From Clostridia bacterium (GTDB lineage Bacteria; Bacillota; Clostridia; Christensenellales; UBA1242), in NCBI GenBank assembly GCA_017452445.1, contig JAFTMH010000002.1, positions 723-64,722 of the forward strand: a stretch of 64,000 nt of DNA, in the 5' to 3' direction. Of this stretch, positions 1 to 64,000 are shown piece by piece. The notes beneath the pieces were generated by a model. It made no database searches, was not told where the DNA came from, and saw nothing but the letters and a program-made list of their open reading frames with translations. The position numbers were made by a program, and so were the translations under genes. How positions within the stretch are numbered: position 1 is the first letter of the stretch; the number at the start of each line of letters is the position of its first letter.

Positions 1-1236
<1,236 letters not shown>

Positions 1237-1407
1237 ATATTGATTTGGATTTTCTTAGCATTTTCGCTGTCCTTATATTAATAAGAACAATTCTCTATAC
1301 TCGACTTAAATTTGAGTATGCAAATATTCGTATTACATTCAAAAACTAATAATTAAATTAAAAAGTTTAAACTCGTAATAATATTTGACTTTAATCTTCA
1401 AAATATG

Positions 1408-1424
1408 TAGTTGTCAAAGAACTT
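1408..1424 (-). promoter_or_regulatory. boxA-like antitermination element in the 23S leader
   Basis: The minus strand reads AGTTCTTTGACAACTA, close to the Firmicute rrn boxA (TGTTCTTTGAAAACTA). It lies ~50 nt downstream of the promoter and ~170 nt upstream of the mature 23S 5' end. Confidence 0.6.
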
Positions 1425-1473
1425 TTGTTGACCAGTTGAATTTCATCAACCTTTCTGCTGTGTCAACATGCAC

Positions 1474-1503
1474 ATTCTAACATAGTGCTAAAACATTTGT
1501 CAA
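1474..1503 (-). promoter_or_regulatory. sigma-70 type promoter of the stand-alone 23S rRNA gene
   Basis: Minus strand: TTGACA (1498-1503), an 18-nt spacer ending in TGt, then TAGAAT (1474-1479), i.e. consensus -35 plus extended -10. It sits ~240 nt upstream of the 23S 5' end. Confidence 0.7.
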
Positions 1504-1504
1504 C

Positions 1505-1720
1505 ACTTTTTTCAAAAAAATTTTAAAAATTTTCAACTTTTTTTTAATTTTTTTTCAAACCCCAGGGCGTCTCTCCGGGTGTTCGCTAAAATACCCCAAA
1601 AAACACTAAAAAAATTTTAAAAAAGTTTTTAAAAAAGTTTATTTTTTTCTAAAAATCTAAAAAATTTTATAAGTTTTTTAAAAAAGTTTTTAGAAATTTT
1701 TAAAAGTTTAAACAAAAAAA
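1505..1720. repeat. A/T-tract array (UP-element-like, probably curved DNA) upstream of the rRNA promoter
   Basis: About 215 bp consisting almost only of alternating A5-8 and T5-9 runs. AAAAAAGTTT(TT) recurs at 1619-1630, 1631-1640 and 1680-1691 (plus a shorter TAAAAGTTTA at 1701-1710). A single GC-rich island at ~1559-1586 (ccccagggcgtctctccgggtgttcgc) interrupts it. Confidence 0.6.
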
Positions 1721-1743
1721 GACAGCCATTTTGACTGTCTTTT
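1714..1743 (-). terminator. intrinsic terminator (bidirectional) downstream of the lipoprotein gene
   Basis: Stem AGACAG (1720-1725) / CTGTCT (1735-1740) with a 9-nt loop. It is flanked by an A7 run on one side and T-runs on the other. Read on the minus strand it is followed by TTTTTTT. Confidence 0.75.
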
Positions 1744-1775
1744 AGATAATCTTTTTGTTTTTTTATCACTTTGCT

Positions 1776-2741
1776 TTAAGAAACCTTTTCAAAGATAGGT
1801 GTGATTTCTGCAGTTTGGCTACCCATAATAAAGGTTGTGCCAGTATATCTTATGCCATTATATTCAAAACCAGCAAGTTGATATCCTTCTGCTGGAGTTG
1901 CTGCAATGACAATTATATCCCCCGCAAACGCCTTTTCTTTGCTTGTGGTCACCGTGCCGTTTTCTGCTCCGTTTACAGAAATGTCATACACTCTTGCAAA
2001 TTCTACATACACTGCAGCATCTTCTGCTGGCATAATAAATGTATTGCCAACGATTTCAGTTTCGTTGATCTTGATACATTTTACATCAAAACCAGTGTTT
2101 GGTGTGCAATGAACTTCAATTTTGCTTCCTGCTGTAGCGCTTTGGAAGTCAACTTCAACAACGCCGTTTACAGAATTTAAAACAGAAATGTTGTAACTGT
2201 TGCTTACAGACTCAAACATAGGGGAAAGAACTGTCAACCCTTCACCTTGAACAAAACTGTTGCAACCAGATCTCCAAACATTTGTCACATCGTCTTCATC
2301 TTCTTCACTTTTTGTAGTTTGGAAGAAACCTGTAAAACGATAACCACTGTTTGCTGTCACTGCAACAGTAACAATTTGTCCTGCAACTGCATGATTTGTG
2401 CTAGGCACAATTGAGCCTTGTGCGTGGTTTACGACTGAAATTGAATATGCCCTTTCAAACACTGCAACAATGTTTGCATCTGCTGCTGGCATAAAGAAAT
2501 TTCTTTCTGGAACTTCCACACCGTTAACTCTGATTGATTTGAGAGCATAGCCCTCGTCTGCTTCACAAACAATATGTATTTCTTCTCCTGCTTTGGCTTT
2601 ATCTTTGCCTACTGCAACTTGTCCATGCACACTTATTGTTGTGATGCGATACTGCGAGTCAGCATCGCTGCAACCTACAAACATAGCCCCAGCAAACAAA
2701 AACACAAAACAAATTGCCAGAGCTTGAAACAATCTTTTCAT
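1776..2741 (-). CDS. surface lipoprotein made of four InlB-B/Listeria-Bacteroides-type repeats
   Basis: SD AAGGAGA lies upstream of the ATG. The N-terminus MKRLFQALAICFVFLFAGAMFVGC is a signal peptide with a lipobox-like FVGC. The mature part is four ~70-75-aa repeats, each carrying G-[YF]-x-[LFV]-x-x-[FI] (GYALKSIRV, GYRFTGFF, GFDVKCIKI, GYQLAGFEY). Confidence 0.8.
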   Translation of the reverse strand: MKRLFQALAICFVFLFAGAMFVGCSDADSQYRITTISVHGQVAVGKDKAKAGEEIHIVCEADEGYALKSIRVNGVEVPERNFFMPAADANIVAVFERAYSISVVNHAQGSIVPSTNHAVAGQIVTVAVTANSGYRFTGFFQTTKSEEDEDDVTNVWRSGCNSFVQGEGLTVLSPMFESVSNSYNISVLNSVNGVVEVDFQSATAGSKIEVHCTPNTGFDVKCIKINETEIVGNTFIMPAEDAAVYVEFARVYDISVNGAENGTVTTSKEKAFAGDIIVIAATPAEGYQLAGFEYNGIRYTGTTFIMGSQTAEITPIFEKVS

Positions 2742-2896
2742 AAAATCTCCTTGTTATAACAACATAATATCATTATTACACACAAATAGTCAAACAATGC
2801 CGTTGTGTTGTTTTTTGTTTTTGCTAAATCTCACGGCAAATTCTCCAACTTTGGTCGCTATATATATGATATATTATATATAATAATATTTATAAT

Positions 2897-2922
2897 ATAA
2901 ATAAAGGACGGAAATTCCGTCC
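2897..2922 (-). terminator. intrinsic terminator after the WG-repeat-like gene
   Basis: Stem GGACGG (2906-2911) / CCGTCC (2917-2922) with loop AAATT, directly after the stop codon at 2928. On the minus strand it is followed by TTTATTTAT. Confidence 0.55.
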
Positions 2923-2927
2923 CCATA

Positions 2928-3641
2928 TTAGTTGTTGATTTGTCTTGTTGTGTCGATAATTTGTGCCGTTTTTGCCAAATTTAGACCCTTGTCGAAGTAT
3001 TGCACCTGATCATCATTGGTTGTTCTATAACCTAATCCACCATCTGCAAACCTAACACCTTCAATTTTGTTGTATTTTGGAGCCAACAAAACCCCTTCGT
3101 GCAACCCTGCAAGACCGTAGTGTCCTTTTTCAAAGAAAACAAATCGCGTTTCGTCCAAAAACTCAATTCTTCCTTCAAAACTTTTTGCAGTAAGAGTGTC
3201 AGCATCAATCAAATCTGTGCGAAATGATCCTTTGCAGGCAATAAACTTGCCAAAAAACAAAATCATATCATAGTTTGCCGGCACAACCACTTTGCCATGA
3301 TAATTGACAAGACCTTCCTTGCCATACTCTTGAAATCTCAAAACCCCTTGTCCAGCCGCCTTTTGTTCGCAAACGCTTTCCCAATCAGCTCTGTTGCAAG
3401 AAATGTCGAGCATTGTTGTCAAATCAACCCTTTCTTCCGGTTTAGCATTTTCATCTGAGAAGAATCTAAAAGATCCGTCTTGATTTTTTGTCATGCAAAA
3501 ACCAGAATTCTTTCCCAATGGATATACCTTTCCAATTTTAAAATCCAACACATCTTCAAGGTCATATCTTTCAAATTTTGGAACATTGTTTGTTTGTGTT
3601 TGTCTTGGTTTCTTTCTAAACATATCAAATAATACGCCCAT
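2928..3641 (-). CDS. hypothetical cytoplasmic protein with WG/KWG-like repeats
   Basis: 237-aa ORF with SD GGAGAAAG and a consensus promoter upstream. The units KEGLVNYHGKVVVPANYDMI and HYGLAGLHEGVLLAPKYNKI resemble WG-containing beta-propeller repeats. No signal peptide. Confidence 0.6.
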   Translation of the reverse strand: MGVLFDMFRKKPRQTQTNNVPKFERYDLEDVLDFKIGKVYPLGKNSGFCMTKNQDGSFRFFSDENAKPEERVDLTTMLDISCNRADWESVCEQKAAGQGVLRFQEYGKEGLVNYHGKVVVPANYDMILFFGKFIACKGSFRTDLIDADTLTAKSFEGRIEFLDETRFVFFEKGHYGLAGLHEGVLLAPKYNKIEGVRFADGGLGYRTTNDDQVQYFDKGLNLAKTAQIIDTTRQINN

Positions 3642-3666
3642 ATCTTTCTCCTTTTAACACACTCAA

Positions 3667-3695
3667 ATTATACCCCTATTGCGATTTTTTGTCAA
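3667..3695 (-). promoter_or_regulatory. consensus sigma-70 promoter for the WG-repeat-like gene
   Basis: Minus strand: TTGACA (3690-3695), a 17-nt spacer, TATAAT (3667-3672), then SD GGAGA and ATG at 3641. Confidence 0.8.
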
Positions 3696-3750
3696 TATGA
3701 CCCGATTTTCAATAGCAAAAACCGGCAATTTTTGCGATTTTTTGTCATTT

Positions 3751-4326
3751 TTACTTTTCTAATGTTTGTTTTCTCAAAAAGCAAAAATGTTGGTTTTGAA
3801 GCATTATTTTACATCGTTGCCCACTTCGCAATTTGTCGCCTTTATAAAAAATCTTGGCAGACTCTTCATCACCCTTTCCGACTCTGACATAGACAATGTC
3901 ATAAAAGTTGTAACCCAAAATGTTGAGAAGGGGATTGATGTAATAAAGTGAACTGTTTATGTAAACAACCCCTATCAACACCAAAACAAGCAAATAAACA
4001 CAATAAGAACTGACATAAGACAGATCCAAAGGGATTGCAAAAAAGACAAACAGCGAAAAATAACCAAGAAAATGTTGGTCGGTTATGTTTTTTACACTTT
4101 TTATCTCGACTTCAATAACTTTGTCGTTTGGCACACGCATATTCCACCACAATCCAAACGATCCAAAAGCAATCAGTATCAACAAAGTGATCATATTGAT
4201 TGAGTTGAGTACATTGAAAGACAGATTGTGATTGCACATTTCGACAACCAATTTGACCAACACCAAAACATACATTGGCACAAAAGCACTTATGTAAAGC
4301 GAAATATTTTTTGCTATTTTAATCAT
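3751..4326 (-). CDS. hypothetical integral membrane protein (about 4 TM helices plus a charged C-terminal tail)
   Basis: ORF with hydrophobic segments ISLYISAFVPMYVLVLVKLVV, MITLLILIAFGSFGLWW, FLGYFSLFVFFAIPL and YCVYLLVLVLIGVVYI. The start is uncertain: ATG at 4326 (MIKIAKN) is preferred over the track start at 4392. No SD and no recognised family. Confidence 0.5.
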   Translation of the reverse strand: MIKIAKNISLYISAFVPMYVLVLVKLVVEMCNHNLSFNVLNSINMITLLILIAFGSFGLWWNMRVPNDKVIEVEIKSVKNITDQHFLGYFSLFVFFAIPLDLSYVSSYCVYLLVLVLIGVVYINSSLYYINPLLNILGYNFYDIVYVRVGKGDEESAKIFYKGDKLRSGQRCKIMLQNQHFCFLRKQTLEK

Positions 4327-4540
4327 AAAAATATTATGTAAAAAATCAATAAAATAATTAAAAATAATTAAAAATGCCGATTTTTTGCACAAAAAATATT
4401 ATTTTTGCAATATTTTTATTTGTTTTTTATATTTATTTTTTTCATCTTTTACATCTCCGTATTTTAGGGACAAAGAAACTTATGAAAACTGTCGTATTAA
4501 ATATTATATATTTATTTATAATAATAATATCTTATTTATT

Positions 4541-4568
4541 TTGAATTATTTTTTCTTTGTGCTAAAAT
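4541..4568 (+). promoter_or_regulatory. candidate promoter of the 2743-aa gene
   Basis: TTGAAT (4541-4546), a 16-nt spacer ending in TGc, TAAAAT (4563-4568). SD GGAGAGG (4580-4586) and ATG 4592 follow. Confidence 0.55.
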
Positions 4569-4591
4569 ATTAACAAGTTGGAGAGGTATTT

Positions 4592-7500
4592 ATGAAAACT
4601 AAAAACTTTTTATTTAGAAAAATATTTTATGTGCTTTTTGCATTCTGCATTTTTGGTGCAGGAATGTTTACCCTTGGCATAACTCAGAAACCAGGATTTT
4701 CAAAAGCCGAAAACACAATCTCAGAAGATGCAAGACAAGAAGACGCCGTGCCTTCTTATTTTTCTGCAAAAGAGTTTTTGGTTGATGGCAGCGACTCGAC
4801 AGAAAACTTTTCAAGTTTGATCAAGTCCAACACATTTATGTATTACAGCGAAGAGTCTGTTTCGACACAACTTCAACTCTCGCTCGCAACAAATGGTTTG
4901 ACAGCAAACACTGCCTCTACAAACGAAATTTACAAATATGTAAATTACGCAGATCCTCAAAACCTCACAAATTTCAACTTCTACAACATCTTTACAATTG
5001 AATTGAGCGTAAATGGACAAACTCAAAACCTCAATCCAGACTCATACACAACAAAGCCTGGTTTGTCATTCAACAATGCCGAATCATCACCTGTTGTAGA
5101 AACTTTTGAAATGAACTTCTCAAACCAAGCAACAGCAGGAAACAACATCTGCATTCTTGATGAAGATGGAAATGTTGTTGAAGGTTTGTATACACTTAAA
5201 ATCAGTTTGTTGCTTTTTACCTGTACTGATGGTGGAACAACTGCTGAAGAAGAACTTATCACAAGTGAAGGTGCAGACATTGTTTTCAACTTCTATGTGA
5301 TTGACAGAGAGTCTTATTTGCTCAACGGAAGACCAAATGTAGATTCTTACAATTTTGACCATTCGGTAAATGTGTCAAACCTTACAAATCCAACAGTTGC
5401 AAACTACTTCTACTCAAACTATTCGTCAAACGGCACAGCAGATCAAATTTCTTATATCGAATATGACTACACTCGTTTTGAAGTTGAAATCTCAAAAGAA
5501 ATTGGCGACAAAAATGGCGGAACAGTCAATGTGGTTTATGACCTTGACACTCAAGCCCCTGTTGTAAAGGGAGATCAACTTGTTTACACAACAGTAAACG
5601 AAGCAAACAAAACTTGCAGAGTGTTCTTCACAAATGTTGGAAACTATGTAGTAACTTACAAAGATATCCTTTTGATTGACTATCAAACAGCAGACGGACA
5701 AATCGCAAGAAAGTTTGCTTTGGTTGGATTGTCAAATGTGACAAAGAAACACCTTGTTTATGTTTATGGTTATCAAGCAAACTACACAGATTTTGACAAA
5801 CCTGCAATCAATGGAATCCGTCAAAACAGCGAGCTTAAATCATTTGACCTTGCGACAACATCTTATACAAATGGTGCAGACATCACAAGCAGATTCTTAA
5901 ATTCAGATGCAAGTTTTTCACAAGCAAATGCAACAACAACTTTCCTTGCATCAAACCTTACAAATTATATCAACACTTCAGGACTTAAACCTGTTGTAAC
6001 AGATCAAAAACCTATCGACTTTGACTCAAATGCAAAACTTGTTAAATCAAGCAGTTACATTTATTCAACAAAACAAATCTCAAACGCTTACAGTGCAACA
6101 TCTTACACAATCAATGGACAAACATTGTATAGAAAAGCATTTTCCGGAATCCCAGAAAGTTCTGAAGGCGTTTACCTTTACATAATCGCATATTCATTTG
6201 ACGACTTCTGGTCAAGCGAAACAATGTCAGGTGCGACAACAACTTTCTATCAAGCATTCTACTTTGAAATCAATGTTTCAATCCCAACAATCAAGATTTT
6301 TACAGCAGATGACAACACAAATGTTTCAACAGGAATGTTTGTAAACAGAGATGTCATTGTTGAAGACACAACACTTGCAAACATCTACAACAAAGATGTA
6401 ACAGTGCAAATCATCGCAAAAGACTATGACACAAACGGCTGGCTTACAGGGTTTGGCGACTCTTACGGCATAGCTTTGAAAGATTTGGTAAACGAAGGCG
6501 AAAATCGCATAACACTTTCTCGCAATGCCCACTACACAATCAAAATGTATTACACAAACGACATTGTTGAAAATGGACTTGCAAACGCACAATCTTTTAG
6601 AACTAGATATTTCACAATCGACAAAACAAGCGTGCAAGGCATCAAAGCAAGCAATGTTTCTGAAATCCCAGGATCAACAGACAGCAAGTTTGTTTCTGAC
6701 CTTAAACACTTCTCAACAAATCAAAACATTGTCCTTTCATGGCAAGAAAAAAACAGTGGCGCAGCAACTTATGCATATTATCGTTACTTCCCACTTGAAG
6801 AAACAACATATTACAGCACAAAAGAAAACCTTCTTTCTGCAACACTTGAAAGAATTTTGAGTTTAAGCAACCAAACAACTTATTTGCCTGTAAACTCTAT
6901 CTTGAACATGAGCACAACAAACAACGACTGGCTTTCATATTACGGAAACACAGCTCTTCTTGCAAACAAAAACAAAATTGCAAGCGACTATGTGCTTCCA
7001 GACTCAGGTTTGTATGTGGTTGATGTTTATGATGAAGCAGGAAACCACTCAATCGAAATCTTTATGATCGATCGCACAACACCTATTTTTGTGTTGTATG
7101 ATGGCAGCAGTTACAAAATCACAAGCACATCAATGTTTGTGTCAGAACAATCTACATTGTATTGGGGAGATTACAAAGGTATCCTCATCCAAAACTTCAA
7201 CACAGTTTCTTACACTGCTGGTTACACACCAGAAAACATCACAGAAAGTGATTTGGCAGGCAAAGATTTCTACATCGACAGAGAAGGAAACATTCGCACA
7301 GACATCTTTGCAGCAATGTACAACACTTTGAAGCGCAACAACTATTTGCAAAACTTGGCATTCAATGTTTCAATCGATTCGACCTATGGCGTTGATGTTG
7401 CAACTTATGCCGGAAACTATATCACAATCCCAATCAACGACATTTCTTACTTTATGGACAAAGCAAATCCAACTTACAAGGATCAAGTTGCTTCAAAACA

Positions 7501-10500
7501 AGAAATCCCTGTAACCCAAGAAATGACTTATCGTGTTTTGATCAGAGATATGTCAAACACAAAACTTGACCTCAACTATTCTGAAACAGCACTTATGCAA
7601 TATACAAACTTCTACAGTGCAAGACAAACATTGATCATCAGTTTTGACTCATCAGAATTCTTTATCGAATATCAAAACAGCAAAAAAGAAACCGAATATC
7701 TTACAACAAACAACACCGAAGAAATTGTAGGAGAAGGTGGACACACAACAAAGATTTCTTATCTCAACCCTACTCGCATGAACAAACCTTTGACATTGTC
7801 TTACAAACCTACAATCACAGATGGACTTCAAATTCAAGTAGAAAGCATCACAATCAACTATACACCTTATGTAAAAGCATACAAACTTGATCCTGAAACC
7901 GGCATAACTTATCACTATTACAAACTTTCAGATCACACAACACCTATCGAAGTTTACACTTACAATGGATCAAACCCTTCAGTTGACTTGAAAACTTACG
8001 ACATCAGCCTCAACTCTGACAATGTGACAACAGAAGGTAAATACGAAATTACAAGAACTTATTACCTTGGCGAAGGTTATACTTACAACGAAAACGATTT
8101 CTACAAACGCACTTATATCCTTTATGTGGATAGAAACGAAGTTATCTCAAACTCAGAAACAGTTTCAAATGCAGAAGGCACTGAAACTCACCTTGAAAGT
8201 TTGATTGGTGGAGATGTGTTTGTGTCAATGTATGACAACAAAACAAACGCTTCTTTGGTAATCACTTATCCAAACAGTCCAGAAGGCAACACAAATGGCT
8301 CTTCACTTTACAACAACGGAACAGTAAGATCAGTTTTGACAACAAATATGCTCCCAGTAAATGTGTATATCCCACAATATAAATACACAATCAGCTCAAA
8401 GAAAACACTTCTTAATGATGCTGGCGCTTACAAATATGAAGTTGAAAACAACGATGTTATGAACTTCTATGTTGAAGATGACGAAACAACTGATGGAGAC
8501 GAAACAAGAATCATCAGAGAATATGGTTTGTATGCCGAAATCTACAGAAATGGAACTGACAGCACAAATCTTATTGCAAAAACAGCAAGAACAAATTACA
8601 ACAATCCTTCTTTGGCAGATGTAGCAGCAGACGAAAACGGATTTTTGATCTTCTACAATGACAAAGGAAATGCATTGCAACAACTTATTGATGAAGGAAC
8701 ATATTATGTAAAACTTTATCAAGGTATGTTTGGCGAAGGTCTCGATGACAACCTCTACAAACAATCAATTACATTCAGTTTTGATATCGAAAGATCTGAC
8801 CCTAACTTTACTGCACAAACAACAACTGGTGGCGCATTGGTTAGCGACCTTGCAACAGTGCCAAATGCAACAGTAAAAGAAACATATTTCACAAATCAAG
8901 CAAATGTAAACATTCTTTGGGATGCCGGCAGTGATTATATGGCAGAAATTGACATTGAAAAAATCGTTTTCAAAACAAGCAAAGGACGCACATTCTCAAC
9001 TGCTGATGACATCTTTACAACAGCACCATTCTTGTCACAAAAGACATATTTGGCAACAATCAGCCTTGAAAAGTTGGATGTTTACCAACACAATGCTTAT
9101 GTTGACATCACAATGCAATACAAAAACCATGACAGCAGATTCTACAACACTGTAACAAAAAGAATTGCAGTTGACTTGTCTGCTCCAAGCACAAATGTGC
9201 AAGCTTTGGTTGAAAAATCACTTGCAAATCGTGCTTTGTACCCAACATTTACAAATGCAGCATTGCGTACTTATCGCACAGCCAAAGGCGATCCTGCAAC
9301 AACTTTGGACAACACAAGCTACAACATCAGCACAAGCACAGGAGATTTTGCATACTATTCTTACACAGTGACAAGTGCATATTTGCAAACATTGCAAACA
9401 ATCGTTGCAAACGAAGGATACATCACATATATCCGTTCGTTTACAGACCAAAATGGCGAAAACACAAAATATGTGACAGGTTCGCAAGAAACCTCTTACA
9501 CAGAATCATTGACAGGATTTAAGAATGTGACAGAAATCACACAACTTGATCCACACACATACTATGAAGTAGTTGAAACAGACAAGGCTGGAAACATGTC
9601 AATCTACACAATCTTTGTGATGGATTACACTGCACAACCTACTGTAAACAATGTTTGGGAATTGCCTGAAAACAACATCATCACTTATTCTGATGCACAT
9701 GGAAACTCTCACTTCTACACAATCGCAGATTATTTGGCAGTAAACGCTTATCCAAATGCAATCAACAACATTTTCTCAAAATCAGGATTTGCTCTCACAG
9801 AACTCAACTTGTTTAATGATGCTTGGGCACAATTCCAACTCAACACAATCAATCCAACTTCTGGCATCACAGTTTCTTACAACTTGATGTTGTCGCCTTG
9901 GAAGGCAAACAAAGCAATTGCTTATGGCGTCGCTGGAAACACAGAGTTTGATATTGACAAGTTGATCAACGGATCAGTTGCTTCTACAAGAAAACACAAC
10001 ATTGTTTTCCTCAACAGAGAAAATGCAACACCAACAACATTCTACATCAACATCAGAAACACAACATTGAATGCAACACTCACAACAGATCAAAACAGAG
10101 AATATATTCAATTTGCAATGCCTGCAGATGTAGAAATTCAATCACCTGATTATGCAACAACATTTGTTTCATCTCTCTCAATTTCTGCAGATGGTCAACT
10201 TATCTATCAACAAGAAAACAAACTTGGTTATGCAAGTTTGTGGAGATCAACAGACAATGTTGTGGTCACATCAAACCCAAGTGCAAAAACAATTATGTTT
10301 GAAATCAGCCAAGAACTTGGCTTTGCTCCAAACACAAGAATTGTCTATGAATATACAGACAACTATGGCACAACTTACAAAGAAATCCACCTTTACAGAG
10401 AAACAATCATCAGACAAGAAGTTTCTTCAAAAGAAGATTTGTATTCTTACTATGACAATGCAGGCATCTTGCATTACATCACAAAAGATGGATTTGTTTA

Positions 10501-12823
10501 CAACTACAACCCAAGCAAATATGTTGTAAAAACATTTGATTTCATCAACGGAACACAAAGCACAGATTGCGTAAATGCAACTTTGCAAACAACTCAATCT
10601 GCTGACGGAATCACAACAATCACCTACTTTACAACAGCAGAGGGTCGTCAATACAACCACAGTTTCATTATTGAAATTTGGGACGCTATGGACGAAACAA
10701 ACCTTATCAAAACAGTTCAATTTACACTTTACAACGAATTGCCTGTTGAAAACACAACAACAAACAACAACCTCCCTGGTCAATTTAAACTTTTGGATGC
10801 AAGCAGAAACAACATCACAAGCACAATCATTGGCGATGTTGCAGATTTGACTGGTTACTTCTCAGAAATCACAATCTTGTATGCAACAAGCGAAACATTC
10901 ATTCCTGTAAAATACTCAGTGAGCAGAGACAGAATCCATTGGGAAGAAATCTCTTCAGGCACAGTGCTTAGATGTCAATCAGACGATATGGAACAATATT
11001 ATCTTAAGATTTGGTATGACGAAACATATTTGCGCAACGAATATGATTCGACATCATATGTTTTTGGAAAAGTTTCAAATTCTCAAATCTATTCATTCAA
11101 CATTTCGTCATTGACTTCAACATTCTGGGTTGAAAAGACAGTAAATGGTCAAACATCAATCGTTGCAAAGAGTGATTCGATGTATAATGCGCCAGATGGC
11201 AAACAATTCTCAAATCACTATATTGTAAACTTGGATTACACACAAAGAGCCTCTGTAGAAATCAAAACAAACAAAGAACAAAAAATTGAACCTACACTTG
11301 TGTTTACATATCACGGTTCAAAGATTTCTTCAGAACATTGGACAATCACAAACAAAACTGCTGGTGACCTTGGAAATATCCCTGCATTTGAAACAAACAT
11401 CATCATCACATATATTCCAACATCAGACGATTTTGTTGAAGAATTCTATTCTCACAACGAAAACGGAATTATCGACACAACAACAAACCTTGTCAACAAC
11501 TCTTCTGCAAGCGTAGTGCTTTCACAAGTAACACTTGACAGAATCGAACTTCAATGGACAAAGTTTAACGGAATCAAAGAAAACGAAATCAACATTCTCT
11601 TGATTAAAGATGGCGTTGAAATGAATCCTACAATCTATTCAAGATCAACAGGCACAGGCGCCCACAAGAAAGAATACAACTATATGTATTTGACATATTC
11701 AGGAAAATACTCAATTTCGTTGTATGACACTGCTGGAAACATTCAAAAATTCAACCGTGGCAATTCTGGACAAACAGAATCATTGAATTTCATCTTCCTT
11801 AAAGATGTGCCATTTACAATGACATACACAGATGCTTTGACTGGCGAGGCAAAAACAATCCTTCCAATCAAACAATCAATCTTCAACGGAGATGTGACCG
11901 TAAACCTTGACAAGAAAACATTCCCTGATTTCTACACTGCTGTAGGCCCACAAGTTAAGATCAAGAAAAACGGCGTAGCTCTCACAAACTCAGAAATCAA
12001 AGAAATGACCACAGAAAACTCAAACACAAAACAATACAAGTTTAGTGGTGCTGGTTATTACGAAATCTCATTTGTGGCAGAAAGCAACATTCCAAACAAA
12101 GGAGAAATCAGATCAGAAACATACAGTTTCTCAATCGTAAATGAAAACGAATATAAATATTCTTACATTTACAACAAATATGGCTCTTATTATGTTGAAA
12201 AGGTAGAAAAAGATGGCAGAGACATCACAAGCACATTGCTCAAGATTTTGGATGTTTCAACAATCAAAATCAACAACAAGTCTTACATGACATCACTTCC
12301 ACTTTCTTATCTCGACGACAAAACTGGCGCTGGTGTTTACACAATCACAATCAACACAAACAACAACTTGATCAAAGCTGACAACATTACATCAACATTC
12401 AGCTACAAAGTGACAATCCGTTCTGGATCTGCACCAATCAAGATTTCAGTTGCACAAGGAAAGGCAACAACAAAAGCAGTTGCAGTTTCATTCAACGCAG
12501 CAAACATCTATGAAGAAATGGGTGAATGCACTTTGAAGATTGTTCGTTACTCAACAGATGGCAAATATGCCGGAGCAATCTATTCATTGAAAATCAATGC
12601 AACGACTCTTGAAGAAGAAGAAACAACAATCCCTGCTGGCGATTCTGGAACATATTATGTTCAAATCGTTTCACCAAGTGGAAACTTGTTGTATAGTTAC
12701 AGAGTTGAAAAGAAAGAACCTATGAACCCTGCTTCAATCATCATCATTGCCGTTGCAGCAATTTTGGTAGTTGTGCTTATCATTGTGATTTACAAGTTGA
12801 GAAAGCGTATTTCTGTAAAATAA
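4592..12823 (+). CDS. giant (2743 aa) N/T/Y-rich surface protein with N-terminal signal anchor and C-terminal TM anchor
   Basis: Uninterrupted 8232-nt ORF with a strong SD. The N-terminus is KIFYVLFAFCIFGAGMFTLGI. The C-terminus is ASIIIIAVAAILVVVLIIVIY followed by KLRKRISVK (TM ~12731-12793). Scattered G-x-Y-x-[VI] ... D-x-A-G-N strands (GLYVVDVYDEAGNHS, HTYYEVVETDKAGNMS, GKYSISLYDTAGNIQ) suggest Ig-like modules. No enzymatic or known anchor motif was recognised. Confidence 0.85.
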   Translation: MKTKNFLFRKIFYVLFAFCIFGAGMFTLGITQKPGFSKAENTISEDARQEDAVPSYFSAKEFLVDGSDSTENFSSLIKSNTFMYYSEESVSTQLQLSLATNGLTANTASTNEIYKYVNYADPQNLTNFNFYNIFTIELSVNGQTQNLNPDSYTTKPGLSFNNAESSPVVETFEMNFSNQATAGNNICILDEDGNVVEGLYTLKISLLLFTCTDGGTTAEEELITSEGADIVFNFYVIDRESYLLNGRPNVDSYNFDHSVNVSNLTNPTVANYFYSNYSSNGTADQISYIEYDYTRFEVEISKEIGDKNGGTVNVVYDLDTQAPVVKGDQLVYTTVNEANKTCRVFFTNVGNYVVTYKDILLIDYQTADGQIARKFALVGLSNVTKKHLVYVYGYQANYTDFDKPAINGIRQNSELKSFDLATTSYTNGADITSRFLNSDASFSQANATTTFLASNLTNYINTSGLKPVVTDQKPIDFDSNAKLVKSSSYIYSTKQISNAYSATSYTINGQTLYRKAFSGIPESSEGVYLYIIAYSFDDFWSSETMSGATTTFYQAFYFEINVSIPTIKIFTADDNTNVSTGMFVNRDVIVEDTTLANIYNKDVTVQIIAKDYDTNGWLTGFGDSYGIALKDLVNEGENRITLSRNAHYTIKMYYTNDIVENGLANAQSFRTRYFTIDKTSVQGIKASNVSEIPGSTDSKFVSDLKHFSTNQNIVLSWQEKNSGAATYAYYRYFPLEETTYYSTKENLLSATLERILSLSNQTTYLPVNSILNMSTTNNDWLSYYGNTALLANKNKIASDYVLPDSGLYVVDVYDEAGNHSIEIFMIDRTTPIFVLYDGSSYKITSTSMFVSEQSTLYWGDYKGILIQNFNTVSYTAGYTPENITESDLAGKDFYIDREGNIRTDIFAAMYNTLKRNNYLQNLAFNVSIDSTYGVDVATYAGNYITIPINDISYFMDKANPTYKDQVASKQEIPVTQEMTYRVLIRDMSNTKLDLNYSETALMQYTNFYSARQTLIISFDSSEFFIEYQNSKKETEYLTTNNTEEIVGEGGHTTKISYLNPTRMNKPLTLSYKPTITDGLQIQVESITINYTPYVKAYKLDPETGITYHYYKLSDHTTPIEVYTYNGSNPSVDLKTYDISLNSDNVTTEGKYEITRTYYLGEGYTYNENDFYKRTYILYVDRNEVISNSETVSNAEGTETHLESLIGGDVFVSMYDNKTNASLVITYPNSPEGNTNGSSLYNNGTVRSVLTTNMLPVNVYIPQYKYTISSKKTLLNDAGAYKYEVENNDVMNFYVEDDETTDGDETRIIREYGLYAEIYRNGTDSTNLIAKTARTNYNNPSLADVAADENGFLIFYNDKGNALQQLIDEGTYYVKLYQGMFGEGLDDNLYKQSITFSFDIERSDPNFTAQTTTGGALVSDLATVPNATVKETYFTNQANVNILWDAGSDYMAEIDIEKIVFKTSKGRTFSTADDIFTTAPFLSQKTYLATISLEKLDVYQHNAYVDITMQYKNHDSRFYNTVTKRIAVDLSAPSTNVQALVEKSLANRALYPTFTNAALRTYRTAKGDPATTLDNTSYNISTSTGDFAYYSYTVTSAYLQTLQTIVANEGYITYIRSFTDQNGENTKYVTGSQETSYTESLTGFKNVTEITQLDPHTYYEVVETDKAGNMSIYTIFVMDYTAQPTVNNVWELPENNIITYSDAHGNSHFYTIADYLAVNAYPNAINNIFSKSGFALTELNLFNDAWAQFQLNTINPTSGITVSYNLMLSPWKANKAIAYGVAGNTEFDIDKLINGSVASTRKHNIVFLNRENATPTTFYINIRNTTLNATLTTDQNREYIQFAMPADVEIQSPDYATTFVSSLSISADGQLIYQQENKLGYASLWRSTDNVVVTSNPSAKTIMFEISQELGFAPNTRIVYEYTDNYGTTYKEIHLYRETIIRQEVSSKEDLYSYYDNAGILHYITKDGFVYNYNPSKYVVKTFDFINGTQSTDCVNATLQTTQSADGITTITYFTTAEGRQYNHSFIIEIWDAMDETNLIKTVQFTLYNELPVENTTTNNNLPGQFKLLDASRNNITSTIIGDVADLTGYFSEITILYATSETFIPVKYSVSRDRIHWEEISSGTVLRCQSDDMEQYYLKIWYDETYLRNEYDSTSYVFGKVSNSQIYSFNISSLTSTFWVEKTVNGQTSIVAKSDSMYNAPDGKQFSNHYIVNLDYTQRASVEIKTNKEQKIEPTLVFTYHGSKISSEHWTITNKTAGDLGNIPAFETNIIITYIPTSDDFVEEFYSHNENGIIDTTTNLVNNSSASVVLSQVTLDRIELQWTKFNGIKENEINILLIKDGVEMNPTIYSRSTGTGAHKKEYNYMYLTYSGKYSISLYDTAGNIQKFNRGNSGQTESLNFIFLKDVPFTMTYTDALTGEAKTILPIKQSIFNGDVTVNLDKKTFPDFYTAVGPQVKIKKNGVALTNSEIKEMTTENSNTKQYKFSGAGYYEISFVAESNIPNKGEIRSETYSFSIVNENEYKYSYIYNKYGSYYVEKVEKDGRDITSTLLKILDVSTIKINNKSYMTSLPLSYLDDKTGAGVYTITINTNNNLIKADNITSTFSYKVTIRSGSAPIKISVAQGKATTKAVAVSFNAANIYEEMGECTLKIVRYSTDGKYAGAIYSLKINATTLEEEETTIPAGDSGTYYVQIVSPSGNLLYSYRVEKKEPMNPASIIIIAVAAILVVVLIIVIYKLRKRISVK

Positions 12824-12838
12824 CAAAACAACAAAAAA

Positions 12839-12862
12839 ACACGCAAAATTGCGTGTTTTTTT
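12839..12862 (+). terminator. intrinsic terminator of the 2743-aa gene
   Basis: Stem ACACGCA (12839-12845) / TGCGTGT (12850-12856), a 4-nt loop, then T6. An A7 run lies upstream, so it is potentially bidirectional. Confidence 0.85.
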
Positions 12863-12896
12863 ATTTATCTTTTGTTTGTTTAAATTGCATCAATAT

Positions 12897-12914
12897 TGTG
12901 GATAATGTGGATAA
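12897..12914 (-). promoter_or_regulatory. two abutting perfect DnaA boxes
   Basis: The plus strand reads TGTGGATAA-TGTGGATAA (12897-12905, 12906-12914), which is TTATCCACA-TTATCCACA on the minus strand. Both are 9/9 matches to the DnaA-box consensus, arranged head-to-tail with no spacer. Confidence 0.7.
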
Positions 12915-12982
12915 AATGACAAATTGTCACCGTTTTTCAAACAAATTTGCCCAATTGTTGACAATTTTTGTTTCCCCGAATT

Positions 12983-13567
12983 TTATTGTTTGCTTTTGTT
13001 TTCAAAACACTTGATAATTCGGTAAATTTCGCCCCAATTTTGCACTTCTGTCACATTGTCGCAAACTAATTCGCCAAGTGGCATTGCACGCAAATAAAGG
13101 CATTTTATGCCATTTTTTGCAAGTGGAATAAGATTTTCAAATCTATCATCAATCATAAAGTCTACTTGTTCGTCTATGCAGGCTTGCAATTTGTTTTTTT
13201 GGTTGTAAACAACTTTGCTGATAGGAAACTTGTCCTGTGCAAGTCGTTTCTCTGTCGCCTCTTTTTCACCAGGTGCATTCATACCTCTGTTTGTGATGCC
13301 AACAAACGAATGTCCCTCATCTGCAAGTTTTTGCAACACTTCTTTTGCAAATGGCAAAATTGGTGCAATATTTTGCATTTCAACAAGGTTTTTGTTTAAA
13401 AAATCTTCAACTTGTTCTCTGCTCCAACCATAGGCATCTTCCAAACAAACATAACTTCTGTCGACAACTCCACAACCACCGTTTTCAATATCAAGCAATT
13501 CTGCCTTTACACGAAGGTATCTTTCGCTGTCATACAAAACTCCGTCAAAATCTACGCCAATTTTCAT
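12983..13567 (-). CDS. HAD-superfamily phosphatase, 5'(3')-deoxyribonucleotidase (NT5C/YorS)-like
   Basis: 194-aa ORF with SD AAAGGGG. It has HAD motif I (VDFDGVLYDS), motif II-like GITNRG and motif IV-like FMIDDR. Confidence 0.65.
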   Translation of the reverse strand: MKIGVDFDGVLYDSERYLRVKAELLDIENGGCGVVDRSYVCLEDAYGWSREQVEDFLNKNLVEMQNIAPILPFAKEVLQKLADEGHSFVGITNRGMNAPGEKEATEKRLAQDKFPISKVVYNQKNKLQACIDEQVDFMIDDRFENLIPLAKNGIKCLYLRAMPLGELVCDNVTEVQNWGEIYRIIKCFENKSKQ

Positions 13568-13633
13568 TTGTAACCCCTTTGTTTCGCCTTTATTATATCA
13601 CAACGACAATTTGTTCACAAAACATAAAACAAC

Positions 13634-13663
13634 AAAAAAAGACCGGTTTTTCGGTCTTTTTTT
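13634..13663 (-). terminator. intrinsic terminator (bidirectional) after the 1369-aa gene
   Basis: Stem AGACCG (13640-13645) / CGGTCT (13652-13657), flanked by A7 and T7 runs, 5 nt from the stop at 13669. Confidence 0.85.
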
Positions 13664-13668
13664 AGATG

Positions 13669-16600
13669 TTATTTCTTGAGTTCTTTGTCAAGTTTAACTT
13701 TTGATACTACAAAGTATACAACAACTCCAACCAAAACAAGAACTGAAACTACAATCAAAATTGTTCCAACAACTTTATAAACTGATGTTGCATCTTTTGA
13801 TTCTTCTGCAACTGTGATTGTAAAGTCTTTTGTTGCTGTGTTTCCAGCAGCATCTTCAACTGTGATTGTCAATGTGTAAGATCCAACTTCAGTAAATTCG
13901 TCGAATGTGTAAACTTTGTTAAGTTCTGTAAATTCAACTGCTTTTGAAGTAGATGTGTTTACAAGTTTAACAGTGATTGTTGGTGCTGTTGCATGGTTTG
14001 AACCATGGTCATCAATTGTCATATCATTAAGATCAATCTTAAGTGGTTTGCCATTGAGTTCGTAGCTGTCTTTGATGAAATCTTCTGGGAAGATCAAATC
14101 TGGTTCTTCTACGTCACCAACTTTGATTGTGTATGTTGCTACTGTAGGATCGTTCTTATCATCTCCATACAATGTGTATGTGATTGTATAAGTTGCATCT
14201 TTCTTAGCAAGCTTGTAAGTGAAGTTTTGTTCTACATTTTCATCATAAGTGTCACTACCTGAAGTTCCATCTGCATATTTGTATGCAACTTTGATTGTAG
14301 CTGTCTTGTAGTCGTCACCTTCAACACCGTAGATGTCAATTTCTTTTCCACCTTCTGGAATTTCTTCAAGAGAATATGCTGGACGGTAGTTGTATGACTT
14401 AAGTGTTGGTTTTACTGCAGAAACTGTGATTGTATACAATTCACTTTCAAGTGAGTGAACTCTAAATCCACCAAAGAGAGCTTCAAGGTTTGCACCTTCA
14501 AAGAATCCTGCTATGTCAGTAACATCTTCTGTTACATCAACGCCATCTTCAAAAACTCTGATTCCACCTTCAGTTTCTTCAAGTGTATAGATTGTGCCGT
14601 TGTCGAATGTCAAAACGCCATCAACAATTGCAACTTTTGCTGTGTTGTATGTGTAATACCCACCATCATTTGAAGAGATATCCCATTCTTCATAACCGTA
14701 TCCCAAAGTTCTGTCATAAACAGTTACATCTGCTGAGTAAACCACATTGTATGTGCCAGCCTTTGTAAAGATGTTTGTTCTGCCATAGTTTGTTGTCCAG
14801 TTTTTAGATTTTCCGTTTTCCGAAACACCATGAACGATATATCTTGCACTGATGTCGCCTTCTGTGCCAGCTTCAACTGCTGCTTGGTATTCTTCATAAG
14901 AAACGCTGTCTGCAATTGAAAGTTTTACAATAGGTTCTGCAAAGATCACTGTTTCACCAACCTTTGCTGTCTTTTGTGTCAAAGATGTTTGCAATCTTAC
15001 ATAATCATCTTCACCATTTGAAACTACATTGTAATTTACAAATGAAACGATTGTGTTGTTGTTTGCATCAGTAACTGACATTGCAACTTGGTATTCACCA
15101 GCTGCATAAGCAATAAACTTGCCTGGTTTAACTGTGTATCTTCCAGCTTCACCCTTCAAAACTTCTGCTTTTGATGAGTCGCCATAGATTGTTTCGCTTA
15201 TATCTGTCTTTGTTCCATCTGTTGCAACATGAGTCAATGTTACATCATAAGTTACAAATGCAACAGCATCGTCAGTAACTGTAAATGATGGAAGTTCGAT
15301 TTCAGCGCCAGCTTCATATTCTTGTGTGAAGTCTTCGTCATCCAAACTAATAAAGTTTGGAGCTGCGTTGTCTTCTGCATTCAAAACTGCTGCTGTTTGA
15401 GCTGAGATGTTTACATTTCCAAAATCATCATAAGCATATGAAACAACTTGGATTGTGCGAACATCTTTGCCAAGATCTTTCAAATTGATTGAATATGATT
15501 TTGATTCTGCATTTGTCAAATCTACATATCCTGCAGCACCATTTGTAAGGTAATCTGCATATTTTGTTGTCAATGCAACATTGTCTTCTTTTGCTGACTT
15601 AAGTGTCCAATCTGCAGAAACTTGTGACAAGTTTTCTGTTGAGATTGCAGCGCCTTCAGCATCAGTAACTGCAACGATTGCACCATTTTTGTCAAGTGCA
15701 CGATACAATGTTCTTACAAACATATTGTTGTCAGAACTGTTGTCTGCTGGTGTTGGAGCATCAAATTTAACAATTGCTGTTGGCAAATATGATGTTTCAA
15801 GTTTTGTCGCAACAGTAAATGTTGGCATATCCATATCTTCTGTTGTTGTAACATACATTGATTGGCTCTTAGCTGTGCTTTCGTTTCCAGCTTTGTCCAT
15901 TGCAATGTAGTGGATATAATATGTGCCTGTACCCATACCACCTTCGGCAGTTGTAGCACCAAATGTCTTGTCCATGTTGATATAAGCAAAACCTGCTTCA
16001 GCAGCAGCTTCGCCCTTAAACCAGTCAAGAGCATTTTCTTTTTCTACTGTGTCCAATGCTGCGATTTGATCAGCAAAGATGTCGTAGAGATGTGCGTAGT
16101 TGTTGTTGTCAACAACGATACGATAGTTGTGTTCTTTCAACCATGCAAGCATTTCAGCATCATTTGTGTGAGCTGCGCCATCTTTGTCGATTGCATGTCT
16201 GATAAGATAGTTGTTTGTGTAAAGATTTTCGTGAGCATCATCAAAGTTTGTTGTGTCTGTTGCTCTGTAGTTGAAAATCAAGTTGTATTGATCGAAATCT
16301 TTGATTTCTGCTTTCAATGTTGAAGAGCTGTCAAAGATCTTTCTTGTAAGTGTTACACCTTCCATTGATTCAACATTGTCTTCGATGCCTACGGCATAAA
16401 CTACAACGCTGTTTGGAAGTGTTCTTGAAGCGAGTTTGTATGCTTCGTCTGTGTATTTTTCATCTGCATCAAGTTCTACAGATGCATCATAAACGATTGC
16501 TTTTGGAGCTGTAGAATCTTTTACATCTTCCCATTCATAAGCACCAACTGTAGAAGATGCTGTTTTTCCATAAATGTCTGTAACTTTGTAAACAAATGAA

Positions 16601-17778
16601 TACCAACCATTTTCCAATGGCTTGAATTCTGTTGGATCTTTCAAAGTTCCGTCTTCATTCAAAACATCAGCATATTTAGTTGCATCAAGTTTTGCATAAG
16701 AAGCTGTTGAATCAACTGCACTGTAATAAACTTCTACTGAATATGAAACAGCAACTGCTTCTTCTGCTGGAGTAGAATCTGTTTTTGTGATTGCTCCTGC
16801 TGTTGGCAATTGTCTTGCAACACCAACTTCGCCATCAGTTTTCTTCCAAGCTGAACCAAGTTGAAGTTGAATTTCATAATCTTTGTAGTAAGATTCTTTG
16901 ATTGTTGTTGATTTTGTTGTTGATGTAACAAAATGTCCGTTTGTGTAGTAGTCATACTTAACTGTATATTTGCCTGTGCCACCGTTTGGTCCTGTGATGT
17001 CGGCTTTAGTAATATAATAGCCTCTTTCATCTTTGCCAAGTGTCATTTCGCCTGCTGCACCACCAGTAACTGTTACATGAACTTTTTCTCCACCAGCTGT
17101 TGCTTCTGAAAGTGTTTTAACAAAAACAACATCTTCTTCAACTTCGCCATCTTCATTCTTAACTTCTGGAGTTGGAAGGTAAAGTTTGAAATCATCTCCT
17201 GTAAGAGAAATATCAACTACTTCTGGAATAACATTTTGATCATTTGCAACAAAGTTGATAGATGCGTTTGAAAGTTCACTCTTCACCTTCATTGAATATG
17301 AGTTTGTGTATGTCTTTCCACCAACTTCATATTGATAAGAATATGTGATTGTGTATGTTCCTGCTTTTTGTGGACGGAATGTTCCGTAAATTTCGTCTGC
17401 AGTAACTGTTGCACCTGCTGCAATTTCTGCTTCGTCGCCTCTAGCAACTTCGATTGTTGATGTGCCATAGTTTACAGTAACTGAAGAAGATTTGATTGTT
17501 GCGCTGCCCAAATCTTTGTTTGCAGTGTCGCCAACTTTCAAAGTTTCGTCTCCACCAATGTAAGCAAATGGAACATAATATACATCGCCCTTTGTGACTG
17601 TTGTTTCAACTTCGTCAGATACTGTGCCGATTGTCATATAAGTGAAATCAGTGTATTGAGACAAAGATGCCAAAGCCAACATTTCATTGAAAGGCACGCA
17701 AAGCACAGCCAAAGCAAATGCTACGGCTACAACTGCTCCTCTAAAAAATGCTGAATGATTTTTTCTTTTATCTTTCAT
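13669..17778 (-). CDS. large (1369 aa) acidic surface protein with repeated Ig-like (DUF5011/HYR-like) modules and a C-terminal TM anchor
   Basis: ORF with SD AGGAGA. Signal peptide AVVAVAFALAVLCVPF...ALA. At least 9 occurrences of G-x-Y-x-[VI]-x-Y ... D-x-x-G-N (GTYTITYSYQY, GKYTVKYDYY, GTYYIHYIAMDKAGNES, GEYQVAMSVTDANNNT, GSYTLTITVEDAAGNTA). The C-terminus is VVGTILIVVSVLVLVGVVVYFVV followed by SKVKLDKELKK (TM ~13705-13773). Confidence 0.85.
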   Translation of the reverse strand: MKDKRKNHSAFFRGAVVAVAFALAVLCVPFNEMLALASLSQYTDFTYMTIGTVSDEVETTVTKGDVYYVPFAYIGGDETLKVGDTANKDLGSATIKSSSVTVNYGTSTIEVARGDEAEIAAGATVTADEIYGTFRPQKAGTYTITYSYQYEVGGKTYTNSYSMKVKSELSNASINFVANDQNVIPEVVDISLTGDDFKLYLPTPEVKNEDGEVEEDVVFVKTLSEATAGGEKVHVTVTGGAAGEMTLGKDERGYYITKADITGPNGGTGKYTVKYDYYTNGHFVTSTTKSTTIKESYYKDYEIQLQLGSAWKKTDGEVGVARQLPTAGAITKTDSTPAEEAVAVSYSVEVYYSAVDSTASYAKLDATKYADVLNEDGTLKDPTEFKPLENGWYSFVYKVTDIYGKTASSTVGAYEWEDVKDSTAPKAIVYDASVELDADEKYTDEAYKLASRTLPNSVVVYAVGIEDNVESMEGVTLTRKIFDSSSTLKAEIKDFDQYNLIFNYRATDTTNFDDAHENLYTNNYLIRHAIDKDGAAHTNDAEMLAWLKEHNYRIVVDNNNYAHLYDIFADQIAALDTVEKENALDWFKGEAAAEAGFAYINMDKTFGATTAEGGMGTGTYYIHYIAMDKAGNESTAKSQSMYVTTTEDMDMPTFTVATKLETSYLPTAIVKFDAPTPADNSSDNNMFVRTLYRALDKNGAIVAVTDAEGAAISTENLSQVSADWTLKSAKEDNVALTTKYADYLTNGAAGYVDLTNAESKSYSINLKDLGKDVRTIQVVSYAYDDFGNVNISAQTAAVLNAEDNAAPNFISLDDEDFTQEYEAGAEIELPSFTVTDDAVAFVTYDVTLTHVATDGTKTDISETIYGDSSKAEVLKGEAGRYTVKPGKFIAYAAGEYQVAMSVTDANNNTIVSFVNYNVVSNGEDDYVRLQTSLTQKTAKVGETVIFAEPIVKLSIADSVSYEEYQAAVEAGTEGDISARYIVHGVSENGKSKNWTTNYGRTNIFTKAGTYNVVYSADVTVYDRTLGYGYEEWDISSNDGGYYTYNTAKVAIVDGVLTFDNGTIYTLEETEGGIRVFEDGVDVTEDVTDIAGFFEGANLEALFGGFRVHSLESELYTITVSAVKPTLKSYNYRPAYSLEEIPEGGKEIDIYGVEGDDYKTATIKVAYKYADGTSGSDTYDENVEQNFTYKLAKKDATYTITYTLYGDDKNDPTVATYTIKVGDVEEPDLIFPEDFIKDSYELNGKPLKIDLNDMTIDDHGSNHATAPTITVKLVNTSTSKAVEFTELNKVYTFDEFTEVGSYTLTITVEDAAGNTATKDFTITVAEESKDATSVYKVVGTILIVVSVLVLVGVVVYFVVSKVKLDKELKK

Positions 17779-17818
17779 AAAGTAAAATCTCCTATTAAAT
17801 AGTCTATATACATAGATT

Positions 17819-17848
17819 ATTTTATCTTAATTTTAGACTGCAAGTCAA
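17819..17848 (-). promoter_or_regulatory. candidate promoter of the 1369-aa gene
   Basis: Minus strand: TTGACT (17843-17848), an 18-nt spacer, TAAAAT (17819-17824). The -35 is embedded in the inverted repeat GTCAATC-n5-GATTGAC (17844-17862). Confidence 0.55.
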
Positions 17849-18003
17849 TCAATTCGATTGACCAAAGTCAAATTTATAAGTATTGTGCGAATGTGTTTTG
17901 CAACTATGCAAAAACAAAACCACTTTTCTTGTCGAAATCGCTTGTTTTTTGCATAAGCAAACCACAATTGACATCTTTTGTTGCCCACAAGTGTTTAGTC
18001 TAT

Positions 18004-18035
18004 AAAAAGACATAAAGCAGGTGGGCACCTGCTTT
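18004..18035 (-). terminator. intrinsic terminator after rplA
   Basis: Stem AAAGCAGGT (18014-18022) / ACCTGCTTT (18027-18035) with loop GGGC, 9 nt after the rplA stop. A T-rich tract follows on the minus strand. Confidence 0.8.
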
Positions 18036-18043
18036 ACTTAAAC

Positions 18044-18727
18044 TTAAATATTATAAGTTACTTTAACACCAGGGCCCATTGTTGAAGCCAATGTAACACT
18101 CTTGATATATTGACCTTTTGCAGCAGCTGGTTTAGCCTTAACAATTGCGTCCATAATTGTTGTGAAGTTTTCAGCAAGTTTTTCCTTGCCAAAGCTCTTC
18201 TTGCCGATGATTACGTGAACATTGTTTGTTTTGTCCAATCTATATTCAACTTTTCCGGCTTTAACATCATTGATAGCTTTTGTTACATCTGTAGTAACAG
18301 TACCACTCTTTGGGTTTGGCATCAAGCCTTTTGGTCCAAGGATTCTAGCGATTCTACCAACAACGCCCATCATATCTGGAGTTGTGATACATACATCAAA
18401 ATCCAACCATCCACCGTTGATCTTTGTTACCATATCTTCAGCGCCTACAAAATCAGCACCAGCTTTTTGAGCTTCGTCTGCTTTGTCGCCCTTTGCAATA
18501 ACAAGAACTCTTACAGATTTGCCTGTTCCGTTTGGGAGAACAACAACGCCACGAACTTGTTGATCTGCATTTCTTCCGTCAACACCAAGTCTAACATGCA
18601 ATTCGATTGTTTCATCAAATTTTGCTGTTGATGTTGCAAGAACATTTTCAAGTGCATTGTCAAGTTCGAAACTAGCGTTTTTGTCAAAACTTTCAAGGCT
18701 CTTTACATATCTTTTACCTTTGTTCAT
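18044..18727 (-). CDS. rplA: 50S ribosomal protein L1
   Basis: The 227-aa translation (…[25 protein letters not shown]…[15 protein letters not shown]…) is typical uL1. It lies immediately downstream of rplK. Confidence 0.97.
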
Positions 18728-18739
18728 AATTCACCTCTA

Positions 18740-19165
18740 TTAGTCCACAACTTCTACGCCCATGCTTCTTGCTGATCCAGCGATCATAGACATAGCACTT
18801 TCAACAGATGCAGCATTCAAGTCTGCCATTTTTTGTTCGGCAATCTTTCTAATCTGTTCTTTTGTGATTTTTCCGACTTTTGATTTGTTTGGTTTTGCAG
18901 AACCTTTATCAAGACCAATTGCCTTTTTGATAAGTACTGCTGCAGGTGGTGTCTTCAATTCGAATGTGAAGCTTCTATCTTCATAGATAGTGATCACAAC
19001 AGGAATGATAAACCCTGCTTGTTGAGCGGTTTTGTCGTTGAATTCTTTTACAAAGCCAGCGATGTTGATACCATGAGGTCCAAGTGAAGATCCTACTGGT
19101 GGTCCTGGAGTGGCTTTGCCCGCTTCGAGTTGCAATTTAACAACTGCTTTTACTTTTTTTGCCAT
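18740..19165 (-). CDS. rplK: 50S ribosomal protein L11
   Basis: 141 aa, starting [35 protein letters not shown]…, the canonical uL11 N-terminus. SD AGGAGGA. Confidence 0.97.
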
Positions 19166-19326
19166 TTTATTCCTCCTAATGTGGTCGTATTGAGTCTAGG
19201 CATGACCCTGCCACAAAATTTGACAGTTTAATGTCATGACGGACAAATTTTTGTTGAGATTGCTCTCATATATATTGTCGATCTTTTTGCAAGTTGCTGT
19301 TGCAAAACAATCGAAAATACCGATTT

Positions 19327-19854
19327 TTAGTTGATTTTGTGTACTTGTCCAAATTCAAGTTCGACATTGTTTTCTCTTCCAAACATTTCAACTGAAACAG
19401 TAACAATGCCAGCTTCTGCGTTTACAGAAACCACATCACCCACCATTTTATCAAGTGGTCCTTCAACAATTTCAACCTTGTCTCCAACTTCGATGTCAGT
19501 TTCAACTTTGATTTTTTCAAGTCTCATCTTCATAACTTCTTCTTCAGTAAGAGCCAAAGGTCTTCCTTTTGGACCTACAAACCCTGTGATGCCACGAGTG
19601 TTTGTAATATTGTGCCAAAGGTCATCACCATAAATCATCTTAACCAAAAGGTAGCAAGGCATGCTTTTTCTTGTAACAAGTTTTTTCTTGCCGTTCTTTT
19701 CTTCGATAACGCTTTCTTCTGGAATAACCATTTCAAAAATTCTATCTTCAAGATGGAATTTCTTTACAACAGTTTCAAGATTTTCCTTTGCAACATTTTC
19801 ATATCCAGAAAATGTGTGAAGCACATACCATTTAGGTTCGCTTGAATGTTCCAT
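19327..19854 (-). CDS. nusG: transcription termination/antitermination factor NusG
   Basis: NGN motif WYVLHTFSGYE and a C-terminal KOW (GDKVEIVEGPLDKMVGDVVSV). The ATG at 19854 follows SD AAGGAGAG. The track start at 19869 is an upstream TTG. Confidence 0.93.
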   Translation of the reverse strand: MEHSSEPKWYVLHTFSGYENVAKENLETVVKKFHLEDRIFEMVIPEESVIEEKNGKKKLVTRKSMPCYLLVKMIYGDDLWHNITNTRGITGFVGPKGRPLALTEEEVMKMRLEKIKVETDIEVGDKVEIVEGPLDKMVGDVVSVNAEAGIVTVSVEMFGRENNVELEFGQVHKIN

Positions 19855-19898
19855 AAATCTCTCCTTCAAAAAAATGAATACTTTCGCCTTTGCCTAAA

Positions 19899-20255
19899 TT
19901 AGCCTGCCAAAAGAGAAACAAGCCAACCAAGAAGTGTATTTATGCCATACAAGAAAAGCCCAAAAATGACTACAAACGAAACAACGATTCCTGTCTTCTT
20001 GACAACTTCGCCAAAAGTTGGCCAAGTAACTTTCTTAAGTTCGGAAGCAGTTTCTCTAACCTTTTTGCCAATTCCACCTTTCTTTTCTTTCTTCTTGTCT
20101 TTTTTCTTGTTGTCTTTGGAATTTTTATTATCTTTTTTATTTTTGTTTTCAACAACCTTTTCAGTTTTCTTTTTTGAAGCTTCTTCAACTTCTACAACTT
20201 GTTCTTCAACAACTTCTTCTGTTTGATTGTTTTCAACTTTTTGCTTTTTAGACAT
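19899..20255 (-). CDS. secE: preprotein translocase subunit SecE with a ~60-aa K/E-rich N-terminal extension
   Basis: The conserved core is ELKKVTWPTFGEVVKKTGIVVSFVVIFGLFLYGINTLLGW, in the rpmG-secE-nusG position. The ATG at 20255 follows SD GGAGGG. The track start at 20306 is spurious. Confidence 0.85.
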   Translation of the reverse strand: MSKKQKVENNQTEEVVEEQVVEVEEASKKKTEKVVENKNKKDNKNSKDNKKKDKKKEKKGGIGKKVRETASELKKVTWPTFGEVVKKTGIVVSFVVIFGLFLYGINTLLGWLVSLLAG

Positions 20256-20309
20256 AAGTCCCTCCAAATTTTTATGCGATTTGCTTTTGCAAATCAAAGA
20301 AATCAAAAA

Positions 20310-20471
20310 TTACTTTGTTTCTTTATGTTTTGTACGCTTGTTGCATTTTGGACAGTATTTGCTAATTTCAATTCTTTCAGCATTTGCAGAAGTATTCTTT
20401 TCTGTAGAATAGTTTCTTTCTTTGCATTCTGTGCATTCAAGTGTAATGAGTTTACGTTTTGGTGCTGCCAT
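20310..20471 (-). CDS. rpmG: 50S ribosomal protein L33 (zinc-ribbon, C+ form)
   Basis: [26 protein letters not shown]…[14 protein letters not shown], with SD AGGAGA. The track ORF start at 20552 runs into the promoter and is spurious. Confidence 0.93.
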
Positions 20472-20523
20472 TTTAATATCTCCTAACAAAAAAACTAACA
20501 CCCTTTGCAGAAGTGTCGTATAT

Positions 20524-20552
20524 ACTATAGCACACGGGTCCGTGTAAGTCAA
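20524..20552 (-). promoter_or_regulatory. promoter of the rpmG-secE-nusG(-rplKA) cluster
   Basis: Minus strand: TTGACT (20547-20552), a 17-nt spacer containing CACGG-ac-CCGTG, TATAGT (20524-20529). Confidence 0.7.
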
Positions 20553-20586
20553 GTATTTTTATAAATTTTGCCCAAGATTTTTGCAA

Positions 20587-20611
20587 CAAAAAAGCCACAA
20601 TTGCTTGTGGC
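20587..20611 (-). terminator. intrinsic terminator after the HicB-like gene
   Basis: Stem GCCACAA (20594-20600) / TTGTGGC (20605-20611) with a 4-nt loop. T6 follows on the minus strand. Confidence 0.8.
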
Positions 20612-20623
20612 CATCGTTTTGTT

Positions 20624-20893
20624 TTATCTTTCTACAACTGCATCAACATACATCACTGTTTCGTTGGTTCTGCACTTTGGAAGAAGCAACTCAAGTTTTG
20701 TTGGTTTGTTGAAATCTGTTTCATATTTTACTGCATAAGCAAAATAAACTGACAACAAATCTTTTGCTGAAAGAAATGCTTCTGACAAATCCTTTCCATT
20801 TGTAAAAATTTCCAAGTCAGGAAAAACTACTTGATATGATCCGTCTTCGTCTTTAACAAAAATAGCTGGGTACACAAATTGATACTTTCTCAT
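20624..20893 (-). CDS. HicB-like (UPF0150) antitoxin-fold protein, no HicA partner seen
   Basis: 89 aa. YPAIFVKDEDGSYQVVFPDLEIFTNGKDLSEAFLSAKDLL matches the HicB N-terminal pattern (Y-P-A-x-x-x-x-D-x-D-G-x-Y-x-V-x-F-P-D-L…G-x-x-L-x-E-A). There is no C-terminal DNA-binding domain. Confidence 0.7.
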   Translation of the reverse strand: MRKYQFVYPAIFVKDEDGSYQVVFPDLEIFTNGKDLSEAFLSAKDLLSVYFAYAVKYETDFNKPTKLELLLPKCRTNETVMYVDAVVER

Positions 20894-20960
20894 ACAAACT
20901 CCACAAACTTATTATACGATTATATTTTAACATAAAACGCACCCATTTCAAAACAAAAAC

Positions 20961-20992
20961 AAAAAAAATATCGCAAAAACTGCGATATTTTT
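20961..20992 (-). terminator. intrinsic terminator after the 73-aa gene
   Basis: Stem ATATCGCA (20968-20975) / TGCGATAT (20981-20988), flanked by A8 and T-runs. Confidence 0.75.
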
Positions 20993-21013
20993 CAAAAAAC
21001 AAACATTCAAAAA

Positions 21014-21235
21014 TTATCTGCCCATTTCAGTAACCTTTTCAGGTTTTACATTTCTTGGCACAGATTCACCAGCTTCATAAGCAGCCATCAAATCTTCGAT
21101 AGATCCAATGTCTTTCCAGTCAATGCGAGATTTTGTTCCGTCTGGAGTGATAGCAACAACATATTCTTTATCGCCGTCCAAAACGAAAATTGTTTTATCC
21201 TCTGCAATTTCATTTATGTTTGTCTTATTATTCAT
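21014..21235 (-). CDS. hypothetical small acidic protein (73 aa)
   Basis: ORF with SD GGAGGTG and a candidate promoter TTACAA-16-TGaTAAGAT upstream. No recognisable family. Confidence 0.55.
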   Translation of the reverse strand: MNNKTNINEIAEDKTIFVLDGDKEYVVAITPDGTKSRIDWKDIGSIEDLMAAYEAGESVPRNVKPEKVTEMGR

Positions 21236-21406
21236 AATAACACCTCCGTGTGTTTTTTTCTTCTCACTTGTCCATATCTTATCACAAAACTTTTGATTTG
21301 TAAATACCTTTTTTCAAAAATTTTTTGACTAATTTTTCGCCTTTATTTCAGGGAAGTATAGCGATTTCAATGTTTTTTGACAAAAAGTGGGGAAAAGTGG
21401 GGTTTT

Positions 21407-23188
21407 TTACATTTTTTCCACACTGTCGATGCCAAGTGTGTGCAATGCTTTTTCTAAGCATTTTTTTACCAATTCGCAAAGTTTCAACATGCTCGCTTTC
21501 TTATTTTCGTTTGCTTCTGACAAAATTCTATGGTTGTTGTAGAATGTTGAGAATGCACTTGCCAAATCAAATGCAGACAAGCAAAGTGAGTTCATTGAAT
21601 AACTATCATAGCAAAGTTGATAAGAAGAGTTGAGTTTCAAAACAGCCAAAACAATGTTTCTTTCGTCTGCGTTTTCAATTTCAACTTTCCCATTTTCTGC
21701 ACTTGCTTTTGCCAAAATTGAATTGATACGAGCGATTGTATATTGAATGTATGGACCTGTTTTGCCATCAAATGCCAAAAATTTGTCCACATCAAACACA
21801 TAATCTTTGACAACCGTGTTTGACAAATCACCAAACTTCATAGCACCAACACCAATTCTGCGAGCAAGCTCTTTGTCGCCAACAATGCCATTTGAAGAAA
21901 GTTTTTGTTCGGCACTTTCAACAAGCATATCAACAACATCTTTATATTTGACAACTCCACCAGCCCTTGTCTTGAATGGTTTGCCATCTTTGCCATTCAT
22001 TGTGCCAAAACCAACATGAGTAAGTTTTTGACTTTCTGGAGAAATTCCAGCAAGTTTACTACAACGGAAAACTTGTTCGAAGTGTCCAGATTGACGATTG
22101 TCTGTGATATAAACAATTTCATCTGGATTAAATTCTCTGTTTCTGATCAAAATTGTTGCAATATCTGTTGTTGCATACAAGTCGCCACCATTATATTTTT
22201 TGATGATTGCTGGAGGCATAGGATTTTTGTATCTTTGAGGCTCGTCCTCACTCTTTTTAGGGATTGGGATATGTTCGCCTTCTCTTGCGACATCAACAAC
22301 CAAAGCGCCTTCGCTTTCTCTTGCAAGACCTTGATCTACAAACATTTGCACAGTTTCTTCGATTGCAGGATCTGCATCGCTTTCGCCATAATAATAATCA
22401 AACTCTGTGTTAAGCAAAGTATAATTTTTTTCAATTTCAGCAACAGACAATGCTCTGATCTTATTATATATAGTCCAATATGGTTCTTTGTGTCGTTGAA
22501 CAAACAAAGTATATTCGTCAGCAGTTTTCTTAAACTCTTCGTCAACATCTTTTCTCTTGCTTGCTTTTGGATATTCTTCATTCAAAACATCAAGTGTAAC
22601 ATTTGTCAAAGGAAGGTTTTTGATGTCTGCCCCTTCTTCAAAAAACTTGTCAATATAACCGTCCAAATGAAGTTGCAAAATTGTAAGTCCCATTTGAAGC
22701 CCAAAATCACCCAAGTGAACATCGGAAATTGTTTTGTTTCCCATTGCAATATGCAATCTTTTGAGCGCTTCGCCAACAATCGGTGATCTCAAGTGGCCAA
22801 CATGCAATTCTTTTGCAACATTTGCGCCACCATAATCAAACAAAATTGTGCGTGGATTTGAAACTTGTTCGATGCCACAATTTTTGTCTGCAGAAACAAA
22901 TTCGGCATATTCTGCCAAAGTCTTGTCTTTTACAACAATGTTGATAAATCCAGGCATAGCAACCGAAAAATCAAAACCTGAGTCTTTTGCCACATTTTCA
23001 ACAAGTTGATTTGCCACATCAATCGGCTTTTGTCCAAGAGTTTTGCACACAATCATTGCAAAGTTGGTTTGAAAATCGCAAAGTTCTGGTCTGTTTGAAA
23101 AAGAAACCACCAATTTGTCAACTTCTTCAACGCCAAATTTTTTTGCTGATTCTGCCAATATTTGAGCTATTTGTTCTTTTATGTTCAT
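21407..23188 (-). CDS. argS: arginine--tRNA ligase
   Basis: Class I synthetase with the HIGH-like motif ANVAKELHVGHLR and a C-terminal anticodon-binding DALR-type region. The ATG at 23188 (MNIKEQIAQIL) follows SD GGAGAAAAAG. The track start at 23290 is an unsupported extension. Confidence 0.93.
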   Translation of the reverse strand: MNIKEQIAQILAESAKKFGVEEVDKLVVSFSNRPELCDFQTNFAMIVCKTLGQKPIDVANQLVENVAKDSGFDFSVAMPGFINIVVKDKTLAEYAEFVSADKNCGIEQVSNPRTILFDYGGANVAKELHVGHLRSPIVGEALKRLHIAMGNKTISDVHLGDFGLQMGLTILQLHLDGYIDKFFEEGADIKNLPLTNVTLDVLNEEYPKASKRKDVDEEFKKTADEYTLFVQRHKEPYWTIYNKIRALSVAEIEKNYTLLNTEFDYYYGESDADPAIEETVQMFVDQGLARESEGALVVDVAREGEHIPIPKKSEDEPQRYKNPMPPAIIKKYNGGDLYATTDIATILIRNREFNPDEIVYITDNRQSGHFEQVFRCSKLAGISPESQKLTHVGFGTMNGKDGKPFKTRAGGVVKYKDVVDMLVESAEQKLSSNGIVGDKELARRIGVGAMKFGDLSNTVVKDYVFDVDKFLAFDGKTGPYIQYTIARINSILAKASAENGKVEIENADERNIVLAVLKLNSSYQLCYDSYSMNSLCLSAFDLASAFSTFYNNHRILSEANENKKASMLKLCELVKKCLEKALHTLGIDSVEKM

Positions 23189-23283
23189 ACTTTTTCTCCG
23201 TAATATACCAAAGTATAACAAAAATAAAAAAGATTGGCAAGTTTTCTTTTTGTTTTGTTTTTTCATTTTTTTCGCAACACCCA

Positions 23284-23326
23284 TTGACATTTGTTATCAC
23301 ATTATGATATTATGTAATTACATAAT
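23284..23326 (+). promoter_or_regulatory. promoter plus 18-bp palindromic operator of the ArsR-like gene
   Basis: TTGACA (23284-23289), an 18-nt spacer ending in TGa, TATTAT (23308-23313). The perfect palindrome ATTATGTAATTACATAAT (23309-23326) overlaps the -10 and the predicted start site. Confidence 0.7.
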
Positions 23327-23344
23327 TAGGTAACGGAGGTATAT

Positions 23345-23854
23345 ATGGAAAACCAACTCAAACAACAAATAGACGAAATCTATCAACTTGTCAAATCTTA
23401 CGACAAAAGATTGACAACTCTTGAAAACAAGCCAGCTCAAACAAAACCAACAAAATCAGTGTTTTCCCCTGACGACATCAAAGACGGACAAATCTCTTAT
23501 GTAGGCAAATACACCTCGCAAGATGGCACAATCGGTTCGACTTTTGGCAGAAGTCCAAGACCAATCGCCCCACTTTTTGAAATGAATTCATTTGAAATGG
23601 CAAAAATCATTGATGCCTTTTCAAGCGAAGAGCGAATTGACTTGGTTAAATTGCTTATTCAACAAAGTTTGACAGCAAAGCAACTTATGGAAAAACTCAA
23701 CTTTGCAACAACAGGAAAACTCTATCATCACCTTGGCTTTTTGGAAAAAATAGGGGTGGTAAGAAAAGATGGCGAAAAGTTTCATGTTGTCGCAAGATAT
23801 GTTGACTGCATTTTGCTTATCTTCTGTGGAGTTCAATCACTCTTAAGAGACTAA
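23345..23854 (+). CDS. ArsR-family winged-helix transcription regulator with an unusual ~85-aa N-terminal region
   Basis: SD GGAGGT. The C-terminal half (ERIDLVKLLIQQSLTAKQLMEKLNFATTGKLYHHLGFLEKIGVVRKDGEKFHV) fits the ArsR HTH pattern. Confidence 0.7.
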   Translation: MENQLKQQIDEIYQLVKSYDKRLTTLENKPAQTKPTKSVFSPDDIKDGQISYVGKYTSQDGTIGSTFGRSPRPIAPLFEMNSFEMAKIIDAFSSEERIDLVKLLIQQSLTAKQLMEKLNFATTGKLYHHLGFLEKIGVVRKDGEKFHVVARYVDCILLIFCGVQSLLRD

Positions 23855-23863
23855 CAGCACCAA

Positions 23864-23895
23864 CAAAAAAAGATGCTCTCGCGCATCTTTTTTTA
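23864..23895 (+). terminator. intrinsic terminator of the ArsR-like gene
   Basis: Stem AGATGC (23871-23876) / GCATCT (23883-23888) with a 6-nt loop, flanked by A7 and T7. Confidence 0.8.
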
Positions 23896-23920
23896 ATCTC
23901 TATTTTGGTGGATAAGTGGA

Positions 23921-23946
23921 CAAAAATAAAAACACCCGATGGGTGT
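23921..23946 (-). terminator. intrinsic terminator of dnaX-ybaB-recR
   Basis: Stem ACACCC (23932-23937) / GGGTGT (23941-23946) with loop GAT, abutting the recR stop. On the minus strand it is followed by TTTTTATTTTT. Confidence 0.8.
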
Positions 23947-24539
23947 TATATTTCTTTTCTGTCTGCGATTGCTTTGCTGAGAGTGATTTCATCTGCAAAT
24001 TCGATGTCGCTGCCCATTGCAATGCCTTGAGCAAGTCTTGTAACTTTAACTCCCATTGGTCTAAGAAGTTTTGCAACATACATTGCTGTTGCTTCCCCTT
24101 CAACATCTGGGTTTGTCGCCATAATAACTTCTTTGACATCATTTGTTGAAACTCTTGCAAGCAACTCTTTGATGCGAATGTCGTTTGGACCTTTGTTTTC
24201 AAGTGGATTGATACAGCCAAAAAGCACATGGTAAACCCCATCAAAACTTTTTACCTTTTCCATTGAAATAATATCCTTTGGTTCTTGCACAACACAAATG
24301 ATTTGTTTGTTTCTTCTTTGACAGATTGGACAAACTTCGCTTGCACTATAATTTCCACATTCTTTGCAAAGTTTAACCTTTTCCTTTGCATCAACAATCG
24401 CTTTTGCAAAGTTTTCGGCTTTCTCTTTGTTGTTTTCGATAATGTAGAAAGCATATCTTTGTGCAGTCTTTTTTCCAACCCCTGGCAATGATCTAAAATA
24501 TTCAATCAATCTTTCAATTGGTTCTTCAAAATCTGCCAT
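23946..24539 (-). CDS. recR: recombination protein RecR
   Basis: 197 aa. It has the HhH (LPGVGKKTAQRYAFYI), the C4 zinc finger (CKECGNYSASEVCPIC) and Toprim. It sits in the dnaX-ybaB-recR synteny. Confidence 0.95.
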   Translation of the reverse strand: MADFEEPIERLIEYFRSLPGVGKKTAQRYAFYIIENNKEKAENFAKAIVDAKEKVKLCKECGNYSASEVCPICQRRNKQIICVVQEPKDIISMEKVKSFDGVYHVLFGCINPLENKGPNDIRIKELLARVSTNDVKEVIMATNPDVEGEATAMYVAKLLRPMGVKVTRLAQGIAMGSDIEFADEITLSKAIADRKEI

Positions 24540-24541
24540 AA

Positions 24542-24859
24542 TTACATACCCAAGTTTGGCAATTTGTTCTTTTCGTCTTCTGCAATCTTGTTGAGAGCAT
24601 CGCCAAGTGCAGATGCAACCAAATCTTCCAACATTTCTACATCATCTGGATCAACAACTTCTGGTTTAATTCTTACAGACTTTACTGTTCTGTTTCCGTA
24701 AAGTGTAACTTCAACCATGCCGCCACCTACAGAAGATGAATATTCTGTGTTGTCGATTTCTTCTCTAGTTCTTTTCATATCTTCTTGCATTTTTTGGGCT
24801 TGTCTCATAAGTTGTTGCATATTTGCTCCACCGAAGCCACCACCAAATCCGTATGCCAT
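24542..24859 (-). CDS. ybaB: nucleoid-associated protein YbaB/EbfC
   Basis: 105 aa: …MQQLMRQAQKMQEDMKRTREEI…GGGMVEVTLYGNRTVKSVRIKPEVVDPDDVEMLEDLV…. SD AAGGAGAG. Confidence 0.92.
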   Translation of the reverse strand: MAYGFGGGFGGANMQQLMRQAQKMQEDMKRTREEIDNTEYSSSVGGGMVEVTLYGNRTVKSVRIKPEVVDPDDVEMLEDLVASALGDALNKIAEDEKNKLPNLGM

Positions 24860-24871
24860 ATCTATCTCTCC

Positions 24872-25219
24872 TTAATCTTCAAAAACCACTTTGTTGCCAA
24901 AGAAGTTTTCAATTTTTTTAATATCTTTGTTTATTTTTTGTTCGGAACTTTCATATTTGACAACTTCAAATTTCAAGTCCAAACCTTGCCAGCGAATAGC
25001 ACTTTCAATTTCTTTTCTGCCCGATTCGAGCACATCAACCAAAAAGCCGTCGCTTGACCTAACAATCAGTTGGTCTCCATCAATCTTTGCATTTGTGATG
25101 TCCCCACAAGCGACATGAAGAGCAACCTTTTTATGTTCTTTCAAATAAAGCACAATCTTTCCCCAAACATTGTTTGCAGAAAGTTTTGATGCATCTTTTT
25201 CAATTTTCAGTTTTTTTTT
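24872..25219 (-). CDS. dnaX: tau-specific C-terminal segment of DnaX, open only in the -1 frame relative to dnaX
   Basis: From the A9 run, the -1 frame reads K-LKIEKDASKLSANNVWGKIVLYLKEHKKVALHVACGDITNAKIDGDQLIV…VVFED* with no stop. It has no SD or ATG of its own (the track begins it at an internal GTG). The W-x-x-I-L-x-x-L-K…L pattern matches the Firmicute DnaX C-terminal domain. Confidence 0.7.
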   Translation of the reverse strand, partial: KKKLKIEKDASKLSANNVWGKIVLYLKEHKKVALHVACGDITNAKIDGDQLIVRSSDGFLVDVLESGRKEIESAIRWQGLDLKFEVVKYESSEQKINKDIKKIENFFGNKVVFED

Positions 25220-26310
25220 ACATCAAATCCAAGCATTGCAGTAAGGCATGTTGTTTCGAGCAACAATCTTACTGACAAAGTGTATCTCAATTCGCTTTCG
25301 GCACTTGAAAACACTTGCATATATCTGATAAGTTCTTTCTCTTCAAACTTGTCTGCCTGCTCTTTATACATAGCAAAAATATCTTCAGTCAAATTCAAAA
25401 TTTCGTTTGCATTTGCACATGATTTGCACACAAGCAAATTTCTTGCATGCTTTGACAAGTCTTTTGAAAACACTGCCAAATTTTTGCCATCTTTTTCGAT
25501 TTGATCAATAAGTCCAAGCACTTGACCAACATCTTTGTCCTTAACTCTGTCAAAGAAGTTTATGATCAATTCGTGATCGGTAGAACCAAGCACGCTCAAC
25601 GCTTTTTCTTTTGTTATTTCACCTTGGCAATATGATGCGATTGAATCTGCAATTGAAAGAGTGTCTCTCACACTGCCTTCGCCTGCGCTTGCAATGATCT
25701 TCAAACTTTCTTCATCATATTTGATGCCTTCTTTGTCAAACACCTTTGCCAAATGTTTTGCAAGTTCGTCAACAGACACAAGTCTAAAATCAAATCTTAC
25801 ACATCTAGACAAAATTGTTTGTGGCAATTTGTGAACTTCTGTTGTAGCCAAAATAAAGATTACATATGAAGGTGGCTCTTCCAATGTTTTGAGAAGTGCG
25901 TTGAAAGCACTGTCTGACAACATATGAACTTCGTCCACGATATAAACTTTGTATTTTGCGCCAACAGGCATAAATTTTACTTTTTCTCTAATTTGACGGA
26001 TATCATCAACTTTGTTGTTTGATGCAGCATCAATTTCGATGATGTTGATGTCGTTTTCTTGCTCCAATCTCTTGCAGTTTTCACATTGTCCACAAGCTGA
26101 GCCATGGTCAGGTGTAAGACAGTTTACAGCTTTTGCCAAAATCTTTGCAATGCTTGTCTTTCCCGTACCACGAGAGCCAGTAAAAAGATAGGCATGACCG
26201 ATTTGATTGTTTACAATCTGATTTTGCAATGTTTTTGCAATGTGGTCCTGCCCAATCACTTCATCAAAAGTTTTTGGTCTGTATTTTCTGTAAAGAGCAA
26301 TATGATTCAT
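25207..26310 (-). CDS. dnaX: DNA polymerase III subunit gamma/tau, zero-frame product (domains I-III, 367 aa)
   Basis: It has Walker A GSRGTGKTS, the Zn module CGQCENC, DEVHML, and sensor SRC. SD GGAGAAAAA. Confidence 0.92.
   Translation of the reverse strand: MNHIALYRKYRPKTFDEVIGQDHIAKTLQNQIVNNQIGHAYLFTGSRGTGKTSIAKILAKAVNCLTPDHGSACGQCENCKRLEQENDINIIEIDAASNNKVDDIRQIREKVKFMPVGAKYKVYIVDEVHMLSDSAFNALLKTLEEPPSYVIFILATTEVHKLPQTILSRCVRFDFRLVSVDELAKHLAKVFDKEGIKYDEESLKIIASAGEGSVRDTLSIADSIASYCQGEITKEKALSVLGSTDHELIINFFDRVKDKDVGQVLGLIDQIEKDGKNLAVFSKDLSKHARNLLVCKSCANANEILNLTEDIFAMYKEQADKFEEKELIRYMQVFSSAESELRYTLSVRLLLETTCLTAMLGFDVKKN
25211..25219 (-). other. A9 slippery run (candidate -1 frameshift or transcriptional-slippage site, or a homopolymer indel)
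   Basis: The minus strand reads GAT GTA AAA AAA AAC TGA. The heptamer A_AAA_AAA is in X_XXY_YYZ phase, and the zero-frame stop is one codon later. Confidence 0.6.
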
Positions 26311-26322
26311 TTTTTCTCCGTT

Positions 26323-27072
26323 TTAGTAAGTTTCTTTGCACATAATTGCAAAGTTTTCAACATCAAGGCAAGCCCCACCAACAAGCACACCGTTGACTGT
26401 GTCATTTGCCAAAATCTTTTTGTAATTTGACAAATTTACACTTCCACCGTAAAGCACTGTAAGTTTTTCTTTTGCCTTTGCTGAATATAAGTATTCAATT
26501 TCGTTTCTAATTGTTTCCATCATCTTTGTGATGTCTTTGTTTGTAGGAACTTTTCCTGTGCCGATCGCCCAGATAGGTTCGTAAGCAATTGCAACACTGT
26601 CAAGTTCGTTTTCGTAAATGCCTTTCAAATCTTCGTCAAGTTGTTTCTTAACAAATGCTGTCGCTTGTTTCGCAGTGCGAGTTTGCAAGTTTTCACCAAC
26701 ACAAAGCACAACTTTAAGTCCGTTTGCAAGGGCTGTTTTGATTTTTTTGTTGATAAGTCGGTCAGTTTCTTTATACTTTCCTCTTCTTTCTGAGTGACCA
26801 ATGATTGTATATGTCGCACCAGAATCTTTTATCATACTTGCACTGACTTCACCAGTGAAAGCACCTTTTTCTTCATCAGAAATGTTTTGTGCACCAAATT
26901 CTACTTTGCTGTGTTCCAAAAGTTCGCCAGCCAAATGCAAGTGTGTAAATGGCGGACATACAACCACATCGTTTTTTGTCCCCTTAACCTTTGTTGCAAG
27001 TGTCATTGCATAATTTTTGAACTCGCTAGGCTTGGTGTTCATTTTAAGATTTCCAATGATAAGTTTTTTCAT
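26323..27072 (-). CDS. tpiA: triose-phosphate isomerase
   Basis: 249 aa with the motifs IIGNLKMN, IIGHSERR and AYEPIWAIGTG. SD AAGGGAGAAG. Confidence 0.96.
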   Translation of the reverse strand: MKKLIIGNLKMNTKPSEFKNYAMTLATKVKGTKNDVVVCPPFTHLHLAGELLEHSKVEFGAQNISDEEKGAFTGEVSASMIKDSGATYTIIGHSERRGKYKETDRLINKKIKTALANGLKVVLCVGENLQTRTAKQATAFVKKQLDEDLKGIYENELDSVAIAYEPIWAIGTGKVPTNKDITKMMETIRNEIEYLYSAKAKEKLTVLYGGSVNLSNYKKILANDTVNGVLVGGACLDVENFAIMCKETY

Positions 27073-27096
27073 AACTTCTCCCTTCTTGTTTTCAAA

Positions 27097-28266
27097 TTAG
27101 ATGCTGTCAATAACATCAATTGCAGCCAAAACTTTACCTTCCATAAGTTTCAAACTTGCACCACCACCTGTTGAAAGGTGATTGATTTTGTCAGAAACCC
27201 CAACTTGATTGATAGCACTCAAACTGTCGCCACCACCAACAACTGAATAGGCTTGACTCTTTGCAACGGCTTTTGCAATTTTTGTTGTACCTTTTTTAAA
27301 TCTGTCATCTTCAACTTTGCCGACAGGTCCATTCCAAAGGATTTGTTTTGCATTTGCGATTTCGTTTGCAAACATCTTGATTGTTTTTGGACCAATGTCA
27401 AATCCAACCATGCCTCTTTCAAGGATTTCTGTTTTCACTGCTTTATCTTTTTCGGCAATCAATGCCATGTGATCGATTGGAAGCAAAATTTTTACGCCTT
27501 TTTCTTCTGCAACTTGCATCAAGTCTCTTGCGTCATCGACCAAATCAAGGTCAACAATAGAGTCCCCAATATTATATCCTTTTGCTTGCAAGAATGTGTA
27601 TGCCATGCCCCCACCAATGATGATGGAATCTGCCTTGTCAATAACATTGTTGATAAGTTTAAGTTTGTCAGAAACCTTTGCCCCACCAAAGATAGCCACA
27701 AAAGGTCTTTGAGGTTTTTCAAACGCTTGTCCAAACACTTGAAGTTCTTTTTCAATACAATAACCAATTGCGCTTGGAAGTTTGAGAGCAACACCATAAT
27801 TTGAAGCATGCTTTCTGTGAGCAACACCAAAAGCATCGTCAACATAAAGTTCTGCCAAAGAAGCAAGTTTTTGAGCAAAGTCAGCAGAGTTTTCTTCTTC
27901 GCCAGGGTGGAATCTCAAGTTTTCCAAAACCAAGATTTCTCCATCTTTCAATTTTGCTACAGCATCCTCCACTTCAGGTCCAACAACCTTTCCACAAAAC
28001 TTAACTTTGTTTGGAAAACACTTCATCAAATAAACAGCCACTGGAAAGAGCGACAAATATTTGTCATAACCATTTGGTCTGCCAAGGTGAGAGCACACAA
28101 TAAGCTTTGCACCATGCTTTGACAAATGTGTAAGTGTAGGCAATGTTGCCACAATACGACTGTCGTCCAAAATATCGCCATAATTGTCAAGAGGGACATT
28201 GAAATCACAACGCACCAAAATTCTCTTGCCTTTAATATTTTTTAAATCTCTAACTGTTCTTTTCAT
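27097..28266 (-). CDS. pgk: phosphoglycerate kinase
   Basis: The motifs RCDFNVPL, FGGAKVSDK and STGGGASL are present. The ATG at 28266 (MKRTVRDL) follows SD GAAGGA. The track start at 28338 is an unsupported extension. Confidence 0.95.
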   Translation of the reverse strand: MKRTVRDLKNIKGKRILVRCDFNVPLDNYGDILDDSRIVATLPTLTHLSKHGAKLIVCSHLGRPNGYDKYLSLFPVAVYLMKCFPNKVKFCGKVVGPEVEDAVAKLKDGEILVLENLRFHPGEEENSADFAQKLASLAELYVDDAFGVAHRKHASNYGVALKLPSAIGYCIEKELQVFGQAFEKPQRPFVAIFGGAKVSDKLKLINNVIDKADSIIIGGGMAYTFLQAKGYNIGDSIVDLDLVDDARDLMQVAEEKGVKILLPIDHMALIAEKDKAVKTEILERGMVGFDIGPKTIKMFANEIANAKQILWNGPVGKVEDDRFKKGTTKIAKAVAKSQAYSVVGGGDSLSAINQVGVSDKINHLSTGGGASLKLMEGKVLAAIDVIDSI

Positions 28267-28340
28267 ATAAAAATCCTTCTTCAATAGTTTACACCATTTG
28301 CCTTGTAAATCAAAACAAATTGAAACAAAAATTTTCAAAC

Positions 28341-29264
28341 TTAGTTTAGCGCATTTTTAAGCAATGCCAAACATTCGTCAATATCGTTGCAAGTAGCAAG
28401 TTTAAGTCGCAACTCTGTGGACAACGGAATGTCACAAGCATACCACAAAAAGTGTTTTCTTATGTAGAGTTTGAGCCAATTTTCATCAAAATGTTGTCTC
28501 AAAATTTCTATGTGTTTTTCTACGGTTTTGTATTTGTCAATTTGAATGTCGTTTTGTTTGAGTTGGGCAAAAAGCCATGGTCTGCCCATGCTTCCACGAC
28601 CAACCATCACCCCATCAACTCCGGTTTCTTTCATCTTTTGCAAACTTGCAAAGTCGACAACATCACCGTTGCCAAGCACTGGGATTGAAAGTTTTGCTTT
28701 GAGCGAAGCAATCGCTTCATAATCTGCTTTGCCGCTGTAACCTTGCTCAACAGTCCTTGCGTGAAAAGTCACAAAATCGGCTCCACAATCTTGACACATT
28801 CTGCCAAACTCAACATAGTTTTCTGTGCTCTTGCCTTTTCTAAACTTGACCGACACAGGTTTTGTTGTCGAATTTTTCACAGCAGTGATAAGTTTGCTTG
28901 CAAGTGGCAAATTGTCCATAAGTGCCGACCCTTCGCCGTTTTTGACAATCTTTGGCGCTGGACAGCCCATGTTTATGTCAAACATATCAAACTTTTCAAG
29001 AAGTGGCGAGGCCACTGCCTTTGCCATATAATCTTCTTCATGCCCAAACACTTGAGCAATCTTGATTTTTTCTTCTCCGGTAGTGAGGGTCAAAAACTCT
29101 GTCTTTTTGGGATTGTGTGCCATTGCCCTTGCAGACAACATTTCCGTAACCGTTGCATCTGCACCAAAAGAAGATGCCAAAGCCCTAAAGCCGACATCTG
29201 TCACACCTGCCATTGGCGCCAAAAGTATAGGATCGTCCGAAAAGTCCAAGTTTTTAACTTTCAT
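28341..29264 (-). CDS. dus: tRNA-dihydrouridine synthase (DusB-like)
   Basis: 307 aa with LAPMAGVTDVGFR, INMGCPAPK and a TIM-barrel FMN pattern. Confidence 0.88.
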   Translation of the reverse strand: MKVKNLDFSDDPILLAPMAGVTDVGFRALASSFGADATVTEMLSARAMAHNPKKTEFLTLTTGEEKIKIAQVFGHEEDYMAKAVASPLLEKFDMFDINMGCPAPKIVKNGEGSALMDNLPLASKLITAVKNSTTKPVSVKFRKGKSTENYVEFGRMCQDCGADFVTFHARTVEQGYSGKADYEAIASLKAKLSIPVLGNGDVVDFASLQKMKETGVDGVMVGRGSMGRPWLFAQLKQNDIQIDKYKTVEKHIEILRQHFDENWLKLYIRKHFLWYACDIPLSTELRLKLATCNDIDECLALLKNALN

Positions 29265-29270
29265 TGTTTT

Positions 29271-29299
29271 ATTATATTAGCATATTTTTTTTGTTAAAC
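29271..29299 (-). promoter_or_regulatory. candidate promoter giving a leaderless dus mRNA
   Basis: Minus strand: TATAAT (29271-29276), 6 nt (aaaaca), ATG (29262-29264). There is no SD, and only a weak -35 (TTTAAC/GTTTAA). Confidence 0.4.
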
Positions 29300-29341
29300 A
29301 AAAGAAAAAACAAGCCTTAAACTTGCTTTTTTCAAAAAATT

Positions 29342-29617
29342 TTATTTGTCAAGTGCATATTTGAATGCATCAAAACCCTGAAACTCAATCACCTTTTTTG
29401 CCACACTTGTGCAAAATCGTTGAATTTGAGGATTGAAATATCTGCAAGATTTTCTTTCTTTCAAGACAAACTTTCCAAAATTTTTGACCGAAATCTGCCC
29501 ACCTTTTGAGCACACTTCAACAATTGTTTCCTTTGCCGCTTCCAACACTTTCAGGCAGCAAACCTTTGAAAACCCTGTCCTTTTTGCCAACAATTCTACC
29601 AACTCACACTTGTTCAA
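29342..29617 (-). CDS. hup: divergent, cysteine-rich HU/IHF-family DNA-binding protein
   Basis: The 91-aa length and pattern (MNKxELVELLAKRTGFSK…VSVKNFGKFVLKERKS-x-RYFNPQ…) fit HU. Apparent TTG start with SD GAGGTG. It contains six Cys. Confidence 0.7.
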   Translation of the reverse strand: MNKCELVELLAKRTGFSKVCCLKVLEAAKETIVEVCSKGGQISVKNFGKFVLKERKSCRYFNPQIQRFCTSVAKKVIEFQGFDAFKYALDK

Positions 29618-29657
29618 TTTTCACCTCACAAAACAAGCATTTCCATTTTGACAAACT

Positions 29658-31202
29658 CTAGACATTTTGGGTTTCTTTTTTGTGGAAAAGTGGAAAAAGT
29701 GTTTTGATTGCAAATGGAGCAACTGCAAAAAAATAGACAAACACTCCAATCAAAACAGCCCCAATCAAAGCAAGCATCGGCACGAGCGAACCAACTCGCA
29801 AAAAGGCACTTGCCGACACATACATAAGCAAAGTTGCAACAAGCAAATTACCCATCTGCCAAAATGAAATTTTAAAGTTGAAACTTTGTTTCAATTTTGC
29901 CAAAGCAACCACGCAAACTATACCTGAAAAAACTAGATTTCCTATTGCCAAAGCATAGACATTGACAAACGAAAATCCTGCAAGAAAAATTGTCAACACA
30001 ACTTTAACTACGCTCGCCATTGCCGTAAGCACAGCAACAAATCCAAATTCTCCTTTTGCTTGCAAAATCATAATCGCATATTGCATCAGGGCAGTAAAAA
30101 CTGTTGCAAAAGCACTATACAAAGTCAAGTTTGTGGCAAAGAGCAAAATTTCATAAGTCACCATTGGATAAATCAAACTATACAGCACCTTTGCAACTGC
30201 TGCCAAGCCAAAGGTTGTTGGAAGCACAAAAAACAGCAACAATTTAAATCCCTTTTCAATTGCAGAACCAACATTTTCGCCTTTAGACATCAAAAACGCA
30301 AAATTGGGCAGACATGCTGCTGCAACAGCGACCGAAATTGAAAGTGGCAAATTTAGCATTGTGCCGACTATGCCCGTCTGCACGCCAAACAACTCTGTTG
30401 CCCTTGACGCAGATAGCCCAGCCACTTGCAACCGACCAACAATAAAAAAACTGTCAATCATGTTGGCAAGTGGCAAACTGATTGCCGAAAGTGTCAACAA
30501 AAAATTGCTTTTGTCATATTCTTTTCTTGTTGCCCACAAATTTTTAGCTTTACGATAAAACACACATCTTTTGCGTTTTCTCAAATGCCACACAAAAAGC
30601 AGTGCTACCGTCAACACCTCACTCAAAGTTATACCTATAAACGCTCCAAACACGCCAGAAGTCAAACTCTGCTTGCTAAACACAACAGCAAGCGCCAAGC
30701 CAAACACAAACTTTGCCGATTGCTCCAAAATCTGGCTGACTGTCGTTGGCAACATATTTTCTTGTCCTTGAAAATACCCTCTAAACACAGCCATACCTGC
30801 GCCCAAAGGCAGCAAAATCACAAACAACAAATAACTCTTGTTTGGATTTATGTGTTGAAAAGTGGAAATGTTTTTCCAGCAAAGTGCCAACAACACACCA
30901 AGCAATGTCGCAAGTCCCACGGCCTGAAACATGGCTCGCCTGAAGCAAGCATTGAGTTTGACAAAGTCGCCTTTTGCCCTGTGAGAAGCCACCAATTTTG
31001 AAAGCGCCACAGTTGCGCCTCCACTTGAAAGCACAAGTGCAAAAGAAAAGGTTGACATTATCAGTTGAAAAACACCAATTCCCTCAACTCCCAACACATT
31101 TGTCAGTGGCAACCTAAACAAAGCGCCCACGACCTTGCATATCAAACCACTTGCAAGCAACAGCGTTGCATTTATTCCAACTTTGGATTTGCCAGTTGTC
31201 AT
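29658..31202 (-). CDS. MOP-superfamily flippase (MurJ/SpoVB-like lipid II or polysaccharide exporter)
   Basis: About 14 predicted TM helices with the typical N-terminal pattern INATLLLASGLICKVVGALFRLPLTNVLGVEGIGVFQ. The start was chosen at ATG 31202 after GGGAGAAAG. The track start is 31244. Confidence 0.7.
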   Translation of the reverse strand: MTTGKSKVGINATLLLASGLICKVVGALFRLPLTNVLGVEGIGVFQLIMSTFSFALVLSSGGATVALSKLVASHRAKGDFVKLNACFRRAMFQAVGLATLLGVLLALCWKNISTFQHINPNKSYLLFVILLPLGAGMAVFRGYFQGQENMLPTTVSQILEQSAKFVFGLALAVVFSKQSLTSGVFGAFIGITLSEVLTVALLFVWHLRKRKRCVFYRKAKNLWATRKEYDKSNFLLTLSAISLPLANMIDSFFIVGRLQVAGLSASRATELFGVQTGIVGTMLNLPLSISVAVAAACLPNFAFLMSKGENVGSAIEKGFKLLLFFVLPTTFGLAAVAKVLYSLIYPMVTYEILLFATNLTLYSAFATVFTALMQYAIMILQAKGEFGFVAVLTAMASVVKVVLTIFLAGFSFVNVYALAIGNLVFSGIVCVVALAKLKQSFNFKISFWQMGNLLVATLLMYVSASAFLRVGSLVPMLALIGAVLIGVFVYFFAVAPFAIKTLFPLFHKKETQNV

Positions 31203-31281
31203 ATATCCACTTTCTCCCATTGTTTTGATAATAGGGTGGTGCATAGCAACATAAAATATTCAAATTTTTAAAAAAATGGTA

Positions 31282-31310
31282 TTTACAAAAAACAAAAGCC
31301 GTGTTATAAT
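31282..31310 (+). promoter_or_regulatory. strong promoter of the 172-aa gene
   Basis: TTTACA (31282-31287), a 17-nt spacer ending in TGt, TATAAT (31305-31310). SD AAGGAGA and ATG 31340 follow. Confidence 0.75.
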
Positions 31311-31339
31311 TAGACAACTGATAAAAAAGGAGATTTACT

Positions 31340-31858
31340 ATGAATATTCCTCAAAATGCCATTTATGAAAGATCAAACGACAAACACCCAGGTTTGCTTA
31401 TTATGCAAGAAGGCAAATCTGCTGCAGCAAAAATCCCACTCAAACTTCTCAAAGAAGCAATCAACAGTCTTACAGCATTGTTGACCGATGATGGCGAATT
31501 TTTTACATTTATCACAAGCACTTCAAAAGAAGCAACAAACAAACTTATTGCAACAAGAAACAGATTGTCAACACAAATTTCAGGTTCGTTGTTTGACTTA
31601 AGAAATGCAAAAGCACAAATCACAATGCCTGATCCATTCTATTTTACAGAAAAGTATCAACAACTTGTAAAAGACATTGATGCTGGTATCGTTGATGAAA
31701 AGAAAGCAACTCTTGCTTTTGCTGGCGAATTCTTCTTGGCAATGGAAGATTCAATCGAAAAAAACAAAGAGTCTGCTAGAGCAGCAGGGATTACACTTTC
31801 TTCTCCAAATTTAGAAGCCGGTGGAAATCCAATTGGAAAACCACCAAAACACAAATAA
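31340..31858 (+). CDS. hypothetical protein (172 aa)
   Basis: ORF with a strong promoter, SD and terminator. No recognisable family and no TM or signal peptide. Confidence 0.6.
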   Translation: MNIPQNAIYERSNDKHPGLLIMQEGKSAAAKIPLKLLKEAINSLTALLTDDGEFFTFITSTSKEATNKLIATRNRLSTQISGSLFDLRNAKAQITMPDPFYFTEKYQQLVKDIDAGIVDEKKATLAFAGEFFLAMEDSIEKNKESARAAGITLSSPNLEAGGNPIGKPPKHK

Positions 31859-31870
31859 TACAAACAAAAA

Positions 31871-31899
31871 AAGAGATGAAGTTTTCATCTCTTTTTTTA
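31871..31899 (+). terminator. bidirectional intrinsic terminator shared by convergent genes
   Basis: Stem AAGAGATGAA (31871-31880) / TTCATCTCTT (31884-31893), flanked by A7 and T7. The stop codon of the minus-strand gene (31897-31899) lies in the T-run. Confidence 0.85.
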
Positions 31900-33222
31900 T
31901 TTGTCTCTTTCTCTTCCCAACCCGTCTATGTTTGGATCTGGAAAATTCACTTGTTTACCCCTTCCTACTTCTCCCAAGTTGTTGAGAAGTTGTCTAAGTT
32001 CCATCATTTCAAGTTCTTCTTCAGAATATTCACCTGATTCGTATGGAGACATTGGAGGTGTTGTAGGCACAGGTCTAACAGGAGTTGGTGGTCTAACGCC
32101 AATTGTCACGCTTCCAGTAAGATTTGGGATTTGTGGTCTTGGATTGATTGCCAATGGCACATCATCTTTGAGTGTTGGTCTGACTGTTGGTGTGTCAAGT
32201 TTTACACCACCGCCACCACCAGAAATCTTTGGCAATTTGCCCCAATCGATTTTGACAGCTCCACCACCGGATCCGCCGCCACCACCTTTGCTTTTGCCAC
32301 CTTTCTTTTTTGCAGGGGCATCAGCTTTCTTTTCGGCTGGCTTTTCTTCTTTTTTAGCTTCTTTCTTCTCAACATGGACAACACCATCTCTCACCAAAAC
32401 TCTGTTGAGGGGGCCACTGTATCCAGCAAGTGCTGCTGCCGCATCTTTGTTTGCAAGCAACATTTCAAATGCTTTGTGGCTCAACATCAATCTGTCAAGA
32501 ATGTTTTTCATTTTTGTGTTGTCCAATCTGATGCTTGGATCTTTTTGCGCAAGCTTTTCAATCAATTCCATATACAAGGCTTTGATTTTTGCACCAAGCT
32601 CGCCACAACCTTCCAACAACTTGAGCAATTTTGCCAAATAAAGTTGTGACAAAACTTCTGTAAGCTCAATGCTGAAGTTGTAGTCTTCTGTTTGCGAATG
32701 CATATAAGAATAAATGAAATCATTTTTTTCATATTCTTCTTCTTGAAGATGAATATTCCATGCTTTGTAAACATTTTCCTTAAACTTTGGAGAATAAGGT
32801 TCGACAATGTCACCAAGTTCGGTAACATGTTTAATATCTTCCTCAAGGCCATGTTCAACTTCAATCAAAGACAAATGTGCATTGCAGTATGACTCTGAAA
32901 TATCCAAAACGACCTTAAAGTTGAGCACATGATTGCCCACTTTTGCAGATGAATAATAGTTGTCTCCATCTTTCTCTTCAAACTTTTTTGGAATGTTTAC
33001 CAAATCTTGCAAAATCTGATCGTTTGTGATCTTATATTTTCCATCAGCAGAAAAAGTTCCAAGCAAACCATCTTTGATTTTTGTTTGGTAATAGAACACT
33101 TTCAAGTATTCATTTTTTACTTTTTCAACATCAACAGCAGGCTCTGTCGCTGGTGCAGAAGGTTGCGCTGCAGGAGCAGATGCAACTGCGTTGAGTTTCT
33201 CTTCTTTCTTTTGTTTTCCCAT
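31897..33222 (-). CDS. hypothetical protein with a folded N-terminal half and a K/G/P-rich disordered C-terminal half
   Basis: 441 aa from ATG 33222 (MGKQKKEEK). The C-terminal half contains KKEAKKEEKPAEKKADAPAKKKGGKSKGGGGGSGGG, GGGGG, PPTPVRPVPTTPPMSPY and an acidic stretch EEELEMMELRQLL. No family was recognised. Confidence 0.6.
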   Translation of the reverse strand: MGKQKKEEKLNAVASAPAAQPSAPATEPAVDVEKVKNEYLKVFYYQTKIKDGLLGTFSADGKYKITNDQILQDLVNIPKKFEEKDGDNYYSSAKVGNHVLNFKVVLDISESYCNAHLSLIEVEHGLEEDIKHVTELGDIVEPYSPKFKENVYKAWNIHLQEEEYEKNDFIYSYMHSQTEDYNFSIELTEVLSQLYLAKLLKLLEGCGELGAKIKALYMELIEKLAQKDPSIRLDNTKMKNILDRLMLSHKAFEMLLANKDAAAALAGYSGPLNRVLVRDGVVHVEKKEAKKEEKPAEKKADAPAKKKGGKSKGGGGGSGGGAVKIDWGKLPKISGGGGGVKLDTPTVRPTLKDDVPLAINPRPQIPNLTGSVTIGVRPPTPVRPVPTTPPMSPYESGEYSEEELEMMELRQLLNNLGEVGRGKQVNFPDPNIDGLGRERDK

Positions 33223-33228
33223 GCCCTT

Positions 33229-33257
33229 ATTATACAATACAACTTCACTTTTTGCAA
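33229..33257 (-). promoter_or_regulatory. promoter predicting a leaderless mRNA for the 441-aa gene
   Basis: Minus strand: TTGCAA (33252-33257), a 17-nt spacer, TATAAT (33229-33234), 6 nt (aagggc), ATG (33220-33222). Confidence 0.6.
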
Positions 33258-33276
33258 GACATTTTTTTATGGCGTA

Positions 33277-33591
33277 TTATTTTTTCAAAAAGGTTATGCA
33301 CAGTGGTTTTTCTTTTATGTCGTTAAGCGTAATCCCGTTTGCTACGCATTTTCCATCTTTGTTGAAAAGGCAATGCGCTTTGCATTCAATCTCAATGGCA
33401 AGAGAATCTCTTTGTGGCGCATACTTTGGTGGATTGTCCGAAAAAATATATTGCGTTTTGTCCACTTTTGGTTTTTGCAAATTTTCTTCAAATTTTTGAC
33501 AACAACAATCTTTTTCAATCAAAATTTCTTTCGCCTTGCAGGTGTATTTGTCGTTGTATACGCAACCTGTCTTTCTGCATCTAATGTCCAT
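33277..33591 (-). CDS. DUF1540-like cysteine-rich protein (two Cys-motif halves)
   Basis: 104 aa. Each half has the pattern C-x-x-x-x-C-x-Y-N…C-x-A…I (CRKTGCVYNDKYTCKAKEILI and CKAHCLFNKDGKCVANGITL). SD GAGGAGAAAG. Confidence 0.6.
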   Translation of the reverse strand: MDIRCRKTGCVYNDKYTCKAKEILIEKDCCCQKFEENLQKPKVDKTQYIFSDNPPKYAPQRDSLAIEIECKAHCLFNKDGKCVANGITLNDIKEKPLCITFLKK

Positions 33592-33674
33592 ACTTTCTCC
33601 TCAAAGTTATCTTTGCCAATTCTTGACAAAACAAACCAGATTGTTGTAAACTTGTTTTGAAAAGGAGAATAAGT

Positions 33675-34118
33675 ATGAAAGTAGTTTTGCTTAAAGATGT
33701 AAAAGGCACTGGAAAGAAAGGCGAAATCAAAGAAGTTGCAGACGGATTCGCAAAAAACTTTCTTTTGAAAAATGGAATGGCTCGCATCGCTGACAATTCT
33801 GCAATGAACGAAAACAAAATCCAAGGCGAAGCAGCAAAATATCACAAACAACAAGAAATTGCAGCAGCAAAAGCACTTGCTGAAAAACTTGAAGGCAAGT
33901 CAGTAACTCTCAAAATCAAATGTGGAAGCAATGGCAAAACATTTGGTTCTATCACAAGCAAAGAAATCGCTGATCAACTTCAAAAAATCGGCATCTCTCT
34001 CGACAAAAAGAAAATTGATTTGAAAGAAGCAATCAAATCATCAGGTTCTTACACTGTTGTTGCAAAAATTTATCCTGAAGTAACTGCAAAGTTTTCTGTT
34101 GTGGTTGAAGCAGAATAA
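33675..34118 (+). CDS. rplI: 50S ribosomal protein L9
   Basis: [36 protein letters not shown]… is the canonical bL9 N-terminus. The ATG at 33675 follows SD AAGGAGAA. The track start at 33657 is upstream and non-canonical. Confidence 0.95.
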
Positions 34119-34120
34119 AA

Positions 34121-34147
34121 CAAAACTGCCAGCTGGCAGTTTTTTTG
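34121..34147 (+). terminator. bidirectional intrinsic terminator (rplI and the convergent small gene)
   Basis: The palindrome ACTGCCAGCTGGCAGT (34125-34140) is flanked by AAAA and TTTTTTT. Confidence 0.85.
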
Positions 34148-34150
34148 TTG

Positions 34151-34327
34151 TCAAAATCGTTTTTTATCGTGCTTACATAGTCGCCTTTTCCCAACAAGGG
34201 TGGCAAGTGAGCACATAATTTGATTTAACAAACATCTCAACTCTTCAATTTCTTCTTCATCAAGCCCTTTTGCAAGTTGCATTGCAACGCTTGTTGCAAA
34301 CAGCACCTTTTCTTCATCTGTTTTCAT
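34151..34327 (-). CDS. hypothetical small protein (58 aa)
   Basis: ORF MKTDEEKVLFATSVAMQLAKGLDEEEIEELRCLLNQIMCSLATLVGKRRLCKHDKKRF, from ATG 34327. The track start at 34378 would overlap the rsmA 3' end. Coding status is unproven. Confidence 0.4.
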   Translation of the reverse strand: MKTDEEKVLFATSVAMQLAKGLDEEEIEELRCLLNQIMCSLATLVGKRRLCKHDKKRF

Positions 34328-34362
34328 ATTTTGTTTTATTCCCAAAAAACAAAAAATGCCAA

Positions 34363-35151
34363 TCACAATGATTGACATTTCTTAAATATTTCAACAAATT
34401 CGTCAAGCGAAAATGCTTCTGCTCTCTTTGCCAAAACTTCTTCGCCCAAAGTCTCTTTCAATTTTTCTTTTGCATAAACCGAGCCAAGATTGTTGAGCAA
34501 TGTTTTTCTTCTCATTGAAAAACAACTTTTGATAAATTTTAAAAATTTTGCATTGTCAATATCTGCAAATTTACCTTTTTCAAGTTTGATATGCAAAAGT
34601 GCCGAGTCAACATTTGGTGCTGGATAAAACATCTGTCTTTTGATAATTCGAGTTATCTTTGGCGTGCCATAAAAGTTGGTCATGACTGTCAAAATGCCAT
34701 AATCCTTGCCGCCAACGCCAGCACACACTCTTTCGGCAACTTCTTTTTGCACCATGATTGTCAAACTGTCAAGCTTTGTTGAGTTTTCCAAAAGTTTAAA
34801 GATGATTGGAGTTGTGATGTAATACGGCAAGTTTGCAACCACTTTGTAGTCGCCGTCAAACTTCGCTTCAACATCTTTCAAATCACAATCCATAAAATCG
34901 CCAAAAACAAACTCAACATTCTTCAAATTCAAATCTAAAAGATGTTGTTGCAAATCTTTGTCAATTTCAAAAGAAACAACTTTTTGTGCATTTTCGCTTA
35001 AAACAGTTGTCAAACTTCCTGCGCCAGCACCAATTTCAAGCACTTGGCTGTCAGACGAAACTTCGGCATCAGTTGCAATTGCATTAAGCAAATTTTTGTC
35101 ACTTATAAAGTTTTGTCCAAACTTTTTCTTAAAAACAAAATCTTCTTTCAT
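34363..35151 (-). CDS. rsmA: 16S rRNA (adenine1518/1519-N6)-dimethyltransferase RsmA/KsgA
   Basis: 262 aa with KKFGQNFI, the SAM motif VLEIGAGAGSLT and NLPYYITTPI. Its ATG overlaps the tatD stop (ATGA). Confidence 0.93.
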   Translation of the reverse strand: MKEDFVFKKKFGQNFISDKNLLNAIATDAEVSSDSQVLEIGAGAGSLTTVLSENAQKVVSFEIDKDLQQHLLDLNLKNVEFVFGDFMDCDLKDVEAKFDGDYKVVANLPYYITTPIIFKLLENSTKLDSLTIMVQKEVAERVCAGVGGKDYGILTVMTNFYGTPKITRIIKRQMFYPAPNVDSALLHIKLEKGKFADIDNAKFLKFIKSCFSMRRKTLLNNLGSVYAKEKLKETLGEEVLAKRAEAFSLDEFVEIFKKCQSL

Positions 35152-35909
35152 ATCCCAAACAACCTCTTCGCATTTTCAGTGGTCTTCTCGGCCACTTCTT
35201 CAATTGTCATATTTTTGATTCTGGCAATCATATCTGCCACATAAACAACATTTTTAGGTTCGTTTCTTTTACCCCTAAATGGCACTGGTGTCAAATATGG
35301 ACAATCCGTTTCAAGCAAAATCTTTTCAATAGGCAAACTCTTTACCACTTCAACTGCAGTTTTTGCATTTGAAAAGGTCACAACTCCACCAAACGAAAAC
35401 GAAAAACCTAAATCCATCAAAATTTTTGCACTTTCCACACTGCCACTATAACAATGAAGCAAACTCTCTTTGTTTGGACGATTGTTTTTCAAAATTTCTA
35501 TAGTGTCGCCCATCGCCTCTCTGCTGTGCACAACAATCGGCAAATTCAATTTGTTTGCAAGATTTATTTGATCAACAAAAATTTGCTTCTGTTTTTCCTT
35601 TGTGTCTTGGCGCCAATAATAATCCAACCCAATCTCTCCAATTGCCACAATTTTGCTATTTTTTGACAAATTTTCGAGGTTTTTGATTGTTTCTTCACTC
35701 CACTCTTCAACATTTTCTGGGTGAATGCCAACATTTGCATAAACTTGATTAAGCCTTTTTGAAAGGTCAACTGCTTGTTGCGACGATAAAAGATTATAGG
35801 CCGAACAAATTATCTTGCCGACCCCACTTTCTTCTGCCCTTGCAACAACCTGCTCAACATCATCAAACTTTTGATCCGTAAGATGAGCATGCACATCAAC
35901 CATTTTCAT
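35148..35909 (-). CDS. tatD: TatD-family metal-dependent deoxyribonuclease/hydrolase
   Basis: MKMVDVHAHL…GIHP…AIGEIGLDY…VVHSR…LHCYSG…ETDCPYL are the canonical TatD motifs. The 101 aa upstream in the track ORF have no support. Confidence 0.9.
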   Translation of the reverse strand: MKMVDVHAHLTDQKFDDVEQVVARAEESGVGKIICSAYNLLSSQQAVDLSKRLNQVYANVGIHPENVEEWSEETIKNLENLSKNSKIVAIGEIGLDYYWRQDTKEKQKQIFVDQINLANKLNLPIVVHSREAMGDTIEILKNNRPNKESLLHCYSGSVESAKILMDLGFSFSFGGVVTFSNAKTAVEVVKSLPIEKILLETDCPYLTPVPFRGKRNEPKNVVYVADMIARIKNMTIEEVAEKTTENAKRLFGI

Positions 35910-35915
35910 AACCAA

Positions 35916-35944
35916 AGTATAACAAAACACAAAAAACAAGTCAA
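35916..35944 (-). promoter_or_regulatory. promoter predicting a leaderless tatD-rsmA mRNA
   Basis: Minus strand: TTGACT (35939-35944), a 17-nt spacer ending in TGt, TATACT (35916-35921), 6 nt (ttggtt), ATG (35907-35909). No SD. Confidence 0.6.
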
Positions 35945-36013
35945 GAAAGAGTTGTTGATTGCTTGTATAGTGGTTAATCTTCTTTTTTATGCAACAAAAG
36001 CATAAATAAATAT

Positions 36014-36592
36014 ATGAATATCTTTTGGACGATAATGATGCTTGCAAGCATTTTGGTTTTGCTTGTGACAAATCCATCTGCAATGCTAAGCGAAATGATT
36101 GGCTCATCAACTCAAGCGCTTGATTTGTGCATAGAACTTTGCGCCATTTATGTGATATGGCTTGGCTTTGTCGAACTTTTAGATGCAAGTGGACTAAGCG
36201 AAAAGCTTGCAAAACTTTTAAGACCCCTTATCAAAAAAATTTTCAAAGTTGACAACAGCGAAATTCAAAAAATAATTGCCCTAAACCTGTCTGCAAACAT
36301 GCTTGGCATCGGCAATGCCTCAACCCCAATGGGCATCCGGGCAATGAATGCGCTTGATGACAAATCGGGCAAGGCAAATTTTTCGATGATAATGCTCATT
36401 GTCATAAATGCAACATCTATTCAACTTCTACCTACAACAATAATTGGCTTGCGAACAAGTGCTGGTTCGCAAAATCCTGCCGACATAATTATACCAACCC
36501 TAATTGCAACAATTTGCACAACGCTTCTAGGGATTTTTCTTGTCCACCTAATAGACAAAATCAAAAACAAATGCAAAAGGAGAAGAAAATGA
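36014..36592 (+). CDS. spmA: nucleoside-recognition (Gate) domain membrane protein, SpmA-like
   Basis: 192-aa polytopic membrane protein with …NMLGIGNASTPMGIRAM… typical of SpmA. It is paired with an SpmB-like gene through an ATGA overlap. Confidence 0.7.
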   Translation: MNIFWTIMMLASILVLLVTNPSAMLSEMIGSSTQALDLCIELCAIYVIWLGFVELLDASGLSEKLAKLLRPLIKKIFKVDNSEIQKIIALNLSANMLGIGNASTPMGIRAMNALDDKSGKANFSMIMLIVINATSIQLLPTTIIGLRTSAGSQNPADIIIPTLIATICTTLLGIFLVHLIDKIKNKCKRRRK

Positions 36593-37095
36593 GCAACTAC
36601 ATTCTCCCAATTTTGTTTTTGTTTTTAATTTTGTATTGCATCTACAAAAAAATCAACACTTACGATCACTTTGTCAAAGGTGCAAAAGGTGCAATAAAGT
36701 TGGTTGTTGAAATTTTTCCGTTTATTGCATCTATTTTGATTGCAGTCGCCCTATTGAGAGTGAGTGGCATAACTTCTTTTCTTGTCAAGATAATCTCTCC
36801 CGTTTTCAAACTTCTTGGCATACCACCCCAACTTTGCGAACTTATAATTCTGCGCCCTTTCACTGGAAGTGGAAGTTATGGAATTTTGGAAAACATTTTC
36901 TCGACTTATGGCGCTGACAGTTATATCTCTCGTTGCGCAAGCGTCATCATGGGGTGCAGTGAAACAATTTTTTATGTCGCAACAATTTATATCTCTCAAA
37001 CAAAAGTAAAAAAACTTTTATATGCTATCCCCGTTGCACTGTTTTGTTCGTTTGTCGGCACAATCATTGCTTGTTTGCTTTGTCGAGTAATTTAA
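36589..37095 (+). CDS. spmB: nucleoside-recognition domain membrane protein, SpmB-like
   Basis: MSNYILPILFLF… follows SD AAGGAGAAG. It contains …RPFTGSGSYGIL… and CSETIFYV, typical of SpmB. The track start at 36514 is upstream in the spmA overlap. Confidence 0.7.
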   Translation: MSNYILPILFLFLILYCIYKKINTYDHFVKGAKGAIKLVVEIFPFIASILIAVALLRVSGITSFLVKIISPVFKLLGIPPQLCELIILRPFTGSGSYGILENIFSTYGADSYISRCASVIMGCSETIFYVATIYISQTKVKKLLYAIPVALFCSFVGTIIACLLCRVI

Positions 37096-37165
37096 TCAAA
37101 ATTAAATAAAAACAAAAATTAAATAAAATAAAATTAAAATAATCCAAAAATATTATTTAAATAAC

Positions 37166-37192
37166 AAAAAAACTGCAAAAAATGCAGTTTTT
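37166..37192 (+). terminator. bidirectional intrinsic terminator in a ~195-bp, ~90% AT convergent spacer
   Basis: Stem ACTGCA (37172-37177) / TGCAGT (37183-37188) with loop AAAAA, flanked by A7 and T5. Confidence 0.7.
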
Positions 37193-37289
37193 ATTATTTT
37201 TTATTATTTTTAATTGTTTTTTTAATATTTTTGCAATATTTTATATATTTTCAATTTTTGTCGATTTTTTGCAATTATTTTCAAACAAT

Positions 37290-38006
37290 TTATTTTATAT
37301 TTTTTGTATGCAATTTTTCTAAATAATTTCCGTTTGTTTCATTGGTAATCAAATTGGGCAAAACCTTTGTCCCAAACTTTCCATTTTTGACAGCTTTGCA
37401 AACAAACAACTTTACTTCGCCTTTGCCGTTTTCTGTAAAAAACATTTCTTTGACAGCCAACGCATTGTTTTGACACAACGAGATCAATTCGCAACTTCTC
37501 TCTGCTGGAAAACAACACCAAAACGCCCCACCGTCTTTAAGCATTTTGCCAGCCACTGCAACAAGTTGCTCAGCAGTCAAACAAACTTCTTCTTTTGCAA
37601 TTTGTTTAACCCTGTCTTGTTTGAAATCCGTTTTTTTGAAATAAGGTGGATTTGAAACAATCACATCAACACTTGCAGGTGCAATATGTTGTTTAAAATT
37701 GTTTACATCATCTCTTATCAAAACAATTTTATCCTGCAAATTGTTTAATTTGATGTTTTTTTCGCACAAATCCTGCATTTGGGGTTGAATTTCAAAAGCA
37801 TAGATTTTGTTTAGTTTGTTTTTTGCTTGAAGCAAGATTGAAATTACTCCACTTCCAGCGCCGATTTCAACGACAACATCCTTCGCTTTTGTTTTTGCAT
37901 AATTTGCAAGCACTACACTGTCAGAAGTAAATGTGTAAAGTTTTTTGTTTTGAATTATTTTCAATCCTTGGCATTGCAAATCTTCAATTCTTTCATCTAA
38001 ACTCAT
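37290..38006 (-). CDS. SAM-dependent N6-adenine methyltransferase, tRNA1(Val) m6A37 TrmN6/YabB-like
   Basis: It has the SAM motif VVEIGAGSGVISI and the catalytic NPPY (VSNPPYFK). It occupies the position of B. subtilis yabB downstream of holB-yaaT. Confidence 0.7.
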   Translation of the reverse strand: MSLDERIEDLQCQGLKIIQNKKLYTFTSDSVVLANYAKTKAKDVVVEIGAGSGVISILLQAKNKLNKIYAFEIQPQMQDLCEKNIKLNNLQDKIVLIRDDVNNFKQHIAPASVDVIVSNPPYFKKTDFKQDRVKQIAKEEVCLTAEQLVAVAGKMLKDGGAFWCCFPAERSCELISLCQNNALAVKEMFFTENGKGEVKLFVCKAVKNGKFGTKVLPNLITNETNGNYLEKLHTKNIK

Positions 38007-38824
38007 TTGTTTTCCTTTTTGAAAGAAATTTCTTCAAGTTTGTAAGTTTTGATTTCTACATCATCACCTTTTACAAATTTTACATCAACTTCTCTGTCCA
38101 AAAGATTGTTGTAAACAACATTTCCACTGCCGTCTTTTGTTGAAACACTTGATCCAACTTTTGGCATAACTTTGATTGACTCTTGATAAGTTGCGTTTTC
38201 GTAAGCTATACAGCACATAAGTTTGCCACAAAGTCCACTTATGCTTGCAGGGTTGAGTGAAAGGTTTTGATTTTTTGCCATCTTCATAGAAACATGGTCA
38301 AACTCTCCAAAATTTTGCACACAACAGCAGATTTTTCCACAAGGACCAAATCCTCCAAGCATGCGCACTTCGTCACGACTGCCAATTTGGCGAAGTTCTA
38401 CTCTCTTTTTCATAAGTTCGGCAAGTTTTTTAACCAAATCTCTAAAATCCACACGGTTTTCGGCCGTAAAGTTTACAATATATCTCGAATTGTCATAACT
38501 AGCTTCAACCTTTACAACTTTCATTTCAAGTTTTGCTTCTTTTACAAGTTTTTTGACTTGTGGATAAAACTTGTTTGCTTCTTCATCATATTTTTCAGCT
38601 TTTTCAACCATTTCTTTGCTTGCCACTTTCAAAACCTTTTTGAGTGGCGAAACCAAATCTTCCGAATTGATAACATCTTTTTCTTTGACAATACAGCCAA
38701 GGTCTGTGCCTTTTTCTGTGTCTACCAAAACATAATCCCCATTTTTAAGTTTAAGGTCGTTTGGGTCAAAAGAATAAACATGGTTGCTGCTTTTAAATTT
38801 TACTCCAACAACTTCTATTTGCAT
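38003..38824 (-). CDS. ricT: PSP1-domain protein RicT/YaaT
   Basis: 273 aa, with the Cys cluster GFGPCGKICCC…GLCGKLMCC typical of YaaT/RicT. SD GGAGGT. It overlaps the holB 3' end. Confidence 0.85.
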   Translation of the reverse strand: MQIEVVGVKFKSSNHVYSFDPNDLKLKNGDYVLVDTEKGTDLGCIVKEKDVINSEDLVSPLKKVLKVASKEMVEKAEKYDEEANKFYPQVKKLVKEAKLEMKVVKVEASYDNSRYIVNFTAENRVDFRDLVKKLAELMKKRVELRQIGSRDEVRMLGGFGPCGKICCCVQNFGEFDHVSMKMAKNQNLSLNPASISGLCGKLMCCIAYENATYQESIKVMPKVGSSVSTKDGSGNVVYNNLLDREVDVKFVKGDDVEIKTYKLEEISFKKENK

Positions 38825-39771
38825 AAGTATTTTACCTCCAACATTTTCAACAAAAAGTTGTCTATTGCAACCGTCAAATTTGCATTAAACTCCAATTTTT
38901 CTCTTAAATTTGACACCAATTTTGAAATTTCACACAGCGCTTCTACCGAAAACTCTGGTTCGGCATCTTGCAATTCTTGTGTAAATGTTGTCAATTTGCA
39001 CAAATTTTCGCTTTCACATTTAAGTTTGAGCATATCTTCTATGCACAAACATGCAATTTCCAAAATTAAATCAAGGTTGTCCTTTTCTTCAATCATTGTT
39101 TTTGAAAATTTGATAACTTGCTTGCTTGATTTAAGTCTTGTAAACAAACTCACAACAAACTCGGTCAATCTTCTCAAGCTGTCATTTTTTTCAAGTTGCA
39201 AAGTTTTTCCAACATAACCCCCACCCAAAACGCAGGCAATTTTGTCTGTCGAAATTGTTGCCATCTCTGCTTGCGACATAGGATTGATTTTGATTTTGTC
39301 GCATCTGCTTCTGATTGTTGGCAACACTTTTTCTTCGCTTTGTGCACTTATCAAAAAGTAAACATTTTTAGGTGGCTCTTCAAGCACTTTCAAGAGTTTG
39401 TTTTGTGCCTCTTGGGTTGAAATGTCAAAATTGTTGATTACAAAAATTTTGTTTTGCATGTTTACCGGCTTTGTGTAAACTTCTGCCACAATTTCGTTTG
39501 AATCTGAAACAAGCAGTTTTTCACCGTTTTTTGGATAGATTTTTATATCCAAATCCACCCCAGATTCAACACGAACAAACTCGGCACTTTTTTCGTTGAA
39601 CAATTCGAATGTGTTGTATTGCAACATCAATGCTGCCAAAATCAATGTTTTTGCACTTGTGATTTTATCTTCGCAAAAAAACAACATCGCATTTGAAAGC
39701 GAATTGTTGTCCTTTTTTTCGATAAGTTTTTGAAAAAAATCTTGATTTTTGATTGTTTCTGTCAAATTCAT
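38815..39771 (-). CDS. holB: DNA polymerase III subunit delta' (HolB)
   Basis: 318 aa with an AAA+-like fold, a degenerate P-loop, LLKVLEEPP and the sensor TIRSRC. It sits in the holB-ricT synteny. Confidence 0.8.
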   Translation of the reverse strand: MNLTETIKNQDFFQKLIEKKDNNSLSNAMLFFCEDKITSAKTLILAALMLQYNTFELFNEKSAEFVRVESGVDLDIKIYPKNGEKLLVSDSNEIVAEVYTKPVNMQNKIFVINNFDISTQEAQNKLLKVLEEPPKNVYFLISAQSEEKVLPTIRSRCDKIKINPMSQAEMATISTDKIACVLGGGYVGKTLQLEKNDSLRRLTEFVVSLFTRLKSSKQVIKFSKTMIEEKDNLDLILEIACLCIEDMLKLKCESENLCKLTTFTQELQDAEPEFSVEALCEISKLVSNLREKLEFNANLTVAIDNFLLKMLEVKYLCK

Positions 39772-39777
39772 ATTATG

Positions 39778-39806
39778 ATTTTATCACACTTTTAGGCAAA
39801 ATGCAA
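39778..39806 (-). promoter_or_regulatory. promoter predicting a leaderless holB mRNA
   Basis: Minus strand: TTGCAT (39801-39806), a 17-nt spacer ending in TGa, TAAAAT (39778-39783), 6 nt (cataat), ATG (39769-39771). No SD. The -35 is the 3' arm of a weak hairpin (ATGCAA/TTGCAT) after the ATPase stop. Confidence 0.6.
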
Positions 39807-39819
39807 AAATAAAATTGCA

Positions 39820-42435
39820 TTATTTGAAATGCAATTTTTTGTTAATCTTTTTTGAAACAACTTTGAAAAGTTCGCCAATAAAAATGATTGACACTGACAA
39901 CACAATAACCACCAACCAACACAACCAATCAAGTTTTGTCAGTTTGAGCATGTCTGACAAACCGGTTGTGGCAATAAGCGTTAGCAAGCCAAAACCAACA
40001 ACAAGCGACAGATTGAAAAATTTGTTTTTAAATGGATTGCTTTTGAAACAGTTTTCGTTTGTGCGAGCTGTAAACATATAAAAAAGTTGAATAAAGTTGA
40101 GTGTGTAAAACGCCATAGTGATTGCAACCGGTTCTCCACCTGTGAAATAACCGAAAAAATACGCAACCATTGTCAAAATTGTTTGCACTGCACCAAGCAC
40201 AACAATGCTTGCGCCTACTCCGTTTGAAAACAGTGATGCCACCTTGCTTCGCGGCGGATCTTTCATTATCCCTTTTTCAACCCGTTCGATCCCCAAAGCA
40301 ATTGCTGGCAAAGAATCAGTAATAAGGTTTACAAACAAAATCTGCACAGGAAGCAAAAAAGTTAGCCCAGGGCACAAAATTGTCACAAAAAACAGCGCCA
40401 AAATCTCTGCCATGTTTGCAGAAAACAAATATTTGATTGTTTTTTGAATGTTGCTGTAAATTTTTCGTCCTTCTTCAACAGCCACAACAATTGTCGCAAA
40501 GTTGTCATCTGTGACAATAACATCTGCCACTTCTTTTGCAACATCTGTGCCTGAAATGCCCATGCCAAGACCAATGTCGGCGGCTTTTAAACTTGGTGCA
40601 TCGTTGACACCATCTCCTGTCATCGAAACTATATGCCCATTTTGTTTGAGTGCTTGCACGATGCGAACTTTGTGTGCAGGTCCAACTCTGGCAAAAACAT
40701 TTTTTGTTTCCACCATTCGCAAAAAATCTTGGTCGTTGCACATATCAATTTCTTCACCCGAAACCACTTGCGACAAATCATGAGCAATGCCAACTTGCCT
40801 GGCTATCGAAAAGGCAGTTTCTTTGTAGTCGCCGGTTATCATCACAGTTCTCAATCCTGCACTTTTACACTTTTCCACAGCAGATGCAACTTCTTTGCGT
40901 GGTGGATCTTGTATGCCACACAAGCCAAGAAAAACAAATTTTTCTTCTTTTATTTCTTGGCAATCCACATCTTTAAAAGCAAACGAAATCACACGCAAGG
41001 CATCTTTGCACATTTGAGAATTTTGTTTTTCGATTTTCTTTTTCAAACTTTCATCAAGTGCGACAATTTTCCCGTCAACCACACACCTGTCGCAATTTTT
41101 GAAAACTCTGTCCAATGCACCTTTCATATAACAAACTTTTTTGTCGTCAACGACATTCATTGTGGTCATAAGTTTTCGTTGTGAAGAAAACGAAATTTCT
41201 GCCATTCTTGCAAACCGTTTGTCTAAATTGCTTTTTTCATACCCTTGCAATTTTGCATAGTTTGCCAAAGCAACTTCTGTCGAACTGCCCACATAGCCAC
41301 CATCGCCTACAGCAGCATCATTGCACAATGTCATACATTTGCAAAAAGTGTCAAAAAATTGAGAATTTTTGTCAAAAAACATAAAAGTTTTTTCAACATT
41401 CATTTTGTTTTGTGTGATTGTGCCAGTCTTGTCCGAACACACAACATCGCAAGCGCCCAAAGTTTCGACTGCATGCATGCGCTTGACAATCGCTTTTTGC
41501 TTTGAAAGCTTAGCAATCCCCAAACTCATAATTATTGTGATAACTGCCGGCATACTTTCAGGGATTGCCGCAACAGAAATTGCAACTGCTGTCAAAAATG
41601 CTTGCAAAATCTCATTTGGATTTGCAATCACTTCAAGCACAAAGGTTACACTCGCAACAAGCAAAACAAGATAAGTCAAAACCTTGCCCACGCCTTGAAT
41701 GCTTTTTTGAAGTGGAGTGAGTTGTTTTTTCGTCTCTTTCAAACTTTCAGCAATTTTTCCGAGTTCGCTGTCAGAGCCCAGTGCAACAACAACCCCTTTG
41801 GCATGTCCACCTTCGACAACACTGCCGGCAAATGCCATGTTTTTTTGATCACCCAAAGCAATTTCTTTGGCAAAAATCACATCACAATCTTTGCTTACGG
41901 GTTCGCTTTCGCCGGTCAAAGCCGATTCGTTTATCTTCAAATTTACACTTTCAATCAACCTTAAATCTGCAGGCACAATGCTTCCTGCTGACAAGTTTAC
42001 AATATCCCCAAAAACCACGTCACTTGTTTTGATTTTGCACAACTTGCCTTCACGCACAACAAAAGTTTCTGGTTGCGACATTTTGCGCAAACTGTCAATC
42101 GCTTTTTCACTTTTTCGCTCTTGATAAACACCAAAAAGTGCATTCATGACAACTATCCCCAAGATTATGCTTCCATCAACTATCTCACCAACACCATCTT
42201 CAACAATGCCGATGATTATGGAAATCACACCTGACACCAACAAAACCACAACCATCAAATCTTTAAGTTGAAGCAAAAATTTGACGAATATTGATTGCTT
42301 TTTTGCAGATTTTATCAACTTTTTTTGACTTTCTGCACTTCTTTTTGCGACTTCACTTTCGCTTAGTCCATCACAACCAACGGCAAACTGTTGCATACAT
42401 TCGTTTTTGCTTTTTTGATAATATTTTTGTTGCAT
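39820..42435 (-). CDS. P-type ATPase, Ca2+-transporting (type IIA, SERCA/PMCA-like)
   Basis: 871 aa with TGES, the phosphorylation site CSDKTGTITQN, MITGD and MTGDGVNDAPSLKAADIGLGMG, plus about 10 TM helices. Confidence 0.92.
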   Translation of the reverse strand: MQQKYYQKSKNECMQQFAVGCDGLSESEVAKRSAESQKKLIKSAKKQSIFVKFLLQLKDLMVVVLLVSGVISIIIGIVEDGVGEIVDGSIILGIVVMNALFGVYQERKSEKAIDSLRKMSQPETFVVREGKLCKIKTSDVVFGDIVNLSAGSIVPADLRLIESVNLKINESALTGESEPVSKDCDVIFAKEIALGDQKNMAFAGSVVEGGHAKGVVVALGSDSELGKIAESLKETKKQLTPLQKSIQGVGKVLTYLVLLVASVTFVLEVIANPNEILQAFLTAVAISVAAIPESMPAVITIIMSLGIAKLSKQKAIVKRMHAVETLGACDVVCSDKTGTITQNKMNVEKTFMFFDKNSQFFDTFCKCMTLCNDAAVGDGGYVGSSTEVALANYAKLQGYEKSNLDKRFARMAEISFSSQRKLMTTMNVVDDKKVCYMKGALDRVFKNCDRCVVDGKIVALDESLKKKIEKQNSQMCKDALRVISFAFKDVDCQEIKEEKFVFLGLCGIQDPPRKEVASAVEKCKSAGLRTVMITGDYKETAFSIARQVGIAHDLSQVVSGEEIDMCNDQDFLRMVETKNVFARVGPAHKVRIVQALKQNGHIVSMTGDGVNDAPSLKAADIGLGMGISGTDVAKEVADVIVTDDNFATIVVAVEEGRKIYSNIQKTIKYLFSANMAEILALFFVTILCPGLTFLLPVQILFVNLITDSLPAIALGIERVEKGIMKDPPRSKVASLFSNGVGASIVVLGAVQTILTMVAYFFGYFTGGEPVAITMAFYTLNFIQLFYMFTARTNENCFKSNPFKNKFFNLSLVVGFGLLTLIATTGLSDMLKLTKLDWLCWLVVIVLSVSIIFIGELFKVVSKKINKKLHFK

Positions 42436-42480
42436 TTTTTCTCCTACAACATTTTATTGTTGGAAAAGTTTTTTTATTCA

Positions 42481-43239
42481 CTAAAAGAAAACAAAAAGTG
42501 AAACAATTGAAATAAAAATCAAATAAACCGAAAACCATTTAAGATTTGCCTTTTGGGTAATTTTTATCATAATTTTGATTGCAAAAATGCCAATCAAAAA
42601 TGCAGACAAAAACGAAACGACAAGCCCCCATACTGGCAAGGTGATAGGCTGTTTTGTCGATACAATTTCAAAAATCTCTACAAACAGCGAAACGAAAATG
42701 ATTGGAATTGACATTAAAAACGAAAATTTTGCAACTGATTTTTTGTCACCACCAGCAAGCAGACCTGCACTTATGGTTGTGCCAGATCTTGACAATCCCG
42801 GAAATATTGCAAACCCCTGCGCAATCCCCATCGAAATCGCAGTTTTGTTGTTGAGTTTGATTTGTTTGTTTTTTGACAAAACTTCTCCCAAAAACAAAAT
42901 TGCAGCCGACAATGCAAAACACACAGGCAACAAACTTCCAGAAAAAGATTTTTTGACAAACGGCAAAAAAATCAAAGCCAAAACGCAAGTTGGCAAAGTT
43001 GCAAGAGCGAGCGAGATTGTCTGTTTTGAAAAAGGGTGTCTTATCATCTGCCAAATGTCCTTTGCAAAACAAACAATGATTGAGCAAAGTGTCGCCCCGT
43101 GCAACAAAATGCTGACAAACAAACTTTCTTTGATGCCAAACAATTTTGAAAACAACACCAAATGACCAGAAGAAGAAACCGGCAAAAATTCGGTCAAACC
43201 CTGAAGAATCCCCAAAAAAAATAAAGCAAGGAACTGCAT
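42481..43239 (-). CDS. uppP: undecaprenyl-diphosphate phosphatase
   Basis: 252 aa with LQGLTEFLPVSSSGHL and PGLSRSGTTI. SD AAGGAGAA, with a perfect TATAAT at 43258-43263 upstream. Confidence 0.93.
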   Translation of the reverse strand: MQFLALFFLGILQGLTEFLPVSSSGHLVLFSKLFGIKESLFVSILLHGATLCSIIVCFAKDIWQMIRHPFSKQTISLALATLPTCVLALIFLPFVKKSFSGSLLPVCFALSAAILFLGEVLSKNKQIKLNNKTAISMGIAQGFAIFPGLSRSGTTISAGLLAGGDKKSVAKFSFLMSIPIIFVSLFVEIFEIVSTKQPITLPVWGLVVSFLSAFLIGIFAIKIMIKITQKANLKWFSVYLIFISIVSLFVFF

Positions 43240-43291
43240 AACATTCTCCTTGCTTTATTATATTAAGATTTTTTCAAATTATTTGAAACAA

Positions 43292-46200
43292 TTATTGGTT
43301 TGAAAGTTTTCTTCTGCGTTTTCTTCTCTTTCTTGTAAGAACGAGAATGACAATCACTGTCACAACAAGTGCCGCTCCAAGAAGTCCTATCAAATAGAAA
43401 TACCAAGAAGCCGTTTTGTTTGAAAGCAATCTAGACGCTGTAGAAACTTCGCCAAACAAACCATCATAGCTTACTCTCTTGTAAACATAAGCGTTTTGCA
43501 CACCTCTGACTGTGTGTCCATTGAAGTTGAACACTCCTTCAAATGGGTGAAGAATTGTGCCGATTGGTGTCCAGAATTTTTCTGACAAATCAATGTTGCG
43601 TGCCAATTCGTAATGCATTCTAGAATAGAGTTCGCCATTTGCATTTCTTGCTCCACTGTTTACCAACTTCATAAGAAGAGTAAGTTCGGTCGTAGAGCCA
43701 ATCTTGTAAGGATTCTTTTCGCTTCCTTGTCCAGCAAAGCCGGTGATAAAGATTGATTCGTCTTCCCAATGCATACGGCTGTAAACAATTGACAAATTGA
43801 TAATGCCAACAATGTTGTTTTCTTGCATATATTCTGGTGTCAAAAGGATAGTGTTTGTGTCATCGTCATAAAACTCATACATATCCCCAAAAGATTTGCC
43901 ATAATTTTCGATTGTTATCGAAACAATTTCATATCTCTTTGTTGTCGCTGTTTCAAGCAAAATTTCTTTGCCTGTTTCCATCACAACAACTTTTGTCGCC
44001 CTGCCGTTATGCTTGATGCTTCCGGCAGCAGCAATGTTGTTTTGATCCAAAGTCTTGTCGACAATGTCGATTGGGTCAAACGAACTTGAAACATAAAGCG
44101 AAACGATTGTGTTGTCAAAGGTTGGTACAATTTCGATAATTTGATCTGCCATTGCTGTGCCGACCTTCATTTCAAAATAATAGAAACCTTTGTCGTATCT
44201 TCCAAATGTAATTTCAGCCCTATTCCAATAAACAGCAAAACCACTGTCAACCTTGATCTTAAATTCTACAGTGTCACCAACATTTACCAAAACTTGTGTG
44301 ATTGTTTTTTCAAAAGTTCCGTTTGAGTAATAACCCATTTCGTAAGTCGCCTTTGACAAGTTGAGTGAATATGCTGCAACTTGAACAATTTGTCCAAATT
44401 GAGGTGAATATTCTTCAAACCAAAGTGTTGCAGGTCTTCCTGACAAATTGATAACAAGTGTTGCCTCTTTGTCAATTTGCAATGTGATTGTTTGATCTTC
44501 AAAATCTTCGTCTTCATGCAAAACAGACCATGATTCAAATGTATATCCCCCAATTGGAAGAGCTTCGATTGTAAATGTTTTTTCGGTGTCAACATAATTT
44601 TCAAGCAACAATGCTTTTGATTGTGCATCAGCATTGTCTTGTGCGATCTTGAAGTTTGCTTCACCACCAGAAACCAAAACTTCGACATGTGCATAATAGA
44701 TGATTTTGATTTGACATTCTACAATTCTGTCAACATCATTTGTTGACCATGGAGTTTGTGGTGTGTAAATCAAAACATCTTGCAACCATACCCCTGCGTG
44801 ATTGCGTTGTGAAAGAATAAACGCATAGAATTTGTATCCCTCAAACTCTGGTGCAGAGATAACGATTGGTGTGTTGAATGACACTTCAATGTAGTGTGGT
44901 GATGTTTCGTAGAACCAAGAATTTGAGAAGTCAACACCTGAAACCATATCCTTTGCAGTGTATTTTGTGTCAATTTCAGGGACAAAGTTGAATTCGATTC
45001 TTGTCTTCAAATAAGCCCAATACAAATAAAGTGTAATTTCAATTTCGCCTGTCTCTTCGTTTACAACTTTTGCATGAGTGCTAAGTTTGTAAAGTGAAGT
45101 AATTGTATCCAAAATGTAACCACTTTCAGCCCAGCTGTTGATTGCTTCGCCGTTTGCGTTGATGTATCTTACACCAGCACCGTTTTCGTATGTGAAGAAA
45201 CCTTCAAAGCTGTGGTTTTCTCTCTTCATTGCATCAAATCTGAGTTTTCCACCCATAAATCCAAGACGATCATCAACAAGTGTGATGTTTGCTGTGTTTT
45301 CTTCAGAAAGATTGAGTGTTGAGCCAAATGTAACATCTTTGATGATTGCAAGTGTTTGACCATCTTCAACCAATCTTACAGAATACAATGATGTAAACAC
45401 CAAAATGCTGATTGTGTTTTCTTTGATATAATCTGCAACTTCAAATTTAATTCTTCCAGTATAGCCAGATTGTTCGATAACCAAATCTTCATATTCGAGT
45501 GATCCTTCAACAATCAAACCACTTTCATCAACAATGCCTGTGCCATCATTTTTCCAATAATAGCCGGCTCTGATGTAAGCATACACAACAAATCTGCTGT
45601 CTGTGTAAGCAGAAACTTGTGTGTAAGTCATTTGATTTCCTGAAGTCCAAACTTTGTGTGCATTGTTTTCATCAAGACCGATGTCAAATGCACCACCATC
45701 AACTCTGATATCGTTGTTTAAGAATGCCAAGTTGATTGTGTTGAGCACTGGCTTGATCAAGATTTCAAAGTCAAAATCTTCGCCACCGATAAATTCGTTG
45801 AACACAAACATAATGTAGTCGTCTGTGCGTTCGTAAATATCAAATGCGATATCATCTCTGCTTGAAACAATCTTGTCAAACACATAACCTTCTTTTTCGA
45901 TCACGAGTTTGATATATACTTCGTCACCTGTGTATGCGACAACAGAGAATTTCTTGTTGTCCAAAAGTTCTTCGTCAACAAAATCTTCTTCGCTGTAGTG
46001 GATTCTTGTTCCGTCAACATAACCAAATCTGTTTACATCTTCAGCATCTGCATTTGAAAGATTGATGTATGCAGTGTTGAAGTTGTTTTCTCTGATGCCA
46101 TCAATGTTGATTTCTGTGATAAAGTTGAATGATGAGCCATACGCTTCAATCAACAAATACAAAGTAAATTCTTGCACTTCTTCGTCAAACAACGAGCTTA

Positions 46201-49200
46201 TCAAAGAAACTGTTGCAAGTTGATCTGTGACAGAAGTTTTTGTCAAGAAAACAAATTCGTCTTCTTTCCAGAAACCATAACCTGCATATTTGTATCCTTC
46301 TTGCACTTCAAGCAAAATATTTTTGCTTGCACCGTAATAAATTTCGGCAGAAGTGATTTGCTCTGAAGTTTCTTCATCATAATATTTGCTTTCAACTTCT
46401 TCAAAAACATTTTCTGTTTTTGTAGGGTCGTTGTATTCGGTGTAGATTTGATAGTAGTTGTATGTTGCAAAAGTTACATAGAATTTCATTGTTGAGAAGA
46501 TTGCGTAAAGTCTTATATTGTCTGTAATTGTGTATCTTTGTCCGTTTGCCGAACCAAAAACATTTTCACCATCTTCACTCCAACCAGCAAAGCTATACAA
46601 AGTCGCAGTCTCATATGTCAATGTGATTGTTGACAAATATTCGACTTGAAGTGGATTTTCGCCATCTGCCAATGCGATATTGCCTGGCTCGTTGACAAGT
46701 TCTCTGTCTTGGTTGTATGACAACACTTCGATTGTCACAGTAAACTTGGCGCGAGCGTGATAGATTTTGATGTTGCCACTTGAATAAATTTCCGAAACAA
46801 TGATTTCGCATTGATTTGAAGAAATTTCTCTTGCTCTTGTTTCAAACTCGTTAGTTTCGTTGAAACCATAAGTGTAACCGTGTTTGTAAACAATGCCCAA
46901 TTTCAAAATTTGTGCTGTTTCAATCTCAACAACATCAACTTGTGTTGGATCTGCATATGTGAGATCTCCGACCATAACTCTTTCAACTTTTGTGATATCT
47001 TCAAATTCAATCGTAATACGGTTGATTTGTTCTTCTGCTTCAAAAGTGATTTCCAAATCTTGGAAGATGCCAACGATTTGCATAATGAGTGTGCCATTGC
47101 TCAATGTCTTGTCAACAATCAAACCTAAAGTGCTGTCAAACTCGACATTGTCTGTCATTTGATATCCTCTGCTTGCAGTCGCAACAAGTCTGATTGTTTT
47201 GCCTGTTTCGATGTCAAATGCTTTGTCAACCACTGTGATTGGGATTTCGTCAATCGTAATGTCAAATGCTGTTACGCCTTCAACAAACGATCCTTTTGTC
47301 ACAACCCTGTTTATTCTGGCAACAATTGGCAATGTGTAAACATAGTCATTTGCTGTCATCACAAACACAACTTGAAGTGATCCATCTGCATTTGTTGTGG
47401 TTGTAAATTCTGGAGCCCAAGTTGCTTCAAAAACATAACCTTGATTTGCAACAAGTTTAAATGAAATTTCTTTCAAATATTCGACATCGTTTGCAATATA
47501 CAAGTTTCCACCCTTTGTAAATTCGAGTGTTGAATTTTCAATTCGGCCATTCAAAACTGTAAACAAAATTGTGGATTTGTTGATATCCCATTGGGCTGTG
47601 AGTGTGTGTTCTTGTGTGTAAGACACAATGCTTGTGCCAACAATCATGTTTGAGTTGTGGTCAAACCAACCAACAAATTGATATCCGTATCTTGAAGGAG
47701 CTTCGTCCCAACCTTCTGCATCTTGATATGGTGCATCATAAGAAACTGCAATTGATTTTGTGATGCCGTCATAGCCATAATCCAAAATGACTACCAAACC
47801 AATTGATGTGTAGACAGGGACAAACGAAATGATTTCGTCATCAAATTCTGATTCCACAAATGATGAAATCAAAGTTGTAGAATACATCTCTTTTGCAATT
47901 TCTGTTGCACCAACTTTGAGTGCAATAGTTTCATAACCAACTCTGTCAATTGATGGCAAGAAATCCAACTTTCTTGATTCAATTTCAAAATAACTGAGTG
48001 TGAGTTGATATCTTCCCGTTTCAACCAAGTTGAAATTGCCTGCAACAATGGCAGCTTCTGGGTGTTCGGTCAAATCAAGTTCGAGTGTGATTTTTTGAGA
48101 TCTAAATCTTACAATCAAGTTGTATTCTCTTGTCACACTTTCAAATCCGATTCTGTTTCCATTGATAAGGATTGTTGTGCCATCTGCTTCATAAGCATTT
48201 GCCGAATCTCTATAGAAACCAAAGAATTTGCTGTGTGCATTTGCAGTTGCAATAAATGTTACACCCTTTCCATATTCGACTTGTTGACGATATGTTGTTG
48301 TAACAAATCTGTTTTCTGTTGAATCATCTCTATCATCAATTTCAACTGATCCATATTGAGCGTTTCTTCCGTTTTCGTCAGCAATTGTGATGTTGACATT
48401 AAACTTGTTTACACTCCACATAGCAGTAAATGTGATTGTGATATCTTCGTGATTTTTGTAATAATATTTGTTTAATGTATCTTCTTGATCTCTGAGCAAC
48501 GAATTCAAGAAGTTTGCAGTTTTTGCATCGTTTGCAACAATGACTGAAAGTTCGCCCTTGTTGTAAGTCGCAGTCATCGCATAGTTTGAAATCAAACTTT
48601 GCAAGAATGTATATTCTTCTGTTTCAGTAGCAATGTTTCTGAAAATCATTACCCAATGCGAGAATGAGTGTCCCGTTTTGCCAGTAAGCATTGTTGGAAA
48701 GTTTTTGTTTGTGCTTGTTTGTGTGTTTGCAGAGTTTGATGTAATGTTTGAAGCAGAAACAAATGGATATGCCAATTCTGAAATTTCAACCAATCCATTG
48801 ATGATGACATCAGATCTTGTTTCTTCTTCTGTGTTGTCATCAAATTCGATAAACACAATCACAGGGTTGATTACACCATGGTTCCATGTGGCAATTGTGT
48901 AGTTTTGACTGTCAACACCATCAATGTTGATTGTCACAACAATGCCTTCGCCAATCGTTTCTCTTGCATAAGTTGCAGAAACAATCGCAACATCATCATA
49001 AACCCCACCTTTTGTGATAATGCCTGTGATGCCAAGCACTTCTGTGCCATCTCGCACAAGTTCGACATCAACTGTTTCGTCATAAGTTTTTGTAAAGATT
49101 TCTTGGAAACTCAAGTTTGACATTGTTACCAAAGTGAGTTCAACCTTTTCAACCACAAATGAAGCACCTGTTGTTGATGGTTGTTCGGCATTGTCAACAA

Positions 49201-52200
49201 TAAACTTGTCGCAGAAGAAATCTTCAAACGAGTATGTCACAACTGCAGCATATTCGCCTGCATTCAAACAACCTGTAGAAGAATAGTTTGCTGCATCTGC
49301 TGCTGGGTTTACAGCAATTGACATTCTTGTCATATCATATCCTGTCATATCAACATCTGTGCGATAAGAATATTTCAAATCAATGTCATCGCCATACTTA
49401 AACTTTTGAGTGTTGAGCACGATAAAGATTTCGGCTCTTTCAATACGGCCTGTGATTGGTGTGCCATCTAATGTGGTCTTTCTTGTAAAGTCATAGTTTC
49501 CAATTGTGTCGCCAGCAATTGTGGCATCAACCGTATAATCAAATCCTGCATATTTGACAATCATTCCACCTGCATCAAGCAAACGGATTGTGAGCACGAT
49601 GTCTTCACCTTCAACAACACCGTCCAACATGTCTGCAGCATTTTCGTAAACAAACAATGCACTCTTGTTGTCAAACACTTTTGAAATAAGACTTTGTTTG
49701 AAATAAAGTTTCTTAGCCAAAATTCTGAAGAAGTAAGCATATTGAGCACCATTTTGTCCAAGCATTACATTGTAGTTGTTTGCTGTGATATCACCAGCAA
49801 AAATTTCGTATGTGCCAATGTTTTTAACATTTGATGCGTTCAAGAATTGCACTTGTGCAGTCAAGTTTTCAATCTGTCCAGCAATCTTTGTGTAAGTTCC
49901 GTTTGAAAGTGAATATGCATTCAAGTCAAACTCTCTCTTGACACCTTTGTTTTTAGAATTGTATATAACAAGTTTATACAATCCTGTACTTCTTTCTTCA
50001 ACAGCAACACTGTCATAAGCATTGCCATCATATTCGATAGTTGCAGTTGTGCCACCAAGTGTCACAGTTTCGTCATTTGAAAGCAACAAATAAACTGTTT
50101 CAATTGCTTTCAAAATTCTAAACATACCTTCGCTACTGTTGTCCACCAAACTCAAAAGAGTATAGTTTGTTTCTGATCCATCAAGTCTGCCGTCAATCAC
50201 ATGATAGTTGCCAACGGCAAATCCACTTTCTCTTGTCAAGATAAGTGTGACATCTTCAAACAATTGTGTTTGATATTCAAACGCAAACTCGTCAGTCAAG
50301 GTTTCTGGTGCACCATAACTGTATGTTGCCAAACCATTTGTCAAAAATTCGATGTCCAATTCGTAAGGTGTAATTTGCACCAAAGTTGGGACATAAGTGA
50401 TTTGGTAAGAGTTTGAAACGATTGTCGCTTCGATGTTGTAAGATCCAACATTCAAATATCCAAAATCGCTGTATCTTCCATCAACAACTGTAAATGCAAT
50501 TGTGTATTGTGATGTTGGCACAATGTTTCCATTTACCAACAATTGATGCCCAAACAAATTGCTTGAGTTGATCATCCCATAAACCCAAGAGGTTTGTGTA
50601 AGTGAAAGCACTGCACTTGCTTTTGTGATTTTGCCAACCGATTTTTCGATAGACAATTGATAGTTTGGTGCTTGAGCACCTTGCAAGAAGAGAGAAACTT
50701 CGATGTCTTCGCCAACTTCAGCAGTTTTGTATCTAACCAAAATTGAAACATTGTCACTTCCCAATTTTTCTGCAAAGTTTTCAATGATGCCAACTGAATC
50801 TCCAGAATATTCTTTTTCAAGAGTCAAGTTGTCTACATTGATCATTTGTTTTTCGATAATGAAGTAATATTCTTGATCAAAAACAACTGTTTCATATCCA
50901 CTTGCTTCTGCCTTCAAAACCAAACGATATGATCCAGCGTTTTGGAATGAGAACACTCCACCTGTTGCTGTGATTTCGATGCTGTCAAATGAAACATCGG
51001 CACTGTTGATTGTAACTTCGTTTTCATCTTCAAGTATAAAGAACTTCATGTCGATTGTTTGTGTCACAACGCTTGTGATCAACAACTGTTTGTTTGCACC
51101 ATCGGCAGAAAGAGCATAATTGCTTGAAATGTATTGTTTTGTCAACAAACTTGTTTGTGCTGGATCAAGTCTCAAATACAAAATGTTTGTTGCCAAGATA
51201 ACTTCAAACGCTTCGTTTCCTGCAGGAAGTAAAAGCACAACGCTTCCTTCCAAGAATGATGATTGGTTGAGTGCCAAATCCCACAACCCAACTTGTGCGT
51301 TTGCACCAACTGTTTGTCCGACAACTCTGTAAGAGATGTCAAGGAAGTCACCAGTCGAACCAACCGAATATACATCTTCATAAGCAGCTTTGATTTTTTC
51401 AACAGCTGTAACTGAGATATAACCTTGTCCAAGCGTCAATTCAATTTCCATAGCATCAATTGTAAAGCTTGGAGAAACAACAGTCATGTTGAAATCGTCA
51501 AATGTTGAAGTGATTTGCAAAGTATAATTTCCTTTGTAAACATAGCCACTTCCATTGATTTTGACATCGTCGGCAAGTCCATACCTGATGTTGTAATATC
51601 CATCAATCAACCACGAACGAACATCATTGCCTTCTGTGTCAACAACTTCTATGCTTGCAACTTTGTCAACGATGTTTCTCAAAGAAATGTCGCCATAAAC
51701 ATAGTTTGCACTTGTCATAGAAACCGTAAGTGTTGCACTACGCTTCAAAATTGTTGCTGTTGTGCTTGTTGCAGCAAGTGCATAGTTGCCAAGGTTTGTT
51801 GTTGGGTCGTTGTTGTTGAGTGAAAGTTCTACCTTAATATTTTCGCCAGCATGTGATGTGGCATAGGTTGCCAAAATATACATACCAACATATTCGTCGA
51901 GATCAACTGCGTTGCCGAGTTGGTCAAATGTTGCTGTTGTTTGTGCATCATACACTTTGTTGAAATCAATTGCCGAAACATCAATTTGAATTTGTCCAAC
52001 TTCAAATGCATAGTTTTGGTCAAATTCGACACTTGCAAAGTAACGGCTCATTTGTTCGCCAATTTCAAATCTGTAAGTATAAACTGCACTTTCATAAACG
52101 ATATCCAACAAATCTGTAGCATAGAATTTTGGTGTAATATCACCCATTTGTGCACGAATAAGGTTTTTGATTTCGAGATTTGTGATTTCGAGGTTTGTTG

Positions 52201-55200
52201 AAACATCATAAAGTTTCAAGTTGAAAGTATTCAAAACATTTCCATCACTCAAAATCTGCATCACAAAATCAGAATTTACTGTAAATGTATAACCTTTGTT
52301 GCTATAACCTCTCACAATGTGAGCAGGGTTTACTGCTGAAGTTTCGTAAGCAAACTTCAATGCGCCAGTTTTTTGAATTTCAAATTCGCCAACTGCAGTT
52401 GTTGAGCAATCTACAGTCTTTGTTCCGTTTTCGAAAAGGGTTGTGCCTCCCATTTTGAAAACATAGTTGCCTTTATAATCTTGTGCAATATCTTCGAAAT
52501 AGAGGTTGTAAATTCCAACATCTTCGCCTAATGGTCTAGCAAAGATCAAAGTCACCATTTCTGCTGTGAAAATTGTGTCAACTTTCAAAACAGGATCTGC
52601 AGTGTTAAACTTCTTTGTAAAGCCAACATTAAGTTCTGCAATGTCTGCCACAAATGGAGTGATTGTGTAGACAAATGATGTTTGTGTAAGGCCATCTTCC
52701 AAAATGTAAGATGCTGGACTGTAGCAAACTTCAACAATGTAATAACCTGCGTTTTTCATTTCTGCAACAGGGTCAGATCCACCGTTGAAATACATTTGTG
52801 TATACAATGTGCCAACAGTCGAATTATACAATGTCGCAGTTGAATAAGCGATTTGATAGTCATCTGTTGAAGCGTTGTATTGTGTAAATGTGATTTCAAT
52901 GCCCCATTGATTTGCCTGATCTTGTCCATTGTAAACTGATGTAACCTCATCAGGGAATTGAATTGCAATGATTTTGTTTCTTACAAATTCCAAATAGAAG
53001 TTGATTGTTGCAGTTGTTGTGCCACCCGTGCCTGGGTCATACAATGCGCTTTTAAACTCTTCAATGATTGAGCAAGTAACAACCAAACTATAATTTCCTG
53101 TTTGATTGAAAGTTCCGTTGCCAGCAAGTTGCAACACCTCTCCCTCTTTGACAAGTTCGCCTTCAAACAACCACTTGTATGTGTAAGTGAAAATCAATGT
53201 GTTTTTGTTGTCAAATCCGACAACTTCTTCTTGGTTTAACCCAAGGAATTGTTCTACCGGATATTTTTTGGTTGTCAAAATTTGATATGTCTGCATCTCT
53301 TCTGCTTTCCACAAAGCATAGAAGTTTACAGTGACAAATTTTGCACTTGATGACAAGCCGACAAATGTCTTGCCACCACCTGCACCGATTGCTCCAGTAA
53401 AGATGTTTGCATAGTTTACTCTTGACCCGTCAAGTCTTTCTGCTTGAAGTTCGATAAGTTGGAAACCTGCAACTGATGGTTGTCTCACATCTGCAGCAGT
53501 TGAACTGCCCAACTTCAACACACCTTCAGCAGTTGTGTCCAAACCAAATCCTTCTGGGAATCCATAATGATAAACTGTTTTTACCAAGTCTGTATAAATC
53601 GCATAGTAAGTGACTTCTGTCAAACTGTCTTCTGAGATTTCAATGTCAGACCTGTTGATTGTGTAAGTGCCGTCAGATGCCATTGTTCCATCAACATCAA
53701 ACTCTGCATATTGTGACCACTTGTAAAGCGAAATATATTCGCTAAGATTTGTTTCTGTCGCAATAACAGTGATTGAAGTCACGGCAGGATTAATTCTTGC
53801 ATAAACCATGTTTTCGTTGTTGGTGTAAATTTCAAAATATGCACCACCATCGCTGTACGCTCTTTCTGCAAGACCGTTTTCTTCTCTGATTGTTGTTTCT
53901 TTGCCACCTTGCGTGTATGTGACTGAAACAATCTTCAAAAGTTTTGTTGCCAAAGCATTGTCAACTTGTTCAAATGAGAGCAAACCTTCGTTTCTTGTCA
54001 AATATCTTGCATCAATAATGACATCAATGATTCCGTTTACATTCAAGATTGTGTAAATGTCTGATTCTGACATAACAAGTTTGAAATCAGACAATGATCT
54101 AATCAAATCTTCACCAACTTTTCTTACGATTGAAGTTTCAACAAAATACAAATAGTTTGTTGGATCAACAAAATTGAATTGTGTGTCGCCATCTTTGTTT
54201 CCAACAGTTGATGTAGTCAATGTTGCTGCAACATAGATGTTTCCCTCAATCAAATAATGAAGCTGTCCTTCAAAATCAACATATTCTCTGCTTCCTTGCC
54301 ATTCGATTTCTGGTGTTTGGTAAGCATTGTAATATGAAGATTTTTCCGCTTGTCTGTTTTCTACAACCAACACTTGTGGAAGAATAAAGACTTGCAAACC
54401 TTCGATATAATATCGGCCTGTAGCTTCATCATAACTCAAGTTGTAGTTTGTTACACCTCTGCCAAGACCAAGTGATCTCACATAAACTCTTGCAGTGTAG
54501 AGTGTTTGTGCAAGGATTTCGTGTGAGTTTATTTCAAGTGAAACAACTTCCAAATCAGAAGAAACATTTGAAACTGTTGGAGATTTCAATGACAACGATT
54601 TGTAACTTGCAATTTCTTGCTTGCCTGAGTTGTTTGCATATTGATAGAAATCAAAATATTTCATTTGGTTTACGATTGCATCAGCCAACTCTTCGTTGCT
54701 TGTGCGCAAATCCAAATAATCTTGATATGTCCAGTTTTTGTAAATCAAAACAGAAGCATCATTTGTGACTGAAATGAAATAATACTTAACCATTGTGTAT
54801 TCATACACTTGAATGTCAGAAAGTGCATCAAGTCCACTTTCCAATCCTCTAACAAATGTTGCAACTGTCGCAAGCGAAACTCTCGATTCGAGATTGCTTT
54901 TTTGTGTCGCACTGATGTATGGAGCGAGAATTCGTTTGATGTTTGCAACATAAACTTCTTCACTTGTTACAGAATCATCAATTTCAATTTCTGCTGCATC
55001 AACCGTAATATTAAAGTTGAGCGCCGCACTCCAAACTGTGCCAAGACTTAAATATTTTGCTTCGTCGTCTACAGACAAATAAAGTGTTGCAGTGTAAGCA
55101 CCTGCTGTCAGGCAATCTTTCACACTAAACGCCATTTGTCCTTGATCTTTTGCCGCATTCAAAGATTCAAATCTTATTGTCAAAGAAGTAAGGTTTGCAT

Positions 55201-58200
55201 CTTTCAACGCAATGTCCAAAACATTTGATCCCGTGTCAATGTTGAAGCCAACTGCAGTATAATTTCCTTCGTAGAAATAATCTGCCAAATAAACTATTTG
55301 ATTTTGCCCGTTGTATTTCAATGCTGGCAAATAAGAATTATTCAATTCGAGTTGCAACGATTCTTGATCAAATGACCATTGTGCATAAATCGTAAGAGCT
55401 GGAGTCCTTGTCAAACTCATACCTCTAAGAAATTCGTCAAAGATATGATCTCTTGTGATTTCTGCAATATAATTTCCATCTTTGATGCTGAAGTTTAAGA
55501 AATGGAATCCTTTTCTTGTAAGCACAATGCTTGACAAGTCGACATATTCCAAATCATTTGATCCTACATACATCTGAGCAAAAGTTTTGTTGTAGTTGAT
55601 GTTGTATTCCAAATAGTTTTCTTTCTTGTCACCAGAAACAGCAATGCCATTTACTGTGTCTGCGCCGTTTGTGTAAATGTGGATTGTGTAAACACCTGAT
55701 CCCCACTCTGGCAACAAATAAACCATGTCAGCAGGAAGTCCTGTTTCTGGATCTTCAAGGATATAACGACCTTTTTCATCAAAAAGCGTGCTTCCAATAA
55801 ACAATCCAGCTGCATCAAATTCGGTAGTAACAGTTGTTCCGTCAAAATGAGTGTAATTCCAGCCAACAAGAGTGTAACCTGTGTATTTAATCTTTCTCAA
55901 AGTTGGCACGCCAGACAAGAGTTGGCAATCAGAGCCATATTCTTGATCATAAACAACTCTGACAGTAACACTTTCGTCATCTGTGTTTGGAGTAAAAATG
56001 CCTGTTCCTCTTCTAAACACAAGAGTATATTCGTTTGCTTTCCAAGCACGATAGATGTGCATTTCAATATAATTTACTTCGGCTGTTTCTTCCGTGAAGT
56101 AGTTGCTGTTGAGTTCGAGATAAGATCCATCAAGCGCCCCTTTGTTTCCTTCGACAACTGTCCAAGGTTTCATCGGTTCGAGTTGATAACCTTTTCTTGA
56201 AGCAAAAACTGCATTTGCAGAAAGGTCTGTTTCTTCGCCATTAAGCAAAAATTCGTATCCTTCTGTTGAGTCAAAAGTGACTGTTTGTGAGTAGAACATT
56301 TGAACAATCTCATAAACATCATCAGTTGTTTCATTTCCGTTGTAGTCATAAACAATTCCGTTGTCTTTGAAGTCGCCATAACTTGTTGCTGTGCCCGTAC
56401 CTGAATAAATGAAGATGCGAGCAGTTTTTTGTCTAAGCAAAGGTTTTAAATACAGTCTTCTTTCGTTTATGTATTGCTCGCCCTCTATTGGATTTTCGAG
56501 CATTTCTTTGACATAGTCGTGAAGATCAAAAATCAATGCCCCTTCAATCGTTTGCAAAACTCGACCTGCTTCGTTGACCAATTCGTAACCATCGAAGTAA
56601 TAGCCAAAGCCCGAATTTTTCACAAATGCCAAACCATTCAGCAACAATGGTTCTTCTGCATTTGAAGAATAAGAATAAATTTGTTCGGTGAGTGGTGTGG
56701 TTTCGCCTATCTTAAATTGAAGATCCATGATTTCAAATTCAAACAGATATTTTTCAACATCAACACCATCAACCCCATTTTCGTCAAGCAAAATGCCGTA
56801 GTCATAAACAGTGAGTGTGACCTGCTTTTTGATGTAAACTGCATAAATCCTTGTTTGATAACGAGTGTTGTATTCTTCTGGCACGATTGCCGGATCGACA
56901 TAATAATCCGAATAGAAGAAATCAAAACTTTCTGCCGTAAACAAATCTGGCCCAATTCTTATATAACCTTGATAGTTGTATGCTTCGATATACCAACCCT
57001 TGAAGAAGTATGCTTGATTTGATCCAAGTTGTGTTGAGATAAACATTCTGTCGTCATATTGAATGTTTTGCACTGCTGAATCATAATCTGCCTCTTCTCT
57101 AAGAGCGTGTGTTGTGATTTGTGAGTTTTCTTCTTCTGCAAGATAAACTCCATCGCCTGTGTCGTCCAATGTGAGTTCGCTTTCCAACACATCTCTGTCT
57201 TGATAAGACAAAAATCTTGTGCCATATTCGAGTTTGTAATAAACAATTTCACAAGTGATTGTGATTTCGTAGTTTCCTGGTTGAAGACCAACTGCGTTTG
57301 TCGCTCTGTTGTATGGCAAAGCAATTTCAAATGTGTCGTTTGTGACAGAAATGCTTGGCCCTCTGCCTTCTCTTGTAAAGTATCTCGTGTTGTCTTGCGC
57401 CAACGCATTCATATAATCTTTACATCTTTGTTCATAAGATTCGTCAGATTCGCCAATGCCTTTGTCAAGTGAAACCTTTCTTGGATTGATGTGAATGTTA
57501 TACAACTCTGATGTGTCTGTTGCAGATGTTGCAAAAATAAGTTGAGGTGTGCCCGATGCATCAAACACATTTCTGATTGTGTAGTATGGAGTGGTTGCAA
57601 TTTTGAATGTAACCGTGCCATCTTCTGTGATCAAATATTTTGGAATAGCAACATGCATAAATTCTGATGTTGGAGATTCGCCAGGCATGATCATATTTCC
57701 GTTTGAATCCACAATCTTGATTCTAAACGATGCTTCAGTATATTTTTCAACTGCCTTGATTTCGTAATAGTTTGACGAATAACCATGCCCAACTCTTACA
57801 AATTCAACAACAAATTTTCTTGGTTGTTTGATTCCACCAGCGCCCTCTGCTTCAATCAATGGTGTATGGGTTACGCCACCTTCTCCCCCAACTTTGATTT
57901 CATCTGGGAAATAGTCGTCCCAACCTGCTTGTGTGACATAATCGTTAAACACAATCGCAGAGTCTTCGGTGCTTGCCAAGAAGACAAAATCTGTGTCGGT
58001 GTAATGTTCAACCGTTTCTTCGGCCCAAGTGAGATAGTTGAGATTGAGATTGAAATTCAAAACATAATCAATTCTTGTTTCGTCTGTGTCATAATCACCA
58101 TATTGTGGAAGTGCTGAAATTTCGTAAATGTAAAGTTTTTCTTCGTTTTTATATCCATTTGCCATCACTTGATAGCGATATTCAAAAAACCTGTCGCCGG

Positions 58201-61200
58201 TCGCCGTCACATATCTCAAATACATTGAAAACCCTGATGGCGAAGTCTGATTAAACACAAGTTTAACTTCTTTTCCACCGTCCATATAACTCCAGCCACC
58301 ACTGCTGTTTGTGATAAGTTTCATAGTCCCAAATTCAGGGGCAGAAGAAATGATAGCCTTGTTTTTGACATCAAGTCCAACATGCAATCCTTGAAGGCCG
58401 TTGCCGTTGATTTTCAATTCGTATTGCACTTCGGCGTTGTCAACAACGGCGTAAGCATAAACATTTTGCACATCTGTCAAATTTGGTGCAAACGCATGAT
58501 AAAGTCCCGCTTCCACAACGTGTTGAACAAGATCTCTTTGCACAGTCAAATTTAAAGTATAGTTTCCGATAAGGTTGTAGAACAAAACTCCTTCAGTCGC
58601 CAAAGTTTTCTTTTGTGCTGAGAAGTATCCTGTTGCACCTTTGTCGGCATTGCCTACAGTCAAAATACCAAAGTTGGTGTTTTTCTTTCCACTTTGCAAA
58701 TCACCAAATGAAACTGCACCAGGGAAACTGTATCCCTCTTTGAGATTGACTTTAAGCATAATATATTGCGTTTTGTCAACACTGTTTGTTGTGTCGTATG
58801 AAAATGTGAAAGATCCGTTTGTCATTTCAGAAAATTCTACGACAGTTTCCACTTTGAAATCTTGCGCACTTCTGCGATATGTAATTGATTCGATCGCATC
58901 GGCAAGTTCGAAATCGCCAGCATAATCTCTATAGTCGTTGTATGTGTCTTCTTGCGCCAATTGCTTAAATTTTACAGTAAAGTTGTAAGTGGTTGGGAGT
59001 GCATTTCCTGTGATTTTTGATGTGGCAGCCTTCCAGCTTGCGTGCCATTGTGCATTGTCAATTCTGCTGTTTGCAAATTGACCTCTGCTCACAGCACTTG
59101 AAAATTTGCTTGCACTGTAAGTTGTCCAAATTTCGGCAACTTCAAAGTCGTTGCTTCTCATATACACCCTGCTGCCATTTTTGATAACATAAGGAGTGTT
59201 GAACAACTCTGGATAATCCTCTTCAAGCACAGAGTCATATTCGAGGTTGTAATCAATGTAAACAACAGGTTTGCCTTGTGCGTTTTTGCTTACATTCCAA
59301 GTTGTGTCTGCAATATATTCTGCAAAGAAGTTGTCTCTTTCATAATCGTTGTAGATGATTTTAACCTTTACAGCAGTTGATGTGTTGTAAAAGCCCATAT
59401 CATTCCAAAGTGCAACAAGTCTAATTGTGGTTGCACCGGTTTCAAGTTTTGCCAAAGCATCTGTCACATTGTCCACTTTTGCGTTTGAAAGCGAAACAAC
59501 TTGTCCGTTTGTCACACTTGCAACTTGATAACCTGCAAGTTTGAAACCTTTTTTGATAAGCAAATCTAAATATGATTTTGCATATTCTTCATTGTCAGAA
59601 GTTGTTGGCAACATTGTGTTGTATGTTTCGTCAATCTTGATTGGATTCTTTTTTGCATCTTGATAAATTTTTCCATCAGAAGTCAACACCAATTTGTAAA
59701 TGCCTTTGTTTACTTTGTTTGTTGCTTGCTTTGATGCGACTGTTGAAGAATAGAAGATTCCACCAGCAGAGTCAATTTCCACTTGATAAAGTCTTTCGTA
59801 TTGATTTACTTTTAAATTTGAAAGATTGATATTGTGACTGTTTTCGCCAGCAACAATAAACAGCTTTTTGTTTGTAACAGCAGTGCCGATCGATGGGTTT
59901 GCAGTGTCTGTGGCCGAAGCACAATTTTCGTCACGGCAGTTTATGATGTAAGTTTCGCCAGCGACAGAACCTACAAAGGTTCCTTTGCCAACGGTGTTGC
60001 TTGTTGAAGCTGTCAAATAAATGACATTTCTCATTGTCAAATTTTTGATGACTGCGCCATTTGAAGTTTTTCCAAACAAACCATAATGAGAAAAACTTTC
60101 GTGTTGCGAACATGTAAGCCCCGAAATTGCAAATCCATTTCCATCAAAAACATCTTGGAAAGGTTTTGTTTCTTCAAAAATTCCGATTGGCATCCAAGTT
60201 TTTCCAGTCAAGTCAATGTCGTTTTGCAACGCATAATAAACTTTTGCCCCAGACTTAACTTTTTGTGCCTCATGGTTGAGTTTGTTGTAATAGAATGAAA
60301 CATATCCCAAATCAGCCGCTGTGAAAATTTTGTAAGGATTGTCAACCGTGCCTTCGCCTTTCAAAACATCAAGCCCCATTTCGGTTTTGCCAGAATAATA
60401 TGTGTCGTGATTGTTTGAGAAAATATTTGTGTTTCGCAAATATGGCAAACCACCATTTATACCAAACTCAATTCCCCAAATTGTGTCAAAATTCCAAAGT
60501 GTTTTGTAAGTCTTAAATCCAGCAACTCCACTGTCAATTCTTTCGCCAGTCCAATATCTGTCACTGCCATAAAAACCTTCGATATAAGCAAAATCTTTAA
60601 GTTCTTTCACATATCTTGAGCCAGAAGTTTCAATGTTGTCATAACACTTTGTCACTTTTGGAGTTTTTGTTGTTGTATACAAACTCTTGTTTGCAGGCAA
60701 TGTTGCCAAAGCAAAACAGTCAGTAAGTTGAGCATTTGTCGCATTGATGACACCAACAAGTCCACCAATGGTTGCATTCATGCCAATTGACGAAGAGGTG
60801 CCTGAAATGCTTCCTGCAAAATAAGAAGTGTGAAGCACATATTTGAATGTGTTTTTCAATATGTTGTCAACAGCACCAACAAGACCACCTGCTGTAATTT
60901 CTTTTGCCGAAAGTTTGATGCTTACAGTTGAAAACGAATCATAAATTTCTGGGTTGAAAGATCCAGAGACTCCCTTGCCTACACTTCCTACAAGACCACC
61001 AACATAAACCCCTGTGCCAGAAACTGCAAAAGATCCTTCAGTATAGCACTCGTGAATGTTTGCAACAGATGTCCCAACAAGACCACCAATGTTTGCAGTT
61101 GAAGAAGAAACATTAAGTCTCAATACTCTGCTTTTGCTGATTGTTGCATCAGCAGTGTTGGCAAAACCAACAAGTCCACCAAAGTGTGTAACAGATGTGC

Positions 61201-61819
61201 CGCCTGTGTAAGTAATTTTGTCAACAGAACAATTTTCAATTGTGTTTGGGTTTGATATGTATGAAAACTGAGCAACCAATCCACCAACATATTGGGCAAC
61301 CGAAGCATATGTAATATTTTCAAGGTTTAAATTGCGAATGTTTCCCACAACCATTCCAAAAAAGCCAGCATATGGTCCATCAGCAGCAATTTTGATGTTT
61401 GTGATTGTATGACATTGTCCATCAAAAGTTCCTTCAAAAAAGCTGTTTACTCCAATTGGTGTCCAAGCGTAATTTTTTAAGTCAATATCAGTTTCAAGGT
61501 AGATAGTGTAGTTTTGATAAGTTTTAGATCCAGAGTAAGTGTTTATTGTGTGTGCAAAATATGCAAGACCAGCAGCAGAACGAATTCTAACTTCATTTGA
61601 ATTGTTGCTATAAAAGTCTGCCGATGTGACCTGAGTTTCAGAAATTTGTGAAACACCGTCCCATTCGCTGGTTGGCGTAATTCCGTTCCATTCACTTACA
61701 CTTGATGTTTCTGCATAAACAAGATTGTTTTTCTCGCTGCTTACATCAAAAAAACTAAGGGCAGTAAAAAGCCCAAAAACTAAAATTAAAATTGAAACAA
61801 ATAAACTACGCTTCTTCAT
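43292..61819 (-). CDS. giant (6175 aa) surface protein: GLUG-type modules at both ends, a long array of InlB-B/Listeria-Bacteroides-type and Ig/MBG-like repeats, and a C-terminal TM anchor
   Basis: Uninterrupted 18,528-nt ORF with SD GGAGA. Signal peptide MKKRSLFVSILILVFGLFTALSFF. Six GGLVG/A turns lie in aa ~180-360 and end with WNFDTIWGI…NGGLPYL. DIDL…W-x-PIG modules occur at aa ~85-150 (ahead of the GGLVG turns), aa ~490-640 and aa ~6020-6130. There are dozens of G-[YF]-x-[FL]-x-G-[WF] repeats (GYTLVGWNY, GYQFVGWFD, YSFAGWSE, GYTFESWSV). The C-terminus is WYFYLIGLLGAALVVTVIVILVL followed by TRKRRKRRRKLSNQ (TM ~43337-43405). Confidence 0.9.
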   Translation of the reverse strand: MKKRSLFVSILILVFGLFTALSFFDVSSEKNNLVYAETSSVSEWNGITPTSEWDGVSQISETQVTSADFYSNNSNEVRIRSAAGLAYFAHTINTYSGSKTYQNYTIYLETDIDLKNYAWTPIGVNSFFEGTFDGQCHTITNIKIAADGPYAGFFGMVVGNIRNLNLENITYASVAQYVGGLVAQFSYISNPNTIENCSVDKITYTGGTSVTHFGGLVGFANTADATISKSRVLRLNVSSSTANIGGLVGTSVANIHECYTEGSFAVSGTGVYVGGLVGSVGKGVSGSFNPEIYDSFSTVSIKLSAKEITAGGLVGAVDNILKNTFKYVLHTSYFAGSISGTSSSIGMNATIGGLVGVINATNAQLTDCFALATLPANKSLYTTTKTPKVTKCYDNIETSGSRYVKELKDFAYIEGFYGSDRYWTGERIDSGVAGFKTYKTLWNFDTIWGIEFGINGGLPYLRNTNIFSNNHDTYYSGKTEMGLDVLKGEGTVDNPYKIFTAADLGYVSFYYNKLNHEAQKVKSGAKVYYALQNDIDLTGKTWMPIGIFEETKPFQDVFDGNGFAISGLTCSQHESFSHYGLFGKTSNGAVIKNLTMRNVIYLTASTSNTVGKGTFVGSVAGETYIINCRDENCASATDTANPSIGTAVTNKKLFIVAGENSHNINLSNLKVNQYERLYQVEIDSAGGIFYSSTVASKQATNKVNKGIYKLVLTSDGKIYQDAKKNPIKIDETYNTMLPTTSDNEEYAKSYLDLLIKKGFKLAGYQVASVTNGQVVSLSNAKVDNVTDALAKLETGATTIRLVALWNDMGFYNTSTAVKVKIIYNDYERDNFFAEYIADTTWNVSKNAQGKPVVYIDYNLEYDSVLEEDYPELFNTPYVIKNGSRVYMRSNDFEVAEIWTTYSASKFSSAVSRGQFANSRIDNAQWHASWKAATSKITGNALPTTYNFTVKFKQLAQEDTYNDYRDYAGDFELADAIESITYRRSAQDFKVETVVEFSEMTNGSFTFSYDTTNSVDKTQYIMLKVNLKEGYSFPGAVSFGDLQSGKKNTNFGILTVGNADKGATGYFSAQKKTLATEGVLFYNLIGNYTLNLTVQRDLVQHVVEAGLYHAFAPNLTDVQNVYAYAVVDNAEVQYELKINGNGLQGLHVGLDVKNKAIISSAPEFGTMKLITNSSGGWSYMDGGKEVKLVFNQTSPSGFSMYLRYVTATGDRFFEYRYQVMANGYKNEEKLYIYEISALPQYGDYDTDETRIDYVLNFNLNLNYLTWAEETVEHYTDTDFVFLASTEDSAIVFNDYVTQAGWDDYFPDEIKVGGEGGVTHTPLIEAEGAGGIKQPRKFVVEFVRVGHGYSSNYYEIKAVEKYTEASFRIKIVDSNGNMIMPGESPTSEFMHVAIPKYLITEDGTVTFKIATTPYYTIRNVFDASGTPQLIFATSATDTSELYNIHINPRKVSLDKGIGESDESYEQRCKDYMNALAQDNTRYFTREGRGPSISVTNDTFEIALPYNRATNAVGLQPGNYEITITCEIVYYKLEYGTRFLSYQDRDVLESELTLDDTGDGVYLAEEENSQITTHALREEADYDSAVQNIQYDDRMFISTQLGSNQAYFFKGWYIEAYNYQGYIRIGPDLFTAESFDFFYSDYYVDPAIVPEEYNTRYQTRIYAVYIKKQVTLTVYDYGILLDENGVDGVDVEKYLFEFEIMDLQFKIGETTPLTEQIYSYSSNAEEPLLLNGLAFVKNSGFGYYFDGYELVNEAGRVLQTIEGALIFDLHDYVKEMLENPIEGEQYINERRLYLKPLLRQKTARIFIYSGTGTATSYGDFKDNGIVYDYNGNETTDDVYEIVQMFYSQTVTFDSTEGYEFLLNGEETDLSANAVFASRKGYQLEPMKPWTVVEGNKGALDGSYLELNSNYFTEETAEVNYIEMHIYRAWKANEYTLVFRRGTGIFTPNTDDESVTVRVVYDQEYGSDCQLLSGVPTLRKIKYTGYTLVGWNYTHFDGTTVTTEFDAAGLFIGSTLFDEKGRYILEDPETGLPADMVYLLPEWGSGVYTIHIYTNGADTVNGIAVSGDKKENYLEYNINYNKTFAQMYVGSNDLEYVDLSSIVLTRKGFHFLNFSIKDGNYIAEITRDHIFDEFLRGMSLTRTPALTIYAQWSFDQESLQLELNNSYLPALKYNGQNQIVYLADYFYEGNYTAVGFNIDTGSNVLDIALKDANLTSLTIRFESLNAAKDQGQMAFSVKDCLTAGAYTATLYLSVDDEAKYLSLGTVWSAALNFNITVDAAEIEIDDSVTSEEVYVANIKRILAPYISATQKSNLESRVSLATVATFVRGLESGLDALSDIQVYEYTMVKYYFISVTNDASVLIYKNWTYQDYLDLRTSNEELADAIVNQMKYFDFYQYANNSGKQEIASYKSLSLKSPTVSNVSSDLEVVSLEINSHEILAQTLYTARVYVRSLGLGRGVTNYNLSYDEATGRYYIEGLQVFILPQVLVVENRQAEKSSYYNAYQTPEIEWQGSREYVDFEGQLHYLIEGNIYVAATLTTSTVGNKDGDTQFNFVDPTNYLYFVETSIVRKVGEDLIRSLSDFKLVMSESDIYTILNVNGIIDVIIDARYLTRNEGLLSFEQVDNALATKLLKIVSVTYTQGGKETTIREENGLAERAYSDGGAYFEIYTNNENMVYARINPAVTSITVIATETNLSEYISLYKWSQYAEFDVDGTMASDGTYTINRSDIEISEDSLTEVTYYAIYTDLVKTVYHYGFPEGFGLDTTAEGVLKLGSSTAADVRQPSVAGFQLIELQAERLDGSRVNYANIFTGAIGAGGGKTFVGLSSSAKFVTVNFYALWKAEEMQTYQILTTKKYPVEQFLGLNQEEVVGFDNKNTLIFTYTYKWLFEGELVKEGEVLQLAGNGTFNQTGNYSLVVTCSIIEEFKSALYDPGTGGTTTATINFYLEFVRNKIIAIQFPDEVTSVYNGQDQANQWGIEITFTQYNASTDDYQIAYSTATLYNSTVGTLYTQMYFNGGSDPVAEMKNAGYYIVEVCYSPASYILEDGLTQTSFVYTITPFVADIAELNVGFTKKFNTADPVLKVDTIFTAEMVTLIFARPLGEDVGIYNLYFEDIAQDYKGNYVFKMGGTTLFENGTKTVDCSTTAVGEFEIQKTGALKFAYETSAVNPAHIVRGYSNKGYTFTVNSDFVMQILSDGNVLNTFNLKLYDVSTNLEITNLEIKNLIRAQMGDITPKFYATDLLDIVYESAVYTYRFEIGEQMSRYFASVEFDQNYAFEVGQIQIDVSAIDFNKVYDAQTTATFDQLGNAVDLDEYVGMYILATYATSHAGENIKVELSLNNNDPTTNLGNYALAATSTTATILKRSATLTVSMTSANYVYGDISLRNIVDKVASIEVVDTEGNDVRSWLIDGYYNIRYGLADDVKINGSGYVYKGNYTLQITSTFDDFNMTVVSPSFTIDAMEIELTLGQGYISVTAVEKIKAAYEDVYSVGSTGDFLDISYRVVGQTVGANAQVGLWDLALNQSSFLEGSVVLLLPAGNEAFEVILATNILYLRLDPAQTSLLTKQYISSNYALSADGANKQLLITSVVTQTIDMKFFILEDENEVTINSADVSFDSIEITATGGVFSFQNAGSYRLVLKAEASGYETVVFDQEYYFIIEKQMINVDNLTLEKEYSGDSVGIIENFAEKLGSDNVSILVRYKTAEVGEDIEVSLFLQGAQAPNYQLSIEKSVGKITKASAVLSLTQTSWVYGMINSSNLFGHQLLVNGNIVPTSQYTIAFTVVDGRYSDFGYLNVGSYNIEATIVSNSYQITYVPTLVQITPYELDIEFLTNGLATYSYGAPETLTDEFAFEYQTQLFEDVTLILTRESGFAVGNYHVIDGRLDGSETNYTLLSLVDNSSEGMFRILKAIETVYLLLSNDETVTLGGTTATIEYDGNAYDSVAVEERSTGLYKLVIYNSKNKGVKREFDLNAYSLSNGTYTKIAGQIENLTAQVQFLNASNVKNIGTYEIFAGDITANNYNVMLGQNGAQYAYFFRILAKKLYFKQSLISKVFDNKSALFVYENAADMLDGVVEGEDIVLTIRLLDAGGMIVKYAGFDYTVDATIAGDTIGNYDFTRKTTLDGTPITGRIERAEIFIVLNTQKFKYGDDIDLKYSYRTDVDMTGYDMTRMSIAVNPAADAANYSSTGCLNAGEYAAVVTYSFEDFFCDKFIVDNAEQPSTTGASFVVEKVELTLVTMSNLSFQEIFTKTYDETVDVELVRDGTEVLGITGIITKGGVYDDVAIVSATYARETIGEGIVVTINIDGVDSQNYTIATWNHGVINPVIVFIEFDDNTEEETRSDVIINGLVEISELAYPFVSASNITSNSANTQTSTNKNFPTMLTGKTGHSFSHWVMIFRNIATETEEYTFLQSLISNYAMTATYNKGELSVIVANDAKTANFLNSLLRDQEDTLNKYYYKNHEDITITFTAMWSVNKFNVNITIADENGRNAQYGSVEIDDRDDSTENRFVTTTYRQQVEYGKGVTFIATANAHSKFFGFYRDSANAYEADGTTILINGNRIGFESVTREYNLIVRFRSQKITLELDLTEHPEAAIVAGNFNLVETGRYQLTLSYFEIESRKLDFLPSIDRVGYETIALKVGATEIAKEMYSTTLISSFVESEFDDEIISFVPVYTSIGLVVILDYGYDGITKSIAVSYDAPYQDAEGWDEAPSRYGYQFVGWFDHNSNMIVGTSIVSYTQEHTLTAQWDINKSTILFTVLNGRIENSTLEFTKGGNLYIANDVEYLKEISFKLVANQGYVFEATWAPEFTTTTNADGSLQVVFVMTANDYVYTLPIVARINRVVTKGSFVEGVTAFDITIDEIPITVVDKAFDIETGKTIRLVATASRGYQMTDNVEFDSTLGLIVDKTLSNGTLIMQIVGIFQDLEITFEAEEQINRITIEFEDITKVERVMVGDLTYADPTQVDVVEIETAQILKLGIVYKHGYTYGFNETNEFETRAREISSNQCEIIVSEIYSSGNIKIYHARAKFTVTIEVLSYNQDRELVNEPGNIALADGENPLQVEYLSTITLTYETATLYSFAGWSEDGENVFGSANGQRYTITDNIRLYAIFSTMKFYVTFATYNYYQIYTEYNDPTKTENVFEEVESKYYDEETSEQITSAEIYYGASKNILLEVQEGYKYAGYGFWKEDEFVFLTKTSVTDQLATVSLISSLFDEEVQEFTLYLLIEAYGSSFNFITEINIDGIRENNFNTAYINLSNADAEDVNRFGYVDGTRIHYSEEDFVDEELLDNKKFSVVAYTGDEVYIKLVIEKEGYVFDKIVSSRDDIAFDIYERTDDYIMFVFNEFIGGEDFDFEILIKPVLNTINLAFLNNDIRVDGGAFDIGLDENNAHKVWTSGNQMTYTQVSAYTDSRFVVYAYIRAGYYWKNDGTGIVDESGLIVEGSLEYEDLVIEQSGYTGRIKFEVADYIKENTISILVFTSLYSVRLVEDGQTLAIIKDVTFGSTLNLSEENTANITLVDDRLGFMGGKLRFDAMKRENHSFEGFFTYENGAGVRYINANGEAINSWAESGYILDTITSLYKLSTHAKVVNEETGEIEITLYLYWAYLKTRIEFNFVPEIDTKYTAKDMVSGVDFSNSWFYETSPHYIEVSFNTPIVISAPEFEGYKFYAFILSQRNHAGVWLQDVLIYTPQTPWSTNDVDRIVECQIKIIYYAHVEVLVSGGEANFKIAQDNADAQSKALLLENYVDTEKTFTIEALPIGGYTFESWSVLHEDEDFEDQTITLQIDKEATLVINLSGRPATLWFEEYSPQFGQIVQVAAYSLNLSKATYEMGYYSNGTFEKTITQVLVNVGDTVEFKIKVDSGFAVYWNRAEITFGRYDKGFYYFEMKVGTAMADQIIEIVPTFDNTIVSLYVSSSFDPIDIVDKTLDQNNIAAAGSIKHNGRATKVVVMETGKEILLETATTKRYEIVSITIENYGKSFGDMYEFYDDDTNTILLTPEYMQENNIVGIINLSIVYSRMHWEDESIFITGFAGQGSEKNPYKIGSTTELTLLMKLVNSGARNANGELYSRMHYELARNIDLSEKFWTPIGTILHPFEGVFNFNGHTVRGVQNAYVYKRVSYDGLFGEVSTASRLLSNKTASWYFYLIGLLGAALVVTVIVILVLTRKRRKRRRKLSNQ

Positions 61820-61904
61820 TGGATTTCTCCTTGATATTACTTAAATTTCTACCTGTTAATATTTTACAATAAAATCATGAAATAAACAAACAAAAATTTA
61901 AAAG

Positions 61905-61933
61905 ATATTATATATTTTTAATATATATAATAT
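61905..61933. repeat. AT-only inverted repeat in the 5' region of the giant gene
   Basis: ATATTATATAT (61905-61915), 7 nt, ATATATAATAT (61923-61933). The arms are perfectly complementary 11-nt sequences, ~90-115 nt upstream of the ATG at 61819. Confidence 0.6.
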
Positions 61934-62019
61934 AACGGCTTTTAGTCATATAAAATCTAACAAAAACGACTTTTTTATTTTTAATATTTTTATTGTCAAA
62001 AAATATGCAAAAAATTAAA

Positions 62020-62064
62020 TAAAAAAAATACCAAAAAACTGCATTTTTGCCGATTTTTTGATAT
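62020..62064 (-). terminator. weak A/U-rich candidate terminator after trpS
   Basis: Minus strand: AUAUCAAAAAA (62054-62064) pairs with UUUUUUGGUAU (62028-62038; one G-U pair) around a 15-nt loop, followed by U8. The stem is almost all A-U, so function is doubtful. Confidence 0.3.
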
Positions 62065-62097
62065 TTTTTTATATTTTTAAATTATTATTTTTTTCTT

Positions 62098-63156
62098 TTA
62101 TTTTTTAAGAAATTGCGAATAATCTATGCCCATGGCAGCTTTCATTCTTGCCAAAGTTTCTGAAGCAACTTTGCTTGCTTGGCGACCATTTTCAAACAAC
62201 ATTTCATAAATTTGGTCAATGTTTTGCTCCAAAACCCTTCTTCTTTCACGGATTGGTGCAAGCAATTCTTGCAAAACATTGTTCAAGAAGAGTTTGATTT
62301 TGACATCTCCCAAACCACCTCTGCGATAGTGATCTTTCAATTCGTCAAGATTTTTATATTCTGGCAAATACTTGGCAAAAGACTCATCTGTTGCAAAAGC
62401 GTCAAGATATGCAAACACAACATTTCCTTCAACCTTTCCCGGATCAGAAACTTTGATGTGGTCTGGATCTGTGTAGGCGCCCATAATTTTTTGCTTAATC
62501 ACTTCTGGCTCGTCTTTCAAATAAATGCAGTTTCCTGCAGACTTACTCATTTTAAGTTTTCCGTCAGTGCCAACCAATCTTGCACAAGATTTGTTGTCAG
62601 GAAGCAAAGGTTCTGGCATAACAAGCACATCTTCGCCATAAGCATTGTGGAAACTTCTCACAATTTCTCTGGCTTGTTCGAGCATAGGCAATTGATCTTC
62701 GCCTACAGGCACACAGTTTGCATTAAACGCCAAAATGTCTGATGCTTGGCTTATTGGATAACACATAAACCCAACAGGCATTGTGTTTGCAAAATCTCTT
62801 TGCTTCAACTCTTCTTTCACAGTTGGATTTCTGTTGAGTCTTGCAACTGTAACAAGATTCATAAAATACATTGTCATTTCAGCCAATTCTGGCACTTGCG
62901 ATTGAATAAAAATGTTGACTTTTTTAGGATCAATGCCTGCTGACAAATAGTCCAACGCAACTTGAATAATATTGTTTCTGACCTTGTCAACTTTGTCTGC
63001 ATTGTCTGTCAACGCTTGAGTATCTGCAATCATAATATAAAACTTGTCAAAATTGCCTTCTGCTTGCAATTTAAGTCTGTTTGCAATAGAGCCAACATAG
63101 TGTCCAATGTGCAAATTGCCTGTTGGTCTATCACCTGTCAAAATAATCTTTCCCAT
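62098..63156 (-). CDS. trpS: tryptophan--tRNA ligase
   Basis: MGKIILTGDRPTGNLHIGHYVGS carries the HIGH motif, and KMSKS is present (LKMSKSAGN). The ATG at 63156 follows SD GGAGAAA. The track start at 63198 is an unsupported extension. Confidence 0.95.
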   Translation of the reverse strand: MGKIILTGDRPTGNLHIGHYVGSIANRLKLQAEGNFDKFYIMIADTQALTDNADKVDKVRNNIIQVALDYLSAGIDPKKVNIFIQSQVPELAEMTMYFMNLVTVARLNRNPTVKEELKQRDFANTMPVGFMCYPISQASDILAFNANCVPVGEDQLPMLEQAREIVRSFHNAYGEDVLVMPEPLLPDNKSCARLVGTDGKLKMSKSAGNCIYLKDEPEVIKQKIMGAYTDPDHIKVSDPGKVEGNVVFAYLDAFATDESFAKYLPEYKNLDELKDHYRRGGLGDVKIKLFLNNVLQELLAPIRERRRVLEQNIDQIYEMLFENGRQASKVASETLARMKAAMGIDYSQFLKK

Positions 63157-63207
63157 ACAATTTCTCCGATATATCATATCAAAAATAGCAAAAAGCAATC
63201 AATTATC

Positions 63208-63239
63208 TCAAAAAATCGCAAAAATTGGCGATTTTTTGT
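63208..63239 (-). terminator. intrinsic terminator after gltX
   Basis: Stem AATCGC (63214-63219) / GCGATT (63228-63233) with an 8-nt loop. T6 follows on the minus strand. Confidence 0.7.
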
Positions 63240-63281
63240 CATTTTCTTGTCTTGTTGCCTTTTGCTATTATCTGTCAATTT

Positions 63282-64000
63282 TTAGGCAAATTCTGCCATT
63301 CTTTGAAGAACTTCTTTTTCACCCAACAAACTCATAATTTCATACAAGTCTGGAGAGTTTTTTCTTCCTGTGACAGCAATGCGAATATATTCACAAACTT
63401 TTGCCACATTTCCTTTATATTTTTCTGGATTTTTCTTGAAATCTGCATTGTCTGTTGCATATCCCAAAGCGTCAGCCATCTTCTTAATGTTTGCAAACCA
63501 TGCATCTTTTGAAGACAAATCAATATATTTTTTATATTCTCTCAAAACGATTTCAAAATCCTTTTTGTTGATATCTTCAAGTTCAAACTTGGCAGGATCA
63601 CTAAACATATAATCAAACAAATCAAAAAACATGCTCCACTTGTAGATATCTTTTCTTGGTTTTGGTTTTTCTCTGTCGATGTTGAGCACTTTTGTTACAT
63701 ACTCTCTATCTTTTACGAGATAATCCAAATTTTCCAAAGAATATTCTCTTGCCCAAGCAAGAAGTTCTTGATAACACTTGTCTGCAGAATATTTTGAAAT
63801 AATTTCTTTTGAAATGTCATTAAGTTTCACAATGTCAAACACTGGAGTGTTTGCTGTAATGTTGAATCCATCAAAAGGAAATTCCATAATGTCAGCATCA
63901 GGATTTGCTTTTCTCCAATTTTCGAAGTTTGAATTGATCAAGTTGAGCAAATATTCAACAACTGCTTGTTTTTCATAACCTTCTTTATCAAAGAAACGCA
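63282..64000 (-). CDS. gltX: glutamate--tRNA ligase, C-terminal ~239 codons (partial, continues past window end)
   Basis: The frame stays open to the window edge (…RFFDKEGYEKQAVVEYLLNLINSNF…), matching the GltX segment F-R-D-x-G-Y-L-P-E-A-x-x-N-Y-L-x-L-L-G-W-S and the C-terminal anticodon-binding region (…RIAVTGRKNSPDLYEIMSLLGKE…). Confidence 0.8.
   Translation of the reverse strand, partial: RFFDKEGYEKQAVVEYLLNLINSNFENWRKANPDADIMEFPFDGFNITANTPVFDIVKLNDISKEIISKYSADKCYQELLAWAREYSLENLDYLVKDREYVTKVLNIDREKPKPRKDIYKWSMFFDLFDYMFSDPAKFELEDINKKDFEIVLREYKKYIDLSSKDAWFANIKKMADALGYATDNADFKKNPEKYKGNVAKVCEYIRIAVTGRKNSPDLYEIMSLLGEKEVLQRMAEFA

Follow-up and report, generated by a model that had tools for sequence, protein, structure and literature searches.

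Gram-positive surface proteins with a signal peptide, a single C-terminal transmembrane (TM) helix and a positively charged tail, but without LPxTG, form the 'C-anchored' class of LocateP (PMC2375117). The members of this class are inserted in a Sec-dependent manner without dedicated machinery, and they are usually small or medium-sized. A related layout at giant size is found in Ebh/Embp (~1 MDa), which have an N-terminal export signal and a predicted C-terminal TM region and no LPXTG; the role of these proteins is surface adhesion, and the layout has been predicted for Embp of Staphylococcus epidermidis (PMC7587433). Embp is formed by highly repetitive alpha-helical FIVAR/GA units, together with DUF1542 and a YSIRK signal. 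Multi-Ig adhesins (arrays of Big, HYR, cadherin-like or PKD domains, the SraP binding region, the GhpA neck) are strings of beta-sandwiches, normally with clear tandem repeats and with LPXTG, T1SS or T9SS anchoring. Bacillota and Bacteroidota also have large surface proteins that are built from GLUG, Flg_new and YDG modules. In addition, several reduced genomes have retained very long genes for extracellular proteins, as is the case of the Mycoplasma adhesins and of the giants of Omnitrophota, CPR and DPANN, and a role in attaching to other cells has been proposed for such giant proteins (bioRxiv 10.1101/2023.11.21.568195).

The window studied in this work, a stretch of 64,000 nt, matches a MAG of Candidatus Caccovivens (Christensenellales, family UBA1242), a gut bacterium that has been recovered only in the form of MAGs, with genomes of ~0.7-1.1 Mb. 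The family UBA1242 is common in the guts of animals and humans, and is reported in a chicken-caecum data set (PMC13155120); its members are devoid of most biosynthetic capacity and of standard transporters, and it is suspected that they live off other cells. Caccovivens is the GTDB genus UBA11517 and its type genome has 1.1 Mbp (PMC8035907), whereas the genomes of the family are mostly <1 Mbp, and an obligate symbiont or parasite lifestyle has been predicted for them from metabolism (PMC12306168). Three genes, which we call A (2743 aa), B (1369 aa) and C (6175 aa), add up to 30,870 nt, that is, 48.2% of the window and ~3% of a Caccovivens-type genome (30.9 kb of ~1.1 Mb). A previous reading of the letters alone, hereafter the sequence-only reading, had given them ~48% of the window, and its coordinates and this share are confirmed; its picture of a small, attachment-centred genome fits the genome size and the symbiont/parasite prediction of the two studies just mentioned. 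A phage-defence link of a KwaA-like neighbour gene was also considered and was dropped, as its KwaB partner was not found.

The three proteins share one topology. Hydropathy gives one strongly hydrophobic segment at each terminus, the C-terminal one being followed by a short K/R tail, and the N-termini have the n-h-c layout with conserved AxA-type sites (SKA↓E in A, ALA↓S in B, VYA↓E in C). As in the C-anchored class of LocateP, all of them have exactly two hydrophobic segments, N- and C-terminal and >45 aa apart, and a C-terminal TM helix with positive tail in the absence of LPxTG. In C there is a marginal third hydrophobic window at ~aa 4660 (KD 1.83), which most probably corresponds to a buried strand. 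Judged from hydropathy and motifs, the signal peptides would be cleaved and the TM anchors probably stay in the mature proteins. As in sortase-anchored proteins, the hydrophobic segment is followed by a positive tail, but the LPXTG motif is missing: no LPxTG string is found anywhere in A, B or C, no [LIVSN]Px[TSAG][GASND] lies beside the C-terminal helix, and the NCBIfam models of C-terminal sorting signals are silent on the three proteins at E<=1. Pfam and NCBIfam searches gave no LPXTG, SLH, LysM or choline-binding module in them, nor did Pfam give CWB2 or a similar S-layer wall-binding module. Neither a sortase nor a glycosyltransferase nor a gene for dedicated secretion was found among the other ORFs of the window, in which a MurJ/SpoVB-type flippase (29658-31244) and the general Sec subunit secE (19899-20306) are the only related genes.

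All of this agrees with the sequence-only reading, which had described the signal peptide, the C-terminal helix and the K/R tails as we find them, and had seen neither LPXTG, SLH, choline-binding or LysM modules in the proteins nor a sortase, secretion gene or glycosyltransferase in the 64 kb. It had also pointed to G-x-Y-x-[VIL] motifs in the three proteins, and these are enriched 3-5 fold over shuffled sequences (10 vs 2.2 in A, 7 vs 1.3 in B, 20 vs 6.9 in C; the housekeeping proteins of the window have 0.6 per 1000 aa). On the other hand, calling the display route uncharacterised was an overstatement, since Sec export followed by a C-terminal stop-transfer anchor is already known from the C-anchored class, and the same layout is predicted for Embp. 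What sets A, B and C apart from that class is their size, 1369-6175 aa, and the conservation of their anchors and tails residue by residue across genera. A common ancestry of the three was rejected: BLASTP shows no similarity between them, and the match of the A and B families in hhalign is weak and limited to the TM helix and tail.

Gene A (4592-12823, plus strand) is an orphan giant that runs convergently, head-on, towards B. Its 33 orthologues are collinear, ~2700-2950 aa long and labelled 'hypothetical' in the source databases; neither A nor any of these orthologues has a Pfam match, and the family profile finds nothing among PDB sequences. The predicted signal peptide (aa 1-39, 4592-4708, plus strand) ends in a predicted cleavage site whose AxA↓E motif, along with A39, does not vary across the family alignment, and aa 5-28 are helical in the AlphaFold2 (AF2) model. 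At the other end, the predicted membrane anchor (12731-12820, plus strand) consists of a TM helix at aa 2714-2734, with the KD maximum at 3.64, and the tail KLRKRISVK. The module formed by SPSGNLLYSYKV.K.EP[LM]N.A, the TM helix and KLRKRI.VK is kept in 32 of 33 family members. A terminator-like hairpin, predicted to be bidirectional, follows the gene at 12830-12865.

Gene B (13669-17778, minus strand), placed directly downstream of rplA, has 24 collinear orthologues of 1367-1491 aa with 33-98% identity. A site at 17819-17848 (minus strand) resembles a promoter in 10 of 12 consensus positions, a consensus match only, and a predicted bidirectional terminator-like hairpin is located after the gene at 13633-13664. 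The signal peptide would comprise aa 1-37 (17668-17778, minus strand), and the consensus VALA at the predicted cleavage site is conserved among the orthologues. From hydropathy and conservation, the membrane anchor (13672-13773, minus strand) is formed by a TM helix at aa 1336-1358 and the tail SKVKLDKELKK, and it hardly varies among 24 orthologues and 26 loci. One face of this helix is conserved, which suggests lateral packing. Ahead of the anchor, the last Ig-like domain (aa 1263-1323; 13810-13992, minus strand) is of Big_13/He_PIG-like type; its Pfam Big_13 match has an E value of 4e-5 and 24.5 bits, under the 27-bit cut-off, and several orthologues have precomputed matches to PF19077, PF02494 or PF13750. 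Moreover, the family profile of B matches the cadherin-like module of SraP and a collagenase PKD domain. On the whole, Pfam and NCBIfam give almost no matches in A and B.

The combination of AF2 and Foldseek finds arrays of Ig-like beta-sandwiches in A (aa 1-1200) and B (aa 170-1369). The model of A is beta-rich, with a pLDDT of 84.6, and its Foldseek matches are only chains of multiple beta-sandwiches. The model of B (pLDDT 79.5) shows some ten beta-sandwiches along with a single helical insert, and it matches Ig-like chains such as the MG domains of alpha-2-macroglobulin, the GhpA neck, DSCAM, cadherins and the S-layer protein Sap. For both proteins the similarity is generic, with TM-scores of ~0.1. 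Alpha-2-macroglobulins give the top matches, and the likeness of their MG-type beta-sandwich chains to the models of A and B is at the domain level only; a thioester kinship was discarded, there being neither CxEQ motif nor thioester domain in A, B or C. Cysteine is almost absent from the three proteins, and the sole one of B lies within the signal peptide. A and B have in common with the multi-Ig adhesins the beta-sandwich strings and the strand signature G-x-Y-x-[VIL]...D..GN. In contrast to those adhesins, they would be anchored by a TM helix, and their domains have diverged past self-detection by BLAST or HMM; BLASTP gives no internal repeats in A, B or C. The analogy to Embp is one of layout only, since the models of A and B are beta-rich and all three proteins are essentially non-repetitive, unlike the helical, repetitive Embp, and no FIVAR, GA, DUF1542 or YSIRK match was obtained with Pfam in A, B or C.

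Gene C (43292-61819, minus strand) is located between trpS and uppP, and exhaustive HMMER searches give ~40 collinear orthologues of 5800-6400 aa, whereas a word-index search with the last 2700 aa returned one weak match. In an alignment-based scan, the order C-uppP-CaATPase-holB-ricT was retained in 9 metagenome loci of relatives. After the predicted signal peptide (aa 1-36; 61712-61819, minus strand) there is an N-terminal GLUG-type domain at aa 106-287 (60959-61504, minus strand), matched by PDB 3n6z (E 1.7e-5), which is a putative IgA1 protease, and weakly by Pfam Glug (17.8 bits, under the 20.5 cut-off); this region recurs within C at aa 451-675 and at aa 6001-6150. Further modules on the minus strand are a YDG domain at aa 4242-4311 (48887-49096; PF18657, 32.1 bits over a 25-bit cut-off), a Listeria-Bacteroides repeat (Flg_new) at aa 4692-4743 (47591-47746; TIGR02543, 27.4 bits over 20.95, the Pfam Flg_new match being weak) and a Flg_new_2 repeat at aa 5741-5787 (44459-44599; PF18998, 32.3 bits over 23.6). 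More than 85% of C is without a family match, and its C-terminal half gave none in a PDB sequence search. The membrane-proximal GLUG-type domain (aa ~6025-6130; 43430-43747, minus strand) is common to many proteins of 2000-3800 aa, which have Pfam Glug; its YNGLFG motif is conserved. By hydropathy, the anchor (43295-43405, minus strand) comprises a TM helix at aa 6139-6162 and the tail RKRRKRRRKLSNQ; the module WY.YLI-TM-[KR]KRKK.RE.L..K is kept in the orthologues and in more distant relatives of 900-5500 aa. Thus, C has the modules of the GLUG/Flg_new/YDG surface proteins, including the membrane-proximal domain, but it is unlike them in that its orthologues are fixed at ~6100 aa and at one place beside uppP.

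The position of A and B calls for a separate comment. The secE-nusG-rplK-rplA cluster (18044-20306, minus strand; NCBIfam equivalog matches) ends without rplJ-rplL, and no match to L10 (rplJ) or L7/L12 (rplL) is found anywhere in the window. A terminator-like hairpin with an 11-bp stem and then a T run follows rplA at 18012-18037 on the minus strand, where the sequence-only reading had put one at 18004-18035. That reading had further expected rplJ-rplL-rpoB-rpoC after rplA and had regarded the giant genes in their place as a surface-protein island brought in by insertion or rearrangement. The separation of rplKA from rplJL is borne out, as rplJ-rplL come after rplA in 15 outgroup loci; in the loci L049 and L055 rplJL lies ~5 kb upstream and inverted. 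The assumption that rpoB comes next to rplL in the outgroup relatives was dropped: in L065 the next large gene is addB, so the classical rplKAJL-rpoBC block is already broken after rplL in sister lineages. Between A and B, outside the conserved pair, there is a gene of 194 aa with weak NT5C/HAD matches (12983-13567, minus strand), which is shared with the closest strain, L003, alone and is missing from loci L004-L034.

A recent gain of the A-B pair, interrupting the rplKAJL operon, would account for the missing rplJL, for the terminator after rplA and for the strain-specific HAD-like gene, but we regard it as extremely improbable. The comparison of synteny around rplA, which the sequence-only reading had itself proposed, gives the order rplA-B-A in 31 of the 32 closest species loci and an A orthologue beside rplA in 18 more distant ones; in a tree of NusG, RplK and RplA all of these loci form a single clade, and every locus with rplA-rplJ-rplL falls outside it. 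In addition, the G+C content is even along the window (0.33-0.40), no integrase, transposase or other mobility gene was found in it, and the divergence of the A and B orthologues tracks that of housekeeping genes. An old arrangement of this kind, shared by relatives and with rplJL elsewhere, is the outcome that the sequence-only reading had itself named as speaking against its island. By these sequence comparisons, the three giant genes belong to the core of the lineage, are old and keep stable positions, and do not form a new island. One old rearrangement at the base of the clade may have parted rplKA from rplJL and put A beside rplA, and B would have been added between these two genes at a later time. 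What looked like an island, with giant genes filling the break in a ribosomal-protein operon, is an old, fixed rearrangement.

The termini and the ectodomains of these proteins have evolved in different ways. Identity among orthologues is 35% in the ectodomain of B and 40% in A, compared to 86% for RplA and 70% for ArgS, whereas the TM helix and tail of B keep 74%. The three families nevertheless have conserved length, even conservation and few indels along their length. Synonymous codon changes lie beneath the fixed residues in the anchors and tails of A and B, which indicates selection at the protein level, and conservation of the tails residue by residue up to the very C-terminus is expected of a part that is kept in the mature protein.

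We think it likely that A, B and C are mutually unrelated, lineage-specific, vertically inherited giant surface proteins, exported by Sec and anchored by a TM helix, which probably serve in attachment. Export would proceed via the N-terminal signal peptide, and the conserved AxA-type site suggests a cut by signal peptidase I. With the C-terminal helix acting as a stop-transfer anchor and a short basic tail on the cytoplasmic side, they would then be held in the cytoplasmic membrane as type I bitopic proteins, a route for which neither a sortase nor a dedicated secretion system should be needed. An arrangement of motif, helix and basic tail is formally also that of LPXTG, PEP-CTERM and PGF-CTERM, and the helix and tail might be a so far unrecognised kind of sorting signal that is cleaved off, leaving mature proteins linked to the wall or to lipid. 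The A family has K.EP[LM]N.A directly before the helix, in formal resemblance to a tripartite signal, and the relatives of C with 900-5500 aa have a similar GLFG...TM...RKRKK.REEL module. However, substrates of one enzyme normally have one juxtamembrane motif, and none is common to A, B and C; besides the silence of the NCBIfam models and the absence of LPxTG, no candidate sorting enzyme was found near these genes in the 64 kb or in ~100 related 20-kb loci. Moreover, a discarded signal needs only positive charge, whereas these tails are fixed to the last residue under synonymous change. We therefore give little credence to a cleaved signal.

Beyond the topology elements, conservation, synteny and fold class described above, which the comparisons establish, the most likely role of the three proteins, as far as their sequences indicate, is attachment or adhesion. 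Fast ectodomains of kept length on nearly invariant anchors fit exposed contact proteins. The ectodomains of A and B would be long chains of Ig-like beta-sandwiches, non-repetitive and strongly diverged from one another, and that of C would combine modules of GLUG, YDG and Flg_new type. All of them may project from the membrane through the wall, with the membrane-proximal ends engaging a conserved partner, and attach to a partner cell, a host surface or a gut particle. A mainly structural function, as an S-layer-like coat or as a spacer or scaffold of fixed height, is in our opinion a doubtful alternative to adhesion. A conserved length without variation in repeat number is unusual for classical adhesins and would suit a structural coat as well. 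From species to species, length and collinearity are strictly maintained; A and B lack repeats, the genes are core genes at fixed positions, and the conserved face of the B helix would suit lateral packing. The Foldseek matches include Ig-like S-layer proteins (B. anthracis Sap, 9g93, and 7ptp), but at TM-scores that make them generic. Neither SLH nor another S-layer anchoring module is present, and S-layer proteins usually have 40-200 kDa, compared to 300-680 kDa here. Fast divergence of the ectodomains is compatible with adhesins and with a coat. The question of coat or adhesin is about function only, the topology being the same in both.

For the biology of this family, the consequences of attachment by giant Sec-exported, TM-anchored proteins are of interest. 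As in the Mycoplasma adhesins and in the giants of Omnitrophota, CPR and DPANN, a reduced genome has retained very long genes for extracellular proteins; there is no sequence kinship with any of these, and the Omnitrophota giants have many TM segments and SecA-like domains that are absent from A, B and C. The three genes, at fixed positions and lengths across the clade and almost wholly unannotated, are first candidates for its contact machinery, and they could also be used as marker loci for the clade. Their invariant tail peptides are possible antibody targets, and the ectodomains could be expressed as baits in the search for partners. A more speculative extension, which we advance tentatively and consider unlikely as it stands, is that A, B and C together would be the conserved contact apparatus of epibiotic or parasitic UBA1242, with the fast-evolving distal Ig-like domains recognising the partner cell and the invariant TM helices and tails docking onto an intracellular or membrane partner. 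If this were true, the docking tails (SKVKLDKELKK, KLRKRI.VK, RKRKKRREEL..K) would couple attachment to uptake, and the apparatus would correspond, in a Gram-positive, spore-former-derived, ultra-small Firmicute, to the machinery by which Mycoplasma or Patescibacteria attach.

The three giant proteins A, B and C are encoded by open reading frames (ORFs) at 4592–12823 (forward strand, 2743 aa), 13669–17778 (reverse strand, 1369 aa) and 43292–61819 (reverse strand, 6175 aa), which together take up 30,870 nt (48.2% of the window). In a Kyte-Doolittle scan, each of them has one N-terminal hydrophobic segment and, in its final 45 residues, a single very hydrophobic one (maximum 3.1–3.6) that precedes the tail KLRKRISVK in A, SKVKLDKELKK in B and RKRRKRRRKLSNQ in C; an extra marginal hydrophobic window lies near aa 4660 of C. 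Searches of Pfam and NCBIfam returned no match for A, a sub-threshold match of the last domain to Big_13/He_PIG for B, and YDG, Flg_new_2 and TIGR02543 above cut-off, with Glug below it, for C. LPXTG, SLH, LysM and choline-binding models match none of the three, known C-terminal sorting-signal models find nothing even at E ≤ 1 with the isolated C-termini, and the string LPxTG is absent from the full sequences. The extent (about 48% of the window), the shared layout of signal sequence, C-terminal helix and K/R tail, and the lack of these anchoring modules, all described in the sequence-only reading, are thus confirmed. So is its survey of the neighborhood, as the remaining ORFs include neither a sortase nor a glycosyltransferase nor a gene for dedicated secretion. 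These are mostly housekeeping genes (secE, nusG, rplK, rplA, argS, recR, ybaB, dnaX, tpiA, pgk, dusB, a MurJ/SpoVB-type flippase, rplI, ksgA, tatD, ricT, holB, Ca-ATPase, uppP and trpS), besides a few without identified function.

The A, B and C families, with 33, 24 and about 40 proteins, respectively, are limited to this clade and annotated as hypothetical. Common ancestry of the three was rejected, since BLASTP finds no cross-similarity and the A and B family profiles align weakly, at the transmembrane (TM) helix and tail only. Internal sequence repeats are lacking in A and B and few in C (GLUG-type domains at aa 1–225, 451–675 and 6001–6150; a duplicated pair at 3226–3450 and 3601–3825). 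Whereas classical repeat adhesins vary in repeat number, these giants keep their total length, with even conservation throughout and few indels. Confident AlphaFold2 models made with orthologue alignments (B aa 170–1369, mean pLDDT 79.5; A aa 1–1200, mean pLDDT 84.6, pTM 0.54) predict strings of beta-sandwich domains, with one helical insert in B. Foldseek matches these models in the PDB to multi-domain Ig-like chains only (alpha-2-macroglobulin MG domains, the GhpA neck, DSCAM, cadherins and the Sap S-layer protein), at whole-chain TM-scores so low (~0.1) that the likeness is one of domain type. Two further matches of the B profile are a collagenase PKD domain and the cadherin-like module of SraP, an adhesin. 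The G-x-Y-x-[VIL] motifs noticed earlier in all three giants are indeed 3–5 times commoner there than in shuffled sequences, and far commoner than in the window's housekeeping proteins; they are the familiar strand signature of Ig-like beta-sandwich domains, and the B consensus repeats G.Y.[IV].Y...D..GN. A search of A, B and C for a thioester motif found none. The N-terminal GLUG-type domain of C matches PDB 3n6z (E 1.7e-5), its membrane-proximal one is common to many large GLUG proteins, and YDG, Flg_new and Flg_new_2 modules are also present, with more than 85% of the protein free of any family match. Giant, C-terminally TM-anchored, multi-Ig-like surface proteins are a known kind; the A, B and C families themselves are new and undescribed.

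The ectodomains of A and B diverge quickly: over the related rplA loci L004–L034, median identity to the window protein is 40% for A and 35% for B, with 86% for RplA, 85% for DnaX and 70% for ArgS. The C-terminal modules, in contrast, are strikingly conserved. That of B (VGTILIV.SVLVL.GVIVYFIVSKVKLDKELKK) is almost invariant; in A, SPSGNLLYSYKV.K.EP[LM]N.A precedes the helix and KLRKRI.VK follows it; and in C, YNGLFG...WY.YLI precedes the helix and [KR]KRKK.RE.L..K follows it, a module that recurs in more distant relatives of 900–5500 aa. Codons vary synonymously beneath the invariant tail residues, so that selection acts on the peptide and not on the DNA. In the TM helix of B (aa 1336–1358; 13705–13773, reverse strand), invariant residues (G, L, V, V, L, G, V, Y, F), two glycines among them, lie 2–4 apart, which suggests one conserved face, as expected for helix–helix packing within the membrane. 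At the other end, conserved AxA-type sites follow the N-terminal hydrophobic core (SKA|E in A, ALA|S in B, VYA|E in C, with an ASA-type site replacing VYA in many C orthologues). Most of the C orthologues P0059–P0096 carry A-S-V-W-D-G right after the predicted cleavage site, the counterpart in the window being SEWNG and SEWDG.

Gene order was surveyed in 20-kb loci around rplA from 80 related species. Of the 32 closest loci (L003–L034; RplA 79–100% identical), 31 have a B orthologue of about 1400–1550 aa directly after rplA, with a convergent A orthologue next wherever the contig continues; neither rplJ nor rplL occurs within 10 kb in any of these loci. In 18 more distant loci (RplA 73–77%) an A orthologue of 2700–3000 aa stands convergent directly after rplA, without B, and 15 others have rplA followed by rplJ-rplL (L10 and L7/L12 identity confirmed in L065). 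In a neighbor-joining tree of NusG+RplK+RplA, the loci with A beside rplA form one clade, those with B+A a subclade within it, and every rplA-rplJ-rplL locus falls outside. The simplest history is a single old rearrangement that parted rplKA from rplJL and set A beside rplA, with B gained later. The one exception among the 32, L028 (CALWJY010000015.1, 10682–20681), which is the only locus nested in the B+A subclade with neither gene after rplA, has genes for 497 and 661 aa in their place, which points to secondary rearrangement or loss. In L049 and L055, rplJL lies inverted about 5 kb upstream of rplA and is, therefore, simply elsewhere. As stated in the sequence-only reading, rplA in the window is followed by a terminator, here placed as a terminator-like hairpin at 18012–18037 (reverse strand), and not by rplJ-rplL, which are absent from the entire window; a promoter-like site precedes B. 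G+C is even over the window (0.33–0.40). The surface-protein island that was deduced from this break does not hold: relatives show an old rplA-giant order with rplJL elsewhere, the very arrangement named at the time as contrary to it, and we give practically no credence to the A-B pair as a recent genomic island.

A HAD/NT5C-like gene between A and B (12983–13567, reverse strand, 194 aa) is shared with L003, the nearest strain, alone; the other 31 close loci lack it, and it is thus a small gene inserted recently into a pair that is old apart from it. The position of C is as stable as the A/B arrangement: an exhaustive HMMER search gave about 40 collinear orthologues of 5800–6400 aa, and the order C-uppP-Ca-ATPase-holB-ricT is identical in nine metagenome loci. 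Among outgroup loci with rplA-rplJ-rplL retained (L065, 11306–17725; also L059), L065 has addB and not rpoB as its next large gene, so the classical rplKAJL-rpoBC block was broken beyond rplL already in these Christensenellales.

Other features of the window deserve mention. At 1–1236 (reverse strand), a 23S rRNA gene is truncated by the window edge to its 5' 1218 nt, and the ORFs called at 289–1198 are spurious. The remaining features are all on the reverse strand. A predicted lipoprotein (1776–2741, 321 aa), with a lipobox (FVGC) at the end of its signal peptide and four Flg_new_2 repeats, would be a fourth, small surface protein with a different type of anchor. At 3751–4392 lies a four-TM protein resembling KwaA of the Kiwa anti-phage system (NCBIfam 64 bits, under the 100-bit cut-off; PADLOC E 2.5e-17), with no recognizable KwaB partner; the 237-aa protein downstream (2928–3641) has a weak WG_beta_rep match only and none to defense families. 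Gamma/tau DnaX proteins typically have 560–640 aa; dnaX here (25207–26310) encodes just 367 aa, covering the N-terminal part of about 355 residues (the dnaX_nterm model), which may reflect genome reduction. A 446-aa protein (31897–33237) combines an acidic/helical core with a C-terminal third of low complexity, rich in Lys, Gly and Pro, and has neither family match nor TM segment. Between argS and rpmG, gene calls of an identical Logan contig, with coordinates converted from L001, place an 89-aa protein weakly resembling HicB antitoxins and another of 73 aa (~20624–20893 and ~21014–21235), which may be a toxin-antitoxin remnant within the housekeeping block.

From the observed topology elements, fold class, conservation pattern and synteny, we infer export, cleavage and anchor retention as follows. 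The precursors would leave through the general Sec system, one subunit gene of which, secE, lies in the window; signal peptidase I would cut them, and the C-terminal helix would act as a stop-transfer segment leaving the basic tail in the cytoplasm, which would make A, B and C type I bitopic proteins. The "uncharacterised display route" proposed previously is not needed, as surface proteins of the C-anchored class, established for Gram-positive bacteria in LocateP (PMC2375117), have the same layout, which is also predicted for the 1 MDa Embp (PMC7587433). A cleaved sorting signal of unrecognized type is hinted at by the EP[LM]N motif of A, but we think it improbable: the anchor modules share no motif outside the membrane, which argues against one common sorting enzyme, and the tails are conserved residue by residue to their very end, which speaks for their retention in the mature protein. 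A structural coat or scaffold would have the same topology as membrane-anchored display for attachment, and fixed lengths and the core status of the genes speak for it; with no S-layer anchoring module in the proteins, we regard it as rather unlikely.

In our opinion, the proteins most likely attach the cell to a partner cell, a host surface or a particle, given a metabolically dependent lineage, fast-evolving adhesin-type ectodomains and the Flg_new/GLUG/YDG modules of C. At ~4 nm per domain, we estimate that B, A and C would reach from tens to a couple of hundred nanometers when extended. Only about 8–20 residues link the last domain to the helix, so passage through the wall would fall to the membrane-proximal domains themselves.

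The best 80 relatives are all metagenome-assembled genomes (MAGs) of uncultured gut Clostridia/Christensenellales, and RplA of the window is 100% identical to that of a Candidatus Caccovivens sp. MAG (JAZRRN010000043.1, locus L003). Caccovivens corresponds to GTDB genus UBA11517 of family UBA1242, order Christensenellales, and its type genome has 1.1 Mbp and 34% G+C (PMC8035907); genes A, B and C would fill about 3% of such a genome. A 2025 study found UBA1242 genomes reduced, mostly under 1 Mbp, and predicted an obligate symbiont or parasite lifestyle (PMC12306168), in agreement with the earlier guess of a small, attachment-centered genome. The invariant helices and tails suggest a putative conserved partner in the membrane or cytoplasm. 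It is conceivable, though we hold it only tentatively and with low expectation, that the three proteins form a conserved contact apparatus of an epibiotic Clostridia lineage, with tails docking an intracellular partner. For specialists in reduced-genome symbionts, such strict conservation in a genome of at most 1.1 Mb, together with residue-invariant, predicted cytoplasmic tails, is noteworthy, though not astonishing.

Follow-up and report, generated by a model that had tools for sequence, protein, structure and literature searches.

Does the dnaX gene in this stretch of DNA really end one codon after a run of nine adenines, and if so, how would the tau subunit be made? The stretch, here called the window, is 64 kb long and has a GC content of 36.9%. 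The first-pass annotation had read the run as a recoding site at which a slip, either of the ribosome or of RNA polymerase, would give a tau of ~479 aa, and it had named a homopolymer sequencing error as the trivial alternative. The features concerned are as follows.

25207..26310, minus strand: zero-frame ORF of dnaX, a gamma-like product of 367 aa ending ...GFDVKKN(stop)
25211..25219, minus strand: A9 run, pure A (T9 on the plus strand), the candidate recoding site
25207..25209, minus strand: zero-frame TGA stop, one codon (AAC) past the run, which ends the gamma-like product
25200..25202, minus strand: third-frame TGA stop (ACT GAA AAT TGA), which would end A8 and A11 mRNAs after VKK(K)TEN
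24872..25210, minus strand: putative C-terminal extension of tau, 112 codons of the -1 frame (LKIEKD...VVFED) and TAA

On the minus strand, the 3' end of the gene reads ...GGA TTT GAT GTA AAA AAA AAC TGA, and the stop one codon past an in-phase A9 was therefore read correctly from the start. The zero-frame ORF is a DnaX homologue spanning clamp-loader domains I-III. This follows from the placement of three Pfam domains in it, DNA_pol3_delta2 (residues 21-176), DNAX_ATPase_lid (184-228) and DNA_pol3_gamma3 (232-365). The NCBIfam models dnaX_nterm and PRK05563 matched the ORF with 452 and 508 bits, respectively, and the proposed extent of 367 aa over domains I-III was thus confirmed. As the third base of the Val codon GTA is the first A of the run, the heptamer A_AAA_AAA lies in the X_XXY_YYZ phase, as had been claimed, and this phase is conserved in all the related loci described below.

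We found that the A9 feature exceeds chance expectation, because the run is the sole homopolymer of at least nine bases within the window and because the other KKK tripeptides in the window's genes (n = 4) are all interrupted by AAG, being written AAA AAG AAA (three times) or AAA AAG AAG. Runs of A8 or T8 occur only six times in the window. The genome avoids long A runs in coding sequence. From codon usage (AAA makes up 75% of the Lys codons and GTA 15.5% of the Val codons), an all-A V-K-K-K would be expected in ~6.6% (0.066) of independent lineages.

From the run, the -1 frame stays free of stops for 113 codons, up to a TAA at 24874..24872. Its translation, KKKLKIEKDASKLS...VVFED followed by the stop, agrees with the earlier reading; one example of a peptide within the predicted tau C-terminal domain is VALHVACGDITNAK. 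Searches of Pfam and NCBIfam with the C-terminal piece alone gave no matches, so a profile-profile comparison was needed to establish homology. In HHalign, the profile of the C-terminal piece matched unbroken DnaX proteins of other Clostridia and of Bacilli at their C-termini with 98% probability (E = 1.7e-13), and the homology covers the last ~100 residues of those proteins. The claim that the segment is the conserved DnaX C-terminus is borne out by this match. The joined protein aligns over its full length with NF011514 and NF011523.

In the A9 lineages, strong purifying selection acts on the -1-frame segment. Among seven distinct A9 loci it had neither stops nor indels, and its dN/dS was 0.095, compared with 0.057 in the N-terminal part, with dS above 1. 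A wider alignment of 38 sequences had 21 invariant columns in this segment. An AlphaFold (AF2) model of it had a pLDDT of 83 and a small alpha/beta, KH-like fold. A Foldseek search of the PDB with this model returned weak matches only (best E 0.018); DnaA domain I and DciA were at the top, and domain V of E. coli tau (2AYA) was a weak match at rank 11. The model is consistent with a domain-V-like module of the KH type. The tau C-terminal domain contacts the replicative polymerase in other bacteria, and the domain encoded here would presumably bind it too.

The first-pass annotation had proposed a comparison of dnaX in related genomes, and we carried it out on DNA from 42 related loci, obtained from a GTDB representative, from metagenome contigs and from exact-protein look-ups. 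The sampled guts were those of human, rabbit, chicken and others, and several assemblers had been used. Both the run and the frame break turned out to be conserved: A9 with the break was found in 34 of the 42 loci and A10 with one continuous ORF in the other 8, all of the evidence being metagenome assemblies, almost all probably from short reads. In every one of the 42 loci the run consists of uninterrupted A, and the codon whose third base opens it is GTA, GCA, TCA or TTA. Only one close relative, locus L001, was among the matches listed in the scan of GTDB genomes. In one human-gut species, covered by 130 blocks of the collection, A9 was present in 10 of 10 independent contigs, one of them at 174x. 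The zero-frame stop of the relatives lies 1-3 codons past the run (AAC TGA, AAC TAA, AAC TTA ATT TGA or AAC TTA AAT TAA).

Protein clusters gave the same result. With the joined 479-aa sequence as query, 120 clusters were found, comprising 110 of the A9 type and 9 of full length; 100 of the A9-type clusters end ...KKN(stop), and the remaining 10 are the same allele under genetic code 4, reading ...KKNW.... A second search was seeded with P0088, a full-length protein with 63% identity, and all of its 111 new clusters (111/111) end at the same place. Altogether 221 clusters end early (...KKN(stop) or equivalent), that is 96%, and 9 are full length. The residue before the run is V, A, T, S or L in these clusters. 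A homologue search with the C-terminal part as query found separately called short ORFs only, without the full-length A10 proteins, and it is thus no gauge of the allele ratios.

Among relatives at ~50% identity, which belong to other Christensenellales-like Clostridia, dnaX is mostly unbroken, with 490-530 codons. One match was named Candidatus Caccovivens, a genus placed by GTDB in the order Christensenellales, family UBA1242. Because other Christensenellales have unbroken genes, the dnaX break probably arose independently in the UBA1242 lineage. Taken together, the conservation of the break, the purifying selection and the homology support the view that the A9 in dnaX is a genuine, evolutionarily fixed recoding site that would give the ~479-aa tau first suggested.

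The surroundings of the gene were also compared. The order pgk-tpiA-dnaX-ybaB-recR spans 23946-28338 on the minus strand, with pgk-tpiA upstream of dnaX and the following two ORFs, named by synteny and length, downstream.

24542..24859, minus strand: ybaB-like ORF of 105 aa, directly downstream of dnaX
23946-24539, minus strand: recR-like ORF, after the ybaB-like ORF

This order is kept in close relatives, where Pfam YbaB_DNA_bd and RecR are found. In L094, an A10 relative that is more distant, dnaX is preceded by gidA-gidB instead. In relatives, LRR_5 proteins adjoin recR. The window also contains two giant ORFs, of 6183 codons (43292-61840, minus strand) and 2750 codons (4574-12823, plus strand), which are almost without Pfam matches; the larger one has a weak InlB B-repeat and a YDG domain only. 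They are presumably giant surface proteins.

How, then, might the frame be changed? The three frames around the run have the same pattern in every lineage. The frame that an A10 message would enter reaches the tau C-terminus after 114-123 codons, the A9 frame stops after N, NLI or NLN, and the A8/A11 frame stops after T, TN, TEN, TDK or TKND (1-4 sense codons). Both non-tau frames thus end within 1-5 codons in all lineages, across at least seven differing post-run contexts (CTGAAAATTGA, CTGACAAATAG, CTAAAAATGACTAG, CTTAAATTAA, CTAATTAG, CTTAATTTGA and CTGAAAATTAA). In the window's genes, both off-frames stop so early at 0.4-2% of random codon boundaries; the argument from these stops is a statistical one, since AT-rich genes quite often have early stops out of frame.

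We also searched for elements that might stimulate a ribosomal frameshift. No conserved SD-like (GGAGG-like) motif was found upstream of the run, where the 14 nt vary freely among the relatives. Neither was there a conserved hairpin near the run: the consensus folds had energies of -4.8 kcal/mol downstream and -1.5 kcal/mol upstream, and alignment folds on either side of the run contained no covariation. The nearest local hairpin begins ~27 nt downstream of the run and is unconserved, compared with a usual spacing of 5-9 nt. Folds of single sequences had z-scores mostly between -2 and +1. An Rfam scan of the region returned two chance-level matches only, and the DnaX element was unmatched even at E up to 10. 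Given the z-scores and the lack of covariation, an RNA structure upstream or downstream of the run was ruled out as a stimulator.

A plain run of 9-10 A plus a stop in each of the other two frames is the design known from Thermus, and transcriptional slippage is favoured for this reason. We consider slippage of RNA polymerase on the T9 template to be probably, but by no means securely, the main route to tau; the preference comes from this anatomy and from the analogy with Thermus. On the choice between a ribosomal and a transcriptional slip, which had been left open at first, the anatomy points to slippage of transcription rather than to a stimulated -1 frameshift. Under the proposed mechanism, standard decoding of A9 would yield the 367-aa gamma-like subunit with domains I-III, and a -1 change of frame at the run, the sole route to tau, would add the C-terminal domain to give ~479 aa. 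Slipping on T9, RNA polymerase would produce a pool of mRNAs mixed in the length of the A run. Messages with A10 or A13 (+1 or +4 A) would encode tau, those with A9 or A12 (0 or +3 A) gamma, and those with A8 or A11 (-1 or +2 A) a gamma variant ending ...KKKTEN. Slippage of the ribosome by -1 on A_AAA_AAA may add to the output of tau. We infer both that the polymerase and not the ribosome slips and what the tau:gamma ratio would be.

Programmed -1 frameshifting of the ribosome would be the main route if two tRNA-Lys slipped back on A_AAA_AAA of an A9 mRNA, with VKKKLK at the junction, and we regard it as possible but rather unlikely. It would yield an identical tau protein, and the heptamer is kept in the correct X_XXY_YYZ phase in all the loci. 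The E. coli dnaX frameshifts at A_AAA_AAG, and some reversed dnaX cases in Chlorobi are apparently ribosomal (Atkins et al. 2016, PMC5009743). However, A_AAA_AAA is far less shift-prone than A_AAA_AAG in E. coli (PMC5009743), and neither a conserved SD-like stimulator, nor a hairpin at 5-9 nt, nor the Rfam DnaX element accompanies it here. Moreover, the full run of 9-10 A is conserved, not merely the 7 of a heptamer, and a -1 slip never enters the third frame, yet that frame has a conserved early stop.

The alleles of the run bear on a further explanation. The full-length A10 forms are scattered tips within A9-dominated clades. Their identity to the nearest A9-type protein is 94% for P0001, 89.6% for P0088 and 99.5-99.7% for P0003 and P0004; the A10 protein P0002 shares 98.9% identity with P0090 of the A9 type, and the A10 protein P0004 shares 99.7% with the A9-type P0085. 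At the DNA level, L091 (A10) differs from L098 (A9) by 29 substitutions over 4.1 kb and by the run length. The mix of A9 and A10 represents either a within-species polymorphism of run length or a few wrong assemblies. If the alleles do coexist within one species, as the pairs L091/L098, P0002/P0090 and P0004/P0085 would have it, replication slippage could keep subpopulations of both at the DNA level, and the A10 cells or alleles could supply tau. We find such phase variation improbable. A replicating cell always requires tau, as is established for E. coli, and still 96% of the clusters have A9 as their assembly consensus, as does the contig at 174x coverage. A minority subpopulation with A10 would be unable to rescue the A9 cells, and the scattered position of the A10 forms in A9-dominated clades also speaks against it.

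It is very improbable that the gene is split or decaying, with the 367-aa product as the only one that matters and the C-terminal piece as a separate small protein or a pseudogene remnant. Such a reading might be suggested by the public annotation, where the downstream ORF (89-125 aa) is called a 'hypothetical protein' in 352 clusters, and by the junction CTGA, which resembles a stop/start overlap. However, decay is excluded by the dN/dS of 0.095 with saturated dS, and the start codon is not conserved. The starts picked by gene callers for this ORF vary among the relatives. Two codons 5' of the run, a stop closes the -1 frame of the window sequence, and the earliest ATG, GTG or TTG of this frame is a GTG that would give an ORF of 93 aa; this GTG is GTT in L084, L089, L090 and L091. 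The CTG overlapping the TGA stop in the window is CTA or CTT in other lineages. The invariant residues W19-G20-K21 sit upstream of the window's first start codon in the -1 frame, and no promoter-like or terminator-like site was found between the two dnaX ORFs. Independent initiation of the C-terminal ORF was ruled out, as the starts are unconserved and invariant residues lie upstream of the possible starts; judging from these comparisons, the -1-frame segment cannot be expressed on its own.

The least credible explanation is a homopolymer error of sequencing or assembly in a genome that truly has A10 and one continuous ORF, for, although A9 versus A10 is a classic miscall and a few relatives were assembled as A10, the error is excluded by the recurrence of A9 in 34/42 loci and 221/230 protein clusters, across dozens of independent studies, assemblers and hosts with saturated synonymous sites, and in all ten contigs of one species, by the fact that A10 assembles where it is present, and by the conserved early stops in both alternative frames, for which an error leaves no reason.

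An extension of the zero frame through genetic code 4 (TGA = Trp) was ruled out, as the 6183-codon ORF has 53 TGG and no TGA codons. Under code 11, the long ORFs in the window show no breaks, and the code-4 extension is an out-of-frame reading of the conserved C-terminal domain. Public calls of 373 or 389 aa that end ...KKNWKLKKM... are the A9 allele read with TGA as Trp, a gene-caller artefact. The clusters of this type are P0006, P0013, P0015, P0026, P0029, P0083, P0084, P0086, P0089 and P0092. In P0084 (626 aa), Pfam TIM (PF00121) and the DnaX domains stand in one call with a ...KKNW... tail, and its sequence suggests that it is probably a code-4 read-through joining tpiA to dnaX.

We compared the locus with known cases of recoding. 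The first-pass annotation had called the logic inverted relative to E. coli. The zero frame does give gamma here, so that part stands, but the inversion is not new (PMC3711429, PMC5009743). Antonov et al. 2013 (NAR 41:6514, PMC3711429) described two-ORF poly-A dnaX genes, in which tau requires recoding, in Chlorobi, Bacteroidetes and Verrucomicrobia, with 17 genes from 12 genera, 12 of them with a poly-A of 7-10 A. The cases named there are from Chlorobi, Flavobacterium, Cytophaga, Capnocytophaga and Coraliomargarita and mostly have A10; the reversed two-ORF arrangement is restated by Atkins et al. 2016 (PMC5009743). By sequence, the window locus has every testable defining feature of this class. 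In both, the zero frame gives a gamma-like product and stops directly past the shift site, the -1 frame encodes the tau C-terminus, a homopolymer A run sits at the end of domain III, and the arrangement is conserved across genera; in both, the prediction was made from sequence only, and the annotation does not treat the two ORFs as one gene. The window locus differs from that class in that it is in Clostridia and has A9, and in that both A9 and A10 states are seen within the family, apparently even within species. We found no report of the reversed dnaX arrangement in Clostridia or Firmicutes in the literature searched.

In Thermus thermophilus, dnaX undergoes transcriptional slippage on A9, giving mRNAs with a variable number of A (Larsen et al. 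2000, PNAS 97:1683, as cited in PMC1088944 and PMC5009743). As far as those accounts describe it, the Thermus gene shares with the window a sense-strand A9 at the gamma/tau boundary and nearby stops in both non-tau frames, and neither requires stimulators of ribosomal frameshifting. The roles are exchanged: according to the same accounts, tau is templated in Thermus and slippage gives gamma, whereas in the window gamma is templated and slippage would give tau. The Thermus orientation is seen in the A10 relatives (L090-L097) and in the more distant L004 and L016. With the -1 frameshift of E. coli dnaX, the window shares the gene, the domain boundary, the phase of the lysine-codon heptamer and, by prediction, two products with domains I-III in common. 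It lacks the defining SD-like and stem-loop/Rfam features of that element. The E. coli site is A_AAA_AAG with an SD-like element and a stem-loop, whereas the heptamer in the window ends in A, not G, is accompanied by no upstream SD-like element, downstream stem-loop or Rfam match, and works with reversed logic. Slippage also restores a longer ORF in Shigella flexneri mxiE and in the poly-A rescue of Buchnera and Blochmannia genes (cited in PMC1088944 and PMC5009743). As those cases are summarized there, their longer functional product, like tau here, needs a non-templated base in a homopolymer run; the tracts in the endosymbionts, whose genomes are very AT-rich, are described as mostly fortuitous rescue of decay, unlike the single, family-wide conserved site in a 37% GC genome that avoids long A runs.

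Runs of this kind were also seen further away. Two distant Clostridia MAGs (52-53% identity) have an in-frame A9/A10 at the domain III boundary (L004:3647-3656 and L016:2787-2796), and so do nine loci of Chitinophagaceae (L043, L060, L062, L067, L068, L073, L076, L079 and L080), where the run lies near 3604 (in L068, at 1332). The runs in L004, L016 and the Chitinophagaceae are followed by early stops in both alternative frames, and tau is templated, as in Thermus. These sequences suggest that poly-A slippage in dnaX has been used recurrently. The in-frame A9/A10 of the distant relatives further suggests that the Thermus orientation is ancestral and that the loss of one base then swapped the roles.

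Another dnaX break was noticed in the Clostridia MAG E22__bin106 (L015:3560-3700, 51% identity), where the gene is broken after ~382 codons and the C-terminal domain continues in another frame without a long A run (...CACAAAAACAAAAAACATAGG...). This break may reflect a faulty assembly, a pseudogene or another recoding site.

A more speculative idea, which we hold to be doubtful, is that the A run is a heritable rheostat: with sufficiently efficient slippage, A9 (gamma templated) or A10 (tau templated) would each yield both subunits, and replication slippage could toggle the family between them, even inside one species, thereby resetting the tau:gamma ratio of the replisome. A 'one-nucleotide role reversal' of dnaX was raised as a possibility by Atkins et al. 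2016 (PMC5009743), and the rheostat, if true, would be a natural demonstration of it.

The locus also matters for annotation. Public annotation splits dnaX into a 'DNA polymerase III subunit gamma/tau' of 367 aa and a 'hypothetical protein', or presents chimeric code-4 read-throughs. As a result, annotation pipelines, estimates of MAG quality and counts of pseudogenes are wrong at this locus.

The clamp loader cannot be coupled to the polymerase without tau. If the recoding is true, an essential replication protein would depend on non-standard decoding in every cell of a lineage of widespread, uncultured gut Clostridia. The kind of arrangement is already known, and what is new is its setting in Clostridia, by which the reversed dnaX arrangement would be extended to a third major bacterial group, the Bacillota. 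Well-studied members of this group, such as B. subtilis, are thought to make tau only. A family with gamma as the default product would bear on the long debate over the purpose of gamma, and it may offer a clean and very widely conserved case of an essential replication subunit that depends on slippage, with both genomic orientations coexisting.

Follow-up and report, generated by a model that had tools for sequence, protein, structure and literature searches.

Does an open reading frame of 18.5 kb from a gut bacterium encode a genuine protein, and what could such a protein do for the cell that makes it? The frame lies on the minus strand of the window, the 64,000-nucleotide stretch of DNA analysed here. 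The first-pass annotation had reported one uninterrupted frame of 6175 aa, and direct reading bears this out: 6175 codons are closed by a single stop, located only at the end. Since ~6.8% of random codons are stops at 37% GC, the chance of 6175 open codons is ~1e-189 by simple arithmetic. Because the window stems from a short-read MAG, one might suspect an assembly artefact or chimera, a region of collapsed repeats or an ORF decaying like a pseudogene. Against this stand two independent assemblies, Logan SRR12529361 and SRR12529367, which give the identical gene sequence, and intact orthologues of 5.8-6.6 kaa from many assemblies of separate projects (ENA, NCBI, Logan); the ORF is intact in all related strains and species examined. 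Near-identical internal repeats able to collapse were not found, and neither were the chimerism and internal stops that the first-pass annotation had considered. The dN/dS ratio of the gene is 0.06-0.10, compared with 0.02-0.12 for its neighbours, and the gene is under purifying selection as strong as that on these housekeeping genes, over its full length. An artefactual origin is vanishingly improbable and already refuted for practical purposes; the 6175-aa ORF is a genuine gene.

The gene belongs to Candidatus Caccovivens (GTDB family UBA1242, Christensenellales), an uncultured gut Firmicute with a reduced genome and a putatively partner-dependent lifestyle. Most UBA1242 genomes fall below 1 Mbp; biosynthesis and standard transporters are lacking, and the bacteria are predicted to rely on other cells for metabolites (PMC12306168). 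The giant gene takes up roughly 1-3% of such a genome. Orthologues were collected by an exhaustive search of cluster representatives and by synteny via uppP. About 40 diverged representatives of 50%-identity clusters (24-81% identity) align end to end, and the comparison of orthologue lengths suggested by the first-pass annotation gave 5819-6416 aa for them, with a mean of 6149 +/- 154 aa and a CV of 2.5%; a full-length alignment with 24-38% identity shows them to be collinear. Additional members of 6350-6649 aa were also found, and NCBI entries exist for some members (MBP3619262.1 and MBP3431942.1, 'InlB B-repeat-containing protein'). A search with the C-terminal 1200 aa yielded one weak match in a protein index that is seemingly poor in long proteins and fragments. 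In seven of seven other loci examined, uppP resides directly downstream of the giant gene, and the intact orthologues upstream of uppP measure 6166, 6175, 6163, 6161, 6134, 5853, 6369 and 6083 aa. We define here a new orthologous family, the collinear, syntenic UBA1242 proteins of ~6 kaa and fixed length. Its members align end to end, start with a signal peptide followed by a first GLUG copy (profile positions 25-310) and a second one (positions 1 to ~130), close with a C-terminal GLUG fragment (positions 1 to 85-91), a TM helix and a basic tail, and are encoded upstream of uppP; the giant protein has all of these features. Nearly all residues that are invariant across the family (G, Y, F, W, N, P) are structural, a point against an adhesin. 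Literature searches on GLUG function and on giant genes in Christensenellales returned nothing on this family. Horizontal acquisition of the gene is not supported because its GC content matches that of the neighbours and its position is syntenic across the lineage.

In the window, the giant gene is accompanied by uppP and the genes for a P-type ATPase, HolB and PSP1/RicT, in agreement with the uppP, Ca-ATPase and holB-ricT order proposed earlier. The remark that no convincing terminator precedes uppP also proved correct, as a scan of the gap revealed no terminator-like hairpin. The TATAAT element assigned to positions 43258-43263 was misplaced by 1-2 nt, and promoter-like sites near uppP are no commoner than in shuffled sequence.

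The protein consists of a signal peptide, one complete and one truncated right-handed beta-helix of the GLUG type at the tip, ~50 diverged beta domains, a TM helix and a basic tail (Table 1). It is oriented with the N-terminus outside and the C-terminus inside and is anchored as a type I membrane protein, with an acidic ectodomain of ~6100 residues (~682 kDa, pI ~4.5). Hydropathy analysis revealed two hydrophobic segments only. The first one, together with the Shine-Dalgarno sequence ahead of the ATG, substantiates the translation start and export signal that had been noted before; the signal peptide is probably cut after VYA and is followed by an SxDASVWDG motif conserved in the family. The second segment, directly followed by the basic tail TRKRRKRRRKLSNQ, corresponds to the C-terminal anchor that had been postulated. 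A similarity of this region to GG_III-CTERM (NCBIfam, E 0.069) was not significant and was set aside. An LP.[TSA][GAN] sorting motif does not occur in the 6175 aa, nor does HEXXH, and Pfam and NCBIfam assigned no peptidase family; SLH or other wall-binding domains are absent from the protein and its orthologues according to the same databases, and a scan for a lipobox was likewise negative. The earlier statement that catalytic, LPXTG and SLH motifs are lacking is in line with these results, and every sequence motif quoted in the first-pass annotation was recovered at its residue. Secretion signal and cell-surface anchor are thus both present; the anchor, a TM helix with a basic tail, is atypical for fibrillar adhesins because LPXTG is missing.

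Table 1 Features of the giant gene, its product and the adjacent uppP gene; positions are counted from the first nucleotide of the window.
Feature	Position	Strand	Evidence and remarks
Giant ORF	43292..61819	-	6175 aa, one terminal stop; same in Logan SRR12529361 and SRR12529367
Shine-Dalgarno GGAGA within AAGGAGA	61826..61830	-	7 nt 5' of ATG, read directly
Signal peptide, aa 1 to ~36	61712..61819	-	KKR, then hydrophobic core aa 4-28
GLUG copy 1, aa 74-461	60437..61600	-	Profile 25-310, 126 bits; Pfam GLUG; 3n6z; AF2 and Foldseek
GLUG copy 2, aa 485-669	59813..60367	-	Profile 1-141
Distal stalk, aa 700-2100	55520..59722	-	Flg_new-like domains aa 737-930 and 1874-2166
Super-repeat of ~380 aa, ~3.5 copies, aa 3010-4364	48728..52792	-	hhalign up to 99.5%
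Flg_new/List_Bact_rpt region, aa 4621-4831 (GYQFVGWFD), and ~95-aa tandem domain, aa 4760-5031	46727..47959	-	TIGR02543 29 bits, Pfam, hhalign
Stalk conservation peak, aa 5500-5750	44570..45322	-	0.46-0.61 identity across family
Flg_new_2 (divergent InlB B-repeat), aa 5741-5787	44459..44599	-	Pfam 39 bits, cut-off 23.6
C-terminal GLUG lead-in fragment, aa 6027-6131	43427..43741	-	Profile 1-85; AF2 pLDDT 84-91
C-terminal TM helix, aa 6139-6164	43328..43405	-	Hydropathy; AF2 long helix; all orthologues
Basic cytoplasmic tail, aa 6165-6175, RKRRKRRRKLSNQ	43295..43327	-	Family consensus KRKKxREELxxK
uppP (BacA)	42481..43239	-	52 nt 3' of giant gene; conserved neighbour

The GLUG modules at both ends were delineated with a custom profile of 310 positions built from 25 canonical modules, which scored the three copies with 126, 88 and 44 bits. 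Pfam GLUG (PF07581) scored 23 bits, above its cut-off of 20.5, and homologues carry PF07581 along with PF05342; when the three lead-in modules alone were submitted to Pfam at E <= 10, nothing meaningful was returned. The lead-in copies are related to each other, with 32% identity between aa 488-589 and aa 6030-6129 (E 7e-12) and hhalign probabilities of 97.7-99.4% among all three. Copy 1 forms a complete right-handed beta-helix: a lead-in helix of its own is followed by six GGLVG rungs and by WNFDTIWGI..GGLPYL as closing cap, and only the GxGTxxNP start is missing; our count of six GGLV[GA] turns is the same as that given before. Copy 2 comprises the lead-in and the first rungs only, lacks the closing cap and continues into a separate beta-sheet domain (~aa 645-712). 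An AF2 model of the tip (aa 36-760, pLDDT 76) matched 3n6z in Foldseek (E 7.8e-6, TM 0.58 on target), which was also found by sequence (E 3.5e-6), and the assignment of the head as a GLUG-type beta-helix stands. The fold of 3n6z is complete in copy 1 and partial in copy 2 and the C-terminal copy. Further Foldseek matches of the tip were N-terminal domains of IgA1 proteases, PL6 alginate lyases, AlgE epimerases, pectin methylesterases, the L. reuteri SRRP adhesin and tailspike depolymerases.

The C-terminal copy had been taken for the same head module, placed next to the membrane. This idea fails, because the copy covers just positions 1-85 of the 310-position profile, i.e. the cap helix and the first rung (~100 aa), and ends ~10 residues before the TM helix. 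The book-ended layout as such is invariant in the family. The truncation point falls between profile positions 85 and 91 in all members and recurs in a 'mini' protein of 1592 aa whose N-terminus likewise bears a GLUG module. With 0.53 identity, the fragment is one of the best-conserved segments, and AF2 models it confidently as a compact unit. A split beta-helix, in which the fragment would necessarily complement copy 1, was considered and dismissed: both a lead-in helix and a closing cap are already part of copy 1, which therefore needs no complementation.

What lies between the ends is less uniform than the term repeats implies. Self-BLAST of the whole protein returned the identity match only, single-sequence comparison of the >5000 aa between the ends by tiled BLAST and phmmer found no recognisable repeats, and an iterative HMM started from the one visible internal pair recruited no further copies. 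Profile-profile comparison based on the family alignment uncovered a super-repeat and scattered Flg_new-like copies, but aa ~930-1870, ~2170-3010 and ~5030-6030 stay unique even at this level. Of the earlier description as beta-rich repeats, the Flg_new/InlB-B and YDG/MBG classes hold, while repeats cannot be recognised in the single sequence. The super-repeat contains domains of the YDG/MBG type (KVYD.., KEYS.., KTYD..). Pfam YDG is weak in the giant and lies above cut-off in orthologues (33 and 43 bits), where Flg_new_2 also exceeds its cut-off (57 bits); the latter domain is present in 13 of 20 family members. The AF2 stalk model is a chain of beta domains (pLDDT 86) that Foldseek aligns with TIE protein, SpaC, PitA, pilins, Cna B-repeats and SdrD, the top match being the B. 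anthracis TIE protein 6fwv. A CxxQ (thioester) motif is absent from all 6175 aa, and Cys5702 is partly conserved and replaced in some family members. Sequence and profile searches of the stalk against the PDB gave no match. About 50 beta domains of the Flg_new, YDG/MBG and Ig-like classes, diverged from one another and in fixed order, make up the stalk. Together with the GLUG tip and the TM anchor, its domain classes support the adhesin-like surface architecture that had been claimed.

Conservation is distributed unevenly along this chain. Across the family, variation and indels are greatest in the distal stalk, where identity to the giant is 0.09-0.30 and occupancy 0.6-0.9. The closest relative is 70-76% identical in aa 1-1000 versus 85-92% in aa 3750-6175, with all indels located in the first 800 aa. 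The conservation peak in the proximal stalk has its maximum at aa 5601-5650 and comprises two all-beta domains that match no known family.

Taken at its best reading, the protein would be a fibrillar-adhesin-like tether: it is probably a Sec-exported, type I membrane-anchored surface fibre that serves as putative partner tether of a UBA1242 bacterium. It is the best current candidate for partner attachment in UBA1242, because the gene has been kept at nearly the same length beside the same neighbour in a putatively dependent lineage with reduced genomes. The modelled part has one domain per ~108 aa; at 3.5-4.5 nm per domain, the stalk would extend over 170-220 nm, a length of ~200 nm that is extrapolated from two modelled segments covering 23% of the protein. 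Such a stalk could carry the beta-helix tip through the cell wall to a partner surface, where the pectate-lyase-like helix may bind a glycan or other surface polymer, either on a microbe or on host mucus or epithelium. Binding would tie a bacterium unable to make amino acids, nucleotides and lipids to its nutrient source. The faster-evolving, indel-prone distal third would fit adaptation to ligand or partner, and strong conservation of the proximal 700 residues, among them the cap fragment at the membrane, would fit a constant role in anchoring and spanning the wall. A recent survey lists Peptidase_M26_N heads as predicted fibrillar-adhesin tips resembling carbohydrate-binding pectate-lyase-like domains and Flg_new as a stalk domain, and files the GLUG/Peptidase_M26_N beta-helix class under 'ambiguous function' (PMC9210967). 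Giant ORFs are also proposed adhesins in other reduced-genome symbionts (PMC10066038). A more far-reaching and rather doubtful possibility is that UBA1242 has in this family its lineage-defining attachment organelle. As a tether or ruler of fixed length, the protein would set the distance to one specific partner and be indispensable for the dependent lifestyle. The invariant cap fragment might then be a new autonomous module that oligomerises the fibres or couples them to an envelope or uptake partner, possibly signalling via the KRKKxREEL tail. If so, the protein would do more than stick passively.

Three other functions have to be weighed against a tether. Adhesins normally vary in repeat number and evolve fast. 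The fixed length of the giant, its non-repetitive stalk and its housekeeping-level constraint would also fit a structural role in the envelope, namely that of a fixed-length spacer, ruler or coat comparable to an S-layer or to a 'coat' of the Velamenicoccus type, in which beta-helix and cap fragment mediate contacts within the envelope rather than adhesion. Several observations favour such an element: the length CV of 2.5% is maintained over 24-38% identity in a collinear stalk, dN/dS equals that of housekeeping genes, and conservation is highest near the membrane, away from any recognisable binding pocket. The link to uppP, a gene for envelope-precursor recycling, is invariable and no terminator separates the two. 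The window furthermore holds two more giants with signal peptide and C-terminal TM, and the three together occupy 48% of it. Nevertheless, we regard an envelope element as unlikely, as neither SLH, CWB nor other wall-binding or lattice-forming domains are present, and a single-pass anchor bearing a linear chain of Ig-like/beta-grasp domains resembles pilus and MSCRAMM stalks and not lattices. In addition, the distal third evolves faster and takes indels, just as expected for an outward-facing interaction end.

The tip could alternatively be a polysaccharide lyase, epimerase, esterase or protease-associated substrate-capture domain that is held off the cell and degrades surface polymers of the partner or host glycans for nutrients. 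The lyases, epimerases, esterases, depolymerases and IgA1-protease domains matched by the tip model speak for such a fibrillar enzyme; possible catalytic roles of Peptidase_M26_N-type tips have been raised (PMC9210967), and giant Omnitrophota proteins were proposed to degrade surface polysaccharides of prey (PMC10066038). On the other hand, HEXXH, an M26 catalytic domain and any other catalytic family are absent from the protein and its orthologues (Pfam, NCBIfam), and the TM-scores to enzymes are low (0.13-0.31) and reflect the generic beta-helix fold. Invariant in the head are G, F, W, L and I together with two residues common to all GLUG modules, namely the D of DIDL and the H of FDGQGH. 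A fibrillar enzyme is therefore quite improbable. Very unlikely in our view is self-association of the fibres into loops, bundles or a canopy, brought about by the open beta-helix edge of the lone membrane fragment, which would dimerise or dock onto the tip of its own molecule or of a neighbouring one. The invariant truncation of the fragment, shared with the 'mini' protein, its high conservation and its compact model agree with such a role, but copy 1 brings a lead-in helix and a closing cap itself and needs no complementation, and the fragment could be a simple small pedestal domain.

The first-pass annotation had left room for a routine member of a characterised giant-adhesin family, but sequence and profile searches of the PDB and of the literature revealed no such family with the same end-to-end architecture. 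The giant resembles Gram-positive fibrillar adhesins in the operational definition of Monzon et al. 2022 (PMC9210967), above all those that combine Peptidase_M26_N/GLUG-type beta-helix tips with Flg_new stalks, in having an export signal, a distal beta-helix tip, a stalk with Flg_new and Ig-like domains and a C-terminal anchor. The stalk domains Flg_new, Flg_new_2 and YDG are present, but their repetition is seen only by profile-profile comparison. Known fibrillar adhesins carry tandem similar repeats and an LPXTG anchor, whereas the ~50 domains of the giant have diverged past pairwise detection in fixed order, its length is constant under housekeeping-level constraint, and a TM helix with an adjacent beta-helix cap fragment serves as anchor. 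Fixed length, non-repetitive stalk, core-gene conservation and membrane-proximal cap fragment are unusual compared with known fibrillar adhesins. Sortase-anchored MSCRAMM proteins and pilins have a similar stalk fold, but the giant lacks their C-terminal LPXTG signal. Ebh of Staphylococcus aureus (~1.1 MDa), which has been proposed to act in both envelope integrity and adhesion, combines a signal peptide, a rod-like ectodomain, a single C-terminal membrane span and a positive tail. The giant shares this plan of a signal peptide, a huge ectodomain, one C-terminal membrane segment and a basic cytoplasmic tail. However, Ebh is helical (FIVAR/GA-type) and highly repetitive while the giant is all-beta and non-repetitive, and no sequence or domain kinship connects them in PDB or Pfam.

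The tip module is homologous to that of BACOVA_03286 (3n6z, 'putative IgA1 protease'), with GLUG rungs in both, and its beta-helix matches the N-terminal domains of M26 IgA1 proteases (6xja, 7uvk, 7jgj). The helix accompanies an enzyme as an accessory domain in these proteases; in the giant, by contrast, it forms the tip of a 6-kaa fibre that has no M26 domain. The binding region of L. reuteri SRRP (5nxk) is likewise a right-handed beta-solenoid, exposed at the far end of a long protein on the surface of a gut Firmicute, but the match to the tip is weak (E 0.056, TM 0.16-0.27, Foldseek). Unlike the giant, SRRPs are serine-rich glycoproteins that depend on aSec for export and on LPXTG for anchoring. 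Giant ORFs of Omnitrophota, Patescibacteria and Nanohaloarchaeota likewise represent outsized surface genes in tiny genomes of putatively partner-dependent organisms, with a proposed role in attachment. The Omnitrophota proteins have many TM helices and often SecA-like domains, share few domains and are described as 'poorly conserved' (PMC10066038; bioRxiv 10.1101/2023.11.21.568195). Giants of this type exceed 20-85 kaa, and West-Roberts et al. characterise the Omnitrophota type by >20-30 kaa, numerous TM helices and SecA DEAD-like domains, whereas the protein studied here has 6175 aa, a single TM helix and no SecA domain and belongs to a tightly conserved Firmicutes family.

Reduced-genome gut lineages like UBA1242 are widespread in animals and humans, have never been cultured and are inferred to depend on other cells, and no contact mechanism is known for them (PMC12306168, PMC13155120). 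The giant gene offers a concrete, testable handle on how UBA1242 contacts partner cells, and its product could be used as an antigen for labelling or sorting cells, as a bait for partner or ligand, and the gene as a marker. Fibrillar adhesins are usually pictured as evolving fast and varying in repeat number, and giant ORFs of symbionts have been described as poorly conserved; the family contradicts both views. It also documents that the cap and first rung of the widespread GLUG beta-helix can persist as a stand-alone membrane-proximal unit.

The minus-strand ORF 43292..61819 comprises 6175 codons and contains one stop, at its end. At 37% GC, where ~6.8% of random codons are stops, we calculate the chance of such an open length at ~1e-189, and the ORF is real. 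AAGGAGA resides 7 nt 5' of the ATG. The exact uppP gene of the window, which lies directly downstream of the giant gene, was located on the Logan assemblies SRR12529361 and SRR12529367, which are independent of each other. In both, a 6175-residue product is called upstream of uppP, and the last 9948 nt of the giant gene are identical to those of the window. An ENA assembly contains another 6175-aa allele with 129 nt differences, and the allele of the GTDB species representative GCA_045650745.1 is 6166 aa long, with 733 differences and without any indel over codons 1967-6175. dN/dS amounts to 0.058-0.082 over the last 3316 codons and to ~0.1 further upstream; the values for five neighbouring housekeeping genes range from 0.023 to 0.119. 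Tiled self-comparison of the giant revealed no near-identical internal repeats able to collapse in assembly. Identical independent assemblies, related intact alleles, purifying selection and the lack of collapsible repeats exclude an assembly artefact for practical purposes.

The motifs quoted in the first-pass annotation, including the six GGLV[GA] turns, were all recovered at the expected residues of the giant. A motif scan of the 6175 aa bore out the absence of LPXTG and did not detect HEXXH, a lipobox or CxxQ. Hydropathy analysis yielded only two hydrophobic segments, a signal peptide and a C-terminal transmembrane (TM) helix, the latter followed by the tail TRKRRKRRRKLSNQ. The cytoplasmic tail (window 43295-43327, minus strand) is kept in most family members as KRKKxREELxxK, a pattern of greater specificity than that of a general positive-inside stop-transfer signal. 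For the GLUG module, a profile of 310 positions was built from 25 canonical modules cut out of homologues. The canonical module starts with a lead-in (GxGTxxxPYxI ... DIDL ... WxPIG ... FDGNGHxI ... GLFG), followed by VGGLVG rungs and a closing cap (WDFxxIW...YPxL). Family profile-profile comparison places a lead-in helix in copy 1 as well, starting at aa 74 (YYIRSAKGFxYFA).

Features of the 6175-aa protein and the evidence for each
Feature	Position	Strand	Evidence
Signal peptide	aa 4-28	-	hydropathy
GLUG copy 1	aa 103-461	-	profile positions 25-310, 126 bits
GLUG copy 2	aa 488-669	-	profile positions 1-141, 88 bits
GLUG C-terminal copy	aa 6030-6129	-	profile positions 1-85, 44 bits
C-terminal TM helix	aa 6139-6164, nt 43328-43405	-	hydropathy

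An AF2 model of aa 36-760 (14-sequence family alignment, pLDDT 76) shows a right-handed beta-helix, then the second lead-in helix, which carries a few rungs, and finally a separate sheet domain. Foldseek matches this tip to 3n6z (E 7.8e-6, TM 0.58), which is also its sole PDB match by sequence. Further Foldseek matches comprise IgA1 protease N-terminal domains, PL6 alginate lyases, AlgE epimerases, the L. reuteri SRRP adhesin tip and phage tailspikes. Peptidase_M26_N tips have been listed by Monzon et al. as predicted fibrillar-adhesin domains of 'ambiguous function' and resemble carbohydrate-binding pectate-lyase-like domains (PMC9210967). P0323, an unrelated giant of 4384 aa, has at least 11 tandem complete GLUG modules (each profile 10-310) and no C-terminal TM helix, which shows that other proteins deploy the module in long tandem arrays too.

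The first-pass annotation described the same head at both ends of the protein. A related lead-in is indeed present at the C-terminus; however, it consists of the cap and first rung only and does not form a head. The three-part GLUG layout is common to all full-length family members, and in every one of them the C-terminal fragment stops at profile position 84-91, leaving ~10 residues to the TM helix. The same endpoint is found in the distant 4.3-5.5-kaa relatives P0322, P0324 and P0327 and in a complete 1592-aa 'Clostridiales bacterium' protein with an N-terminal GLUG module, the length of which is stable across 39 cluster members. Since paralogous copies inside the giant are 32-37% identical and the C-terminal fragment has a mean identity of 0.53 between orthologues, the lead-in duplication is older than the family. 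The membrane-proximal copy is a maintained, autonomous cap-plus-first-rung unit.

Single-sequence methods detect almost no internal similarity in the stalk. In the giant, Pfam and NCBIfam recognise few domains: Flg_new_2 reaches 39 bits (Pfam), List_Bact_rpt 29 bits (NCBIfam), and YDG stays under the cut-off; in orthologues YDG scores 33 and 43 bits (cut-off 25), Flg_new_2 57 and Flg_new up to 81 bits. When 140-residue slices of the family alignment were compared with the full family profile by hhalign, a ~380-aa super-repeat with ~3.5 copies emerged at aa 3010-4364 (probabilities up to 99.5%), along with related Flg_new-like units at aa 737-930, 1874-2166 and 4621-4831 and a ~95-aa tandem domain at aa 4760-5031. 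No related copy inside the giant was found by hhalign for aa ~930-1870, ~2170-3010 and ~5030-6030, which are unique. The earlier description of more than 5000 aa of beta-rich repeats is only partly right: the repeats escape single-sequence methods, and these three stretches show none. An AF2 model of aa 5480-6175 (20-sequence alignment, pLDDT 86) consists of five all-beta domains in a chain, ~108 residues each; the lead-in fragment, modelled as a compact unit, and a long TM helix come next. By Foldseek, this proximal stalk matches surface proteins of Gram-positive bacteria that have several domains, among them the B. anthracis TIE protein (E 2.8e-8) as well as SpyCEP, SpaC, PitA, pilins, Cna B-repeats and SdrD, with low global TM-scores as expected for flexible chains; stalk sequence profiles gave no match in the PDB.

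Of greater interest than the architecture anticipated in the first-pass annotation is the family itself. Word-indexed searches with the N-terminal 700 aa turned up no close relative; the matches were all generic GLUG/Peptidase_M26_N proteins no longer than 1215 aa (best identity 29%). The C-terminal 1200 aa gave almost no matches. With this C-terminal segment, HMMER run exhaustively against 1.84 billion cluster representatives retrieved ~40 representatives of 5819-6416 aa that match it end to end, at their own C-termini and with 27-80% identity; some of the 'short' matches proved to be pieces of additional members, which are 6350-6649 aa long. The full-length alignment of the giant and 34 members is collinear, with 5315-6160 of the 6175 positions aligned at 24-38% identity (closest member 81%). 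Family length is 6149 +/- 154 aa (CV 2.5%), and members of the same 90%-identity cluster differ in length by a few residues, e.g., 6034-6042. With diverged uppP orthologues (63-83% identity) as synteny anchors, a 5853-6369-aa gene was found directly upstream of uppP in seven of seven loci. Members are annotated by the NCBI pipeline as 'InlB B-repeat-containing protein [Clostridia bacterium]', and we found no paper on them. The giant and its orthologues constitute a core gene family of a gut lineage with reduced genomes, one that had not been described before and is non-repetitive, syntenic and of fixed length. Among named genomes, the closest is a MAG of Candidatus Caccovivens sp.; Caccovivens corresponds to GTDB genus UBA11517, family UBA1242, order Christensenellales (PMC8035907). 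Because UBA1242 genomes measure 0.67-1.6 Mbp, most of them <1 Mbp (PMC12306168), the gene would take up ~1-3% of the genome.

Conservation in the family alignment peaks at the lead-ins (aa 101-150, 0.48; aa 501-600, 0.41-0.52; aa 6051-6100, 0.53) and, against a family average of ~0.3, at the unannotated aa 5500-5750 (window 44570-45322, minus strand), the stalk's maximum with 0.46-0.61 identity. This region forms two all-beta domains, lies 400-650 residues away from the membrane, carries the motif WxYLKTRIxFxxVP...SNSWFY...YIEVxFNT...APExxGYKFYxF and has no Pfam or PDB match. Conservation is lowest (0.09-0.27) and indels are most frequent at aa 900-1500; alignment occupancy from aa 2100 onward is 0.87-1.0. 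At least 34 of the 35 sequences agree at 213 positions, mostly occupied by G, Y, F, W, N and P; this indicates structural constraint, and no catalytic signature is among them. Identity to the closest relative rises from 70-76% over the first 1000 aa to 85-92% over the last 2400 aa, and all 15 indel residues fall in the first 800 aa.

With an export signal, a single C-terminal anchor with positive-inside tail, a beta-helix tip and a chain of beta domains, the giant is predicted to be a fibrillar, adhesin-like surface protein, so that the original reading proves broadly right. About 49 stalk domains of 3.5-4.5 nm would form a fibre of roughly 170-220 nm, the tip of which may bind a glycan or surface polymer of a partner and so tether a metabolically dependent bacterium. 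Giant surface ORFs of other reduced-genome symbionts are likewise proposed adhesins and have been described as poorly conserved; in contrast to the giant, they exhibit many TM helices, SecA-like domains and >20 kaa (PMC10066038; bioRxiv 10.1101/2023.11.21.568195). The fixed length, housekeeping-level constraint, proximally strongest conservation and uppP linkage would also suit a structural envelope spacer or coat, which we regard as unlikely. A fibrillar enzyme is suggested by the enzymes among the relatives of the tip fold, but is improbable given the lack of a catalytic motif, and self-association of fibres through the cap fragment is more doubtful still.

Returning to the predicted adhesin's locus, trpS lies upstream and uppP, a P-type ATPase, holB and a PSP1/RicT-type protein are its other neighbours. 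As noted earlier, a convincing terminator between the giant gene and uppP is missing: the 52-nt spacer (window 43240-43291, minus strand) contains neither a terminator-like hairpin nor a G+C-rich terminator. It holds an all-A/T hairpin, TTTCAAA-TAA-TTTGAAA, then an A run. Co-transcription is possible, because uppP follows the giant in all seven related loci. In the locus of one diverged relative (L011, ENA ERZ28654397 scaffold_298, 10869-18183), the otherwise conserved ATPase-holB-PSP1 block after uppP has given way to a 1361-aa Flg_new protein, MscL, an EcoRI-type methylase and a GmrSD/HNH protein, a pattern that suggests either local rearrangement or insertion of a defence island. GC skew over the giant (window 44001-62000) is -0.03 to -0.09 and far stronger in same-strand flanking genes (-0.16 to -0.21), with equal GC content; the weak skew probably stems from the amino-acid make-up of the protein, in which T, V, G, Y and N abound, rather than from foreign origin. 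A 2743-aa ORF (window 4592-12823, plus strand; no Pfam match) and a 1369-aa ORF (13669-17778, minus strand; weak Big_13 match in Pfam) share the giant's topology of N-terminal signal-like segment, one C-terminal TM helix and short basic tail; neither contains a GLUG module. Taken together, the three ORFs account for 30.9 kb of the 64-kb window. A bacterial 23S rRNA gene is cut off by the window start, and its 5' 1218 nt lie inside (window 1-1236, minus strand; Rfam RF02541, 1089 bits). Near the other edge, an Anticodon_2-domain ORF upstream of trpS (window 63282-63950, minus strand) probably encodes the C-terminal portion of a further aminoacyl-tRNA synthetase.
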